From assembly GCF_004010195.1 (NCBI RefSeq), contig NC_057730.1, positions 15,798,227 to 15,862,226 of the forward strand: a stretch of DNA of 64,000 nt. Reading direction: 5' to 3'. This DNA is from Chiloscyllium plagiosum (taxonomy: Eukaryota). Positions within the stretch are counted from its first letter, which is position 1. Each line of letters begins with the position of its first letter. The notes beneath the pieces were generated by a model that saw nothing but the letters and a program-made list of their open reading frames with translations, had not been told where the DNA came from and did no database searches. The translations under genes were made by a program, and so were the position numbers. Below, one piece after another: positions 1-64,000 of this stretch.

Positions 1-81
1 AGTGGGGGGTGGTGAGAGTGAGGGGGTAGGGGCGGGAGAGGGAGGGGGGTAGGGAAGAGGGCGGTAGGGGAGAGGGAGGGA

Positions 82-260
82 GGTGCCAGAGGAAGTGGTA
101 CAGGCAGGTACAGTTACAACATTTAAAAAGCATCTGGATGGGTATATGAATAGGAAGAGTTTAGAGGGATATGGTCCAAATGCTGACAAATGAGACTAGA
201 TATCTGGTTGGCATGGACGAGTTGGACTGAAGGGTCTGTATCTGTTCTCTATGTTGTATC
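82..260 (+). mobile_element. CR1 LINE 3' end
   Basis: TTTAAAAAGCATCTGGATGGGTATATGAATAGG..GAAGGGTCTG 3' UTR shared with many copies in the window. Confidence 0.8.
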
Positions 261-458
261 AGTGCCAGTTGTGAACAGTGCAGTTTAATCTATTTAATTA
301 AGAACGTTTTACAGTGTGATTCGTTACTTAGATTGTGGGATGGACAAACAATAATTAGTAACAAAATGGCACCTTAGATCTGTATTATTTCCAACATCCT
401 CATTTTGTATTGATAATCGTGGATTTGTTCTGCGGATTGTTTTCAAATTGTTTTGCAG

Positions 459-597
459 ATTGGGTGGAACGCCAGCGAGAAAAAAACAAGTTCTATTACT
501 ATCACCGTAATTTCAGACGAGTGCCAGATTTGACGGAGTGCACTTTGGGTGATTTCCTCTGTTACTATGAGGCAGAGATGCAGTGGAGAAGAGACTA
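459..597 (+). CDS. NDUFB10: NADH:ubiquinone oxidoreductase subunit B10, coding exon 2 (exon 1 lies upstream of the window)
   Basis: ttttgcag acceptor and gtatgt donor; 139 nt; encodes [45 protein letters not shown], recognisable NDUFB10/PDSW sequence; phase joins the next exon (TA|C = Tyr). Confidence 0.95.
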
Positions 598-875
598 GTA
601 TGTACCTGATTACAAATTTTAAATTTCTGTTGATGTAGATTCTATAATTGGTATTTTACTGGTTATGATTTTTCTGTGAGATAGAAATCGACGTGCAAAA
701 TTATTAAAGACAATCTCTGGTGAATGCAATTATGTTCACCTTTTGCACTCATTTCCTCAAAAGTTCCCTTCCAAGCACTATTCTGACTTGAAACTATGAT
801 ACCATTACTTCACAGTAGCTGAGGTCAAAATCCTTGAACTCCCTCCTTAGTAGCACTGAGTGTCCCTGTCTTCCA

Positions 876-1132
876 GGTGAGAGGAAGATATAAGAGGCAA
901 TTTTTTTACACAAAGGATGGTGCACGTATGGAATGAACTTTCTGAGAAAGTGGGGGGTGTGGCCACAATTACAACGTTTAAAAGACGTTTGGAGCAATAC
1001 ATGAAGAGGCAAGGTTTGGAAGGATATGGGCCAGGAGCAGGCAAATGGGACTACTTTAGTTTGGAATTAGGTTTGGCATGGACGAGTTGGACGGAAGGGT
1101 CTGTTTCTGTGCTGTATGATTCTGTGACTCCA
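876..1132 (+). mobile_element. CR1 LINE 3' end
   Basis: VHVWNELSEKV..TFKRRLEQYM followed by CR1 3' UTR. Confidence 0.85.
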
Positions 1133-1570
1133 TAAGACTGCTCACTCATCACCTTATTAGAATGCACGACAAATGCTGACCTATCTAGCGAGTCCCACAT
1201 CCTATTAAAGAGTAAAAACAAACAAAAAGACCTGCACTTTGATCCTCAATATGTTGGGTCAAGATTGTCTGTGTTCCACCTCAATTTTCAGATGCAGGCC
1301 TCCAAAATGTCTGCTTTTGACATTTTTGCTTGAAATCAGATTTTACTGTAGATTCTCTTGCACTCATTCAGCTACCACCTCTTGCTTTTCCATCTATCAT
1401 TTATTTCTTTATCATATTTCTTATTGGCTGTCTTCGTCCATTCCCCTTCTCTCATAAAATGATTCAGCACAGAAGGAGGCTGTTGAATACTTGTACCCTG
1501 TCTGTGTATTTGACTTCCAACCCCTATTTACTCTTGGCAGACCTGCAATTCAGATAGTGTTTGGATAGAA

Positions 1571-1738
1571 ACAAAAACAGAAATTGCTGGAAAAGCTCAG
1601 CAGGTCAGGCAGCGTCTTTGGAGAGAAACCAGAGTTAATGTTTCGGGTCCAGTGATCTTTCATCCAGTTCTGATGTTTTCCAGCAATTTCTGTTTTCGTT
1701 TCTGGTTTCCAGCATCTACAGTTCTTTCAGTGTTTAAT
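1571..1738 (+). mobile_element. Short fold-back element, family 3 (related to the terminal repeat of the 5.9-8.8 kb Penelope)
   Basis: Arms AACAGAAATTGCTGGAAAA / TTTTCCAGCAATTTCTGTT; degenerate hammerhead on the - strand (..GACCCGAAACATTAACTC); 16-bp TSD TAGTGTTTGG(A/G)TAGAA (1555-1570, 1739-1754). Confidence 0.75.
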
Positions 1739-1837
1739 TAGTGTTTGGGTAGAATCTGAATGGGGTAGAGCAGTAAAGGGATGTAGTGTAAGGAAAGGTA
1801 AGTGATGAAAAGCTTAATAAGAAAGAGGAGAGCACTC

Positions 1838-3640
1838 ATCGATCATGGAGCTGAACAGCACAGAAACAGACCGTCCCTGCTGACCAGATATCCTAAGTTA
1901 ATCTAGTCCCATTTGCCAGCATTTGGCCTATATCCCTCTAAACCCTTCCTATTCATAATCCCATCCGGATGCCTTTTAAATGTTGTAATTGTACCAGCCT
2001 CCACCAGTTCCTCTAGCAGCTCATTCCATACATGCACCTCTCTCTGTGAAAAAGTTGCCCCTTAAGTCCCTTTTAAACCTTTCTCCTCTCACCTTAAATC
2101 TATGCTGTCTAGTTTTGGACACTCATACCCTGAGGAAAACACCTTGGCTATTCACCCTAGCCTTGCCTGTCTAGATTTTGTAAACCTCTGTAAGGTCACC
2201 CCTCAGACCCTGACGCCTCAGGGAAAACAGCCCCCAGCCTACTCAACCTCTTCCTATAGCTCAAATTCTCCAACCCTGGCAACATCCTTTTAAATCTTTT
2301 CTGAATCCTTTCAAGATTCACAACATCCTTCCGACAGGAGGGAGCCCAGAATTACGCACACTATTCCAAAAGTAGCTTAACCAATGTCCTGTACATCAGC
2401 AACATGACCTCCTAACTCCTGTACTCAATACTCTGACCAATAAAGGCAAGCATACCAAATGTCGTCTTCACTATCCTATCTACCTGCAACCCTTTAAGTC
2501 TACCCCATTATCCATAATGTCATGTCTGATCTATCCCAGACATTAACTCCTATTCCATGCTAGTTCCTCATAACCCTCAACTCCTTGATCTTTCAAAAAC
2601 TATTGACTTGCTCTTTTAAATATTCTGTGATGTAGCCTCCAGAACCCTCTTAAGTGGAGAATTCAAGACATTTCACTGCCCTTGGGAGAAGGAATTCCTT
2701 CACATATCAGTTTTAAAAGAGTGACCCCTTATTCTGTAACTATGACTCCTGATTCAAGAGCTGTCCCCCCTCTTATCGCAATCATTGTGTCAACATCTCT
2801 CCTGTCGAGTCCCTCAGAATCATTTCTGTTTCATTAAGAGCAGCTCTTACTCTTCAAAACTCTCCTGAATAAAGCCACAAACAAAAACAGAAATTGCTGG
2901 AGAAACTCAGCAGGTCTGGCAACATCTGTGGAAAGAAAGCGGAGTTTACATTTCAAGTCCGGTGACTGTTCTTCACGACGTGCTATCCCATCTATTTTTC
3001 TTTCATCAGCACATTTAGATGCATTCTGCCCCTGCGTTACTGATATGGATAGTAAATAATTGAGACTTTAGGACTGATCCTTGTGCCACTCTATTAGCTA
3101 TATCATTTCAACCTGATAAAGACCCAGTGCATCTGTCTTCTGCGAGTAAACTAACTCTCAATCCATGTTAATGCGTTACCCCCACCCCTCAGTACCGTGA
3201 GCCCTTATCTTGTGCAACAACCTTTTGTATTGCACTTTATTGAGTGCCTTCTGGAAATCCAAATGCATTCTGTTTCCTGGTTCCCCTTCATAAACTCCAC
3301 ATATGTCCTCAAAGAACTCTAGAAAACTTTTCAAACAAAATTTCCCTATCACAAAGCCGTGTTAACTCTAATTGCATTAAACTTTCCTAACCATCTAGCT
3401 CTTTCTTCCTTAATGATGGAGTCGAGCATTTTTCCAGCAACAGACTTTGAGTCTAATTGGCCTATATTTACTGCATTCTATCTGTCTTCCTTCTTGAACA
3501 GAAATGACGCATTAGGCATTTTCCATTGGACTTGAACCCTCCTGTGATCCAGTGAGTCCTGGAATATTTTGGCCAATGTTTCCAGTTTCTCTGCAGCCAG
3601 TTCCTTTGGATGTGGGCCATCAGGTCCTGGTGGTCAGCAT
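1838..3640 (-). mobile_element. CR1 3' fragment (1838-2490) followed by older degraded CR1 sequence
   Basis: Reverse complement of the RT C-terminus and 3' UTR seen at 50.1-50.8 kb; degenerate RT remnants further on. Confidence 0.75.
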
Positions 3641-4353
3641 CACGCTGGTTTTCTTTCCAGTTGCACAAACCTGTGAGGTTCAGGTGCTGCAGTGACTCCT
3701 CAGTTGGAAGTCAATGCCATGATCAGGATTGATACACCCATTGCAGAACGTCGAACTGGCTGCATGCATGCACAGCCCTACAGCTTAGAGGGAACAATGC
3801 TGATGTCTATCATTAATCCCGTTATTTGTCAAATACATTGTCTTTGATAGAGACTGTTCTATCAACAAGATCTTTCCTCACATTAGCACCTTTCTTATCA
3901 GTTATCTTTATAATATTTATATGCTCTTTGCCATGAAGACCAATGTAAAATGTTGTTCTAAATAATCCACCATTTCCCTATTCTGTTTTTGATTCCCTGC
4001 TTTCAACGTCCCCCGGTCCCATGCTTGCTTCAGCTTTTATTTATCCATTGTGATATCGTGGTTGCAGCATTTATTACCCATCCCTAATTGCCTTTGGAAA
4101 GGTGGTGGTGAACTGCCTTCTTGAATTGCTGCATTTCACGTACTGCAGGTTGGCCCTCCGTGTCCTTGAAGGGGAAATTTCAAGGATTTTGACCCAGCAA
4201 AGGAACAGTGATACATTTGTACAAAAGGGTGGTGAGCAGCTTGGAGGGGATTGTGCAGGTTGTGGCATTCCAGTGTAACTACTGTCCTTGACTTTCTAAA
4301 TGGTGGAGGTTGTGTGTTTGGAAGGTGTTATCCAAGAAACCTTGAAGAATTTC

Positions 4354-4563
4354 ATTAAAAATCACACATCACCAGTTATAATCCAACACATTTATTTGGA
4401 AGCACTAGCTTTTGGAGCACTGCTCCTTCATCAGATTTATAACCACCTGACGAAGGAACAGCATTCCGAAAGCTAGTGCTTCCAAATAAATGTGTTGGAC
4501 TATAACCTGGTGTTGTGATTTTTAAACTTTGTACAGCCCAGTCCAACACCTGCACCTTCAAAT
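4354..4563 (+). mobile_element. Short palindromic hammerhead-bearing non-autonomous element, family 1
   Basis: Inverted arms about 4355-4434 and 4447-4524; CAC CTGACGA..GAAAG CTA GTG; 13-bp TSD CTTGAAGAATTTC (4341-4353, 4564-4576). Confidence 0.85.
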
Positions 4564-4919
4564 CTTGAAGAATTTCTGCAGTGCATCTCGTAGGTAGTGC
4601 CATACTGCTGCCACTAAATATCAGTGGTTAAGGTGGCAAAATACATCAAGATAAGATTAGAACTGAGACAATATGCATTTCTGGAATGGCTGAACAGGCC
4701 GAGACTTTTTTCTTTCTGTCGACAAGAGAATGCAGTGGAATGACCTGATTGAAGTTCTGTCAGTTTTCTGAAGGTTGTAATAGATTTCACTCATCTGACA
4801 GAAGCTTATTTTTCAGTATTTGCCAAGACTGGAATCTCTGAATCAGCAGATCTTTTGCTGTCAAACAGTAGTACTTCCATTTTATTGGTTTGAGTAAACT
4901 TGCACTTTCTGTTTTGCAG

Positions 4920-5059
4920 CAAGGTTGATCAGGAAATTATAAAAATTCTTCAGGAGCGTCTGAGGGCCTGTCAGCAGAGGGAAGGGCACAGCTATGTACA
5001 GAATTGTGCTAAGGAGCTCGAACAATTCAAGCAGGGAGCAAAAGGCTACCAATCAAGAT
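4920..5059 (+). CDS. NDUFB10: NDUFB10 coding exon 3
   Basis: ttttgcag acceptor, gtaagt donor; 140 nt; [46 protein letters not shown]. Confidence 0.95.
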
Positions 5060-5164
5060 GTAAGTCATATTTGAAGACTAATAATTTGTGTAATGTTATG
5101 ATCAGTTTAGTGTGTAGTAAAGAAAATTGAACTGCATCTTATCTAACAACTCCTTTTAAGCATT

Positions 5165-5440
5165 TGTTAAGCACTCTTGCATCAGAATCTGAATGTTCTG
5201 GCTTCCAGCTCAAATTGTGCACAATAATCACGTCTGACACATCAGTGCAATATTGAGGGAGTGTTGCACATTCAGAAATTCTATCTTCAAGGTAAGTTAT
5301 AAAATTGAGCCCCGTCTTCCTCCTCCATCCAAATAAATGCATCATTTACTGCTCAAATTACATCACAAAAACATTATCCGAGTACTGCATGTGGAACCTG
5401 TTGTGCAAGCTAGCTGCTATGTATCCTTTGTGAGGTAGAT
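5165..5440 (+). mobile_element. Old SINE, probably SacSINE1/Deu-domain type, in NDUFB10 intron 3
   Basis: AGCACTCTTGCATCAGAATC head and CTGACAC..CAGTGCAATATTGAGGGAGTGTTGCAC core resemble the recalled consensus; highly diverged. Confidence 0.5.
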
Positions 5441-5577
5441 AAATGTTGTATTTCTTAATAAGGACATCTTTCGATGAACAAAAACATGGGATGCGGTTGT
5501 GTTTGCATAAAATCACATTGAGGTGGATGAACCTTGCTGTTGATTTGCAGTCTAATTTACTACTTTTCTTTTTGCAG

Positions 5578-5675
5578 ATGGTGACTTGGGAGCTTATGCT
5601 AGTGGCAGAAAGTGTCTAATGAAACAGAAACATCGAATGATTGAGGAGAGGGAGCAGGCAGCATCTGAAGCATGA
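5578..5675 (+). CDS. NDUFB10: NDUFB10 last coding exon
   Basis: Polypyrimidine tract plus tttgcag acceptor; (Y)GDLGAYASGRKCLMKQKHRMIEEREQAASEA then TGA at 5673-5675. Confidence 0.93.
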
Positions 5676-6001
5676 ACAGGTCCCACCAGAAAGTGATGTT
5701 CTTTCAAAATTACTTTTATGACAAACTGTCATCTATAATGTATAGTCTGAATGTGTTCAAATTGTTAAATGCTATATTTCACATGAATGTGACTCCAGCA
5801 TACGGAACCTTATAAAATAACATGCCATAACTTATAATCTGTTTTGTCCTTTCTTGTGCTTGCTGGATAAAACAAGATTCTTACAACATTGTTAATTAAA
5901 AACCTTTGAGAGAAAGTGAGGGCTGCAGAGGCTGGAGATCAGAGCTGAAAATGTGTTGCTGGAAAAGCGCAGTAGGTCAGGCAGCATCCAAGGAACAGGA
6001 G

Positions 6002-6037
6002 AATCGACGTTTCGGGCATAAGCCCTTCTTCAGGAAT
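6002..6037 (-). ncRNA. Minimal type I hammerhead ribozyme motif in the Penelope terminal repeat
   Basis: ATTC CTGAAGA A GGGC-TTAT-GCCC GAAAC GTC GATT: intact core, GUC triplet, palindromic ACGT stem III. Confidence 0.8.
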
Positions 6038-8733
6038 GAGGAAAGTGTGTCCAGCAGGCTAAGATAAAAGGTAGGGAGGAGGGACTTGGGGGAGGTGCTT
6101 TGGAAATGCAATAGGTGGAGGGAGGTCAAGGTGAGGGTGATAGGCCGGAGTGGGGTGGGGGCGGAGAGGTCAGGAAGATGATTGCAGGTTAGGAAGGCGG
6201 TGCTGAGTTCGAGGGATTTGACTGAGACAAGGTGGGGGTAGGGGAAATGAGGAAACTGGAGAAATCTGAGTCATCCCTTGTGGTTGGAGGGTTCTCAGGC
6301 AGAAGATGAGGCGCTCTTCCTCCAACCGTCGTGTTGCCATGGTCTGGCGATGGAGGAGTCCAAGGGCCTGCATGTCCTTGGTGGAGGGGGAGTTAAAGTG
6401 TTGGGCTTACGGGTGGTTGGGTTGGTTGGTCCGGGTGTCCCAGAGGTGTTCTCTGAAACGTTCCGCAAGTAGTCGGCCTGTCTCCCCAATATAGAGAGGT
6501 CACATCGGGTGCAGCGGATGGAATAGATGATGTGTGTGGAGGTGCAGGTGAATTTGTGGCGGATATGGAAGTGTCCCTTGGGGCCTTGGAGGGAAGTAAG
6601 GGGGGAGGTGTGGGCGCAAGTTTTGCATTTCTTGCGGTTGCAGGGGAAGGTGCCGGGAGTGGAGGTTGGGTTAATGGGGGGTGTGGACCTGACGAGGGAG
6701 TCACGGAGGGAGTGGTCTTTTCGGAACGCTGATAGGGGAGGGAGGGAAATATATCACTGGTGGTGGGGTCCGTTTGGAGGTGGCGGAAATGGTGGCAGAT
6801 GATACGTTGTACATGGAGGTTGGTGGGGTGGTAGGTGAGGACCAGTAGGGTTCTGTCTTGGTGGCAGTTGGAGGGGCGGGGCTCAAGGGCGGAGGAGCGG
6901 GAAGTGAAAGAGATGCGGTGGAGGGCATCGTCGACTACATCTGGCAGGAAATTGCGGTCCTTGAAGAAGGCCATCTGGGTTGTACGGTTTTGGAACTGGT
7001 CCTCCTGGGAGCAGATGTGGCGGAGACAAAGGAATTGGGAATATGGGATGGCGTTTTTACAGGGGGCAGGGTGGGAGGAAGTGTAGTCTAGGTAGCTGTG
7101 GGAGTCGGTCGGTTTATAGTAGATGTCCATGTTGATTCGGTCACCCGAGATAGAAATGGAAATGTCTAGGAAAGGGAGGGAGGAGTCTGAGACGGTCCAG
7201 GTGAATTTGAGGTCAGGGTGGATGGTGTTGGTAAATTGGATGAACTGTTCAACCTCCTCATGGGAGCACGAGGCAGCGCCGATACAGTCATCGATGTAGC
7301 GGTGGAAAAGGTGGGGGGTGGTGTCAGTGTAGCTGCGGAAGATGGACTGTTCCACATATCCTACGAAGAGGCAGGCATAGCTGGGGCCCATGCTAGTGCC
7401 CATGGCTACTCCTTTGGTTTGGAGGAAGTGGGAGGATTGGAAAGAGAAGTTGTTCAGGGAGAGGACCAGTTCAGTCAATCGAAGGAGAGTGTCAGTAGAA
7501 GGGTACTGGTTGGTACGGCAGGAAAGGAAGAAGTGGAGGGCTTTAAGTCCTTGGTGATGGGGGATGGAGGTGTACAGGGATTGGATGTCCATGGTGAAGA
7601 TAAGGCGTTGGGGACCGGGGAAGCGAAAATCATGGAGGAGGTGGAGGGCATGGGTGGTGCCCCGAACGTAGGTGGGGAGTTCTTGGACTAAGGGGGACAG
7701 GACCGTGTCGNNNNNNNNNNNNNNNNNNNNNNNNNNTGGATGGTCTGGGAGATGATGGTTTGGTGGTGGGAGGTGGGGTCATGGTCAAGGTGGCAGTAGG
7801 AGGTGGTGTCCGCGAGCTGGCGTTTAGCCTCAGCGGTGTAAAGGTCGGTGCGCCAAACTACAAGGGAGGCACGGTAGTAGTTTGGCGCCCCTCCAACCGC
7901 CACCAGGACAGAACCCCACTGGTCCTCACCTACCACCCCACCAACCTCCATGTACAACGTATCATCCACCATCATTTCCACCATCTCCAAACTGACCCCA
8001 CCACCAGTGATATATTTCCTTCCCCTCCCCTATCAGCATTCCCAAAAGACCACTCCCTCCGTAACTCCCTCGTCAGGAGATCACTCCCTCCGTGACTCCC
8101 TTGTCAGATCCACACCCCCCATCAATCCAACCTCCACTCCCGGCACCTTCCCCTGCAACCGTAAGAAATGCAAAACGTGCGCCCACACCTCCCCCCTTAC
8201 TTCCCTCCAAGGGACATTTCCATATCCGCCTCAAATTCACCTGCACTTCCACACATCATCTATTCCATCCACTGCACCCGATGTGGCCTCCTCTATATTG
8301 GGGAGACAGGCCGCCTACTTGCGGAACGTTTCAGAGAACACCTCTGGGACACCTGGACCAACCACCCCGTAGCCCAACACTTTAACTCCCCCTACCACTC
8401 CACCAAGGACATGCATGTACTTGGACTCCTCCATCGCCAGACCATGGCAACACAACGGTTGGAGGAAGACCGCCTCATCTTCTGCCTGGGAACCCTCCAA
8501 CCACAAAGGATGAACTCAGACTTCTCCAGTTTCCTCACTTCCCCTCCCCCCACCTTGTCTCAGTCAAATCCCTCGAACTCAGCACCGCCTTCCTAACTGC
8601 AATCATCTTCCTGACCTCTCTGCCCCCACCCCACTCCGGCCTATCACCCTTACCTTGACCTCTCCCCACCTATCGCATTTCCAAAGCCCCTCCCCCCTAC
8701 CTTTTATCTTAGCCTGCTGGACACAATTTCCTT

Positions 8734-8769
8734 ATTCCTGAAGAAGGGCTTATGGCCGAAACGTCGATT
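8734..8769 (+). ncRNA. Minimal type I hammerhead ribozyme motif in the inverted Penelope terminal repeat
   Basis: ATTC CTGAAGA AGGGCTTATGGCC GAAAC GTC GATT; core intact, one stem II substitution. Confidence 0.75.
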
Positions 8770-9791
8770 CTCCTGTTCCTTGGATGCTGCCTGACCTGCT
8801 GCGCTTTTCCAGCAACACATTTTCAGCTAATTAAAAACCTTGCTGACTTGGTCTGAAGATGTGGTCAACTGGTCTCTGAAATGGCTCAGCAAGCCATTTC
8901 AAAAGCAATGAGGGTCGGAATCAAAAGTAGTCCTTTTCAGTAAGAATGAAGAAAACACCAAGGGGAAACAAGATACCACACCACATCAAATGCTGGAGTT
9001 CATGACAATAATACTTGTCATATTCAACAAAAAACATCAGTCTGTCATAGTTGGGTAAGCTTTTCTGTAGAGCTATCCAATTAGTTCCACACTCTTGTCC
9101 TTCAGATTGTACTTTACAGAATTGAACTGTTGCCTCCACCTTTTCACACAGTGCAAAACTAGTGTTGCTGCCAGTTCTTTTGCTAATTGCCTTAAATCTA
9201 CAGTCAGAATCCCAAGTGTAGTTAGGTGACATTTGGCCCCTCAAGTCTGCACTGACCGACCGAACAGTACCTCTGCTGCCCCCATCCTCATAACACTGCA
9301 TTTACCTTGACTACTCCAGCTGGCCTGCACATTACATGGAAATTCAACATAGCTTGGCCAGTGCAATGCATTCTGCCTTCAAAGCTGTATTCAAGTGCCA
9401 AGTGAGAGATATCTGAATGGGTACATGAAGAGGAAAGGTTGGGAGGGATATGGGCCAGAAGCAGGCAGGTGGGACAAGTTTGTTTTGGGATTATGTTCAG
9501 CATGGACCGGTTGGACCAAAGGGTCCATTTCCATGCGCTATGATTCTATAATAGTTCTCTTAATACTAACTCAAGGGCAACACTACCGAGCAACCAGTTT
9601 AGAAAAGCAACAAAAATACAAGTGGCTGAAAAAACTCAGCACGTCTGGCAGCATCTGTGCAGAGAAATCAGAGTTAACATTCCAGGTCTAGTGATCCTTC
9701 CTCTGAGAAAGGGTCACTGGATCCAAATATAGCCCCTCACCAGCATCCCATCCCAACCCAAAACAATAAACACAAGATTATGCAACAGATT

Positions 9792-9797
9792 TTTATT
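9792..9797 (-). terminator. RPS2 polyadenylation signal AATAAA
   Basis: tttatt on the + strand, 20 nt past the RPS2 stop codon. Confidence 0.85.
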
Positions 9798-9817
9798 TCA
9801 TTCTTTGCATAAATGCT

Positions 9818-9898
9818 TTATGTTGCTGGAGCAACAGCTGACTGGGACCTTTGAACAGACACACGGGTGTGGGTTTTGGCCAGATGATCAGTGAATTC
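9818..9898 (-). CDS. RPS2: 40S ribosomal protein S2 (uS5), exon 8 (last coding exon)
   Basis: tttttag acceptor; EFTDHLAKTHTRVSVQRSQSAVAPAT then TAA; AATAAA about 20 nt downstream. Confidence 0.95.
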   Translation of the reverse strand, partial: EFTDHLAKTHTRVSVQRSQSAVAPAT

Positions 9899-11759
9899 CT
9901 AAAAGGAAGTAAGGAAAAAGAACTTTAGAACAAGTTTTGAAATATAAAATGCATACTTTAAACATTGGGTAACAGGCCAGTAGCATATTAAATAATCTAG
10001 GTTAGAGATTCTCAACCTGGAAATCTAACCCCCTTACAACATCAACCAAAATAAACAATCAGAAAAAGTGAACTAATTGAACAAGCTCCAAGTACAAGCT
10101 TCTGAAGTAGAATAGTGTCTAGACTCTTCAGCACACCTGGAAGCTAGCCAAAGTGAATGGGCAGAAGCATGACATTCAGTGGCTTTGGACTTTCATTCAG
10201 GAGCTGCTGGAGCAATAGACTGGCCACAGCACACCCAGTCTTACCGAGAAGTCTTTATTCAGATCTCAAAAAAATGGGAAGGAGGTTCTAAAATAATGGA
10301 AAATCAAGCAAACTTTAAATTCTATTGTCAAGGTTTTTTAAGTTGGAGAAACAAAAAGACTTTTTCCTGAAGGTGAATATATTTCAGGTCAGTTCAGCTC
10401 ACTGAAACATTAGTCAACAAATGATCAATATTTCTATCAAACTGCATGCCGGTGTGGCCACACAGCAGTCAAGAAGTGGTGGCACAATGACAAAAATGGC
10501 CATTCACAGAAATGAAATTTGCAGAGAAGATTGCAGACGATACATTCTGAGACATTCACAACAGGTTTAAGTAGATTGTTTTGTTTGTGTGAAACAAATC
10601 TTTCTCCCAATCAGCACACAGTATCATGAATGCATCAACAACCTCATTTCCCTCACATCATCACAAATTTTGACAAAATCACTGTACAGATAACCAAAGG
10701 GTTATTTGTAGTTTTTTTGGACGTGGGGGCAGTTAACACAAGCAAGATGGGAAACACTATTCTAGAGCTCAGAACATAAGCCACTTATTTTCACCAGCAG
10801 TGATGCAATGAAAATCTACAGGAATGCAGAGATCTCAGACAGTTTATGGGACTAGAGGTGGTTACATATACAGAAATGGTCTAAGCAACCACTGGAGTGT
10901 TTTCAAAACCAGTTCCAGTAACAAGATTCACACTAGAAAAATAATGGTGCCTGGAATCCGATGAAAGTCTCCATAAAAAGCAAAGGCATCAGAGGGTTCC
11001 AATGAAATTAAGCTAAGTAGTTACTCAGTAAAAGTTAGACAATTAATACAGTTAACAACGCCCTCCCCCAAACAGTTAACCAACTTTTAAATCCCAGACC
11101 CCTCACAACACCTTCATGAGGACACCATTTGGACGGCCCAGAAAATTAAATATGAGCTTTAAAATCACCACTAAACAGCTTTCCAGACTGAGCTCGATTT
11201 GCATCATATGTTTAACCCAAGCTTGCACCCTACCCATCCAGTATCCTGTCACCATATTCCCTCGTATCCATCTGGGACCCTAACCTCCCAGCATTTTTAA
11301 GATCACAATTACCTTAAGTACTCACTCTCAATAGAAGCTGTCAAAATGGCTCTCTGTTGTGAAAAGGGGGCCGTGGTTTTCCTCTCTCTGACAGTTTTGT
11401 GCCAGAATAGAATGTCAAGAGTGGAAGTACGGCTCTTTTGTTAGGGAACCCTTTTCAGAATCTCCCTCTTTTTGTAAAGGAAGGGCCAGAGTAGCAACTT
11501 TTAAGATTGCCATTAACTGGAAAATCTGGCCCAGTACAGTTGAGTGGCTAACTAACTTCAAAATTATGTTACCAGAGGTGGGTAGAGATTTTTCCCTATA
11601 ACAGGACTGAAAACATTGTGCCTCAGAAGCCAAAAAGGTTGAGAGCTCCAGACACAGATGATATGGTGTAACAGTTGAGATAACATAAAAGCAAAAAATT
11701 GTGCCAAATTTCTAAATCATATCATAGTTCCAAGAAAACACAATTAATTTCAGCTTTCA

Positions 11760-11900
<141 letters not shown>

Positions 11901-11925
11901 TTAGTTTACAAAATGAAATTGCCAA

Positions 11926-12058
11926 ACCTGTTGAGCTTCAAATGGAACAGGTAAACTACGCAGAAGGTCTACCTGCCGTGCAGTGCTCCATTTTTCTCTC
12001 TCTCTCTTAATTTGCCAAATACACCACCATCAGGTTAATTGAGCAGAGCTGAGAGAAT
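11926..12058 (-). ncRNA. SNORA10: H/ACA snoRNA of the SNORA10/SNORA64 family (SNORA10/ACA10 orthologue) in RPS2 intron 6
   Basis: Minus strand TTCTCTCAGCTCTG...AGAGAA (H box)...TGCACGGCAGG...CCTGTTCC...ACAggt; about 133 nt; ends 70 nt upstream of the 3' splice site; 3' pocket TGCACG/TCC is complementary to 18S rRNA GGA-U-G-CGUGCA; same host gene as in human. Confidence 0.85.
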
Positions 12059-12142
12059 TCAACAGTATTTTGGAAAATTTATAAAACCAAAGCACCAAGT
12101 GAAAACCTTTGTCTGTCCACTGGAGGTAGAAACCTAACTTAC

Positions 12143-12302
12143 CAAAGTTGCCCAGTGTGGCCGTGCAGCCTCTGGCAGAGGTGTAGCAATCGTCAATACC
12201 AGCCATCTGTAGTAGTTTCTTGGGGACTGGAGCTGAGACAATACCAGTACCACGTGGAGCAGGGATCAGACGCACCAAGACTGAACCACAACGCCCAGTC
12301 AC
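12143..12302 (-). CDS. RPS2: RPS2 exon 6
   Basis: ttccag acceptor, gtaagt donor; 160 nt; [53 protein letters not shown]. Confidence 0.97.
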
Positions 12303-12635
12303 CTGGAACGTTAAGGTATTGTTACAGTGTGTTGTCAATACATCATAAAATTAGTTCTCCACAAATAAAAGTGATGAAAATCTTTCTCTGACTTAAACTA
12401 CAAGACACTGTATAAGACTGGCTGTTCAAACTTCAAGCAATTCCCATCAATGCAGAACCAAATATCACACAAACGTAACAGTACTTTCACTGACATGTAA
12501 ATCTTCCTATGATTGGGTAACTCGTACACATCAATATGCTGATGCAGCCGAAATGATTGTGCAATACTGGCTGTAGTTAATACTCTTTCTAAGAGTCAGC
12601 ACTAAAATTAAATCTCCTTTAACTGAAACCAATTA

Positions 12636-13039
<404 letters not shown>

Positions 13040-13116
13040 CTACAATACAGAAAATGTGTATACAAGTCTATTGTTGAGTAGATTACAGAAGCTGATTGAT
13101 CCACTCAATCTAATTA

Positions 13117-13251
<135 letters not shown>

Positions 13252-13332
13252 TCAGGACTTGTGCCAAAATAATTTATTTTGTGGTTTTAATAATGCAAAA
13301 CCTATTAGAAGAAATGGTAATGTGCATCTTAC

Positions 13333-13467
13333 CTCCTTATCTTCAGCCTTTCCACCACGAGCACCACGACCCCTGCCACGTCCCCGCCCACGGCCTCGGC
13401 CCCGCCCACGGCCACCAGAGCCGAAGCCACCGCGGAAGCCTCCTCTACCACCGGCGTCGTCCGCCAT
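13333..13467 (-). CDS. RPS2: RPS2 exon 2 coding part (start codon, RG/RGG-rich N-terminus); the exon begins at 13470
   Basis: tcgtag|CAA ATG; [45 protein letters not shown]; gtaaga donor. Confidence 0.97.
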
Positions 13468-13859
13468 TTGCTACGAATATAAAATCAAAACCTTACATCA
13501 CAATACACACATTTTTGGAAGCACTTAGTAATCCTAATATCTGACTCAGTTGCTGTTCAAATTACGTTGTGCTGCTTCCATAGCGCAGGGATCAAGGAAA
13601 GTTGCACTTGCACAATAACATTTAAATCATTCTTTTCCAACTTTACTAGAGTAAATTACAGCCAGTCATGTTTTGTGTTAATGGAGGACTATCATCTTGC
13701 CAAAGAAAATAACCTTTTCTTTGGACCATCTCAATCTTGGAAACTTCATTTCCTCTAAATGTGTTCTCCCTGAAAGGGTGGTGAAAACAGATCCAAAACT
13801 AATTTTCACTGGGAAAATAGAAATGCTGCAGAGGAATGGAATCAATGTGCAAGGGTCAA

Positions 13860-14475
13860 AGAACATAAGAACTAGGAGCAGGAGTACGCCATCTGTCCCT
13901 TCAAGCCTGCTCCACCATTCAGGAAGATCATGGTTGTATTTTTGTGGCCTCAGCTCTCCTCTCCTGCCCTCTCAGCATAATCCTTAATTCCTTTACTGTT
14001 CAAAACAAAAATCTATCTTAGCTTTAAAAACATTTACTGAAGTAGTGTCAACTACTTCACTGGACAGGGAATGCCACAGATTCACAAGCCTCTGGGTGAA
14101 GAACTTCCTACTCAATGCAGTTTTAAATCCGCTCCCCCTAATTTTGAGGCTATGCCCTCTTGTCCTAGTTTCACCCACCAGTGGAAACATCTTCTCTGCC
14201 CTCTATCCTATCTACTCCCCCCACTGTAATTTTCTGATAAGATTCCCCTTCATTTTTCTGAATTCCAATGAATATTACCCCAGTCGACTTGGTCTCTTTT
14301 CATAAGCCAACCCCCTCAACTCCGAATCAACCTAGTGAACCTCCTCAACAGCCCCTCTTGTGCCAGTACATTCCTTCTCAACTAAGGAGACCAAAGCTGC
14401 ATGCAGAACTCCAGGTGTGGCCTCAACAGCACGTTGTACAGCTGCAATATGACCTTCCCGCTTTTAAATTCAAAG
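13860..14475 (-). mobile_element. CR1 3' fragment in RPS2 intron 1
   Basis: MFPLVGETRTRGHSLKIRG..FFTQRLVNLWHSL. Confidence 0.85.
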
Positions 14476-14598
14476 ATTCAATGAATTCATGCTTTGCACT
14501 GATCATTCCACTCAGCTTTTATTGATAACACCGCAATTTATACATTCCCTTTCACAACATTCCAAAATTACTACCAGTAAACTTGTTAAATTTTAGTC

Positions 14599-14747
14599 GC
14601 GTTTCGGGTAAAAGCCCAGCATCGGGGACATTCCTGATGAAGAGCTTTTGCCCAAAACTTCAATTTTCCTGCTCCTTGGATGCTGCCTGACCTGCTGTGC
14701 CACACCCTTGACTGATTTCCAGCACCTACAGCCCTCACTTTCACCTA
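14599..14747 (+). mobile_element. Family 3 Penelope terminal-repeat derivative in RPS2 intron 1
   Basis: CTGATGAAGAGCTTTTGCCCAAAAC preceded by a short inverted TTTCGGGTAAAAGCCC; 14-bp TSD GTTAAATTTTAGTC (14585-14598, 14748-14761). Confidence 0.75.
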
Positions 14748-15464
14748 GTTAAATTTTAGTCAGTTTTAATCAGGAAATGCAGCAATTTGTAAAGCCAGTG
14801 GTGAGGTAATGACGGTACAAACTCTTGCACTGCTGGTTAAGAGATAAATAAAGGTAAAGTCGCTATACTCCTACCAGACAATAGAGCTGTTCTTCATTAG
14901 AGTGGTGGTTTAACCAGAGGTTCACCACACCTCAGGCGAGGAGAGGTTGAGGACAGTAGTCCTTTACGGTAACCTCAGGAATAAATATTGGCCAGACAGG
15001 GGCAAGGTCAACCCACTGTTTTGCAGGGTGAAGCCATGAAATTCACTGTGGAAGCTGTAAGGCCTCAATTCAATCTCATCTGGGAAAAAGAGCACCTCAT
15101 ATGATGTGCTGAACATACTGAATTCAAGTCCCTGAGGCAAGACCACCAACACAGAGAAACCTACAACTCTTATGTATCTATAAACTACCACTCTGCTGAG
15201 TATAAGATATCTTTTTATTTATGGTCTCTACTTACTGAAAAACAGAACTCTTCGACAGACGTTAAAGCAGATCAGGCAAACAGCAGCCAATGGCATGATG
15301 ACACTATTCTTGGACTGGGTTTCTGTAATCTAGGATTCGTGATCCTGACTGAATTTATCATCTTTCACACATGTTGTAGAGGAAGGATTGCAGTTCCAGA
15401 ATTAATGCTCTTGCAGGCTGCGGTATTCCCTCCAATACCACTTACACATCAAGAGTATTGTACA

Positions 15465-15905
15465 GAGTTTTGGTGCCATACCTCAGGAAGGATGTACTTG
15501 CCCTAGAGCGTGTTCACAGGACATTCACAAGAATGGTCTCAGTCAATGAAAAGCTTCGCACATGAGAAACGTTTTGAGGTCGCTTGATCTTTGGTGGTTT
15601 AGAAGGATGGGGGAGGGAGGGATCTAACTGAAACATACTGAATAGCCTGGATAGAGTAGATGTTGGGAAGATATTTCCATTGGTCAGAGAGACTAGCACC
15701 TAAACAGAGTTAAGGTGAAACTTCAGCCAGGGAGCAGAGAATCTGTGGAATTCACTGCCACTGAAAGCTGTGGAGACCAGGTCATTGTGTGTACATTTAA
15801 GACTGAGATAGATGTGTGTCAAGGGTCACTGGGAGAAAGCAGGAGGACAGAGTTGAGAAATCTATCAGCCATGACTGAATGGCAAAGCAGGCTCAATGGC
15901 CTGAT
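15465..15905 (+). mobile_element. Degraded CR1 3' fragment
   Basis: Remnants of KDVLALERV, IFPLVRETS and VNLWNSLP motifs. Confidence 0.7.
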
Positions 15906-16289
15906 TTCTGCTCCTGTGTGTTACGGTCTGCCTCCTGCAGCGCCCCAGGGTTGTTAAGCTGCAGGGCCCGACTCCATGTGAGTGGCCGAGCATTAATGGC
16001 AGAGCCCGCCACCCTCATCCCACTCCGGACCAGACAGGTGAACCTTACCGTAAGGATTCACTCACTACAATCCGGCTCCACCCGAGAAAATGGGGCCGGG
16101 CCGCGGAGCCACTAGAACACCACACACCACCCCCACCCCAAACCTGCTCATATTATGAACTTCTTTCACGTTAAATGAAGACAATATCCGCATGACCAAT
16201 TTTATAAGGATCAGGTAGGTACCCGGCCGTCTCTGCCGGAGCTGCTGTGAAGAGGATGGCTGAGATATTTAACCGATTGCGGACACTCC

Positions 16290-16600
16290 GAACCGCCATT
16301 ACTTACGTGATAATTCTCAAAAAGAAGGCCGAAGGCTGTCTGCGCAGGCCTTTTAAAGACTCCGGGATCTCGCGATAGGATGTGAGGAGACCCTGGACCG
16401 AGCATATATCATTATGTTAACGTTCAGGCAGCGCTTTCTTATCTGTGTTATTCAGATTAAGGGCTTATCGGCTGGCTTTGAAGCCCCGAACCGAGTATAT
16501 ACAATTACTTTGACTATTGAGAAGCAGCTTGTTGATTGTATTATTCAGGTTCAGGGTTGAACAGTTCGCTTTTATAAAAGCCACCGTTGCCACCCTTTCC
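16290..16600. promoter_or_regulatory. Bidirectional CpG-rich promoter shared by RPS2 (-) and the SNHG9-like host (+)
   Basis: YY1-type AATGGCGG (16293-16300, -) just inside RPS2 intron 1; TTTAAAA about 25-30 nt upstream of the RPS2 start; TCTCGCGATA (16368-16377, one mismatch to TCTCGCGAGA); on +, TATAAAAG (16573-16580) and TCT initiator CCCTTTCC (16593-16600). Confidence 0.8.
16307..16328 (-). other. RPS2: RPS2 non-coding exon 1 with 5' terminal oligopyrimidine (TOP) tract
   Basis: Minus strand reads CCTTCTTTTTGAGAATTATCAC|gtaagt: a TCT-type initiator plus a perfect donor, typical of ribosomal protein genes. Confidence 0.85.
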
Positions 16601-19170
16601 CGCGGCATAGGAAGAGTGTGTGACCATGTGAGGTATGTGTTTAAATTGTAATATTAAATTATAATTGTGAAACTAGCTCTTAAATGGCCTGGCACGATAA
16701 TCCACTTCAACTGGAAGATTTAAAAGTTTGTTTTTGGGGTTTATAAATCTGAACCTTAAATTATTTTGATTCTAATATTTTTGCCTTTATTTAAAATCAC
16801 AAACTACAGTTTCAGTTTTAAAATTGCTCGGTTGCCTCCACGTTAAAGTGTTCGAGATCATAATCTTTAACTGGAAAATGCAGAACCTGTAAAATATTGA
16901 GATCAGGTGTTAAAACTAAAAAAAATTAGGTTTCTAATATGTGTGACGTATAAAGTTAATGTAATTACCAGCTAGAGTTTTGTATTAATTTACTTTTGGA
17001 ATTGCTGTCACTGGTATTTATAGGTTACTAATAACCTGGTTCAGCAGTTGGGAACACGTGTTGTATACTGGATGGGTATAGTGACTGGCACACTGAAAAT
17101 TACCTATGGCACTGCCAATTACCATGGGTAAGATTAGTGTGCCTACATTAAATGGTACACTAAAGCTTATTGCCTACTTTTGTTGTTTGTGGTCAATAAA
17201 ACCCGTGTGCCAATAAATTTTAATTGAACCTTTTAAAAGGTGTAGTTGTTTGCAATGTCCACTTTCAAAAATGACTATTTGCAGGCAGTATTCTAGACTG
17301 TGTACTGTGATTTTAATCTTACGCTTGGTTATAGGTGTTGTGCAGTCCAGAGAATTAAATATGGCATCAGATGGGTGACCAGACTTGAAAAGCACACACT
17401 GAAGACAAGAATGAAAAGTCACGGTAGTATGTACTATCCCAACTACACAAAGCTGATCAAGCCTCCATCAGCTGCACCTTTCAAACCTATGATCTCCATA
17501 TAAACTTGAGATAACTAGAAGGTTTTTTCTCCTAATCACACTGAAGGAACAATTCCAAATTAGACACTTTCTGGAATTTGAAATATTAACTTCTTTACTA
17601 GCATAATGGGTATTACCTGCAGCTGCTGTAGTTAAATTCAGAATAGGCAATGTAAGAGTATTCTGTGAAATGAAAGAGTTCCTCTGTTTATGTTTAATCG
17701 AATAGGCAGTAGTTCATGAGCTACTGAAATGCAAGTCCCAAATAAGTCAAAACCGTAGGATAACTGTTAGTTTATTGGAATAGAAACCACAAGATGTAGG
17801 AGCAGAAGTAGGCCAGTCATTCAGCCTGTCCAGTCATCTCTGAAAAGTAGATCTCATGGCTGATCAGATAACCCTCAACTCCATTTTGCCTTCCCCAATT
17901 TAAAAACCTGTCTGGTCTATAGAGTCCTCTAACACACTTAATGACCAAACCTGGACCACTCTCAGGCGTAAAGAATTCTGAAGATTCACCACCCTCAAGA
18001 AATCCTTATGCCATAAAATGGCCATCTACTCTCCCACAAGAGAGAGAATCGCTTTTCTGCATCTACATGGCCAAGTGACCCAAGAATTTTGTTTCTCTGG
18101 AGTACAGGTCCAAATATATTCAGCATCTCAAGACTGTCCCACCACATCCTGGATCAGCCTTCTGGAACCTTCCCTGCACTAGTGCCAATAGCAGGTTCGT
18201 TCTTTAGCCAAGGGGACCAAAACTTCACAGTATTCAAGACATTGTCACAGTATTTTGTTTTAGATTGACCTCCATCTTCCATTTCCTTCCTCAATAGCTG
18301 AAGTTGTACACTAGCTTTTGAGAATTTTTACATGGTTTCTGCAGTTTAATATTCAGTACCTCATTTTCCCATAGTTTACTTCATCTGCCAAGTTTTTGCT
18401 GACTCTGAGCCAGTCTATATCCCCCCCTGCAGGTTGTCATCCTTACCACTTGTCTTCCCACCTATATTTGGGTCATCTCCAAACTTAGCTACACTACATT
18501 CCCTATCAGTGTCAGTGTCAAAGTCAATAAAATTTATAGTGAACAAACTGATCATTTCAGCTTGGTTGCAGGCATATCATTTGACTAGATTTTTATAAAT
18601 GAACTCCTGTTTCATGAACAATGTTTAACAAATATTGAACATTTAGATAAATTAAATGCTGATTCTTTATTTCAAAGTCTACAGACATAGAAAAGTCAAA
18701 TAACTTGGTGCTGCAAATTTAAAAAGTATAAAGTTGAATAACAATTACACTGTGCTAATAGGACAGTAGAATCAGGTAGACAGCTTAAGACTCAGTTACT
18801 GACCCCCAAAAAGCAACTTTGCCATTGGCTAGAATTACTTTTATTTCCTCCCCATTATTTTAAAAATTTCAATTCAATTTTTTAAATTCATCAAAAGTTC
18901 TACTGCCCTTTTAACTGAGTGACAGGATATAAAATATTACAAGATTTTAGGTAAAAAAGTTAAATCTAGTGGTAAAAGCACACCAACAGGAAATTGATGC
19001 TGCTTCAGCTTTCTCTTTCAGGTTTCCTTTTATTAGCTATTGGGACCTCAACTCCAGTTGGAGTGATAAATGAAATTTGAGTACTGTTACACCTTTTTCA
19101 CATGTGTTTTGGACTTGTATCATGCATTTCATGAAATGCAAAAGAAATAAAACTATTAAAAACAGGATTG
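16595..19170 (+). ncRNA. SNHG9: SNHG9-like non-coding snoRNA host gene (exon 1 about 16595-16632; later exons tentative: acceptors at 17284 or 17334, terminal exon about 19022-19170)
   Basis: TATA + TCT initiator + AG|gtatgt donor at 16632/16633; intronic SNORA78; syntenic position head-to-head with RPS2; ttctctttcag acceptor at 19021 and AATAAA at 19146-19151. Internal exon structure is uncertain. Confidence 0.65.
17086..17218 (+). ncRNA. SNORA78: H/ACA snoRNA SNORA78 (ACA64) orthologue
   Basis: Hairpin 1 GGCACAC..TTACCTATGG/CCATGGGTAA..GTGTGCC, H box ACATTA (17145-17150), hairpin 2 TGGTACAC..TTATTG/CAATAA..GTGTGCCA, terminal AUA box (17213-17215); pocket CTGAAAAT/AGATT pairs with conserved 28S GAUCU-U-G-AUUUUCAG with 14 nt spacing to the H box. 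Confidence 0.88.
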
Positions 19171-19677
19171 CATACTGGTGAATTTGAATTCATGATTCGG
19201 TTTGATTCTAGTGAAAACTTATTTGTTCATCACAACATAAATCTGATTTTCAATGCAAAAATGATTGATTGGAAATTCAGAATAGTCTGATGCACCTGAG
19301 TTTTTTCCATTAAGATGTAGACTAAATTCTAGATTTAGAAGAATTTTAACATTCAAAATAGTAAGAGGAGCAGAAATGATATAGTATACTTTGAGCCCAT
19401 AACTGAAACCTAACCGGGTCACAACAGTTAGAGGGAGGGGGTTCCAGATGAGAGTCTTATTCTATATCGGGCCTGCACTATACCTTGTTCATCATTGGAG
19501 AACTAACGTACTCGTGGCAGTTCTAGATACAAGTTAATCTGCATTTACTGACTTACAGCTATTAAGTTTCTCAAGTATATTGCAGCATTAATTATAGAAA
19601 TAAGCAAAAACATTTAAAGTGTTATAACTGGTGCAGGTTTTCCATCTTAGCAATCATCCCATTAAAAGGCACCACAT

Positions 19678-19750
19678 TCAGTGTGGCTGGCTGTGCTGTC
19701 TTCTGGATAGTAATCGGAGGTTGTTGCGCTTCCACATAGCCTTTCGCCAC
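19678..19750 (-). CDS. RNF151: RNF151-like, predicted last coding exon (7)
   Basis: ctcctactttttag acceptor; phase 2 matches the previous donor; (R)WRKAMWKRNNLRLLSRRQHSQPH then TGA; no homology support. Confidence 0.6.
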
Positions 19751-20582
19751 CTAAAAAGTAGGAGAAATAAGTAGGGATTAAATTTAAGGTTTACAGTAAT
19801 TGATTTAATTAGGATTGGTGGGCAGAAGGCAAAGTAAAGATGGAATTTAAAATATTTAAGTTACCTAAAAGTACACAAGTTATGGAAAATTGGAATTTCA
19901 CTGGCATTTTTCCATTTGGAATTTTACAACACTCTTCCCATTAGAGATTTTTTCTTTGTATCTCCTTATACTTTCAGAGAAACACGCCCTTAAGAAGTCT
20001 TCTCCCATTAAGTAGCAGCACTAGTTCACAGCAGTAAATGAGTACACATATGAAACAAATGGCTTTTGAGCCAATAACTTCCAGAAAACAAACCTAAGCA
20101 TCAAAAGTCTGACTTATTCCTGTCAGCCTTACAGCTGGGGCATGTGTTCACTGATTTAATAACTATCAGGGGGAAACATTAATTAGGAATCAGTGAGAAT
20201 TACAGATACATCATAGATTAGCCGCAGATTTTAACTAAATCAAGACAGTACTTAGCTCAAGGATGCAATGGCCTAGTAGTATTCCCATTAGACTATTAAT
20301 CCAGAAGCTAATCAAATGTTCTGGGGACCTGGATTCAAATCCCATCATGGCAAGTGATTGTCAGTGTTAGACCCTTCATTCCAGAGATTCTTGATGGAAA
20401 TTGAATTCAGTAAAACCATTCTGTTGTCAGAAAAAACATCTGGTTCATTAACATCTTCAGGGAAGGCAATCTATTATCCTGACTGGATCTGGCCCACAAG
20501 AGGCTTCAAAACCACAGCAATATGGTTGACTCAACTGTCTGTAGGCAATAAATGCTAGCCAGAGACATTTATATCCCATGAA

Positions 20583-20885
20583 GGGTGGTTTGGTGATTAG
20601 CACTGCTGCCTCTCCCCCAGCACCAGGGTCCCAGGTTCGATTCCAGCCTCTGGCGACTGTGGAGTTTGCACATTCTCCCCATGTCTGTGGGGTTTCCTCT
20701 GGTGCTCCGGTTTCCTCCCACAGTCCAAAGATGTGCAGGTCAGGTGAATTGGCCATACTAAATTGCCTATAGTGTTAGGTGCATTAGTCAGAGGGAAATG
20801 GGTCTGGGTGGGTTACTCTTTGGAGGGTTGGTGTGGACTGGTTGGGCTGAAGAGCCTGTTTCTGCACTGTAGGGAATCTAATTAA
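20583..20885 (+). mobile_element. HE1-type tRNA-derived SINE
   Basis: A/B-box head (..TAGCACTGCTGCCTC..GGTTCGATTCC), core TGTGGAGTTTGCACATTCTCCCC, CR1-like tail. Confidence 0.85.
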
Positions 20886-21597
20886 TCTTTAGAAATGAAC
20901 TTAAAAATAAAAATGCACTCAGTGCTTTACACTTTCATACCAACAGCAGCCCATCATAATAAAATGGAACAGTATTGTAACACATGGTCAGATAAAATAA
21001 GATTGCTTTACTGTCTGTTTGCACTGTACATTTTACTGACCAGCTGACTACTTTGAGGTTCATTGCATTTAACTGAATGTATCAAATAAGCCTGACAAAA
21101 ACTGGTCAGTGTGTGGAGTTTGCACATTCTCCCCATGTCTGCATGGGTTTACTCCTGCAATCCAAAGATGTGCAGGTTAGGTGAATTGGCCATGCTAAAT
21201 TGTCCAGTGTTCAGGGATGTGTAGGTTAGGTGCAATTAGGAGAATATAGGTTGAATTAGGAGAAAAAAAGCTCTTCACTGGTCGTGGTCATATCCAGCAA
21301 AAAAAAATGATGATGGTCACTGTTGGAGACCAAGTTCAAGGACACTCCGAAGGTCCAAACATTTTCAGCTACATCAATAACCTACCTTGTAGTAAAAGGG
21401 AAACAAATGGGAATGTTCATTGTGCAACCAATGAGAAAGGAGTTTATAACCGTATCCAGGTGACATTGCCAGTGCTAAATCTCTCATTAATTGACATCCT
21501 AGAGGTTGCCATTAACCAGAAACTTCACTGGATCAGCAACATAAATACCATGGCTAGAAGAGAGAGGTCAGAGATTAGGACTTTGTAGTAAGTCGAT

Positions 21598-21872
21598 CAT
21601 AGCAAGTCCACAGCAACCCCCTGAGGAGGAACCCACCCAGACCTGTTCCCCTACATATAACCCCTAACTAATGCACCCAACCCACACATCCCTGAACTGG
21701 ACAATTTAGCATAGCCAATTCACCTAACCTGCACATCTTTGGATTACGGGAAGAAACCCACGCAGACACGGAGAATGTGCAAACTCCACACAGACAGACA
21801 CCGGAGGCTGGAATCGAACGCAGGTCCCCGGCACTAGAGGTAGCAGTGCTAACCACTGAGCCACTGTACCGC
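21598..21872 (-). mobile_element. HE1-type SINE
   Basis: GTGGCTCAGTGGTTAGCACTGCT..GTTCGATTCC on the - strand. Confidence 0.85.
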
Positions 21873-22219
21873 CCTCGTAATTTGTCTTCTGAATCTTCAA
21901 AGTTTGTCCACCATTTACAAGCACAAGACGAGCAATGTGATGAAATAACTTGCTGGTCTAGGACAAAAACAGCTGCTACCTCATTGACCAAATCTAAAAC
22001 ATTCATTTCATTCTCTACCAGTGCACAGTATGTGTGCCACCAACAGGATTTACCACAGCTACTCAACAAGGCTTCTTCAACAACTTCCAAACCCATGACC
22101 TGTACCACTTGAACTGCAGTGAATCAAGGTGCTGGATCATCAGCACCTGCTCAAGGGCAGTTAGTGATTGGAAATAAATGCTGATCCAAGAAATTGGGAA
22201 TGTAATTTTATAAACATAC

Positions 22220-22454
22220 CTCATGGAACATTGCAGCATCCATGACCTGAGCCGCCTTCTGTTTGAAGCATCTTGACCAAAGATACTGACATTCCCAGAA
22301 GCAATGTTACCATCATCCATTTCAAAATATAAATGGGACTGTGACCTAGTGCGATTGGCTTCTTGTTCAGTGCTGGAACTGGAAGTGATTGAAATGGTGT
22401 CCTCAATCACTGCTTCATTTAGACACACTTCATTTTCGATGTCATCTAATTCAT
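22220..22454 (-). CDS. RNF151: RNF151-like, predicted exon 6
   Basis: tctttaatcag acceptor, AG|gtatgt donor; 235 nt open frame (D)ELDDIENEVCLNEAVIEDTISITSSSSTEQEANRTRSQSHLYFEMDDGNIASGNVSIFGQDASNRRRLRSWMLQCSM; phases 1 and 2 fit its neighbours. Confidence 0.65.
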
Positions 22455-22754
22455 CTGATTAAAGATACAAATTTAATAGGCTAAAGCTGTACTTCAGAAG
22501 ATTCATTCAATAAATGTAGGCACTTTATAACAGTCTTATAACTTCCATATATAGTCTGTTAATTTGCAGGTGCTTAGGTACAAATTAATTGAATTTGCAA
22601 AAACGCCACCATCCATTTGCTGAATTAGAATTGCCAACATAAATGGGTCCCAATTAACAATATCTGAAAATTAATTCAAATCCTTATCACCAAGGTGTGG
22701 CTAAGCCTCTGTGATTAGGGTCCCTTGGAGTGTTGGTTGAACAGTTGGAGGTGA

Positions 22755-22932
22755 TTTGGCGATGCTAGTGTTGGACTGGGGTGTACAAAGTTTTTTTAAA
22801 AAAAAATCACACCACTAGGTTATAGTCCAACAGGTTTATGTGGAAGCACTAGCTTTTGGAGTGCTGCTCCTTTCAGGTGGTAACCACCTCATGAAAGAGC
22901 AGTACTCCGAAAGCTAGTGCTTCCAAATAAAC
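22755..22932 (-). mobile_element. Family 1 palindromic hammerhead element, degenerate
   Basis: Same arms (GGAAGCACTAGCTTT/GAAAGCTAGTGCTTCC) and tail GTGTTGGACTGGGGTGTACAAAG; both cores mutated. Confidence 0.8.
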
Positions 22933-25900
22933 TAGTCTGAGGTGTTTAAGGTCACAGCGAGCCAGAAATACAAAATTATCCATACTCTTGTGAAACAACA
23001 CATCACCAAAAACAGGAGTATCTGGGAGGAATGAAATGGAGGGAAACATTTTACATGAACACGGTGTTCAAGTTCCAAAAACGTGCATTTCAATAGCTTC
23101 CTTAACACAAATGTTCTTGCTGTTTTGGTGCAATTTTTTTAAGTGATTATTTATTTTAAATAATTCAAACAAATGTACAAATAAGAACAGACTGGAGTAA
23201 TGCTTCCCCTCTCTCCAATAAGTGGAGGAGAAATGAAATGATGAACAAGTTTGCCATCTGAAAGTCTGCTCAAGGGCAATGTCAGTTTACTCAAAGTAAT
23301 AAAGTACGAACAATAGTTTTGAACATTTCAAAGTTAAAGAGACCAGCCTAGTTGCCTTGAACAGATGGCCCTCTGAAAACAACCTCGAAAGCCAGTTAAG
23401 AGCGACCCATGTTTCTGTGGATCTGGAGTCACATGCAGGCCAGACCAGCTAAGGATAGCTTCCCAAAAAGGAATTTTTGAAACAAATGGATTTTACAAGC
23501 AAGGTTCTGAGGAAGATCAGTTCAGAAGCAGAAGGCTATGGGGTGTCAGCAAGTAAGGCAACCTGCAAAGACAGCTGACGACGTGAGCTTAGGGAACACA
23601 AGGCAAATAGCCTGCTTCAGTTCTGTGGAGATTCAATGTTAAGTAATAATGAACTGAACAAGCAGATTGCTTTAAGGATGCTAGGAAGAAACATTAACTG
23701 AAGAAAACAACAAAGTGAAGGTACAACAATTTGCCAGAAGGAAACTGATACAGCCATGGCAGCTTAGCAAGAACCTAAATAAGATCAGGTTCACTGAGGT
23801 TCAAGCATCTAGGGGTTTTTCTGATATTTGTAATGAGATTATTTTCATAGTTCTTGCCCAGTAGAATATAGTTTGTCTCCTTTATCATTTTTATGTTCCT
23901 TTGTTAAAAGTATATTAGCAGCTTCTTGTGCTTATGTTCGGAGACTGACTGTTAAACAAAAAATTCAATAAAATGTATGGTCCATCAGGCCAGATTTCAT
24001 TCAGGAATCTGATTTGAGCAGTATTACCACCAACTGGGATCATAACACGGATTGCAGCGATACAAAACAGCGACTCAACCTTTCTGGTCATGGGCAGTTA
24101 GGGGTATCAATAAATGCTGACCTAGCCACAAGTGTCCCAAGGACAAAATGTAAGACTGCGTAGAGGTCTGGGAATACCATATTTGAGGAAAGATATATTT
24201 TGCCTTGGAGGTGGTACAGTTCAAAAACATCATAAAGGTTAATTCCTGGGATTGAGAGTGTTGTCCTATGACAATAGGGCTATCCTCTTTGATATTTAGA
24301 AAGTTGAAAAGTGACCTCATTCAAATATACAAGATTCTGAAAGGTCTTAAAAGGACAGACAAATAAGTAGTTTCCCAGATGTTGGGGGATTTGGAACATT
24401 GGGATACATCCTCAGGATAAGGGACTGATCATTTATGACTAAGATAGGAAAACAATGGAGTTGAGCAGAAGGACTTGGGCATATACAAGTACATATCATG
24501 CAAGATGGCAGGAGTGGTTCAGAGATGATGAGTGGTTATTAAAGTACAGTACACAATAACTTGATTTTAATAATTGGGGAAGAGTGTACATTAGCATGGA
24601 TAATATGTTATACATAACACTCGTTCAGCACCTGGTGTAATGTGCCGAGTTCTGAGAGCAATATTTAAAAGAAAAGTAGTGAACATCAGTAACGCAGATA
24701 GATTGGAGAAATTGGGACTGCTTTCTTTGAAGAAACGGTTGAAAGGAGATTTGATAGAGGTATTCAACATCACAAGGAGGTCTGACAGAGTAAATAGAGA
24801 AAATTTCTTTCCTAAATGATGGAAAGATCGCATACCAAAAAAGGCACAAAATTAAGATATGACTGGCCAAAGAAGCAGAGACACAAGGAGAAACTTCTCC
24901 TTAGTGACTGGTTAGGATCTTGAATGCACTGCCACAGTGTGGTGTTTGAAGATTTAACAGAGCCGATCAAGGAGGAATTGGTTTGTTACATGAAACAGGG
25001 AGAAAAATAAATGCAGGATTACAGGGAGGCGGCACTATGTGAATAGCTCCCCTAGGGAGCTGACAGGCCAAAACAGTACAAAATGCCAATATATTTAAAA
25101 GGCCTTGGACCTTTGAAATGCTCTACCACAGGTGGATTACGGAGGCTCAATGACAGTGTCTATTTGAGGTTAAAATGGACAATTAATAGTCAGAATTGAG
25201 GCAGAAGTTCATTCCTGATTTACGTTGACTGGCTTGAAGAGGACCACAATATCTATTGCTGTGCCTAGTTTTTAAATCTATTGAGTTTCAAGAGCAGTCT
25301 TCAGACTCCCACATATTGTATATAAACATGATTTCTCAGCATCAAGATTCATTAAATAATCAGATAGACATGGAACAGAAATCACATAGCAAGCAACAGC
25401 ACTTGGCACACATTCAACACATGATCAGTGGCAATTAACAGAGCACATTTTTGACACAGTTGGAATTTGATAAAACTTGCTGAAATTCAGAACTATTAGT
25501 GGTAAAGACCAACAAATCACTTGAAGGCTTACTTTCCAATACTGTAGTAATAGAAATAGGTAACGAATGGAAGCCTGGATAATGTTCATTTTAAGCACAA
25601 CCATTCTTTAAAAAAAATTACTCACTACCTAAAATTGGAACTTTACAGATTTTTTTCCTCCCCAGATTTAACTAAGGATTGTCGTAGCACCCAATGTATT
25701 TTTGGTAACCACCCATCCAAATTTCTTATTTCCCACCATACCAGATGACATGCAATCTGTGAAACATAGTTGAGCAATCAGAAAGGTAAAAGGTTGGTGG
25801 GACTTATAGAGTCAGAGTCATGGAGATGTAGAGCATGGAAACAGACCTTTCAGTCCAACCTGTCCATGCCGCCTAGATATCCCAACCGGCCCATATCCCT

Positions 25901-26072
25901 CCAAACCCTTCCTATTCAATACCCATCAAAATGCCTCAGATCCAGCCAGAAGACATTTGTTCTATTAAAGCCCTTGAAAACAATATATCTTGCTATATTT
26001 TCATTAATCATGAAACCCATTTTTGAACCTTTCTGGTTGTTTGACTAATGTCTACAATGCATTTTTCTATAT

Positions 26073-26408
26073 TATAGAATCCCGACCGTGTAAACAGGCC
26101 ATTTGGCCCAATAAGTCCACACCAACCCTCCAAAGAGAATCCCATCCAGACCCGTTCTTCTACCCTATTACTCTACATTTCCCCTGACTAATACACTCCC
26201 TTAAATACTATGGGCAATTTAGCACGGCCAATTCATCTAACCTACACATCTTTGGACTGTGGGAAGAAACCGGTGCACCCGGAGGAAACCCACACAGACA
26301 CGGGAAGAATGTGCAAACTCCACACAGACAGACATTCGCCAGAGGCTGGAATCAAACCCAGGTCCCTGACGCTGTGAGGCAGCAGTGCTAAGCACTGAGC
26401 CACCATGT
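26073..26408 (-). mobile_element. HE1-type SINE
   Basis: Same head, core and tail as the other copies. Confidence 0.85.
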
Positions 26409-26507
26409 CACCTATATGCAATATCATGTTAACCTTGACAATTACTATTTAGATAATTCTATGAAATATCTTTTCTGTATCCACTCCCCAGTTCCTTCCT
26501 AACTTGC

Positions 26508-26648
26508 CTTCCTCTGCTGCTGGTCCTTCCTCATTATTCAAGTCACTTGACTGCCAGGAATACAGGCTTTCATTTTCATTGTGTACATGTATGTCCAAAG
26601 TGTTGCTGTGATCATCTTCATGGTCTTCAGCAGCCAAGTCCTCACTTT
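26508..26648 (-). CDS. RNF151: RNF151-like, predicted exon 5 (acidic)
   Basis: ttttgtctttcag acceptor; 141 nt, phase 1-1; (E)SEDLAAEDHEDDHSNTLDIHVHNENESLYSWQSSDLNNEEGPAAEE; GC donor AAG|gcaagt. Confidence 0.65.
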
Positions 26649-26782
26649 CTGAAAGACAAAAATGCAACTGATGTGTTTCTATTATTGTATCAACATCTCA
26701 AAAATAAGGTGGCTTAATCTGGTTGTTGATAGCATTCAATAGGACTATACAAAAGATCTTTTAACAAAGAAAGCACCAGAAG

Positions 26783-27228
26783 TTAGATGTATAGCACGGA
26801 AACAGACCCTTCGGTCCAACCTGTCCATGCCGACCAGATATTCCAACCCAATCTAGTCCCACCTGCCAGCACCCGGCCCATAACCCTCCAAACCCTTCCT
26901 ATTTATATACCCATCCAAAGGCCTTTTAAATGTTGCAATTCTACCAGCCTCCACTACTTCCTCTGGCAGCTCATTCCATACACGTACTACCCTCTGCATG
27001 AAAAGGTTGGCCCATAGGTCTCTTCTGTATCTTTCCCCTCTCACCCTAAACCTATGCCCTCTAGTTCTGGACTCCCCGACCCCAGGGAAAAGACTTTGCC
27101 TATTTATCCTATCCATGCCCCTCAATTTTGTAAACCTCTATAAGGTCACCCCTCAGCCTCCGACGCTGCAGGGAAAACAGCCCCAAGCCTGTTCAGCCTC
27201 TCCCAATAGCTCACATCCTCCAACCCTG
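26783..27228 (-). mobile_element. CR1 3' fragment
   Basis: MRGMDRINRQSLFPGVGESRTRGHRFRVRGE..RVVRVWNELP. Confidence 0.88.
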
Positions 27229-27579
27229 TCAAGTTAATGGATCTCAAGCAACTTGTTCTCTCAAAAGCAGTTCAACTATAATTCTCAAACTTGCATACAC
27301 TTGAATCAAAGATATTAGTTTTATCTGAAGACATTTTCAAATTTCTGGTTGAAGTCTGTTCAAGGTGGCAGGAATACCTGGATTGCAATCAAAATGTTTT
27401 CTTTTACAGAAAAACCACCTTTGTTCTCAGGATGTGGGAGATGCTGACCGCATTTCTTACCCAAATGATTGGAGCACAGCCATATGGTTTGCAAGTTGTT
27501 GCAGGTATGGTTAAAGGTGTAGTATGGTTACACTAGGCCAGGTGGCAGGTTCACTTTCCTCATAGGTATGAGCTGGATT

Positions 27580-27794
27580 AGCAGGTTTTGAGAAGATTTG
27601 TAGCTCGGGTTGAGGTTCTGGATGTAAGTTTGCTCGCTGAGCTGGAAGGTTAGTTTTCAGACATTTCATCACCATACTCTATCATCAGTGAGCTTCCAGT
27701 GAAGTCTTCACCAGAGGCTCTCTGATGAAGTTACTGAGTGTGGTGATGAAACATCTGAAAATGAACTTTCCAGCTCAGCAAACAAACTTACATC
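27580..27794 (-). mobile_element. Short palindromic hammerhead-bearing element, family 2
   Basis: Arms GATGTAAGTTTGCTCGCTGAGCTGGAAGG / TTCCAGCTCAGCAAACAAACTTACATC; CTGATGA (27722-27728)..GAAAC ATC; 12-bp TSD ATGA(G/A)CTGGATT (27568-27579, 27795-27806). Confidence 0.8.
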
Positions 27795-28652
27795 ATGAAC
27801 TGGATTTTTATGAAAAGGCCACGGAGGTGATGGCAATTTTTCCTGCTCCCACCCCATAGGTTTATCTCATTTCTTGAAATCAATCTTGCAAATAATCAGC
27901 AAAATCTACCACACCCTAGTGCAATCAAATGTAGGAAAGAGAAACTTCTGCAAGTTCAATTAGCAACATATTAAATTTACATAGCATCTGTTAAGCACTG
28001 TTTTCTAAAGTTGTCCATCTCAGAGACCCATGATGCAATAGTAGAGTTGGGTGGGGAAGCTTACATTGAAGAGTGAAGGGACGGGGTGGGTTTAGGGAGA
28101 AATATTACACATTATCCATTCTCTCCTGTTATGGACCAGACACCCTCCAATTATTTTAATAAAAAGGTGGCCAAGACCCTCATTTCTTCTTATTTTTAAA
28201 GGCAAACGTGAAGTGCCTGTTCCAAATGCAATGCAACTAGTCAAACAACTTTATGTTAAGCAAAACAATTTATTTAAATACTGTAGTTAAAATACCAAAG
28301 AGAGGAATTTAGAACTATTGGAAATCTAATAAATGCAGTACTAACTAACTGTTCCACTAGAATGACATGTCATAAACACACCCCTTGTCAAAAAGGAACA
28401 TTCAGACATTCTCCCATGATTTTTTTTCTCCCTCCTGGATTGGAGAACAGCAAGAGAAAATTCAGAGCAGCAGCAGCTTGGAGACAGTCACCAAAGCTTC
28501 CAACTCTGATCTCTCAACAGCTTCTGAAAAACCCAAAACCCAGAAATCCTAATGAGAGAGCTGAACACACCCATTCAGGCAGTTTACAAAAGCACCCAAG
28601 GCCTCCCAAGCAGTTTACTCAATGACCTTATCTAACCAGCTTGGTACTTCGC

Positions 28653-29740
28653 AGAGTCATACAACACAAACAGACCCTTCGGTCCAACCAGTCCATGCTG
28701 AACATAATCCCAAACTAAACCAGTCCCACAGCTGCCTGTCCCTGGCCATATCCCACCAAACCTTTCCTGTTCATGTACCTATCCAAATATCTTTGAAATT
28801 GTACCCACATCCACCACTTCTTTGAAGTTCATTCCAATCACAAACCATCTTGTGTAAAACATTTGCCCCTCATGTCTCAAAATCTCTCACTGAAAATGTG
28901 CCCCCTAGTTTAGGCAAAAGAAAACCACCATTAACTATCTATACCCCTCATTATTCTATAAAACGTCTATGACATCACCTCAACCTCCTACGCACCAGTG
29001 AAAAAAGGTCCAGCTTATTCAGCCTCCTTATAATTGAAACCTTCTATATCAGGCAACATTCTGATAAATCTCTACTGAACCCTCTCCAGCTTGATAATGT
29101 CCTTTATATAACTGAGCAACCAGAACTGGACACAGTATTCCGGAAGAGGCTTCACCAATGTCCGGTACAACATCAACGTGACTTCCCAACTCCTGTACAC
29201 AAAGGTCTGAGCAATGAAGGCAAGTGTGCCAAACGCCTTTTAACCACGCCCTGTGACACAAACCTCAACAAATTATGTATTTTAACCCCTAGATCCCTCC
29301 GTTCAACCACATTACCCAAGACTACACCATTAATTGTGTAAGCTATATCTTTGTTTTGAATCAAAATGCAATACCTTACATTTATCTAGATTGAACTCCA
29401 TCTGCCATTTTTTAGCCCATTGGCCCATTTGATTAAGATCCCTTTGTAATCTTAGAAAACCTTCTTCACTGTCTCTTTTGGTTAGTCTGTAAATTTATTA
29501 ACCATGCTTTTTACATTCTCATCCAAATCATTTATAAAAAAGTGACAAAGGAGGACCCTGTGGAACACCACTGCTGACAGGTCTCCACTCAGAAACAGCC
29601 ATCCAGCTCTGTCCCCTGCCGTTAAGCCAATTTGCAAACTCACCCTAAATCCCCTCTGACCTAACTCTGCTAATTAGTCTACCATTGCAGAACCTTGATG
29701 ACTTTACTAAGAATAGAAATAAATGTCTACTGCCCTGCCA
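28653..29740 (-). mobile_element. CR1 3' fragment
   Basis: VLGNVVERRDLGV and CVQFW motifs plus 3' UTR on the - strand. Confidence 0.82.
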
Positions 29741-29751
29741 ATCTTTTTGGT

Positions 29752-29842
29752 GTGAAGGAGCCGGTGTTGGACTGGGGTGGACAAGTTAAAAATCACACAA
29801 CTCTAAACCTGCTGGACTATAAACTGGTGTTGAGAGATTTTT
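29752..29842 (-). mobile_element. Family 1 element with its palindrome centre deleted
   Basis: Tail and outer arm ends retained, hammerhead-bearing centre absent; 12-bp TSD AATCTTTT(T/C)GGT at 29740-29751 and 29843-29854. Confidence 0.75.
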
Positions 29843-29954
29843 AATCTTTTCGGTAACTTACTCAAAAAAAAATTCAAATCAAGTTTGACATACACGATTT
29901 TCCTCACACTAATGTTTGTGAGACAGCGCAAAACAGACTGATATACTCAATCAG

Positions 29955-31507
29955 GTTAAAGGAGGATGTACTGAAAATATTGAAAAACGTAAGGATAGAT
30001 AAGTCCTCTGGGCCAGATGGGATTTCCCACATTTTCTACAGAAAGTGAGGGAAGAGATTGTGTCTTTGGTGATCATCTTTGCCTCCTTACTGTCCACTGG
30101 AGTAGTGCCAGGTGACAGGAGGGTAGCAAATGTTATTCCCTTGTTCAAGAAAGGGAATAGGGATAATCCTGGAAACTATAGGCCAATCAGTCTTATGTCT
30201 GTGGTGGGCAAATTATTGGAGAGGATTTCGAGAGACAGGCGTTATGATTATTTGGAAAACCATAGCTTGATGAGCAATATTCAGTATGGCTGTGAGAGGG
30301 GCACATCATGCCTCACAAACCTTGTTGAATTCTGTGAGGATGTGACAAAATATATGTTAATGAAGGGAGAACAGTGGATGTGGTGTACATGCATTTTAGC
30401 AAGGCATTTCATAAGGTTCCTCACAGTAGACAAATTCAGAAAGGAGGCGGCAAGGAATACAGGTACATCTGGCTGAGCGGATACAGAATTGGCAGGACCA
30501 TAGAAGACAGAGGGTGGTAGAAGATGAAAGTATTCAGCTTGGAGCTCGGTGACTAGTGGTGTTCCGAGGGATCAGTTCTGGGACCTCTGCTCTTTGTGAT
30601 TTTTATGAGGACGTGGAAGGGTGGATTAGTAAGTTTGCCGGTGACACGGACATTGGTGGAGTGGTGGATAGTATGGAGGGCTGTTGTAGGTTGCAACAGG
30701 ACATTGACCAGATGCAGAGCTGGGCTGATAGTGGCAGATGGAGTTCAACCTGGAAAAGTGTGAAGTGATTCATTTTGGAAGGTCAAACTCGAATGCAGAT
30801 TACATGGTTAAAAGGTAGGATTCTTGGCAGTATGGAGGAACAGAGGGATCTTGGGGTCCACGTCCACAGATCCCTCTAAGTTGCCACCCAATCTGACAGG
30901 GTTTTTGAGGCGGCCTATGGTCTGTTGGCTTTTATTAGCAGGGGTAAATGGAGATTAATAGCCACGTGATTATGCTGCAGCTCTATAAAGCCCTGGTTAG
31001 ACCACACTTGAAATATTGCGTTCATTTCTGGTCACATTATAAAAAGGACGTGGAAGCTTTCGAGAGGGTGCAGAGGATATTTATCAGGATGCTGCCAGGA
31101 CTGGAGGCATGTCTTATGAAGCAAGGTTGAGGGAGCTAAGCTCATTCTCATTGGAACAAAGGAGGATGAGAGGTGACTTGATAGAGGTGTACAAGATGAT
31201 GGCAGACATAGTTAGAGTGAACAGTCAGAGACTTTTTCCCAGGGTGGAAATATCACGAGGGGGCATAATTTTAAGGTAATCGGAGGAATGTTTAGGAGAT
31301 GTCAGAGGTCAGTTCTTTACACAGAGTGGTGGGTGCATGGAATGCACTGACAACAGGGAAGACTCAGATACATTAAGGACATTTGAGCAACTCTTGAATA
31401 CACACATGGAAGATAATACAATGAAGGTTATGTAGGTTAGTTTTATTTTAGAGTAGGATCAAAGGTCAGCACAACATCGAGGGCTGAACATACTGTTCTA
31501 TGTTCTA
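29955..31507 (+). mobile_element. CR1 RT fragment to the 3' end
   Basis: ANVIPLFKKGNRDNPGNYRPISL, SCLTNL, LYKALVRPHL; terminal TGTTCTATGTTCTA. Confidence 0.9.
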
Positions 31508-32195
31508 GCCTCCAATCATCAGGCACCTCATCCATAGTTGGAGATTATTCAGTCTCAAAAAGAAACCAGGACAAAATAACCTCAAAAATTACAGCATCGG
31601 TATGCTCCTTGCTTGAAGGCTACACGGCCCATTTCCATTATCACCAACTAACCAATCATATCCCTTGTAGGGCCACAGACTCTGCAATTCTCCAAAATTG
31701 AAATTAAAAACTGCCAATTCATCAGTTTTTTTGTGGCAGCAACCTGACCTCAGCCAACATAGTCTATTGAGGACATACTTTACCCGAAAAAAAAACACAG
31801 GATTTAAAGCAGCCTTCGTGGTCACAACATCCAAGTCACTTCTCAGGACCCAAGAGTTTGGGAAACCCACTTGGAGGTTGTGCAATTCAGTTTTGGGGAT
31901 TTCAGAGCAGGTGGTGAAAATTGTCATGCCGTCATTGTTAGTTTCTCATTAAAAGCTAGATTTTATATCTTTAGCATTAGAATCTATGAATATATTTTTC
32001 CATCAGATCTCTTAGTGCGGTAAAAACAGAACCATTGCTTGGAGAACTATTTTGGTGTCATCTCTCACTCTCTGCAAGACACTGCCACTAGGTTCACGCA
32101 ACTGTTAGTCAGATTTTAATTTCCTGCGTACAACGCAGTCATCACTGCTATCCCACAACTTTACACAAGGGATAAATTTTATGCAGATTACCCAC

Positions 32196-32586
32196 CATCA
32201 TCTTCACAGACGAGATGCTCTGAAAACTGGGAATGATCAGGAGGCGCCAAATTCTGCAGATTTCTTTCCACTAGCTTTAGGCGACATTGCATTCTATACA
32301 AACGGCTTTTGAGAACCCGTATCTTCTCCTTATATTTTCTCTTTGAGTCCCTGTAACAGTTGTGTTCAAGCAGCTGATTTGGGGTAAGTTGGGCTCCACA
32401 TCCCATTCTGCATGGTTGGCTCCAATGTTCGCAAACCTGTTCATGAGCTGCAAGGTTCTTCTGAAATACTTCAGTTGTACAGGCCTCATGTTTGCATTTC
32501 ACTATTCTAAAGTCACAGGCAGCTTTATGGTTTGCAGATTGTTCAAGTGGAAAGGTCTCCCAGCAGCCATAGACATAGTTTTCACA
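32196..32586 (-). CDS. RNF151: RNF151-like exon 4: TRAF/SIAH-type zinc fingers and coiled coil
   Basis: aatgcag acceptor; CENYVYGC...HKAACDFRIVKCKHEAC...HEQVC...CRMGCGAQL...HNCYR matches the RNF151 pattern; G|gtgggt donor (an in-frame TAA at 32188-32190 is reached if it is not spliced). Confidence 0.88.
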
Positions 32587-33077
32587 CTGCATTACAGAAA
32601 CAAATAGCTGTTGTCATTCAACAGGAGGACAGCTTCACTTGATTTTAAGAAACACATAATAACTTGATCAAACATAGACCTGGATTGTTCACATATTAAA
32701 ACAGAGTAAACGGAAATAAACGTAGCAGTGTTGAATAATGTCTGAAATAATGACAACATATTAATTGGAATCAAAAACATAAAGCAAAGACCAGGCAACG
32801 TATGGAGTGTGGAAAAATCAGATCCTTCACCAGAACCAGGAAATGCAATACGTTAAAGTAGGTAAAATGTGGAAGGTGGGAAAAGAGAGAAAGGTTTGAG
32901 ATAGTGTGAAAGGCAGGAGACATTGGGCCTTCCACCACTTCTAACATTTTCAAAAAAGGGTGTGGGATTAAGACAATGAACAAACAAAAAAAATGTCCAA
33001 AGGGAGGACGATTGGCAGACTGTTGTTCTTGGATGGAAAAGCAAAGAGGAAATAGAACAGGGGAAGTAGAGATTCCC

Positions 33078-33475
33078 TGGAGCATCGGAGGCTGAGGGGT
33101 GATCATTTAGATGTTTATATATAATGAAGGGCATGGATAGGGTAAATAGACAAAGTCTTTTCCATGGGGTGGGGGAGTCCAGAACTAGAGAGCATAGGTT
33201 TAAGGTGAGACAGAAAAAAATTTTAAGAAAGGGACCAAAGGGGAAACTTTTTCATACAGTGGTGCATATATGGAATAAGCTATCAGAGAAAGGTGGAGGC
33301 TGGTACAATTGCAACATTTAAAAGGCATCCAGATGGGTATATGAATAGGAAGGGTTTAGAAGGACATGGGCAAAGACCTGGCAAATAGGACTAGATTAGG
33401 TTAGGATACCTGGTCGGCATGGATGTGTTGGACCAGATTTATTTCCATGCTGTACATCTATCTCTCTGACTCTAA
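33078..33475 (+). mobile_element. CR1 3' fragment
   Basis: MKGMDRVNRQSLFHGVGESRTREHRFKVR plus 3' UTR. Confidence 0.85.
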
Positions 33476-34055
33476 ATGAGATTGTCGAACTCAATATGGT
33501 GATCAGAAGGATACAATTTCCCTACTCAAAATGGAGCCATATTGGAAAATTAAAAAACAACAGATAACCATCCACTCAGCTTCACACTCACATCCTGAAC
33601 AAAACGTATGCCATGAAGAGGATTCCTATCTGGTTGGTCTCGTCTATGTAGAACAGACCACACTGGTTTACTAAATTTACTGCTCAAAGAGAACAAAGTA
33701 CATCAGTGTTTCACTTGGGTGAAATGTTTGAGACCCTAGATGGTGATGAGGTAGGAGGTAAAAGAGCAGATGTTGCATCTCCTGCACATAAATAGAAAGG
33801 ATTTTTTTACTTATGCAAAAGCATTTTTTTTGTTGTTCATGGAGCGTGTTGACTGGGCAAGCATTTGCTGTGTATCCCTCATAATTCAGAGGGCAACCAA
33901 TCATTCCACCAGTCAGAGTTGCAACAAAGGGTGAAGAGAAATCATAGAGACTTAAACCTTATGTTTCATAGTGCTGGACAGTGACGTCCTGAAATCAGGG
34001 CAGATTTTTAATTAGTGACTGTCCAACTACACATAAATACTGTTCTCAAATTTAC

Positions 34056-34152
34056 CTTCATGATCAATCGGGCAATCATGTTGTGGATCATAGGGATGAC
34101 AGAGCGAGCCACCCTTCTCACCTTCTTCCTGCAATATGGACATTCTTGCTTC
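34056..34152 (-). CDS. RNF151: RNF151-like exon 3 (end of RING domain)
   Basis: tttctcag acceptor, gtaaat donor; 97 nt; KQECPYCRKKVRRVARSVIPMIHNMIARLIMK. Confidence 0.9.
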
Positions 34153-34852
34153 CTGAGAAAAGGCATATTCCATTAAGTATAAGCAAACCCTGCTCGGGAC
34201 TGGAATATACAGTCACAATTACAATCTGGGAAGCATTTTCATTAGCTGACCCATTTGATAGCTCATTGTTCAACAGAACACCTTGAATAATTCACATATT
34301 TTGTGAAAGTTTATTCTGGTACTACATTTTTATGTGCACAAGCCTCAAATTCATAGAATCGCTACAGTGTGGAAGCAGGCCATTTGGCCCATCGAGTCCC
34401 CAGAAAACTACTAGACACTACACTTCTGCCTTACAGTTGTTTAACATACCAAAAAACGTACGTCACCTTCACATATTATCCTTTCTGGTTTCTCATCTTT
34501 CTCTCCTATACAGGTAATCCTCAATCACCTCAGCTAGCTAGGCAGGCACTGTTCCTATTCAAGCATAGCTAGGCTACTTGATAGTATACCTAAGCAAACT
34601 GTACCAAGTTAAGACTTCAGCAATGCATTGTGCATCAGTATTACAGGATAGCAATTAGCTAAAGATAGCTTCCTTCTCCTGCTCACCCATCCTAGGTACT
34701 GAGGTTATTCTATATAACCATTGACACTCTAGTAGAAACATTCATCACACACGTCAACCTTCCATTCATTGACTCCATCTATTATTCTCACTGCCTCAGG
34801 AAGACAACTAATGTAATTAAAAACCCCACCCACCCCAGTTATAATCTATTCC

Positions 34853-35045
34853 AGATATAGGTTTGCTCGCTGAGCTGGAAGGTTCGTTTTCATATGTTTT
34901 GGCACCCTACTAGGTAACATTTCAGTGAGCCTCCGGATGCAGCACTGGTGATGTAGCCCACTTTCTATTTACATATTTGGGTTTCCTTAGGTTGATGATA
35001 TCATTTCCTGTGGTGACGTTATTTCCTCCTCTTCTTTTCCTGGGA
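34853..35045 (-). mobile_element. Family 2 single arm / Penelope terminal-repeat fragment
   Basis: GTTTGCTCGCTGAGCTGGAAGGTT shared with the copies at 27.6 kb and 43.3 kb. Confidence 0.65.
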
Positions 35046-36890
35046 TTCAAGTGGGTTCCATCAGGCAGAAGATACAAAAGGTTGAATACATATCCAACAG
35101 GTTCAAGAACAGCTTCTTCCCTGCTGTTACTCAACTTCTGAATGGATCTCAAAATTTTAAAATTTAAAATGTTGACCACACTCTTTGTGCACCTTCTTTG
35201 CAGCTGTAACATTGTATTCCTTGCTGTTACCCTAAAGCACTTTGAAGATACAGGTAATCTGCCTGTACTGCACACAAAACAAAGCTTTTCACTGTACCTA
35301 GGTATATCAGATGATAAATCAAATAAAAAAACATAATAGGCCAAAGTCTAAACAGCAGTTTACATTCTCCATGTCTACAAATCCATGAAGGAGGGGACTA
35401 GGGACATTTAACTTACTGAGATAAAACTATCAATGCAATTAGGGAAATTATTTCAAAACAAAAAATGGTTAAGAAATGCATTTTGGTAGAAGAAACGTGG
35501 ACAGACAATCCAAGCTCAACAGTACAATGTCACGAGGGACAACTTTTTAAATTGAAAAAAAACAGAGTGTGGTTCACATCCAGAACGAACTTCCTCAGGA
35601 TTTGGGTCCAATTACAGCTTGTAAAAAACATTCGGATAAGTATATGAATAGGAAAGATTTGGAGGGATATGGGCCACGAGCAGGCTGGTAGAACTAGTTT
35701 AATTTGGGATTACATTCAACACTGACCGGTCCATTTCTGTACTGTATAACCATGAAGTGAGGCTACACCTTGACAAATCATTGGTTAGACCAGGTTTACA
35801 ATATTGTGTGTTCAGTTCTGGACACCTTACTTAAGGATATTACACCCCTGGAGACAGTTTAAAGGGAAATTTACTAAAATTATACCAGAAATTAGGGATT
35901 TCAGATTAGAGAAACTGGGCCAAATCCCCTCTGTTCCAAGGAGAGGAACAGTAGACCTATAGAGGTGTTCAAAATTAAGAAAAATTTGGAAGGGGTAAAG
36001 AAAGAATATTCAGTTTTCACTAATTATGTCAGTAACTAGGGATCACAATTTCAAGATTGTTTACAAAACAGCTAGGAATGCAAAGGGGAGAAACTTCTTT
36101 ACTCTTTAGGAGAGTGGAGGCAGCAAATTCCATAGAAGATTTCAAAAGAGATATTTGAAAGTGACGAGTTTAGAGAGCTACAGAGAGATAGGCGAGTAGA
36201 ACTAGCTGGGTCACCCTTTCAGGAGCTGGTATAGACAAGATGGATTGAATGGCCTCCTTCCATACTGTAAAATCTATTATTGTAAAGGCTGCACATATTT
36301 CGAACATTGGATCTTTTCTGGTATAACGTGCTTTACTCTAAAGTGCTGGTGAGTAGACACTCCTGTTAGAGTGTATTCCTCAACGTTTGCAAACTGAATT
36401 CAAACTTAACCCAAACAGGGAAGACTTGTGCCCTCAGTTCTAAATCAGAAAATCTAAAACCTGCTTTTAGTTGACAAGAGAATTTTCAAACGTAGCTGCA
36501 TCCTAAAGGAATGAAATCTCAGACTTTTCTCCCCCCCCTCAGCAAATCACACCACAGATGTCATCCAGAGTTGGAAAAAAAAGACCTTTCCATTGAATAA
36601 CTTCACAAATTCAAGGAATTTGCTATTTGATTGCTGGTTGACAGAAATGACTACATTTTAGTGGACTCTGTAAGGAGCCTATGAAAATATATCCACATGC
36701 TCCAAATTTAAATTCACGTAAAGTGGGTTGGATCAGAATTAACTACTTTCACAAAGTTTTTTTCTGTTCAATGCTTCAACATTTTCAAAACAATAGCATA
36801 TAGAAGTTTCCCCACAGAAGGTATGCACACCACTGAAATGCATCAGGCACTATGTATTTATTAAGAAGTTATTAATAAATTTGTCTTTAC

Positions 36891-37036
36891 TCTGTAAGCC
36901 ACTTCAAAATACAGCCTCTGCAGAAGACATGCTGGCAGATGAGTTCCACAGGATCTTTGAGCACACCGTGACAGATGGTACAGATGAACTCAGGGTCAGG
37001 TACATTTTCAAACAGCTCAACATCATAACCAGAATC
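36891..37036 (-). CDS. RNF151: RNF151-like exon 2 (C3HC4 RING finger)
   Basis: ttttgatttag acceptor, gtaaag donor; 146 nt; [48 protein letters not shown]. Confidence 0.92.
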
Positions 37037-37336
37037 CTAAATCAAAAAAAACACAAACCTTTTAGATTTTATCCCAATTTGAAGAGAGAGTATTAAAGAC
37101 TGAATGAAACAGAGAAAGAGGGAGGGAAAAATAGTGTGTAAAACACTCAAATTGTAGAGGCGGAGAGATTGGAGTAGTATCATACAGGTTCTTGCTCAGA
37201 CTAAGATTGAACTCCTAGGTATCAGAAGGCAGTCATCCACTATCATCATATCACTCACCTTCATCAAGATGCATAACATAATAAGTAATGTTTATTTCAT
37301 TTAATTCAGAGATGCAGTTAGCTCCCCATGATCTGC

Positions 37337-37675
37337 CACACGGTGGCTCAGTGGTTAGCACTTACCTCACAGAGCCAGGGACTCAGGCTTGATTCCAGCC
37401 TTGGGCGACTGTCAGTGTGGAATTTGCACATTCACCCACTGTCTGTGTGGGTTTCCTCCGGGTGGTCTGGTTTCCTCGCATAATCCAAAGATTACAGGTG
37501 AGGCGAAATGGCCAGGCTAAATTGCCCATAGTGTTCAGGAATGTGTAAGTTAGGTGCATTAGTCGAGGTAAATGTAGAGTAATGGGGAATGGGTTTGGGT
37601 GGTATACTCTTCAGAAGGTCAGTGTGGACTTGATGGGCTGAAGGGTCTGTTTCCACACTGTAGGGATTCTATGAT
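37337..37675 (+). mobile_element. HE1-type SINE
   Basis: CACGGTGGCTCAGTGGTTAGCAC...GTTTCCACACTGTAGGGATTCTATG. Confidence 0.87.
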
Positions 37676-39294
37676 GAGATTCAAAGCAAAACTTTTCACC
37701 GTACTTGTGACAACAAATCAAATACACAAGTGCAAGCATATCATGAAACGGTGAGGTACTTTCCCATCTCATCCTGTACGTACTCTCTGATATATACATT
37801 TTTAACGTCAACTTGTTCAAATACAATACAGCAACTCCATGGGGAATGTGAATCCAGATCTTCTGACCCAGAGGTAGGGACAATACCATGCACAAAACCT
37901 CTGAAAATATTTTGATGTGTTTGTGGATGCTATGCCACATCTCCAGGAGAGGAGGGACTTGAAGCCAGGCCTCCTGGCTCAGAGATAGGAGACTGAGCCT
38001 GTGATTTATACTACAGGAGCTTTACAGCAACCACCTTTGATTTTCCCTCCAGTCTCCATCAGGTCCACTTCAACGCTGTCCTTTTGAAAGGACTGTTTTA
38101 ATCCACACCTCTCAAAATATTGAGGGAAGAGAGAGTTGGTGTTTAGGAAGATGGAGATGGTTTTGACATGTGAAATTTGCCCAGATTAATCCCCAGCAAA
38201 CAAAGAGAGAACCATCTGTTAGCCACTTCCCCGATAGGCTCATTACAATAACCACAGGTGTCAGGACCCAGCCAACTGGAGTGCAGCCAAGGAATTCAGC
38301 TACCCCCCCCCCATTCCTTTTCATTGTCACACAGCCTAGATAAAAGGATCTCCAATGGCTGCTACTTTCACCTTTCCCAGCATTTCTAAGGCCACAGACA
38401 GACCCATGCCCAGGCTGTGTCTTGGCAGATCAATTTATCCCACTGCACTGTTTTACCACTGTAAACACCTAATGTGCTATAGACTGATGGCTGGAATGCA
38501 GAAAGATGTCTTGAAACTGGGCAGTCACCCTCATCAGAGACCCCCTCCTTCCTCAGAGCAGATAATTTAATAACAGCCAGGAAATCCATCTGCAAACTGT
38601 GCGAGGGCTTTAAGGGGAGAAATGTTCAACACCAGACAAAACCTGGTATAACAAAAAAATCATAATCCTTCAACTGCCACACCCCCCCCCAAATTCTCTT
38701 GAACAAGTCCTTCTCCGTTTAGATGTGTCTGGGAAGCACGCAATAGAAGATCTGTTTAAACAAAAAAAAAATTACTCTGGGTGAGAGATCTTAAAATCTA
38801 TTCAATTTTAGCATGGAGGACAAGGATGTCAGAACGCATATGCATTGTAACCCCTCCCATCCAGAACCTAACCTCAACTGGTGACAAGGATCTGGGTTTA
38901 GTGGCGAGTGTCTGCTTAACCGAGACCATGACCTCCTTTTTCACTTCCACCTCTGGAGCGCACACACCAGCATTGCTGCTCGGTAACGGGTTTGCTTTCA
39001 GTGACATGATCTCACAATTACTGTCCAATCAGTACTAGAGGCTGCAGCTATCACTGTTCACAGTTGGTCTAATTGAATCCAGAGGATGTGGGTACGGTTA
39101 CAATGTTTAAAAAGACATTTTAGATAAATACATGACTAAGTAGTGGTTATGCAAGGGTCAGGTGGTCTGCTTCAGAGGAGACACCACATAGTTGTCAAAC
39201 TAATTCTCTTAGAATCCATTATGGACATCTGTTAGCAGTGGGGATACCCTATTTAACATACCAGGTGAAGAACATAGGGCCATAGGGTAATTTA

Positions 39295-39715
39295 AGCACA
39301 GAAACAGACCTTTTGGCCCAACCAGTCCAAGCTGACCATGTTGCCGAACTAAACCAGTCCCACCTGCCTCTGCTTAGCCTATATCCACCTCTAAACATTT
39401 CTTATTCAGGTGCTTATCTAAATATCTGTTAAACATTGTAACTGTACCCATATTAACCACTTTCTCTGGAAGTTCATTCCATACATGAACCGTGTAATAA
39501 AAAAAGTCTAAAAACTCTCCCCTCTCACCCTAAATATACACCCCCTCGTCTTGAAATCCCCCAGAGGGAAAAAAGACACCTTCCATTAACCCTATCTATA
39601 CCCCTCATGATTTTATAAACCTCTAAAAAAGGCCACCCCTCAACCTCCTACGCTCCAGTGAAAACAGTCCCAGCCTCTCCTTGTAATTCAAACCCTCCAT
39701 TGCCTGCAACAATCT
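39295..39715 (-). mobile_element. CR1 3' fragment
   Basis: Similar to the 28.65-29.05 kb copy. Confidence 0.75.
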
Positions 39716-39759
39716 ACTTACTTTGACTTAAAAAAAAGGGCAGACAACAAAAAGACAAA

Positions 39760-40098
39760 TCATAGAATCCCTACAGCGTGGAAGCAGGCTATTTGGCCCA
39801 TCAAGTCCACACCAACCCTCTGAAGAGCATCCCACCCCTCCACCCAATCCCTGCATTTCTCATGGCTAACTCACCTAATCTACACATCCCTGAACACCAT
39901 GGATAATTTCCCACAGCCAATCCACCTAACCTGTACATCTTTGGACTGTGGGCAGCAACTGGAGCACCAGGAGGAAACCCACACAGACAGGGAGAATGTG
40001 CAAACTCCACACGGACAGACAGTCGCCCAAGGCTAGAATCGAGCCCGGGTCCCTGGCACCATGAGGCAGCAATGCTAACCACTGAGCAATCATGCCAC
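39760..40098 (-). mobile_element. HE1-type SINE
   Basis: Same head, core and tail on the - strand. Confidence 0.85.
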
Positions 40099-41149
40099 AT
40101 TAAAGCCAAATTAAAGTTAGGATTAAAAGCCATCTCTTTGGGTTATTCAATGACAACAAGAGGCAGCATTTTAAGCACTGCAGATGTAAACATAATCTGT
40201 TAACATTATTATAAGTTTAAATAAATGCATCCTAAATGGACTTCCATCTCATCATGTGGAGGCTGGTACAATGACAACATTTAAAAGGCATCTGGATGGG
40301 CATATGAATAGGAAGGGTCAAGGGGGATATGGGTCAAATACTGGTAAATGGGACTAGATTAACTTAGGATATCTGGTCGGCACGGACAAGCTAGACCTCA
40401 TGGTCTGTTCCTTTGCTGTGCATCTCTATGACTCTGTATGTAGGGAATCCAATTTGGAGTAAAGAATGATAGAACATGGCTGAAAGCCATAACAAATTAA
40501 AAGGTCCAAAGAGACTTGAGTGTCCATGGACAAAAATCAATAAAACACACTGAACAGATACAGAAAATAAATCAAGGTGCCGAGTGGAATGCTGGCCATT
40601 GCACCTTGAGGGTTGAATGAGAAATTTCCATTAAGCTTAATAACACAAAGGTCTGATCAGGCAATACCTGATGTTCATAGAAACAGGCCATTTCGCCCAA
40701 CAAGTCCACACCGACTATCCGAAGTGTAACCTACACAGACCCGTGCCCCTACCCTATATTTACTCCTGACTAATGCACCTAACCGACATCCCTGAACATC
40801 ATGGCCAATTTAGCATGGCCAATCCACTTAACATGCCCATCTTTGGACTGTGCCTTCTTTATGCAGTGCAAAGCATCTCACCCTGCATATAATTGGTCTC
40901 GGAGGGAGTGCAGCATAGATCAACCAGAATGATTCCTGGACTTAAACGCTACAAGGCAAGACTATACACACCCCAACATTGAATTCTCTAGAATCAACAG
41001 CTTCTCCAATCAACATTTGAGATGTTTAATGAGACCTGGTAGTTTCTAACTGCCCCATCCGTCAGCTGTGGAATCCAGACTTCAGGGACAGAGTCTAAAA
41101 TTTAGAGTCAGACCTATCAGGAGTGAAATTAAGCAACAAATCTAACTAG

Positions 41150-42640
41150 CGTTTGTGAAAATGAAAGTTAATGTTTCAGGTCCAATGACCCTTCTGCAGA
41201 ACAGCTAGGAAAATATGTATGTCGATTTTGCTGCTCCTCGGGTGCTGCCTGAACCGCTGTGCACTTCCAGCACCACTAATCCAAAATCTGGTTTCCAGCA
41301 TCTGCAGTCATTGTTTTTACCTAGGAAAATGTGTCAGTTTATGCGCAGAAGATAGGGGACAGGGAGGAAATGATAGGTGGGGAGAGAAGAAGAGTTGGAC
41401 AAAGGAGTGGTTAATGATGTGGCTGGGAGGATGAATAGCTGTTGATGGAGACTGTTAGCTGCTAACAAAAGGTAGTGTGTAATGGCAGACAATATAATCG
41501 CAAGGCCTGGTATGAGAGGTAGGGGGCTAGGACATGGGGTAGCTCAGGCCCGAAGATGATTGAACACGAGAAAGTCTGGAGGGCTGCAGGGTTCCCAAGC
41601 GGAAAGTGAGGTGTTGTTCTTTCAGCTTGCACGGAGCTTCACTGGAGCACTGCAGCAAGCCCAAGACCAGATGTTGGCCAGGGAACAGGGAGGGGTGTTA
41701 AAGTGGCAGGCAACTGGAAGCTCAGGGTCTTTTTTGCAGGCAGGATGTAGATGTTCTGCAAAGCGGTCACCCAGAATACGCTTCATTTTCCCAAATGTAG
41801 ATGAGACCGCACTGTGAATAGCGAATGCAGTAGACTAGGTTCTGTGAAATGCAGGTAAAGCGTTGCTTCACCTGGAAGGTGTGTTTGGACCCTTGGATAC
41901 TGAGGAGGGAGGAGGTAAATGAGCAGGTGAAGGTGCTGTTTGGGAGCACAGGGTGGGGAAGATGGTAGGAGAGAGAGGGTGTTGGAAGTAAAAAAAAACA
42001 AAAGAGTGGACCAGCATGTTCCTGACGGAGTGGTCCCTGCTGAAGGCACATAAGAGAAGGGAGGGGGGAGTAGGTGTCCGGTGGTGGCATCTCACTGGAG
42101 GTGGCAGCTGATGATCTTCTGGATGCTGGTGGGATGATAGGTGAGGACAAGGGGAACCCTATCGCTGTTGCGGGAGGAGAGAGAGGGGTGAGGGTGGAAG
42201 TGCGGAAGACCGGCTGGACCTAATTGAGGGCCCTGTCAACTATATAGTGCTGGGGAATCCTCAGTTGAGGAAGAAGGTGGATATTTAAGAGGCTTCCTTG
42301 GTGAGGTTGGTATCAGAACAAATACAACAGAGATGGAGGAACTGGGAGAATAGAATGGAGTCTTTACAGGAAACAGGGTGTGATGATGAAAAGTGCAGAT
42401 AGATGTGGGATGCGGTGAGTTTATCGCAGATGAATGAGCATTTATCCCCAGAAATTGAAACAGATGTTGATGAAGGGAAGGGAGGAGTTGGAGATAGACC
42501 AGGCAAAAGTGCGGCTCGGGTAGAAATTGGAAAATCAAGAAATCTTTCCAATTTCGGACAGGACGGGGAAGCACTACCTATGATATCATCGATATTTCGG
42601 AAAAGGATTCATGGGTGGGGGCCAGAATAGGACTGGAACC
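41150..42640 (-). mobile_element. Degenerate Penelope-like element with a nested terminal-repeat fragment (about 41220-41320)
   Basis: Minus-strand GIY-YIG remnant VKQRFTCISQNLVYCIRYSQCGLIYI; similarity to the 6.1-7.2 kb element; CTAGGAAAAT(A/G)TGT duplicated around the nested insert. Confidence 0.8.
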
Positions 42641-42725
42641 TTTTCCACAGTTCTCTGTTTTTAACCAAGAGTTAGTGTTTATAACTTTCTTCCACAATCA
42701 ACTGTCGATGCCCGATTATAGGTTA

Positions 42726-43220
42726 GGAGTCATACAGCACAGAAACAGACTCTTCGGTCCAACCAGTCTATGCCAAACATAATCCCAAACTAAATGAATC
42801 CCACTTGCCTGCATTTGGCCCAAATCCCTCCAAACCTTCCCTGTGTACTTATCCAAATTAAACATTGTAACAGTACCCACGTCCAACACTTGCCCAGGAA
42901 GTTATTCCACATACAAACAACCTTCAAAAATTTGCTCATGTCTTTTTTAAATCCCTCTCCTCACCTTAAAAAATTCCAGAGTCTCAAATTCCCCCATAGA
43001 GAAACTCACCCTTTACACCTTGTGATTTTAAAATTCAACTATAAAGAGGTCACCCCTCAACCTCCTATGCTCCAGCAAAAATAGTCCCGGTCTATCCTTT
43101 TAACTCAAACCCTCCATTCCTGGCAACGTCCTAGTAAATCACTTCTGAATCCTCTCCAGCTTAATATCGTTCCTGCAACAGAGAGACCAGAACGGGACAC
43201 AGTACTCCAGAAGAGGTCTT
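42726..43220 (-). mobile_element. CR1 3' fragment
   Basis: RPLLEYCVPFWS..KLERIQK plus 3' UTR. Confidence 0.8.
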
Positions 43221-43289
43221 TTGTGCTTGTTTGATTTTAATTTTAAAATGACAATTGATTTTTGTAAATTAGACACATGAAAGGCTAGC

Positions 43290-43480
43290 GAGTTTGGAGA
43301 AGATTTGTATCTCAGGTTGATGTAAGTTTGCTCGCTGAGCTGCAAAGTTCATTTTCAGGTGTTTTGTCACCATACTAGGTATCATCTGGAGCTTCACTGA
43401 AGGCTCACTGATGTTGGTGACTATGGTGACAAAGCATTTGAAAGTGAACCTTCCAGCTCTGAGTAAACTTTCATCCACAT
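43290..43480 (-). mobile_element. Family 2 palindromic element, degenerate
   Basis: Same tail GAGAAGATTTGTA and arms as 27580-27794. Confidence 0.75.
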
Positions 43481-43714
43481 AACACCTATGAAAAAAATGC
43501 AAGCATATGGAATTAGGTTACTGAATGATGCAATAAAACAGTCTACTCTTGTTCCTATGCTTGCTCTCCCTAAAGCACTAAGACAACCAGAGGAGCAGAA
43601 GGCAACATGAATAACACTTCCTACAAACTCCAGCTGTGAAGGAAACATTGGCAGAGGCGACTGTGTTCGAGATTCCTGTGGACTGTTTTAATGGTTCCCC
43701 ACAGAGTGCCTGCA

Positions 43715-44177
43715 ATCACCTCACCACCCAACATTTCAACTCCCCCTCCCACTCTGCCGAGGGCATAGAGGTCCTGGGTCTCCTTCACCGCCGCTCCCTC
43801 GCCACCAGACGCCTGCAGGAAGTACGCCTGATTTTCCACCTCGGAACACTTCAACCCCAGGGCATCAATGTGGCCTTCAACAGTTTCCTCATTTCCCCTT
43901 CCGCCACCTCACCTCCAAACTTCCAGCTCAGCACTGTCCCCATGACTTGTCCTACCTGCCTATCTCTTTTTCCACCTATCCACCTTCATCTCCTCCCCCA
44001 CTCACCTATTGTACTCTATGCTACTCTCTCCCCACCCCTACCCTCCTCCAGCTTATCTCTCCACGCTTCAGGCTCTCTGCCTTCCTGATGAAGGGCTTTT
44101 GCCCAAAACATCGATTTTGCTGCTCCTCAGATGCTGCCTGAACTGCTGTGCATTGCCAGCACCACTAATCCAGAATC
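43715..44177 (+). mobile_element. Penelope-like 3' fragment with terminal repeat
   Basis: QHFNSPSHS..VLGLLH..RRLQEVRLIFHLGTLQPQGIN; decayed hammerhead CTGATGAAGGGCTTTTGCCCAAAACATC at about 44085. Confidence 0.85.
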
Positions 44178-45642
44178 CATTTACTGTAAAGGAGTTTAGC
44201 AATGAAAAACTTCTGTTTTATTAGTTGCAGGGAGTTAGAAAGCAAATGAGACATAACTATTGGTACTGAGACACAGATGATGACAGACAAAATTGTTTTT
44301 CTGGCTATCTACCCCCTAACAGCAAACAATTGACATGTGAACCTTCGGTTGTTACTGGAGAACAGTCATTGGGAGAGTCAGATTGAAATCATGGGAAGCT
44401 ATGCATCACAATAAGATGCCACAGAGAGACCAGGAAATACAGACAATAAACTGTAGGAGATAAAGCATGAACTGGTTCAGCTGATTTTAATAAGTTATCC
44501 AGAAGCGCACAGGGTGGAAAAAAAAAGTTTAGTCCTGTGCTCATGTTGAAAGAGTAGCCAAAAGCAGAGAGATGTGGAACTAGCAAGGATTGAGCTCAAT
44601 CGAGTGCAGAACCCACCCCCCTAACTCTAAATCAGGTCAAGAATTACAAATTAGGAGCTTTGCATCAAATGGTGCCTTGACAATTCAAAGTTGATGCTGC
44701 CAAGCTATTGAAATCGGGTAAATAGTTTACACCGTGGAATATTGTTTCTATACATTGTTCATGGTAACCCTGGAGGTCCGAAGTAGTAACGTGTAGCAAT
44801 TCACCTGGCCGTTCTTATAACGGGCAGCTCTTGAGAGAGCAATTTAAACGCAAGCAAATCAAGAATAACTGCAGTTACTTGTAATTCCAGACAGCAACTT
44901 TACATTTAAGAAATAAATGTAATGAGAGAGAATCAGACATTAGAATTCGTAACTTTCCAGCCCTTAGAAAAAAAATACAAATCAACTTTCGGTTTTTATT
45001 TAACTGGCTTTGAAGAGGTATTTTAGCATCTGTAAAACATTACAGGTTAAAGTTTAATCGAATTACCGGCACATGAAGGAGACGCCCATATTCTGTCAAG
45101 TACTATCTCGCCACACACACACACACACAAATCCAACTATATTTTACAAGTTATCACATTCCCTGTACAAAAAGAAACGGAAGGCTCTAAAAAACGCGAG
45201 AAATAAAGCAGCATTGGGATGGGCAGTAAGGGGGGGGGGGCAAGATACAGACGGAGACAGGAAAGTTCAGATGGGTGTATAAACCCTGGAAGTTGTTCGC
45301 TCCCTGCATAAAGCTCTGTCTCTTAAGCAGAATACTAGTGACTTTTTAACACCGCCACCAGCTTAACTTTTAAAAAAAAAAGTTACTCAATGACGGACAC
45401 AAGCCTGGTTTTCACGGAATGACTAACAGACTAGGCACAGCAGTACTTTGGTACAATTTATTCTGGTTTTCTACTTCAAATAACCAGCATTACCAAGTAA
45501 ACCAAAAAAGAACTCAACAAAATGCTGGAAGCTAGAAACAAAGGCAGAAATAGCTCAGCGGGTCTGGCAGAACCTATGAAGAGAAAAGAAAATTAACTGC
45601 AGGAGGTGCAATGACCCTCCTGCAAAAGCCATTGCCAAGTAC

Positions 45643-45669
45643 CTGCAACGCTTCCTCATCCCAATCCAT
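45643..45669 (-). CDS. RNF151: RNF151-like candidate first coding exon (MDWDEEALQ)
   Basis: ATG at 45669, phase 0 CAG|gtactt donor compatible with exon 2; lies in non-repeat, mildly CpG-containing sequence; no homology support. Confidence 0.5.
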
Positions 45670-46509
45670 ATCGCTCCAACCCATCCAATGTGCAGCCACC
45701 GGCTGGAAATGCGTCCTTTTTCTGCAGTCACATGATAACACCCTACTCTCCAATCACATCTCCCCGTTACCTGGTTGATAATTGCAACGAAACGTGCTTT
45801 TGTGAAAACAAAAAGTGCCTCCGCAGGAAACTTCTCTTTCTCTGGCCATTGATGCTGATCTGGAGGATGCGTTTTGTACTCTCAATATAACAAAATAAAC
45901 ACAACACAGAAACACATGGAAATGCAATAGAATGGAATTCTATTGAGTACAATAGGACTGCAGTGAATGCTTTGAACTGTGGTAGATTGCACCAGAAGCC
46001 TGGTGAAAGTGTTATCTTCTTTTATCTTCTACTTATTCACTGAAGGTAATGCTTAACTTTCATAACTTTGTTTTTTTTTGTGCTGAGGTACCTTTGTATT
46101 TAAGTTGACACTGTGTGTGGCAACATTACATATGTCTCACTGTACCCCTGCACATTTGTACTTGAGTATATGTGATAATACAATATCTAAATCGAAATCG
46201 AAGGCTTTTTTGGCAGAAAAAGCTACCTTTCCAAACAAACAGTCCTTATCTTTGTTGGAACTTAACGATAGCAGACTTGTCATCCTCTATAAGCTGTTAT
46301 GCAATTCAATAAGATCTTGACTGATATGTATTTTATTTCAATTGACCTGCTTTGATTCTTTAATAACCTTACTGACAAAAATCTATGGTTCTATATTGTT
46401 AATTCATCCAGACTCAACAGAGACAAAGAATCCTGGAAAGCAATTAGACTGCATTTTGCTCTTCTCCACATTTTCAAACAAAAAAAATGCTTTCGGACTG
46501 AATTGATTT

Positions 46510-49500
46510 TTTTAAAAAAAAATCACAGCTGCTCCTTTATTGAGGTACTTTAGGCATTGGAGGTGATTTCCTCGAATTCCAGGAGCAGCAATTACTGTTT
46601 CACATGCTGTTGCATTGTTTTGGAACTTTGGAAAAATGATGTCAAAACAACAGCAGTTTTAAAAGGGATAAGAACAGACAAAGGAAGCACATGGTGAGGA
46701 CAGTGCAGGAGAGGGAGAGAAAGAAACTGACACTACAGTGAACCTGCACAGTTACTGCCTTTGCTGTTTGAATTCATGTATCGCTGGACATCGGAGTGCA
46801 TCTGGGAAGATTAACAAACAGTGAAATTCACAAATAATCTTGGAGGAACTGTTTGGGCAAAGTTCACAGCACAGAAGCAGATAAGTGTATTGTTTTTAAG
46901 TGGGACCTACAGAAAGTCTGCCGTAGTGAGTAGAGTGGGTTCTTTCTTGATTATATGCATTTTGAGATATGTCTCTTGATTAATCTTAAAATATAAGCCA
47001 TAACCATTAATTTAACCTGGAGCAGTGTTTTGTAGAGGAATAAGACGGTGTTATTTTCTGGGTCTGTAGATTGTGATGGAGCAAAAATGGCCTTTAGTAG
47101 GGTGATATGCATTTCTTGTCAGATGTGGGAGTTTAAAGAGAGTTAAGGGTTATATCTGCAACAAATGCTGTTGGTTACGAATCTTATCAGATCGAATGGA
47201 TCGGTTGGAGAGACAGTTAGAAGCAATGAGGAATTTGCAACAGCAACAGCATGTGATGAATGGCAGTTATCGGAAGGGGGAAAGTCTCAGATACAGTCAC
47301 ATGGATGGGTTAACTCCAGGAAGGGTGAGACAGGTAGGCAGCTAGTGCAGGAACCTTCCGTGGCTATACCCATTTCAAACAAGTTTGCTGTTTTGGAAAA
47401 TGTAGGAGGTGATGGATTCTCAGGGGATTGTAGCACGAACAGCCAGGTTTCTGGTATTGAGACTGGCTCTAAGGCAATGAGGGGTACGTCGGGTTCCAAG
47501 AGATCAATTGTGTTAGGGGACTCTCTAGTCTGAGGTACAGACAGATGTTTCTGTGACCAGCAGCGAAAAATTAGAATGGTGTGTTGCTTCCCTGGTGCTA
47601 GGATCAAGGATGTCTCAGAGTGGGTGCAGAATGTTCTCACGGGGGAGAGGGGCCAGCAAGAGGTCATTGTCCACATTGGAACCAATGATATAGGAAGAGA
47701 AAAGGTTGAGATTCTGAAAGGAGATTACAGAGAGTTAGGCAGGAATTTAAAAAGGAGGTCCTCAAGAGTAGTAATATCTGGATTACTCCTAGTGCTACAA
47801 GCTAGTGAGGGCAGGAATAGGAGGATAGAGCAGATGAATGCATGGCTGAGGAGCTGGTGTATGGGAGAAGGATTCACATTTTTGGACTATTGGAATCTCT
47901 TTTGGGGTAGAAGTGACCTGTACAAGAAGGACGGGTTGCACCTAAATTGGAAGGGGACTAATATACTGGCAGGGATATTTGCCAGAGCTGCTCGGGAGGA
48001 TTTAAACTAGAAAGGTGGGGGGCGGGGGAAGGTGGGACCGAGAGAGATAGTGTGGGGAAAGACATCGATCTGAGACGGGTACAGTTGAGAACAGAAGTGA
48101 GTCAAACAGTCAGGGCAGGCAGGGACAAGGTAGGACTAATAAATTAAACTGCATTTATTTCAATGCAAGGGGCCTAACAGGAAGGCAGATGAACTCAGGG
48201 CATGGGACTGGGATATCATAGCAATTACCAGAAACATGGCTCAGGGATGGGCAGGACTGGCAGCTTATTGTTCCAGGATACAAATGCTACAGGAAGGACA
48301 GAAAAGGAGGCAAGAGAGGAGGGGGAAGTGGCATTTTTGATAAGGGATAGCAATACAGCTGTGCTGAGGGAGGTTATTCCCAGAAATACATCCAGGGAAA
48401 TTATTTGGGTGGAACTGAGAAATAAGAAAGGGATGATCACCTTATTGGGATTGTATTATAGACCCCCTATTGGTCAGAGGGAAATTGAGAAACAAACTTG
48501 TAAGGAGATCTCAGCTATCTGTAAGAATAATAGGGCAGTTATGGTAGGTGATTTTAACTTTCCAAACATCGACTGGGACTGCCATAGTGTTAAGGGTTTA
48601 GATGGAGAGGAATTTGTTAAGTGTGTACAAGAAAACTTTCTGATTCAGTATGTGGATGTACCTACTAGAGAATGTGCAAAACTTGATCTACTCTTGGGAA
48701 ATAAGGCAGGGCAGGTGACTGAGGTGTCAGTGGGGGAGCACTTTGGGGCCAGCGACCATAATTCTATTAGATTTAAAATAGTGATGGAAAAGGATAGAAG
48801 AGATCTAAAAGCAGAAGTTCTAAATTGGAGAAGGGCCAATTTTGACGGTATTAGGCAAGAACTTTCAAAAGCTGATTGGGGGCAGATGTTCGCAGGTAAA
48901 GGGACGGCTGGAAAATGGGAAGGCTTCAGAAATTAGATAACGAGAATCCAGAGAAAGTACATTCCTGAAAGGGTGAAAGGGAAGGCTGGTAGGTATAGGG
49001 AATGCTGGATGACTAAAGAAATTGAGGGTGTGGTTAAGAAAAAGAAGGAGTCATGTGTAACAGGATAGATCGAGTCAATCCTTAGAAGAGTATAAAAGCA
49101 GCAGGAGTATACTTAAGAGGGAAATTAGGAGGGCAAAACGGGGACATGAGATAGCTTTGGCAAATAGAATTAAGGAGAATCCAAAGGGTTTTTACAAATA
49201 TATTAAGGACAAAGGGGTAACTANNNNNNNNNNNNNNNNNNNNNNNNNNNNNNNNNNNNNNNNNNNNNNNNNNNNNNNNNNNNNNNNNNNNNNNNNNNNN
49301 NNNNNNNNNNNNNNNNNNNNNNNNNNNNNNNNNNNNNNNNNNNNNNNNNNNNNNNNNNNNNNNNNNNNNNNNNNNNNNNNNNNNNNNNNNNNNNNNNNNN
49401 NNNNNNNNNNNNNNNNNNNNNNNNNNNNNNNNNNNNNNNNNNNNNNNNNNNNNNNNNNNNNNNNNNNNNNNNNNNNNNNNNNNNNNNNNNNNNNNNNNNN

Positions 49501-50795
49501 NNNNNNNNNNNNNNNNNNNNNNNNNNNNNNNNNNNNNNNNNNNNNNNNNNNNNNNNNNNNNNNNNNNNNNNNNNNNNNNNNNNNNNNNNNNNNNNNNNNN
49601 NNNNNNNNNNNNNNNNNNNNNNNNNNNNNNNNNNNNNNNNNNNNNNNNNNNNNNNNNNNNNNNNNNNNNNNNNNNNNNNNNNNNNNNNNNNNNNNNNNNN
49701 NNNNNNNNNNNNNNNNNNNNNNNNNNNNNNNNNNNNNNNNNNNNNNNNNNNNNNNNNNNNNNNNNNNNNNNNNNNNNNNNNNNNNNNNNNNNNNNNNNNN
49801 NNNNNNNNNNNNNNNNNNNNNNNNNNNNNNNNNNNNNNNNNNNNNNNNNNNNNNNNNNNNNNNNNNNNNNNNNNNNNNNNNNNNNNNNNNNNNNNNNNNN
49901 NNNNNNNNNNNNNNNNNNNNNNNNNNNNNNNNNNNNNNNNNNNNNNNNNNNNNNNNNNNNNNNNNNNNNNNNNNNNNNNNNNNNNNNNNNNNNNNNNNNN
50001 NNNNNNNNNNNNNNNNNNNNNNNNNNNNNNNNNNNNNNNNNNNNNNNNNNNNNNNNNNNNNNNNNNNNNNNNNNNNNNNNNNNNNNNNNNNAATGGTAAG
50101 GTCCTAGGGAGTGTTGCTGAACAAAGAGACCTTGGAGTGCAGGTTCTTGAAAGTGGAGTCACAGGTAGATAGGATAGTGAAGAAGGCGTTTGGTATGCTT
50201 TCCTTTATTGGTCAGAGCATTGAGTACAGGAGTTGGGAGGTCATGTTGTGGCTGTACAGGACATTGGTTAGGCCACTCTTGGAATATTGAGTGCAATTCT
50301 GGTCTCCTTCCTATTGGAAAGATGTTTTGAAACTTGAAAGGTTTCAGAAAAGATTTACAAGGACGTTGCCAGGGGTTGGAGGATCTGAGCTACAGGGAGA
50401 GGCTGAACAGGCTGGGTCTGTTTTCCCTGGAGCTTCGGAGGCTGAGGGGTGACCTTATAGAGGTTTACAAAATGATGAAGGTCATAGATAGGATAAATAG
50501 TCAAAGTCTTTTCCCTGGGGTCGGGGAGTCCAGAACTAGAGGGCATAGGTTTAGTGTGAGAGGGGAAAGATATAAGAGACCTAAGGGACAACTTTTTCAC
50601 GCAGAGGGTGGTACATGTATGGAATGAGTTGCCAGAGGATGTGGAGGCTGGTACAATTGCAACATTTAAGAGGCATTTGGATGGGTATATGAATAGGAAG
50701 GGTTTGGAGGGATATAGGCCGGGTGCTAGCAGGTGGGACTAGATTGGGTTGGGATATCTGGTTGGTATGGACGGATTAGACCAAAGGGTCTGTTT
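46510..50795 (+). mobile_element. Near full-length CR1 LINE: 5' UTR, ORF1 (SGNH esterase), ORF2 (APE endonuclease...RT C-terminus), 3' UTR; interrupted by an assembly gap
   Basis: ORF1 motifs VLGDSLV, FPGARIKDV, VHIGTNDIG, DGLHLN; ORF2 motifs YYRPP, VGDFNFP, LDLLL, SDHN; RRLRGDLIEVYK; stops and frameshifts present. Confidence 0.92.
49224..50091. other. Assembly gap (others at 7711-7736 and 51288-51787)
   Basis: Run of N. Confidence 1.
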
Positions 50796-50879
50796 AGCCC
50801 AAGCAAAACAGCATTGGTTTGAGCTACTCCCTTACTTTCTTCATGGAAACAGAAATACTTCCCTTCAATTATGTATCCA

Positions 50880-51208
50880 ATTCCAAAGGGACCAATTGGC
50901 TCGAGTATGGGGGAAGGGGAAGTTCTGCCAAAGGGCTGGCAGAGGCTGGGGGGGGCCGAACGGCCTGTGCCTGTGCGGTGATTCTCATCAGGTGGCTGAG
51001 AGGACAGCGTGAGCGCCTGCAGTAACCTGATTCTCCCACCAGAGTGCAGTGTGGCGCCGTCTCTCTCCCAGTCTGCTGTTGCCATGGGGATCAGTGCGCG
51101 TCATCGAGCCCGCGTCGTCACTGACGCAAACAGATCGCGCCGGAAGTGCCTGGTGTGGCGCTGGAAACGTGCTGTGGCCGGGAGACGGAGGGGAATGATC
51201 CGGGGGCC
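50880..51208 (+). promoter_or_regulatory. TBL3 CpG-rich promoter and 5' UTR
   Basis: CCAATTGG (about 50892), X-box-like GTTGCCATGG (51078), inverted CRE half-sites CGTCACTGACG (51116-51126), ETS/GABP-type CCGGAAGTG (51140-51148), local CpG enrichment. Confidence 0.7.
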
Positions 51209-51240
51209 ATGGCGAGCCCCGCTGTACACTTCAAAACAAA
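51209..51240 (+). CDS. TBL3: Transducin beta-like 3 (UTP13, WD40 SSU processome component), exon 1 coding part
   Basis: GCC ATG G Kozak context; MASPAVHFKT(N); gtgagt donor. Confidence 0.9.
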
Positions 51241-53147
51241 GTGAGTGTGAGGCATCTCCCTCCAACAACATCCACACCATCCCCTCANNNNNNNNNNNNN
51301 NNNNNNNNNNNNNNNNNNNNNNNNNNNNNNNNNNNNNNNNNNNNNNNNNNNNNNNNNNNNNNNNNNNNNNNNNNNNNNNNNNNNNNNNNNNNNNNNNNNN
51401 NNNNNNNNNNNNNNNNNNNNNNNNNNNNNNNNNNNNNNNNNNNNNNNNNNNNNNNNNNNNNNNNNNNNNNNNNNNNNNNNNNNNNNNNNNNNNNNNNNNN
51501 NNNNNNNNNNNNNNNNNNNNNNNNNNNNNNNNNNNNNNNNNNNNNNNNNNNNNNNNNNNNNNNNNNNNNNNNNNNNNNNNNNNNNNNNNNNNNNNNNNNN
51601 NNNNNNNNNNNNNNNNNNNNNNNNNNNNNNNNNNNNNNNNNNNNNNNNNNNNNNNNNNNNNNNNNNNNNNNNNNNNNNNNNNNNNNNNNNNNNNNNNNNN
51701 NNNNNNNNNNNNNNNNNNNNNNNNNNNNNNNNNNNNNNNNNNNNNNNNNNNNNNNNNNNNNNNNNNNNNNNNNNNNNNNNNNNNNNNCCTGATGTTAAAA
51801 CAGGACATTGGAATGTATTCCTTAATTATCTTTTCAATTGAGGAGGGAAAAAAATCATTCAAACGTTTTCATCATGTGATTGTAATTTATTGCTAGATTA
51901 AATAATTTTATCTGGATTATAACAAGTGATACCTTTTGAACAATCAGGCTATCCAGTAAACAGTGATGAGTAAATTTGAGATACAGCCATTTTTGCTGAA
52001 ATAATCTAGAGGACTAGAAACAGTGTACCTCGTATTTTGGATCAAAACTATGAGCCAGAGTTCTTGCATCAAACAAGATTTGGTGAGTTATGTGGTGTGG
52101 TTATGCAACAGATGCCTTTTTAGTTACATGGTTCATGACAGTCGTTTCAGGTGCATCTGCAGCTGTTAATGTGGAAAGATGTTGCCTTGCACTCTTGAGA
52201 GTGATGGTCTAAATGATTTGTCACTGTGGGGTGAAGTGGAGGGAGGCTTCTGTATAATGGCCACATGGTTTCTTCTGAGACTACACTGTTTACAAAGATA
52301 GAAAATGGGAAGGAAGGCACAGAAGATAATAGACCATCTCCTTACATCTGTAAATTATAACTATGGTGATGTGAATGCAGTATGGATATTCTCAAGTAGC
52401 ATACCAGGTGGCTTCCAATGGCCCAGTATGGTGGTATGGGCCTGGGCCTAGCAGGACAGTCTGCCAGTGTGGCAGTCTTGTCCAGGAAAGGCAGTCTTGG
52501 TATGGGGTGGTGTTCTTGTCCTAGCATGGAGGTCTTCAGCGGTGGCTTTTGGGTTTTCCAGAAGTCCTGTGTCAAGGTCTAGTCCCAGCATGGAGGTTTT
52601 GGCCTGATTTTCCAGTGTACCCTAAACCCAGGAGTTACTATTTAAACTGTGATAAATTTTTACTTTTTTTTATGACTTCTGTCATAAATTTAGATGCTGT
52701 GTTATGGCGACTTACAACTTGTCATTGTATTTCTTTTGTAAAAATGCATGTGACAATAAATTGCTGATCTATCCTGTTTCTGCATGGAATGTCCATATAG
52801 ATTTCCTTGCAGAGTTTATACATATATTATTACATAGCCAGGCACAATGTAAAGTATAGCATAGATGTCTAGGATAATTCAATATTCAAGAGATTGTGGG
52901 TGAAACTTGGATACTCACCCAACTTTTAAAAAATTGTGGATAATGGGCTGGATTTTAATCATTCAGACTTTCTTACTGTAGAGGAGGGTAACAAGGTATC
53001 AACAACTTAAAACATTACTGTTTAACACAAGTGGAAATCCATTTGGGGCACGGGGAGTAAATTGTAAATGCCTCTTCACTGTGGATCTCACTAAGAGCTC
53101 TGATTTTAAGCCTGAGGAATACTGTTGTCATGGGCTTTCTGGAACCT

Positions 53148-53550
53148 TGGCGTGGAGGACTGGGTTGGACAAACCTAAACATCGCACAACACCAGGTTAT
53201 AGTCTAACGGGTTTATTTGGAAGTACTAGCTTTCAGAGCTCTGCTCCTTCATCGGTAACTAGTGAGGCAGGATCATAAGACACAGAATTTATAGCAAAAG
53301 ATCACAGCATTATGCAATTAAAACAATATATTGAACAAACCTAGATTGTCTTTCATCTTTTAGAATGGGTTGCAGGTTTTGGTTCATTAATATGTAAATT
53401 CCCAAGCTTCTTTTAAGTCACATTCTCGAGATAATTTAAGGTTTTATGGTCCTGCCCCACTAGGTACCTGATGAAGGAGCAGTGCTCCGAAAGCTAGTGC
53501 TTCCAAATAAACCTGATGGACTATAACCTGGTGTTGTGTGATTGTTAACC
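53148..53550 (-). mobile_element. Family 1 palindromic hammerhead element with a spacer of about 200 bp
   Basis: 11-bp TSD TTCTGGAACCT (53137-53147, 53551-53561); intact + strand core GTAC CTGATGA AGGAGCAGTGCTCC GAAAG CTA GTGC at 53464-53500. Confidence 0.85.
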
Positions 53551-53749
53551 TTCTGGAACCTGTCACATTAAACAAGGAAGACTTATGTTGGCAGAACTTG
53601 TTCTGGCAAGACTTTGGTTTGCAATTTGTTTCAAAATGCATATCATTTATTTGCATTTTCTGAGATTTGACGGTCAAGGAAGGAGGTGAGGGAAGACAGG
53701 TCTGCAGTGACCTGACCATCCTTGACAATGTTCCCCCACTTGGCTGTCT

Positions 53750-54882
53750 CACAGGAAGGTCATTTTCCAGAAGGTTACATCCATAAAGTCAGGAAGTATA
53801 GGATACAGGGAGATTTGGCTATCTGGATTCAGAATTGGTTGGCCGACAGAAGGCAGAGATTGGTTGTAGATGGTAAGTATTCTGCCAGGAGGTCAGTGTT
53901 GAGTGGGGTCCCGCAGGGCTCTGTTCTTGGGGCACTGCTCTTTGTAGTTTTATAAATGACTTGGATGAGGAGGTTGAGGGGTGGGTTAGTAAATTTGCAG
54001 ATGACACAAAGGTTGGAGGTGCCGTTGATAGTATCGAGGTCTACTGCAGGCTGCAGCGCGACATGGACAGGATGCAGAGCTGGGCTGAGAAGTGACAGAT
54101 GGAGTTCAACCTGGATAAATGTGAAGTGATGCATTTTGGAAGGTCGAACTTGAATGCTGAATATAGGATTAAAGACAGTGTGGAGGAACAGAGGGATCTG
54201 GGTGTGCAAATACATAGATCCCTCAAAGTTGCCACCCAGATGGATAGAGTTGTTAAGAAAGCATACGATGTTTTGGCTTTCATTAACAGGGGGATTGAGT
54301 TTAAGAGCCATGAGGTTTTGCTACAGCTCTACAATTCCCTGGTGAGACCGCACTCGGAATATTGTGTCCAGTTCTGGACGCCCTACTATAGGAAAGATAC
54401 AGAGGCTTTGGAGAGGGTGCAAAGAAGGTTTACCAGGATGCTGCCTGGACTGGAGGGCTTGCCTTATGAAGAAAGGTTGAATAAGCTTGGACTTTTCTCT
54501 CTGGAGAGAAGGAGGAAGAGAGGAGACCTGATCGAGGCATACAAAATAATGAGAGGAATAGATAGAGTCATTAGCCAGAGACTTTTCCCTAGGGCAGGAC
54601 TGACTGGTACGAGGAGTCATTGTTTTAAGATATTAGGGGAAGGGTATAGAGGAGATGTCAGAGGGTGGTTCATTACGCAGAGTTGTGAATGTGTGGAATG
54701 CGTTGCCAGCTGTGGTGGTGGAAGCAGAGTCATTAGGAACATTTAAGTGACTGCTGGACATGCACATGGACAGCAGTGAATTGAGGGGAGCGCAGGTTAA
54801 GTTATTTTATTTTACATTAGGATTAATCCTCGGCACAACATCGTGGGCTAAAGGGCCTGTTCTGTGCTGTACTTTTCTATGT
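53750..54882 (+). mobile_element. CR1 RT C-terminal fragment in TBL3 intron 1
   Basis: SGVPQGSVLG, SKFADDTK, MEFNLDKCEVMHFG, RRKRGDLIEAYK. Confidence 0.92.
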
Positions 54883-56241
54883 GTCAGCAACTGTTTGCAC
54901 TCCTGATGAGTTGACTGGGAAGCTAATCCTCTGCCTGCATATCCTAGCTTCTGGGCGGATCGCTGCCTGGGAGCTGACACAGTCTTGAGGAGCAGCAGCA
55001 GCACATGATGGATGAGGGCGAGCCTGCTACTACTACTGCTGCTGCTCCTGCTGCTGGAGGCCTTGCTGGTCCCTTCGTTCCTGGTTAGAACTGGAGAGAC
55101 GGCTCCCAGATTGCGGTGAAAGTTGACAAAAGGGAAGTACTGATTAAAGGCATAAAAGAGACTCCAGGGCGTCAGACCAAACCACTTGAAATGATTTCCG
55201 AAACAAGCTCTTCCCCGAACAAGTTCTGCAAGCAAACGTCTTCCTGATGTAATCTGACAAATTCCCGAAAGCCCGTGACAACAGTACTCTTGTGTTTGAA
55301 AGCAGCGTTCCTAGTTAAAATAGCAGCAGTGCTTTTACAATAGTCAGACTCACCTGGCCCATGGGAAATTCCCCTTGTGTTAAAGATTGAAGAAACATTG
55401 AAGAAGCAAAGGTCAGCTACTTCCTACTCTTTCCTGTCACGCCAGTCATTACTGGTGTTTAAATGGGTTGCCCACTCAGCATGGCCAGTTAGAATTTCCT
55501 GTAACATAGATCTGGTTTTTGAGTCTGCTACACTTGAAACCCTGCCAGTGGAGCTGAACTGTGAAGAGCTTTATCCCTTGTGTCTGGCCCAGTTTACATT
55601 GTTGATTAGCAGTGCAGGCGTGACTGAAAACTAGGAAATGAATAAGGCAAGGCAGTGATGTCTGTGATTGCAGCAACATGCCCTTGCTTCTGCCATCTCC
55701 ATTTACTAATTAAGCCATTTGTTTGGCAGTTTATGGCCTCTGTGTGCATCTAGTTACATGTTTGTTCTCCTGACATATCAGGTTAAGGAAGATCATGTGA
55801 TAATCCATATGATATAATCAGGAATAGAATGTAGGAATTAAGATGTTTTTCTGTTTGATCCTTGAACATATTTTCAATTTTTTTGCAATGTGTCAGGCAA
55901 AAGGATTCTTTTCATGGAATAACTGCCGACGTGCACAAAATATCTGAAGTAAACAGCATTCCTTAATGGTTTGCTGAAATCCTATTGGTCACATAGTACA
56001 ACTGAACACAGTGGAAGAACAGAAGGCTGTGTTTTTATATTGCTGTAGACATTTGTGTTTGTTTTTAAAAATAGAGTGAAAAGCACCTTTTGGAGTTCTG
56101 TATCATAAAATGAGCAAGAAGGAGTGCCCAGATAATTGACCTGAACCTTACAATTACGCCCACAATTTAAATTCCTTGCAAGTACACCACTTTAAGGTTA
56201 AAATTAGTTTGCCTTCCCCTGTTAATAGCATCATAGAATCA

Positions 56242-56511
56242 AAGTTAAAAATCACACAACACCAGGTTATAGTCCAACAGGTTTAATTGGAAGCACACTA
56301 GCTTTCGGAGCGACGCTTCTCCATCAGGTGATTGTGGAGGGCTCGATCGTAACATAGAATTCTGTGTTACGATCGAGCCCTCCACAATCACCTGATGGAG
56401 GAGCGTCACTCCGAAAGCTAGTGTGCTTCCAATTAAACCTGTTGGACTATAACCTGGTGTTGTGTGATTTTTAACTTTGTACACCCCAGTCCAAGACCGG
56501 CATCTCCGAAT
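56242..56511 (+). mobile_element. Family 1 element forming a near-perfect 240-bp palindrome
   Basis: Arms 56240-56359 and 56360-56479 centred on GAATTC with 3 mismatches; 13-bp TSD CATCATAGAATCA (56229-56241, 56512-56524). Confidence 0.9.
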
Positions 56512-56643
56512 CATCATAGAATCATACAGCATGGAAATGGAGCCTTCAATCCAATCGGCATTGTTTCTCTCAAATGTAAGATCTTGGTAAATTGCTGCTT
56601 CCTCTCTCAGTTGGGTTTAACTTAATTTTTAAATCTCTTTCAG

Positions 56644-56695
56644 CTATGCTGTTTCCAGCAAGATTGAACCATTTTACAAAGGAGGAAAAGTACAG
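56644..56695 (+). CDS. TBL3: TBL3 exon 2
   Basis: ctctttcag acceptor, gtatct donor; 52 nt; YAVSSKIEPFYKGGKVQ. Confidence 0.95.
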
Positions 56696-57083
56696 GTATC
56701 TTTAATATATTGCAATTTTTAAATAAATACTTAAGCTTTTAATTATGAGTAGTATAATTGCTACCAAATATTGAAATGAGGGTTTCTGTCGTGCAATTTT
56801 GATATTGCTGTTTCATAAATGTGACTTTACGAGATAACTGAAAATCAATGATTTGTTCAAGATTGATTTTATGGTTTTACTTCTGCATTTTAAGACCCAG
56901 ATCCATTCTTTTGAATTCTGCTTAGCTTACCTTTACATCTTGTATTCTATCTAAAACAGTAGTAAAACAGAATGTATTCCTGACCAGTTTGTGTCCAATT
57001 TTGGGCTTCCATTGTCCATTTGGAGATGGAAGCATCTTTGCTTTGTTTTGACGCGTTTACTTCAGCCTGTTCTATCATCACAG

Positions 57084-57179
57084 ATAAATAAAGATGGAAC
57101 GTACATGTTCTGTACTTGTGGAACGAAGGTTAATATCGTTGATATCGGAACAGGAAAGGTGACAAGGAGTATTGAACAG
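57084..57179 (+). CDS. TBL3: TBL3 exon 3
   Basis: tcacag acceptor, gtacag donor; 96 nt; INKDGTYMFCTCGTKVNIVDIGTGKVTRSIEQ. Confidence 0.93.
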
Positions 57180-57570
57180 GTACAGAATTACTTCAGTATG
57201 AATGCTTGTAGCTCCTTGTGCTGCTGCTGAGGTCTTCTAGTATATAATGGGGTACAATCCAAGGCCTCCCACTTATGTACCAGGAGAAACATTCCACACT
57301 ATGCCATTGAGGGGCTAAGTGTCTTATTGTGAGTTCTCCCCACCCCTCACCTCAAATGCATGCCCCTGGTATTAGATATTTCAACCCTGGGGAAAAAGAT
57401 TCTAACTGTGTGTCCTATCTGTGCATCTCATAATTTTATAGAAGTCTAACAAGTCTCTCCTCGGCCTCTGCCGCTGCGATGAAAACAATCCGAGTTTTTC
57501 ACGAAACTCATCCTCTCCTCGTCACCTTAGCGATTAAGTGCTGAGCAAGAAGGTCAGTTGGGTACTTTCT

Positions 57571-57872
57571 AGGGTGGTTCAGTGGTTAACACTGTTGCCT
57601 CACAGAGCCAGGGACCCGGGTTCGATTCCAGCCCCAGACAACAGTCTGCGTGGGTTTCCTCCCACAGTCCAAAGATGTGCAGGTTAGTTGAATTGGCCAT
57701 GCTAAGCTGCCCTTAGTGTTCAGGGATGTGTAGGTTAGGTGCACTTGTCAAGGGTAAATGTAGAGTAATAGGTTTGGGGAATGGGTTTGGGTGGGTTACT
57801 CTTCGGAGGATTGCTATGGACTTGTTAGGCCGAAGACCTGTTTCCACACTGTATGGATTCTCTGAATCTATG
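57571..57872 (+). mobile_element. HE1-type SINE
   Basis: GGTTCAGTGGTTAACAC..GGTTCGATTCC..CR1-like tail. Confidence 0.85.
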
Positions 57873-58239
57873 ATCGACTGCCAAGCTGTTAAGACTCTTA
57901 AGGAGTCAATTAAAGACAATTTAATGCATTGAACTTAGAATCTCTCCAATCCCCATCTTGCTGTGGTAACTAGTTTCCCAACTTGGAAAGCATGGTTGTC
58001 CTGACTACAGGGTGAGGGCCTCTGGTTGCCCCTGTTGTGATCAGTGAGGGTCAAGGGTTAGCCTGTGAAAAGCCATGCTCTTTACAATTGTACAAATTTA
58101 TGAATTTCCTTCCACGATCTGTTGAGTTGAAAATTTTCTGTGATTTGATGTCATCCACAAATGTAGAAATTCCTCTGACAGAGGTCCCCAAATCTAGTGT
58201 TAAATTCTTAAATTTATAGAGTTTTTTTAAAGATATATT

Positions 58240-58490
58240 AGAGACCTAATGGGCAAGGTTTCATTCAGCGGGTGGTACATGTATAGAATGAGTTGCCTGA
58301 GAAAGTGGTGGAGGCGTGTACAGTTGTAATATTTAAAAGGCATCTGGATGGGTATATGAATAGGAAAGGTTTGGAGGGATATGGGCCGGGTGCTGGCAGG
58401 TGTGACTAGATTGGGTTGGGATATCTGATCGGCATGGATGGATTGGACCGAAGAGTCTGTTTCTGTGCTCTACATCTCTATGACTATGAG
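58240..58490 (+). mobile_element. CR1 3' end
   Basis: 3' UTR nearly identical to 50.6-50.8 kb. Confidence 0.85.
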
Positions 58491-58760
58491 TTAGAAACCA
58501 GGAGTGTAACAGACAAATATTTCATATTAAGACTTTCAGTGAATGGAAAATAAGTGACCCAACCAGACTGGACTGATCACTATCTGTGATAACTGATGAT
58601 AGAATAAATTAGACAATGTGGGTGATTGAACAAAAACTTAGTTGGAGTCAATTTTTCAACTTTTTTCCACATTATATACAGAGGGTAAAAACTCAAGCTG
58701 GTTTCACAAGTGAATTTTGTTTTGCATTGATTAAGATTTTCCTGCTTCTTTTTCTTGCAG

Positions 58761-58808
58761 GAGGATCAAGAAGACATTACCTGCTTCAGTATCAGCCCTG
58801 ATGATGAG
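58761..58808 (+). CDS. TBL3: TBL3 exon 4 (gene continues beyond the window)
   Basis: tttcttgcag acceptor, gtagtt donor; 48 nt; EDQEDITCFSISPDDE. Confidence 0.93.
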
Positions 58809-59809
58809 GTAGTTATTGGGAACGAAAATGCTTTCATTCTTCTGAACTATCATTTATATACAAAGATGTGATTTTCCACTGTGGTCTGACATTGTTAAGT
58901 CTATCATTTTATACAATATGCTACATTAGCACAGACATGTTCGTGCAATCCTGCAATACATTACACCAGCTGCAGATCAAAACTTTCCAAAAACTGAAAG
59001 ATTGGAAGCAACTGATTAATTATGATCGATCGGTAGACTGTTTAGAAGAGCTCTGATGTAGAGTCATCTCGACTGGAGCTTGCTCTCTCTCTCTCATGCA
59101 CGCGCGCTCTCTCGCTCTCTGTCTCTCGTTCTCACTTGTGCTCTCGCTCTCTCTATCTGTGAATGCTGCCTGACCTGCTGTGATTTCCAGCATTTTGTTT
59201 TCAGCACAGATTCCAGCATCTGCGGTGTTTTGTTCCAACCCATTAGAAGGTTTGCTTGAGAGGGATGACAGAGGACTCTTTTTCTCACTAAAAAAACAGA
59301 GGAGATGAAATGCCTGAAACTCTCAACATATCCTCCACCCAGTGACCACTGTCACTACTTGTTCATTTGCTGAGACAAAAAGCTGCAAAGTGACTCAGTG
59401 CCATTGCGAAGTGGTTGCGAACGTTTGAAGCTGCACATTGCTTGGCCATGTTCAGCTCAGTTGGACGAGATCTATTCAACGTGAACAGAAGCTCAATAGT
59501 GAGATGAAGCAGGGTTGGTAAAAGGTGCAGAGAAAATGCATTGACTTCCATTGACCAAGTTTGAAGACTGAGATGTGACTTAATTGAGGTGTGCAAAATG
59601 ATGAGATATTTGGATAGAGTGGACAGGGAAGACCAGATTTCTCTGTTGGAGTAGTCATTGACCAAACGCACAGATTGTTGAAGGATTAGAGGAACAACAT
59701 ACAAAACAAGGTAAATGAGCTTGTAGTGCAGATTGAAATTGGCAGATACAATTTTGTATACTTCAGAGATGTAGCTACAAAGGGATTAGAGCTAGAAACT
59801 AAACATGCG

Positions 59810-60140
59810 TGCACGGTGGCTCAGTGGTTAGCACTACTGCCTCACAGTGCCAAGGACCCGGGTTCAAGGCCCGCCTCGGGTGACTCTTTGTGTGGAGTTT
59901 GCACATTCTCCTCATGTCTGTGTGGGTCTCCACCCACACTCCAAAGGTGTGCAAGTTAGGTGGAATGGCTGTGCTAAATTGCCCTGGAGTGTCCACGGAT
60001 GTGTAAGCTAGATGGGTTAGCCATGAGAAATGCAAGGTTACAGGGATAAGGTGGGTGGCGGGTTCTGAATGGGACTTCTTCAGAGGATTGGTATGGACTT
60101 GAGGGCTGAATGGCGTCTTTCCACACTGTAGGGATTCTAC
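59810..60140 (+). mobile_element. HE1-type SINE
   Basis: GCACGGTGGCTCAGTGGTTAGCAC..TTTCCACACTGTAGGGATTCT. Confidence 0.87.
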
Positions 60141-60144
60141 GATA

Positions 60145-63100
60145 GATATCCTATCAAAAGGGCAGGCAGATAGTCAAAGGGGGCATTGTTGCCTCGTTAA
60201 TGAGAAAGGAAATTAGATCGATAGCAGGAAGTGATATAGAGTCGGAAGGCGTTGAATGTGTATGGGTAGAGTTGAGGAGCATGAAGGAGAAAATATCCTG
60301 ATGGGAATAATGCACAAGCCTCCTAGCAGTAATCAGGATGTGGGGAAGAAAATAAATCAGGAAATAAAAAGGCATGTAAGAAAGGCATTATTACAATAAT
60401 CATGGGGAATCCAAAATGCTGATGGATTGGGGAAATCAGGGTTGGTGACAGATTTCAAGGAAAGAAATTTGTGGACTGGCTATGAGATGGATTTTTTTGG
60501 AACAGCTTGTGGTAGGGTCTCCTACCAATTCTAGTTTTGGTGATGTGTAATGAGGCAGACTTGATCAGGGAGCTGAGGGTGAAGGAACCCCTATAGGGGG
60601 CAGTGACCATAATGTGAGAGAATTCACCCTGCCGTTTCAGAGGAAGAAGCTGGAATCCGATGTAATGGCATTGAGTAAAGGTAACCACAAAGACTTGCGG
60701 GAGGAGCTGGCCAGAGTTGATTGGAAGGGGAGCCTAACAGGAAAGAGGGTGGAGCAGCAATGGCAGGATTTTGGGGCTAATTCGGGAGGCACAGCAGAAA
60801 TTCATCCAAGGGAAGCAAAAACAGACTAATGGGAGGGTGAGGCAATCATGACTGACAAGGGGAAGATACAATATGGCGAAGGTTAGTGCGAAGCCAGAGA
60901 ATTGGGAAGCCTTTAAAAACCAGCGGAAGACAACTAAAAAAGCAGTAAGAGAAGACTGAGCATGAGAGTAAGCCACCTAGTAAGATAAAAGAAGGTTGCG
61001 AGTTTTTTTAAGAATGCCTCAAAGGTAAGAGAGAGAGACAAGAGTGGACATTGGACCACTGGAAAGTGAGACTGGAGAATTGGTGATGGGGAGCAACAAT
61101 TGACAGAGGAACTGAATAAGTACTTTGTCTCAGTTTTCACAATGGAAGACACCAGTAGCATGCAAGAATTTCAGGAGAGGGAGTTTGACCCCACGCCACA
61201 ACTAACCAACAGAGTAAACAACATACTACGGAACCTTAAAAAAAAACAGACTAATAACCGGGATTGACCTACAAAGGATGAAACCGGAAAGCGACTACAC
61301 CAAGATTTTACAAGTGACCCAAAGTTTACAAACCAGGCATACCTCTTAGACCCATTGTAGCACTGCTGGGAAGGCCATCACATAAACTGGCAAAAGAACT
61401 CCAACAAAAACTAAAACATCTGATCAGCGGTTCCAAACAGTCCAAACAATCATCACAGGAATTCCAAAACAACATCAAGAACATAAACACAGACAAGGAT
61501 GAAGCAATGGTCCCATTTGATGTAATGGCACTGTTCACTTCAATTGACAAAACTCTCGCCAGAGAGACAATAGCCAACCTTCTGGACAGGCAGAACTGAC
61601 AATATGACGGGGAGCGTATCAACAAGGACCGCACACTCAAACTACTAAACCTGTGCTTGAAGACACATTCACCTTCAACAACTAAATATATGATCAGATC
61701 AATGGAACCACCTATGGGCTCACCCATCTTTGGGCTCATAGCAGAAGCAGTGATGCAATGATTGGAACAAACAGCCCTCCCACAAATCCAATCTGAACTC
61801 TGGATCCAATATGTAAATGACACTTCTGTTATCATTAAGAGAACAGAAATCGAGAACACACATTGGATCATCAACACCATACTGGCAGGGATCAGATTTA
61901 TGAGAGAGGAAGAAACCAAGAACCAACTCCCATTCCTGGATATGACGGTAGAAAGGACACAGAGCAGGGAATGCACCACAAACGTGTACAGGAAAACCAC
62001 GCATATCAACTAGGTCCTGAATTACAACAGCAACCACCCAAACACACAAGAGAAGCTACATTTGCACCCTGTTCAAAAAGGCTACAACGCACTGCAGCAC
62101 TCCCGACCTATGAAGGGAAGAAAAAGAACATCTCTACAGAGTTCACCAAAACGAATATCCCCGCAACTTCATCCGCAGATGTCTAACAGACAGACAACAC
62201 AATGAGGACATGCTACAACCTAACTCACTAGCCATGCTACCTTATGTAAAAAAGCATCTCGAAACTAACAGCCAGACTTCTCCACCCACTGGGATCCATG
62301 ACAGCCCATAAACCGGCAGCCACGCTCAGACAACAACTCACCAGGACAAAATACCCTATACCCATCATGTGCAAGACTAATATAATTTACAGGATTCCAT
62401 GCAACGACTGCATGAAATACTGTATAAGACAAACAGGCAGACAACTAGCAGTCCACAACTACGAACACCAACTAGCCACTCAACACCATGACCAGCTGTC
62501 CCATACACACAGATGACAGGGATCACAAATTTGACTGGGACAACACAACGATCATAGTACAGCCAGAGAATTCCTAGAAGCAGGGCACTCATCCATGGAC
62601 TCTATCAAGAAGCACATTGACCTAAACCCAATATTCTGGCCACTACAACGAGCAACCGGAAGCAGCAGGAATGGAGCCAAATAAATACCAGAAGACACAG
62701 TACAGCAGTGCTTCACAGGAGGCTCCACAGCATTGAAGCTGTCACCTAGACAGGGGATGAAACGCCTGCAAATCAGCTTCCCAGCTCAGCAAACATACCC
62801 ACAACCACGGCAACCGGCACCCAAGCTACACACCTTTACACAAATTTTGAATTTCACGAGAGTCGGGGCAGAGGTGAGTGTAATGGCCATCACTGAGGAG
62901 ACGGTACTGGGGAAGCTGAAAGATCTGAAAGTGGATAAGTCACCTGGACTAGGTGGACCATAGTCCAAGGTTCTGAGAGAGATAGCTGAGGAGATCGTGG
63001 AGGCATCGATGGTGATCTTTCAGGAATCACCAGCGTCAGAGAGGGTTCCAGAGGACTGGAAAATGGTGAATGCAGCACCCCTGTTTACAAAGGGAGGGAG

Positions 63101-64000
63101 GTAGAAGACTGGAAACTATAGACCAGTTAGCCTGACCTCAGTCGTTGGTAAGATTTCAGAGTTTTGTTATCAAGTACAAGATTGAGGATTACTTGGAAAT
63201 GCATGGTAAAACAGGACCAAGGCAGCACGGCTTCATCAAGGGGAGGTGGTGTCTGACAAATCTGTTAGAATTCTTTGAGGAGGTAATGAGCAAGTTAGAC
63301 ATAGGAGAGCCAATGGGTTTCCAAAAGGCCTTTGACAGCTGCACAGGAGGCTACTCAATAAGATGAGCCCATGATGTTAAGGGCGAGGTACTGGCATGAA
63401 TACAGGATTGGCTGACTGGCAGAAGGCAGAGAGTGGGGATAAATGGGTGTCTTTCAGCAGGTGACTAGTACTGTTCCACATGGGTCTGTGTTGGGACCAC
63501 AGCTGGTCACATTATACATTAACGGTCTGGACGAAGCAACCAGGGTCTTGTTGTTAAGTTTGCAGATGACGCAGATATAGGTGGAGGAACAGCTAGTGTT
63601 GATGATGCGGGGAGGCTGCAGAAGGACTTGGATTGGCTGGGAGAGCAGGCGAAGTAGTGGCAGATGGAATACAATGTGGGAACGTGTGAGGTTATGCACT
63701 TTTTATAGGAAGAACAAAGGTCTGGACTATTTTCTAAATGGGGAAAGGCTTCGGAAATCTGAAGCACAAACTGACTTAGTCCAAGCTTGGGATTTGCTTA
63801 GATTTAACATGCAAGTTCAGTTGGCAGTTAGAAAGATGAATGCAGTGTTAGTGTTCATTTCAAGAGAGATAGAATACAATAACGTAGGTTATTGCTGAGG
63901 CTGTACAAGGCTCTGGTCAGACCATATCTGTAATGTTGTGAGTAGCTTTGGTACCAGTATTTAAGGAAGGGTGTGCTGGCGTTGGAGAGCAGCCAGAGGA
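60145..64000 (+). mobile_element. Degraded CR1 ORF2 (endonuclease to RT), split by the Penelope insertion at 61180-62848
   Basis: Endonuclease remnants at 60.15-60.6 kb; KVDKSPG, NYRPVSL, QHGFIKGRWCLTNL, KFADD after the insertion. Confidence 0.85.
61180..62848 (+). mobile_element. Second, distinct Penelope-like element (degenerate RT + GIY-YIG) nested in a CR1 LINE
   Basis: FDVMALFTSI, GPPMGSPI, WIQYVNDT (decayed YVDD), IIYRIPCNDCMKYCIRQTGRQL; 14-bp TSD GAATTTCA(G/C)GAGAG (61166-61179, 62849-62862). Confidence 0.88.

Follow-up and report, generated by a model that had tools for sequence, protein, structure and literature searches.

Five short inverted copies in a shark genome as probable truncated insertions of a Penelope-like element

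The window analysed here, a stretch of 64,000 nucleotides of the Chiloscyllium plagiosum genome, contains five short related copies whose identification as truncated and inverted ends of Penelope has good support. Very probably all five are dead-on-arrival insertions of an autonomous shark Penelope-like element (PLE) which resides elsewhere in the genome. As a kind of element they are ordinary, and they are not a family of fixed length. A sequence-only reading of the window had proposed that the copies look like MITEs, derive from Penelope, and move as a non-autonomous family. The Penelope origin is upheld. The idea of a family moving as a short unit is not, as the inversion point and the arm lengths differ from copy to copy and the same arm abuts a reverse transcriptase (RT) in a shark gene model.

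Anatomy of the five copies

The five copies lie where they had first been read and have the fold-back arms and the one-sided tail described there. Template positions of the arm ends are counted from core C3 of the hammerhead.

4354..4563, copy 1: antisense arm without tail at 4354-4434 (0 to +83 from core C3), followed by a sense arm with tail at 4435-4563 (-12 to +119)
22754..22933, copy 2: antisense arm with tail at 22754-22882 (-6 to +119), then a short sense arm at 22883-22933 (-5 to +47); mutations in both cores
29752..29842, copy 3: antisense arm with tail (+67 to +117), sense arm without tail (+40 to +80); hammerhead absent
53148..53550, copy 4: antisense arm at 53148-53440, long and with part of the tail (-186 to +109), then a sense arm at 53441-53550 (-28 to +84)
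53290..53440, minus strand: upstream template of about 150 nt, in copy 4 only; each of the three sense frames of this copy contains stops
56242..56511, copy 5: both arms end at -34 on a common AATT; tail on the right

The copies are 91-403 bp long and none of the five has an ORF. An nhmmer profile of the arms gave 10 significant matches in the window, all inside the five copies, with the next match at E 0.69. All arm pairs are head-to-head, and the tail, about 35 nt long in four of the five copies and about 25 nt in copy 4, is found on one end only. Copy 5, whose arms are 97.5% identical, is the youngest.

Target site duplications (TSDs) of 11-13 bp and of variable length flank four copies, as had been noticed from the sequence. 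They are exact in copy 1 (13 bp, 4341-4353/4564-4576), copy 4 (11 bp, 53137-53147/53551-53561) and copy 5 (13 bp, 56229-56241/56512-56524), and contain one mismatch in copy 3 (12 bp, 29740-29751/29843-29854); an exact repeat of at least 11 bp was found in 1 of 3000 random position pairs. For copy 2 a possible decayed 11-bp TSD with two mismatches (22743-22753/22934-22944) is only suggestive, an equal score being obtained in 39 of 600 random pairs, which is not significant.

Short, ORF-less copies with inverted arms and TSDs at their flanks might also be MITEs or foldback derivatives of a DNA transposon, e.g., a Mutator-like element with its TSD of 9-11 bp. We consider this hardly conceivable, since the ends are asymmetric with a 35-nt tail on one side, the TSD length varies (11-13 bp), the arm contains a hammerhead motif and abuts a Penelope RT, and a coding Penelope with the same anatomy is present in the window. 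The arm-to-RT link largely refutes a DNA transposon identity, and neither symmetric TIRs nor a fixed TSD were found.

The outer ends of the 10 arms fall at +80 to +85 in four arms and at +117 to +119 in another four, with two outliers, and the inner ends are scattered (0, -12, -6, -5, +67, +40, -186, -28, -34, -34). The pattern is one of fixed 3′ ends, variable 5′ truncation and an adjacent inverted copy. There are five different junctions in the five copies and no two have the same junction or arm lengths, in a sample too small to exclude recurrent junctions genome-wide. The junctions of copies 2 and 5 are symmetric. In copy 3 neither arm contains the other, the tail-less arm reaching further in than the tailed one. 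The hammerhead centre which this copy was said to have lost is indeed absent, loss and initial absence being indistinguishable. Copy 4 has fold-back arms as had been stated for all copies, but it is no simple palindrome, as its left arm measures 293 nt and its right arm 110 nt. The non-palindromic centre represents additional template from upstream of the ribozyme, and copy 5 shares about 30 nt of it. The stretch of about 150 nt seen in copy 4 only is probably the 3′ UTR of the parent element, because stop codons occur in every sense frame of the copy.

Hammerhead motifs in the arms

The hammerhead layout, the AGCT stem III, the CUA triplet and the predicted cut after position 4475 had been read correctly. 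The majority consensus of the core is intact, but the exact form CUGANGA...GAAA occurs in only two of the eight cores (4447+ and 53468+).

4444..4478, plus strand: minimal type I hammerhead motif of copy 1; exact core (CUGACGA at 4447, GAAA-GCUA), one mismatch in stem II
53465..53499, plus strand: hammerhead motif of copy 4, the best preserved; core exact, stem II of 5 bp, stem I of up to 6 bp

The six mutated cores have a G12A change, a G5C change, deletions or, in both arms of copy 5, A9G. The left arm of copy 1 starts at the core itself, and stem I has no 5′ strand there. Taken alone, the motif CTGANGA...GAAA is no evidence, because its enrichment is only mild (12 matches, with 5.8 expected; 12 were reached in 3 of 100 shuffles). 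No hammerhead family was among the 10 Rfam matches at E up to 5 in a scan of the whole window, and minimal cores would not be expected to fit the Rfam hammerhead models. In stems I-II a double change was seen in two of eight pairs, which was reached in 34 of 500 shuffles of the eight arms, and the covariation is not above shuffles (range 34-52 of 500).

Predicted folding of the whole-copy RNA traps the hammerhead in the hairpin with 20-49 kcal/mol needed to open it, and the stem II probability in whole-copy transcripts was about 0 in all six cases tested; the models thus predict a sequestered motif. With this and with six of eight cores mutated, the proposal of working ribozymes on both strands appears not to hold. 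As the two motifs of a copy lie on opposite strands, a dimer in cis is impossible.

A candidate parent element

The arm is linked to an RT by XP_072410591.1 (P0003), a Chiloscyllium punctatum gene model in which the copy-5 arm in antisense is followed by a 5′-truncated Penelope RT. Residues 95-131 differ from the copy-5 arms by 2-3 nucleotide changes over 111 nt (32 changes at the next best position), and residues 132-143 correspond to the +1 frame of the RT stretch AIVIQNRTDYCKE, with conflicts at 0 of 12 residues (for an 11-residue version, 0 of 2000 shuffles). Residues 377-388 match the copy-5 sense arm best with 4-5 changes in 36 nt (next 7, among 124,930 positions); the protein probably ends in the sense arm, this match covering 12 residues only. 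The gene model matches the subfamily of copy 5, and the core change common to both arms of copy 5 is not in its sense-arm peptide. Its antisense arm ends about 7 nt from the copy 5 junction, which could indicate a hotspot or a shared intermediate. The arm-to-RT link is read from one predicted protein of another assembly and at the protein level, where the junctions may be spliced.

With HMMER the antisense arm peptide had 3 matches among 1.84 billion representatives. Among 162 proteins in which arm peptides were sought, convincing matches were seen in P0003 and P0123 only, the latter (an ENA record) having a related arm and tail without RT; the arm peptide was found in none of the 160 other RT proteins tested. 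P0123 is one of the 3 HMMER matches; the other two, P0121 and P0122, are chance matches to repetitive proteins.

Relatives of the RT are 73-92% identical and are named from C. punctatum, Scyliorhinus torazame, Heptranchias perlo and Mustelus asterias. The shark relatives encode RT, a CX2-5CxxC linker, defined as lying between RT and EN (Craig 2021, PMC8557442), and GIY-YIG. By motif, a C-terminal GIY-YIG with two cysteines between the motifs can be recognised in the close relatives P0146, P0144, P0147 and P0173; in P0146 we find DKG, YIDD, a CX4CxxC linker and a GIY-YIG core with two cysteines. P0003 itself is cut short and does not contain GIY-YIG, and Pfam gave no GIY-YIG score on P0004 or P0005. 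By motif only, the parent would be of the Neptune/Nematis type, the linker being common to both clades. The expected partner located elsewhere, with RT and GIY-YIG and the same arm, has thus a candidate in XP_072410591.1, with GIY-YIG recognised by motif in its RT relatives only. GTDB scans with the arm motif and with P0146 gave no match, as expected for prokaryotic genomes.

No RT fragment of the parent family was found within the window. Its two coding Penelope families, A and B, had been dismissed as partners, and we concur: the candidate RT is 39% identical to that of family A and 23% to that of family B, and stem III is of the ACGT type in both versus AGCT in the copies. Family A, a different family used as internal control, shows the anatomy of the five copies both at 2.9 kb and at 150 bp:

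5907..8827: coding Penelope of family A (RT and GIY-YIG); tail 5907-5942; inverted copies meet near 7885; 14-bp TSD 5893-5906/8828-8841
14599..14747: short ORF-less inverted derivative of family A; 14-bp TSD 14585-14598/14748-14761

It is conceivable that the short hairpins are transcribed anew and mobilised again in trans, each as a unit, and so make up a non-autonomous family which depends on Penelope and uses ribozymes on both strands. This would agree with the missing ORFs, with five copies in 64 kb, with the lack of a coding parent in the window, and with the core change of copy 5 that is missing from the sense-arm peptide of XP_072410591.1. Moreover, pLTRs can be sufficient to drive integration in trans (Arkhipova 2013, PMC3846280) and non-autonomous PLE derivatives exist (Craig 2021, PMC8557442; bioRxiv 10.64898/2026.07.22.740005, a retrozyme preprint). 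We nevertheless regard this explanation as improbable, because every copy has a junction and arm lengths of its own, copy 4 contains 150 nt more template, most cores are mutated, opening the hammerhead in the whole-copy RNA is costly, and the stems do not covary above shuffles. Just as improbable is re-mobilisation in trans of a subset only, the young copy-5 type with its perfectly symmetric junction and a core change of inactivating type in both arms. If true, this type would be a head-to-head, ribozyme-dead, non-autonomous and MITE-mimicking Penelope derivative distinct from the tandem retrozymes, and would provide in vivo evidence that hammerhead cleavage is dispensable for Penelope mobilisation.

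Proposed insertion mechanism and comparison with known elements

For truncated insertions of an autonomous parent we propose the following course. The GIY-YIG domain would cut both target strands 11-14 nt apart, as the TSDs and published in vitro work suggest. Reverse transcription would begin near the RNA end, at two favoured internal positions separated by about 35 nt, matching Frangieh 2024 (PMC11167929), and therefore one arm would carry the tail and the other would not. Synthesis evidently ends prematurely and at varying positions, in most cases within 10-190 nt. The two short cDNAs, each primed from one of the target ends, would then be linked head-to-head, in some cases through a small palindrome of the template, such as AATT in copy 5. 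The MITE-like look with a hammerhead per strand would arise only because the hammerhead sits inside the terminal repeat (pLTR) of the parent, and the ribozyme in the copies would be a passenger, mostly mutated and zipped into a hairpin in any read-through RNA.

Possibly, if with less probability, the copies are longer inverted insertions of the same parent that lost their centre by hairpin-induced deletion or obtained the second arm by fold-back self-priming. Palindromes at inverted PLE junctions were read as self-priming by Arkhipova 2013 (PMC3846280), and the symmetric junctions of copies 2 and 5 and the missing centre of copy 3 point in this direction. However, copy 5 is young and yet already short, and the arms of copy 3 cannot be copies of each other unless a deletion came afterwards. 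The arms of copy 3, neither containing the other, fit two independent priming events; the symmetric junction of copy 5 with A9G in both arms is fitted by fold-back copying at least as well as by two-ended priming. Given their identity as truncated Penelope ends, we judge two-ended priming to be slightly better than an even call and self-priming or later centre deletion slightly below one.

Among the published hallmarks of Penelope are inverted 5′-truncated copies, a tail of 30-40 bp and pairs of hammerheads on opposite strands (PMC8557442; PMC3846280; PMC11167929; PMC4209133). The EN+ PLEs of the Neptune/Nematis type (PMC8557442; PMC3846280) share with the shark copies the 5′-truncated copy with an adjacent inverted truncated copy, the 30-40 bp tail on one end, the variable TSD, the hammerhead within the pLTR and a parent protein with RT, CX2-5CxxC linker and C-terminal GIY-YIG. 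In contrast to them the shark copies are extremely short (91-403 bp) and ORF-less, and their TSDs have 11-13 bp, those of the Adineta examples 8-10 bp. Poseidon PAc of Anolis carolinensis (Frangieh 2024, PMC11167929) likewise has two adjacent internal RT start sites bracketing the tail, and both target strands are cut and extended. It belongs, however, to the Penelope/Poseidon clade, and the start of its ORF lies within the hammerhead, whereas in the shark copies the reading frame from the ATG in the core meets a stop after 8 codons. Ribozyme activity was not needed for insertion of PAc in vitro (PMC11167929), and A9G in both arms of the youngest copy, a single case, agrees with insertion without ribozyme cleavage as seen in vitro.

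In the Schistosoma minimal hammerheads stem II has 7-8 bp versus 5 bp in the shark copies, and the available part of this metazoan survey of PLE hammerheads does not mention sharks (Cervera and De la Pena 2014, PMC4209133). The non-LTR retrozymes (Cervera and de la Pena 2020, PMC7229834; bioRxiv 10.64898/2026.07.22.740005) are also short, non-coding and PLE-related with a type I hammerhead, but form head-to-tail tandem repeats with same-strand ribozymes and circular RNA (PMC7229834). The shark copies are single and head-to-head in all arm pairs with mostly broken cores, and we reject a retrozyme identity. The literature searched, mostly without subscription papers, supplements, Repbase and Dfam, contained no description of the shark family, which may already be catalogued. 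Nor did it, again mostly without subscription papers, contain a paper to confirm the remark of the sequence-only reading on catalogued palindromic derivatives of Penelope in other vertebrates.

Whether the inverted repeats and the tail of Penelope elements come from two-ended priming or self-priming is a question left open by the literature. A dense family with clean TSDs and two sharp start sites offers a good natural data set on the origin of both. Copies of this kind can be annotated wrongly, as MITEs or as microRNA hairpins. In the Rfam scan, copy 2 and a palindrome of family B gave weak microRNA matches.

Arms, ends and junctions of the five copies

The five short fold-back repeats (copies 1-5), each made of two head-to-head arms, are real and are largely explained by a shark Penelope-like element (PLE) that inserted as short, truncated and inverted copies. 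Direct inspection of the window found all five where the sequence-only reading had placed them, and an arm profile search gave 10 significant matches, all within these copies, and thus no sixth copy in the window. The target site duplications (TSDs) described for four copies were likewise confirmed. Among 3000 pairs of positions drawn at random, one had a perfect repeat of 11 bp or longer. The 11-bp candidate TSD of copy 2 contains two mismatches, and 39 of 600 random pairs equalled it.

The five copies and the TSDs of four of them
4354-4563: copy 1, 13 bp, exact
22754-22933: copy 2
29752-29842: copy 3, 12 bp, one mismatch
53148-53550: copy 4, 11 bp, exact
56242-56511: copy 5, 13 bp, exact

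Counted from C3 of the hammerhead core as zero, eight of the ten arms have their outer ends at +80, +83, +84, +85 and at +117, +119, +119, +119, two lie apart from these, at +47 and +109, and the inner ends of the ten are at 0, -12, -6, -5, +67, +40, -186, -28, -34 and -34. The 3' ends therefore keep to two positions about 35 nt from each other, and the 5' ends are variable. The view that the short copies form one unit or family is not supported in this small sample, since each of the five has its own junction and the inner ends scatter from -186 to +67. It is improbable that the hairpins are re-mobilised as ribozyme-dead elements. The centre of copy 4 is template from further upstream, of which copy 5 has about 30 nt as well. 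The two arms of one copy are 79-88% identical in copies 1, 2 and 4, which does not exceed the similarity between copies (73-89%). In copy 5, a young copy, they are 97.5% identical. In most copies the TSD and the element end have 1-4 bases in common where they overlap (4560-4566, 22750-22756, 56510-56514, 56238-56243, 29841-29846), which suggests microhomology at the priming sites.

Hammerhead motifs

The hammerhead layout is as described in the sequence-only reading, but the cores are exact in only two of eight arms. Rfam reported no hammerhead family in the window. Stems I and II are paired in 86% of cells (eight arms), with covariation not above shuffles, 34-52 of 500 of which reached the observed level. 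The proposal of working ribozymes on both strands is not supported: few cores are intact, and in the predicted fold of a whole-copy transcript the two arms pair, and it takes 20-49 kcal/mol to free the core and stem II. The probability of stem II was about zero in all six cases folded in this way, and isolated arms kept it in two of the same six (copy 1 left, copy 4 right). A dimer in cis is impossible, because the two motifs lie on opposite strands. From this and the trapping in the hairpin we conclude that inversion of a Penelope terminal repeat gives each strand its ribozyme as a by-product.

The start of the one-sided tail at 56466-56492 (plus strand) bears a resemblance, and no more than that, to a branch point followed by a pyrimidine tract and an AG acceptor. 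In Drosophila Penelope an intron of the 5' UTR lies beside the hammerhead.

The probable coding partner

Read on the antisense strand, the copy-5 arm has an open frame, and we therefore searched for the partner with its translation. One of five candidates passed, XP_072410591.1 (P0003; E 4e-18), a Chiloscyllium punctatum gene model with which the arm is about 97% compatible. It consists of antisense tail and arm (residues 82-131), a Penelope reverse transcriptase (RT) and a short C-terminus. Residues 95-131 are just 2-3 base changes away from the copy-5 arms, residues 132-143 are the exact +1 frame of the RT stretch preceding the in-frame part (0 of 2000 shuffles were as good), and the last 12 residues match best the sense arm across the hammerhead core. 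The model thus appears to be a long version of the copies' anatomy, with a short inverted arm, a 5'-truncated coding copy and a terminal arm, the link between arm and RT being one predicted protein, at the protein level only, whose junctions may be spliced. None of 160 other RT proteins carried an arm peptide.

In copy 5, the youngest, both arms have the core change A9G (56320-56330, 56392-56398), whereas the sense-arm peptide of XP_072410591.1 is compatible with an intact core. Either the change was already in the template RNA, or the two arms were made alike by homogenisation.

Relatives 73-92% identical to the RT carry the names of four shark species; with a cut-off of E 1e-55, 44 of the 2673 candidate proteins remained. 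The Heptranchias perlo relative P0146 (54-member cluster) has DKG, YIDD, a CX4CxxC linker and a GIY-YIG core with two cysteines, motifs which by the definition in Craig 2021 (PMC8557442) would place it in the Neptune or Nematis type. The two coding Penelope families of the window, A and B, were rejected as partners with RT identities of just 39% and 23%, which bears out the claim that the partner lies elsewhere. Among XP_072410591.1 and the other shark RefSeq models, several "uncharacterized" ones represent fragments of Penelope elements and are probably annotation artefacts; one of them is fused to epn2.

Origin of the copies and window setting

An adjacent inverted 5'-truncated copy and a one-sided tail of 30-40 bp are described as typical PLE features (Craig 2021, PMC8557442; restated in Goubert 2022, PMC8969392). 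Cervera 2014 (PMC4209133) describes minimal hammerheads in pairs, one on each strand and 100-700 bp apart, and also scattered motifs, in the thousands, that are probably tied to truncated PLEs. Retrozymes, as presented in PMC7229834 and bioRxiv 2026.07.22.740005, are tandem and head-to-tail, whereas copies 1-5 are neither. The whale shark paper PMC8455134 lists Penelope as present, and PMC12910113 contributed nothing further; a description of this shark family was not found in the accessible literature, a scope outside which Repbase/Dfam and most subscription journals fall.

The other Penelope families in the window served as internal controls.

Penelope families A and B and their relatives
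5907-8827: family A, RT and GIY-YIG fragment; two inverted truncated copies, tail on one side, 14-bp TSD
14599-14747: ORF-less family-A derivative, 150 bp, 14-bp TSD
41222-41330, 41767-42219, 43727-44177, 59160-59223: further family-A-related fragments, more than one subfamily
61185-62830 (plus): family B, decayed Poseidon-like Penelope inside a LINE, no zinc-finger linker seen
27580-27794: short relative of the family-B end, 12-bp TSD with one mismatch
34854-34936, 43290-43480: short relatives of the family-B end

Near 62750-62830 the decayed family-B element ends in sequence that is matched by the palindromes at 27580-27794 and 43290-43480. All three Penelope families thus leave short fold-back copies, as a general process of truncation and inversion predicts. 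In the single case of the family-A derivative the tail-less arm (14599-14625) stops about at the predicted hammerhead cut (after GUC), beside the TSD, and priming may have taken place from an RNA end left by ribozyme cleavage.

Copies 1-5 combine double fixed 3' ends, variable inner ends, head-to-head joining and TSDs of 11-13 bp, and their parent probably codes for an RT. According to Frangieh 2024 (PMC11167929) an Anolis PLE protein, a predicted dimer, cuts and extends both target strands, reverse transcription begins at two adjacent internal sites bracketing the tail, and ribozyme cleavage is not needed. At a staggered cut both ends would prime short cDNAs, one per start site, which would then be joined. 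Such two-ended priming is favoured by copy 3, in which neither of the arms lies wholly within the other. Self-priming, an idea raised for PLE inverted junctions (Arkhipova 2013, PMC3846280), fits copy 5 equally well, as the centre of symmetry of this copy is an AATT that the template has too, and both arms have one and the same core change. Later deletion of the hairpin centre is a possible further route to short copies.

The window is vertebrate DNA, in line with a CpG observed/expected ratio of 0.30. The close agreement of the copy-5 arm with the C. punctatum model makes a bamboo shark or a near relative its most likely origin.

Other features
11926-12058 (minus), 13350-13460 (minus), 17088-17218 (plus), 32188-32613 (minus): RPS2-like exon with SNORA64 and ACA64 snoRNAs, TRAF/Sina zinc-finger exon
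54986-55051: GC-rich CAG/CTG hairpin

The translation of the exon at about 13350-13460 is presumably the start of ribosomal protein S2; the snoRNAs near it are ACA64 and, below the Rfam gathering score, SNORA64. These exons and snoRNAs match the RPS2-SNHG9-RNF151 neighbourhood known in other vertebrates. The hairpin gave weak scores with microRNA models, far below the gathering thresholds.
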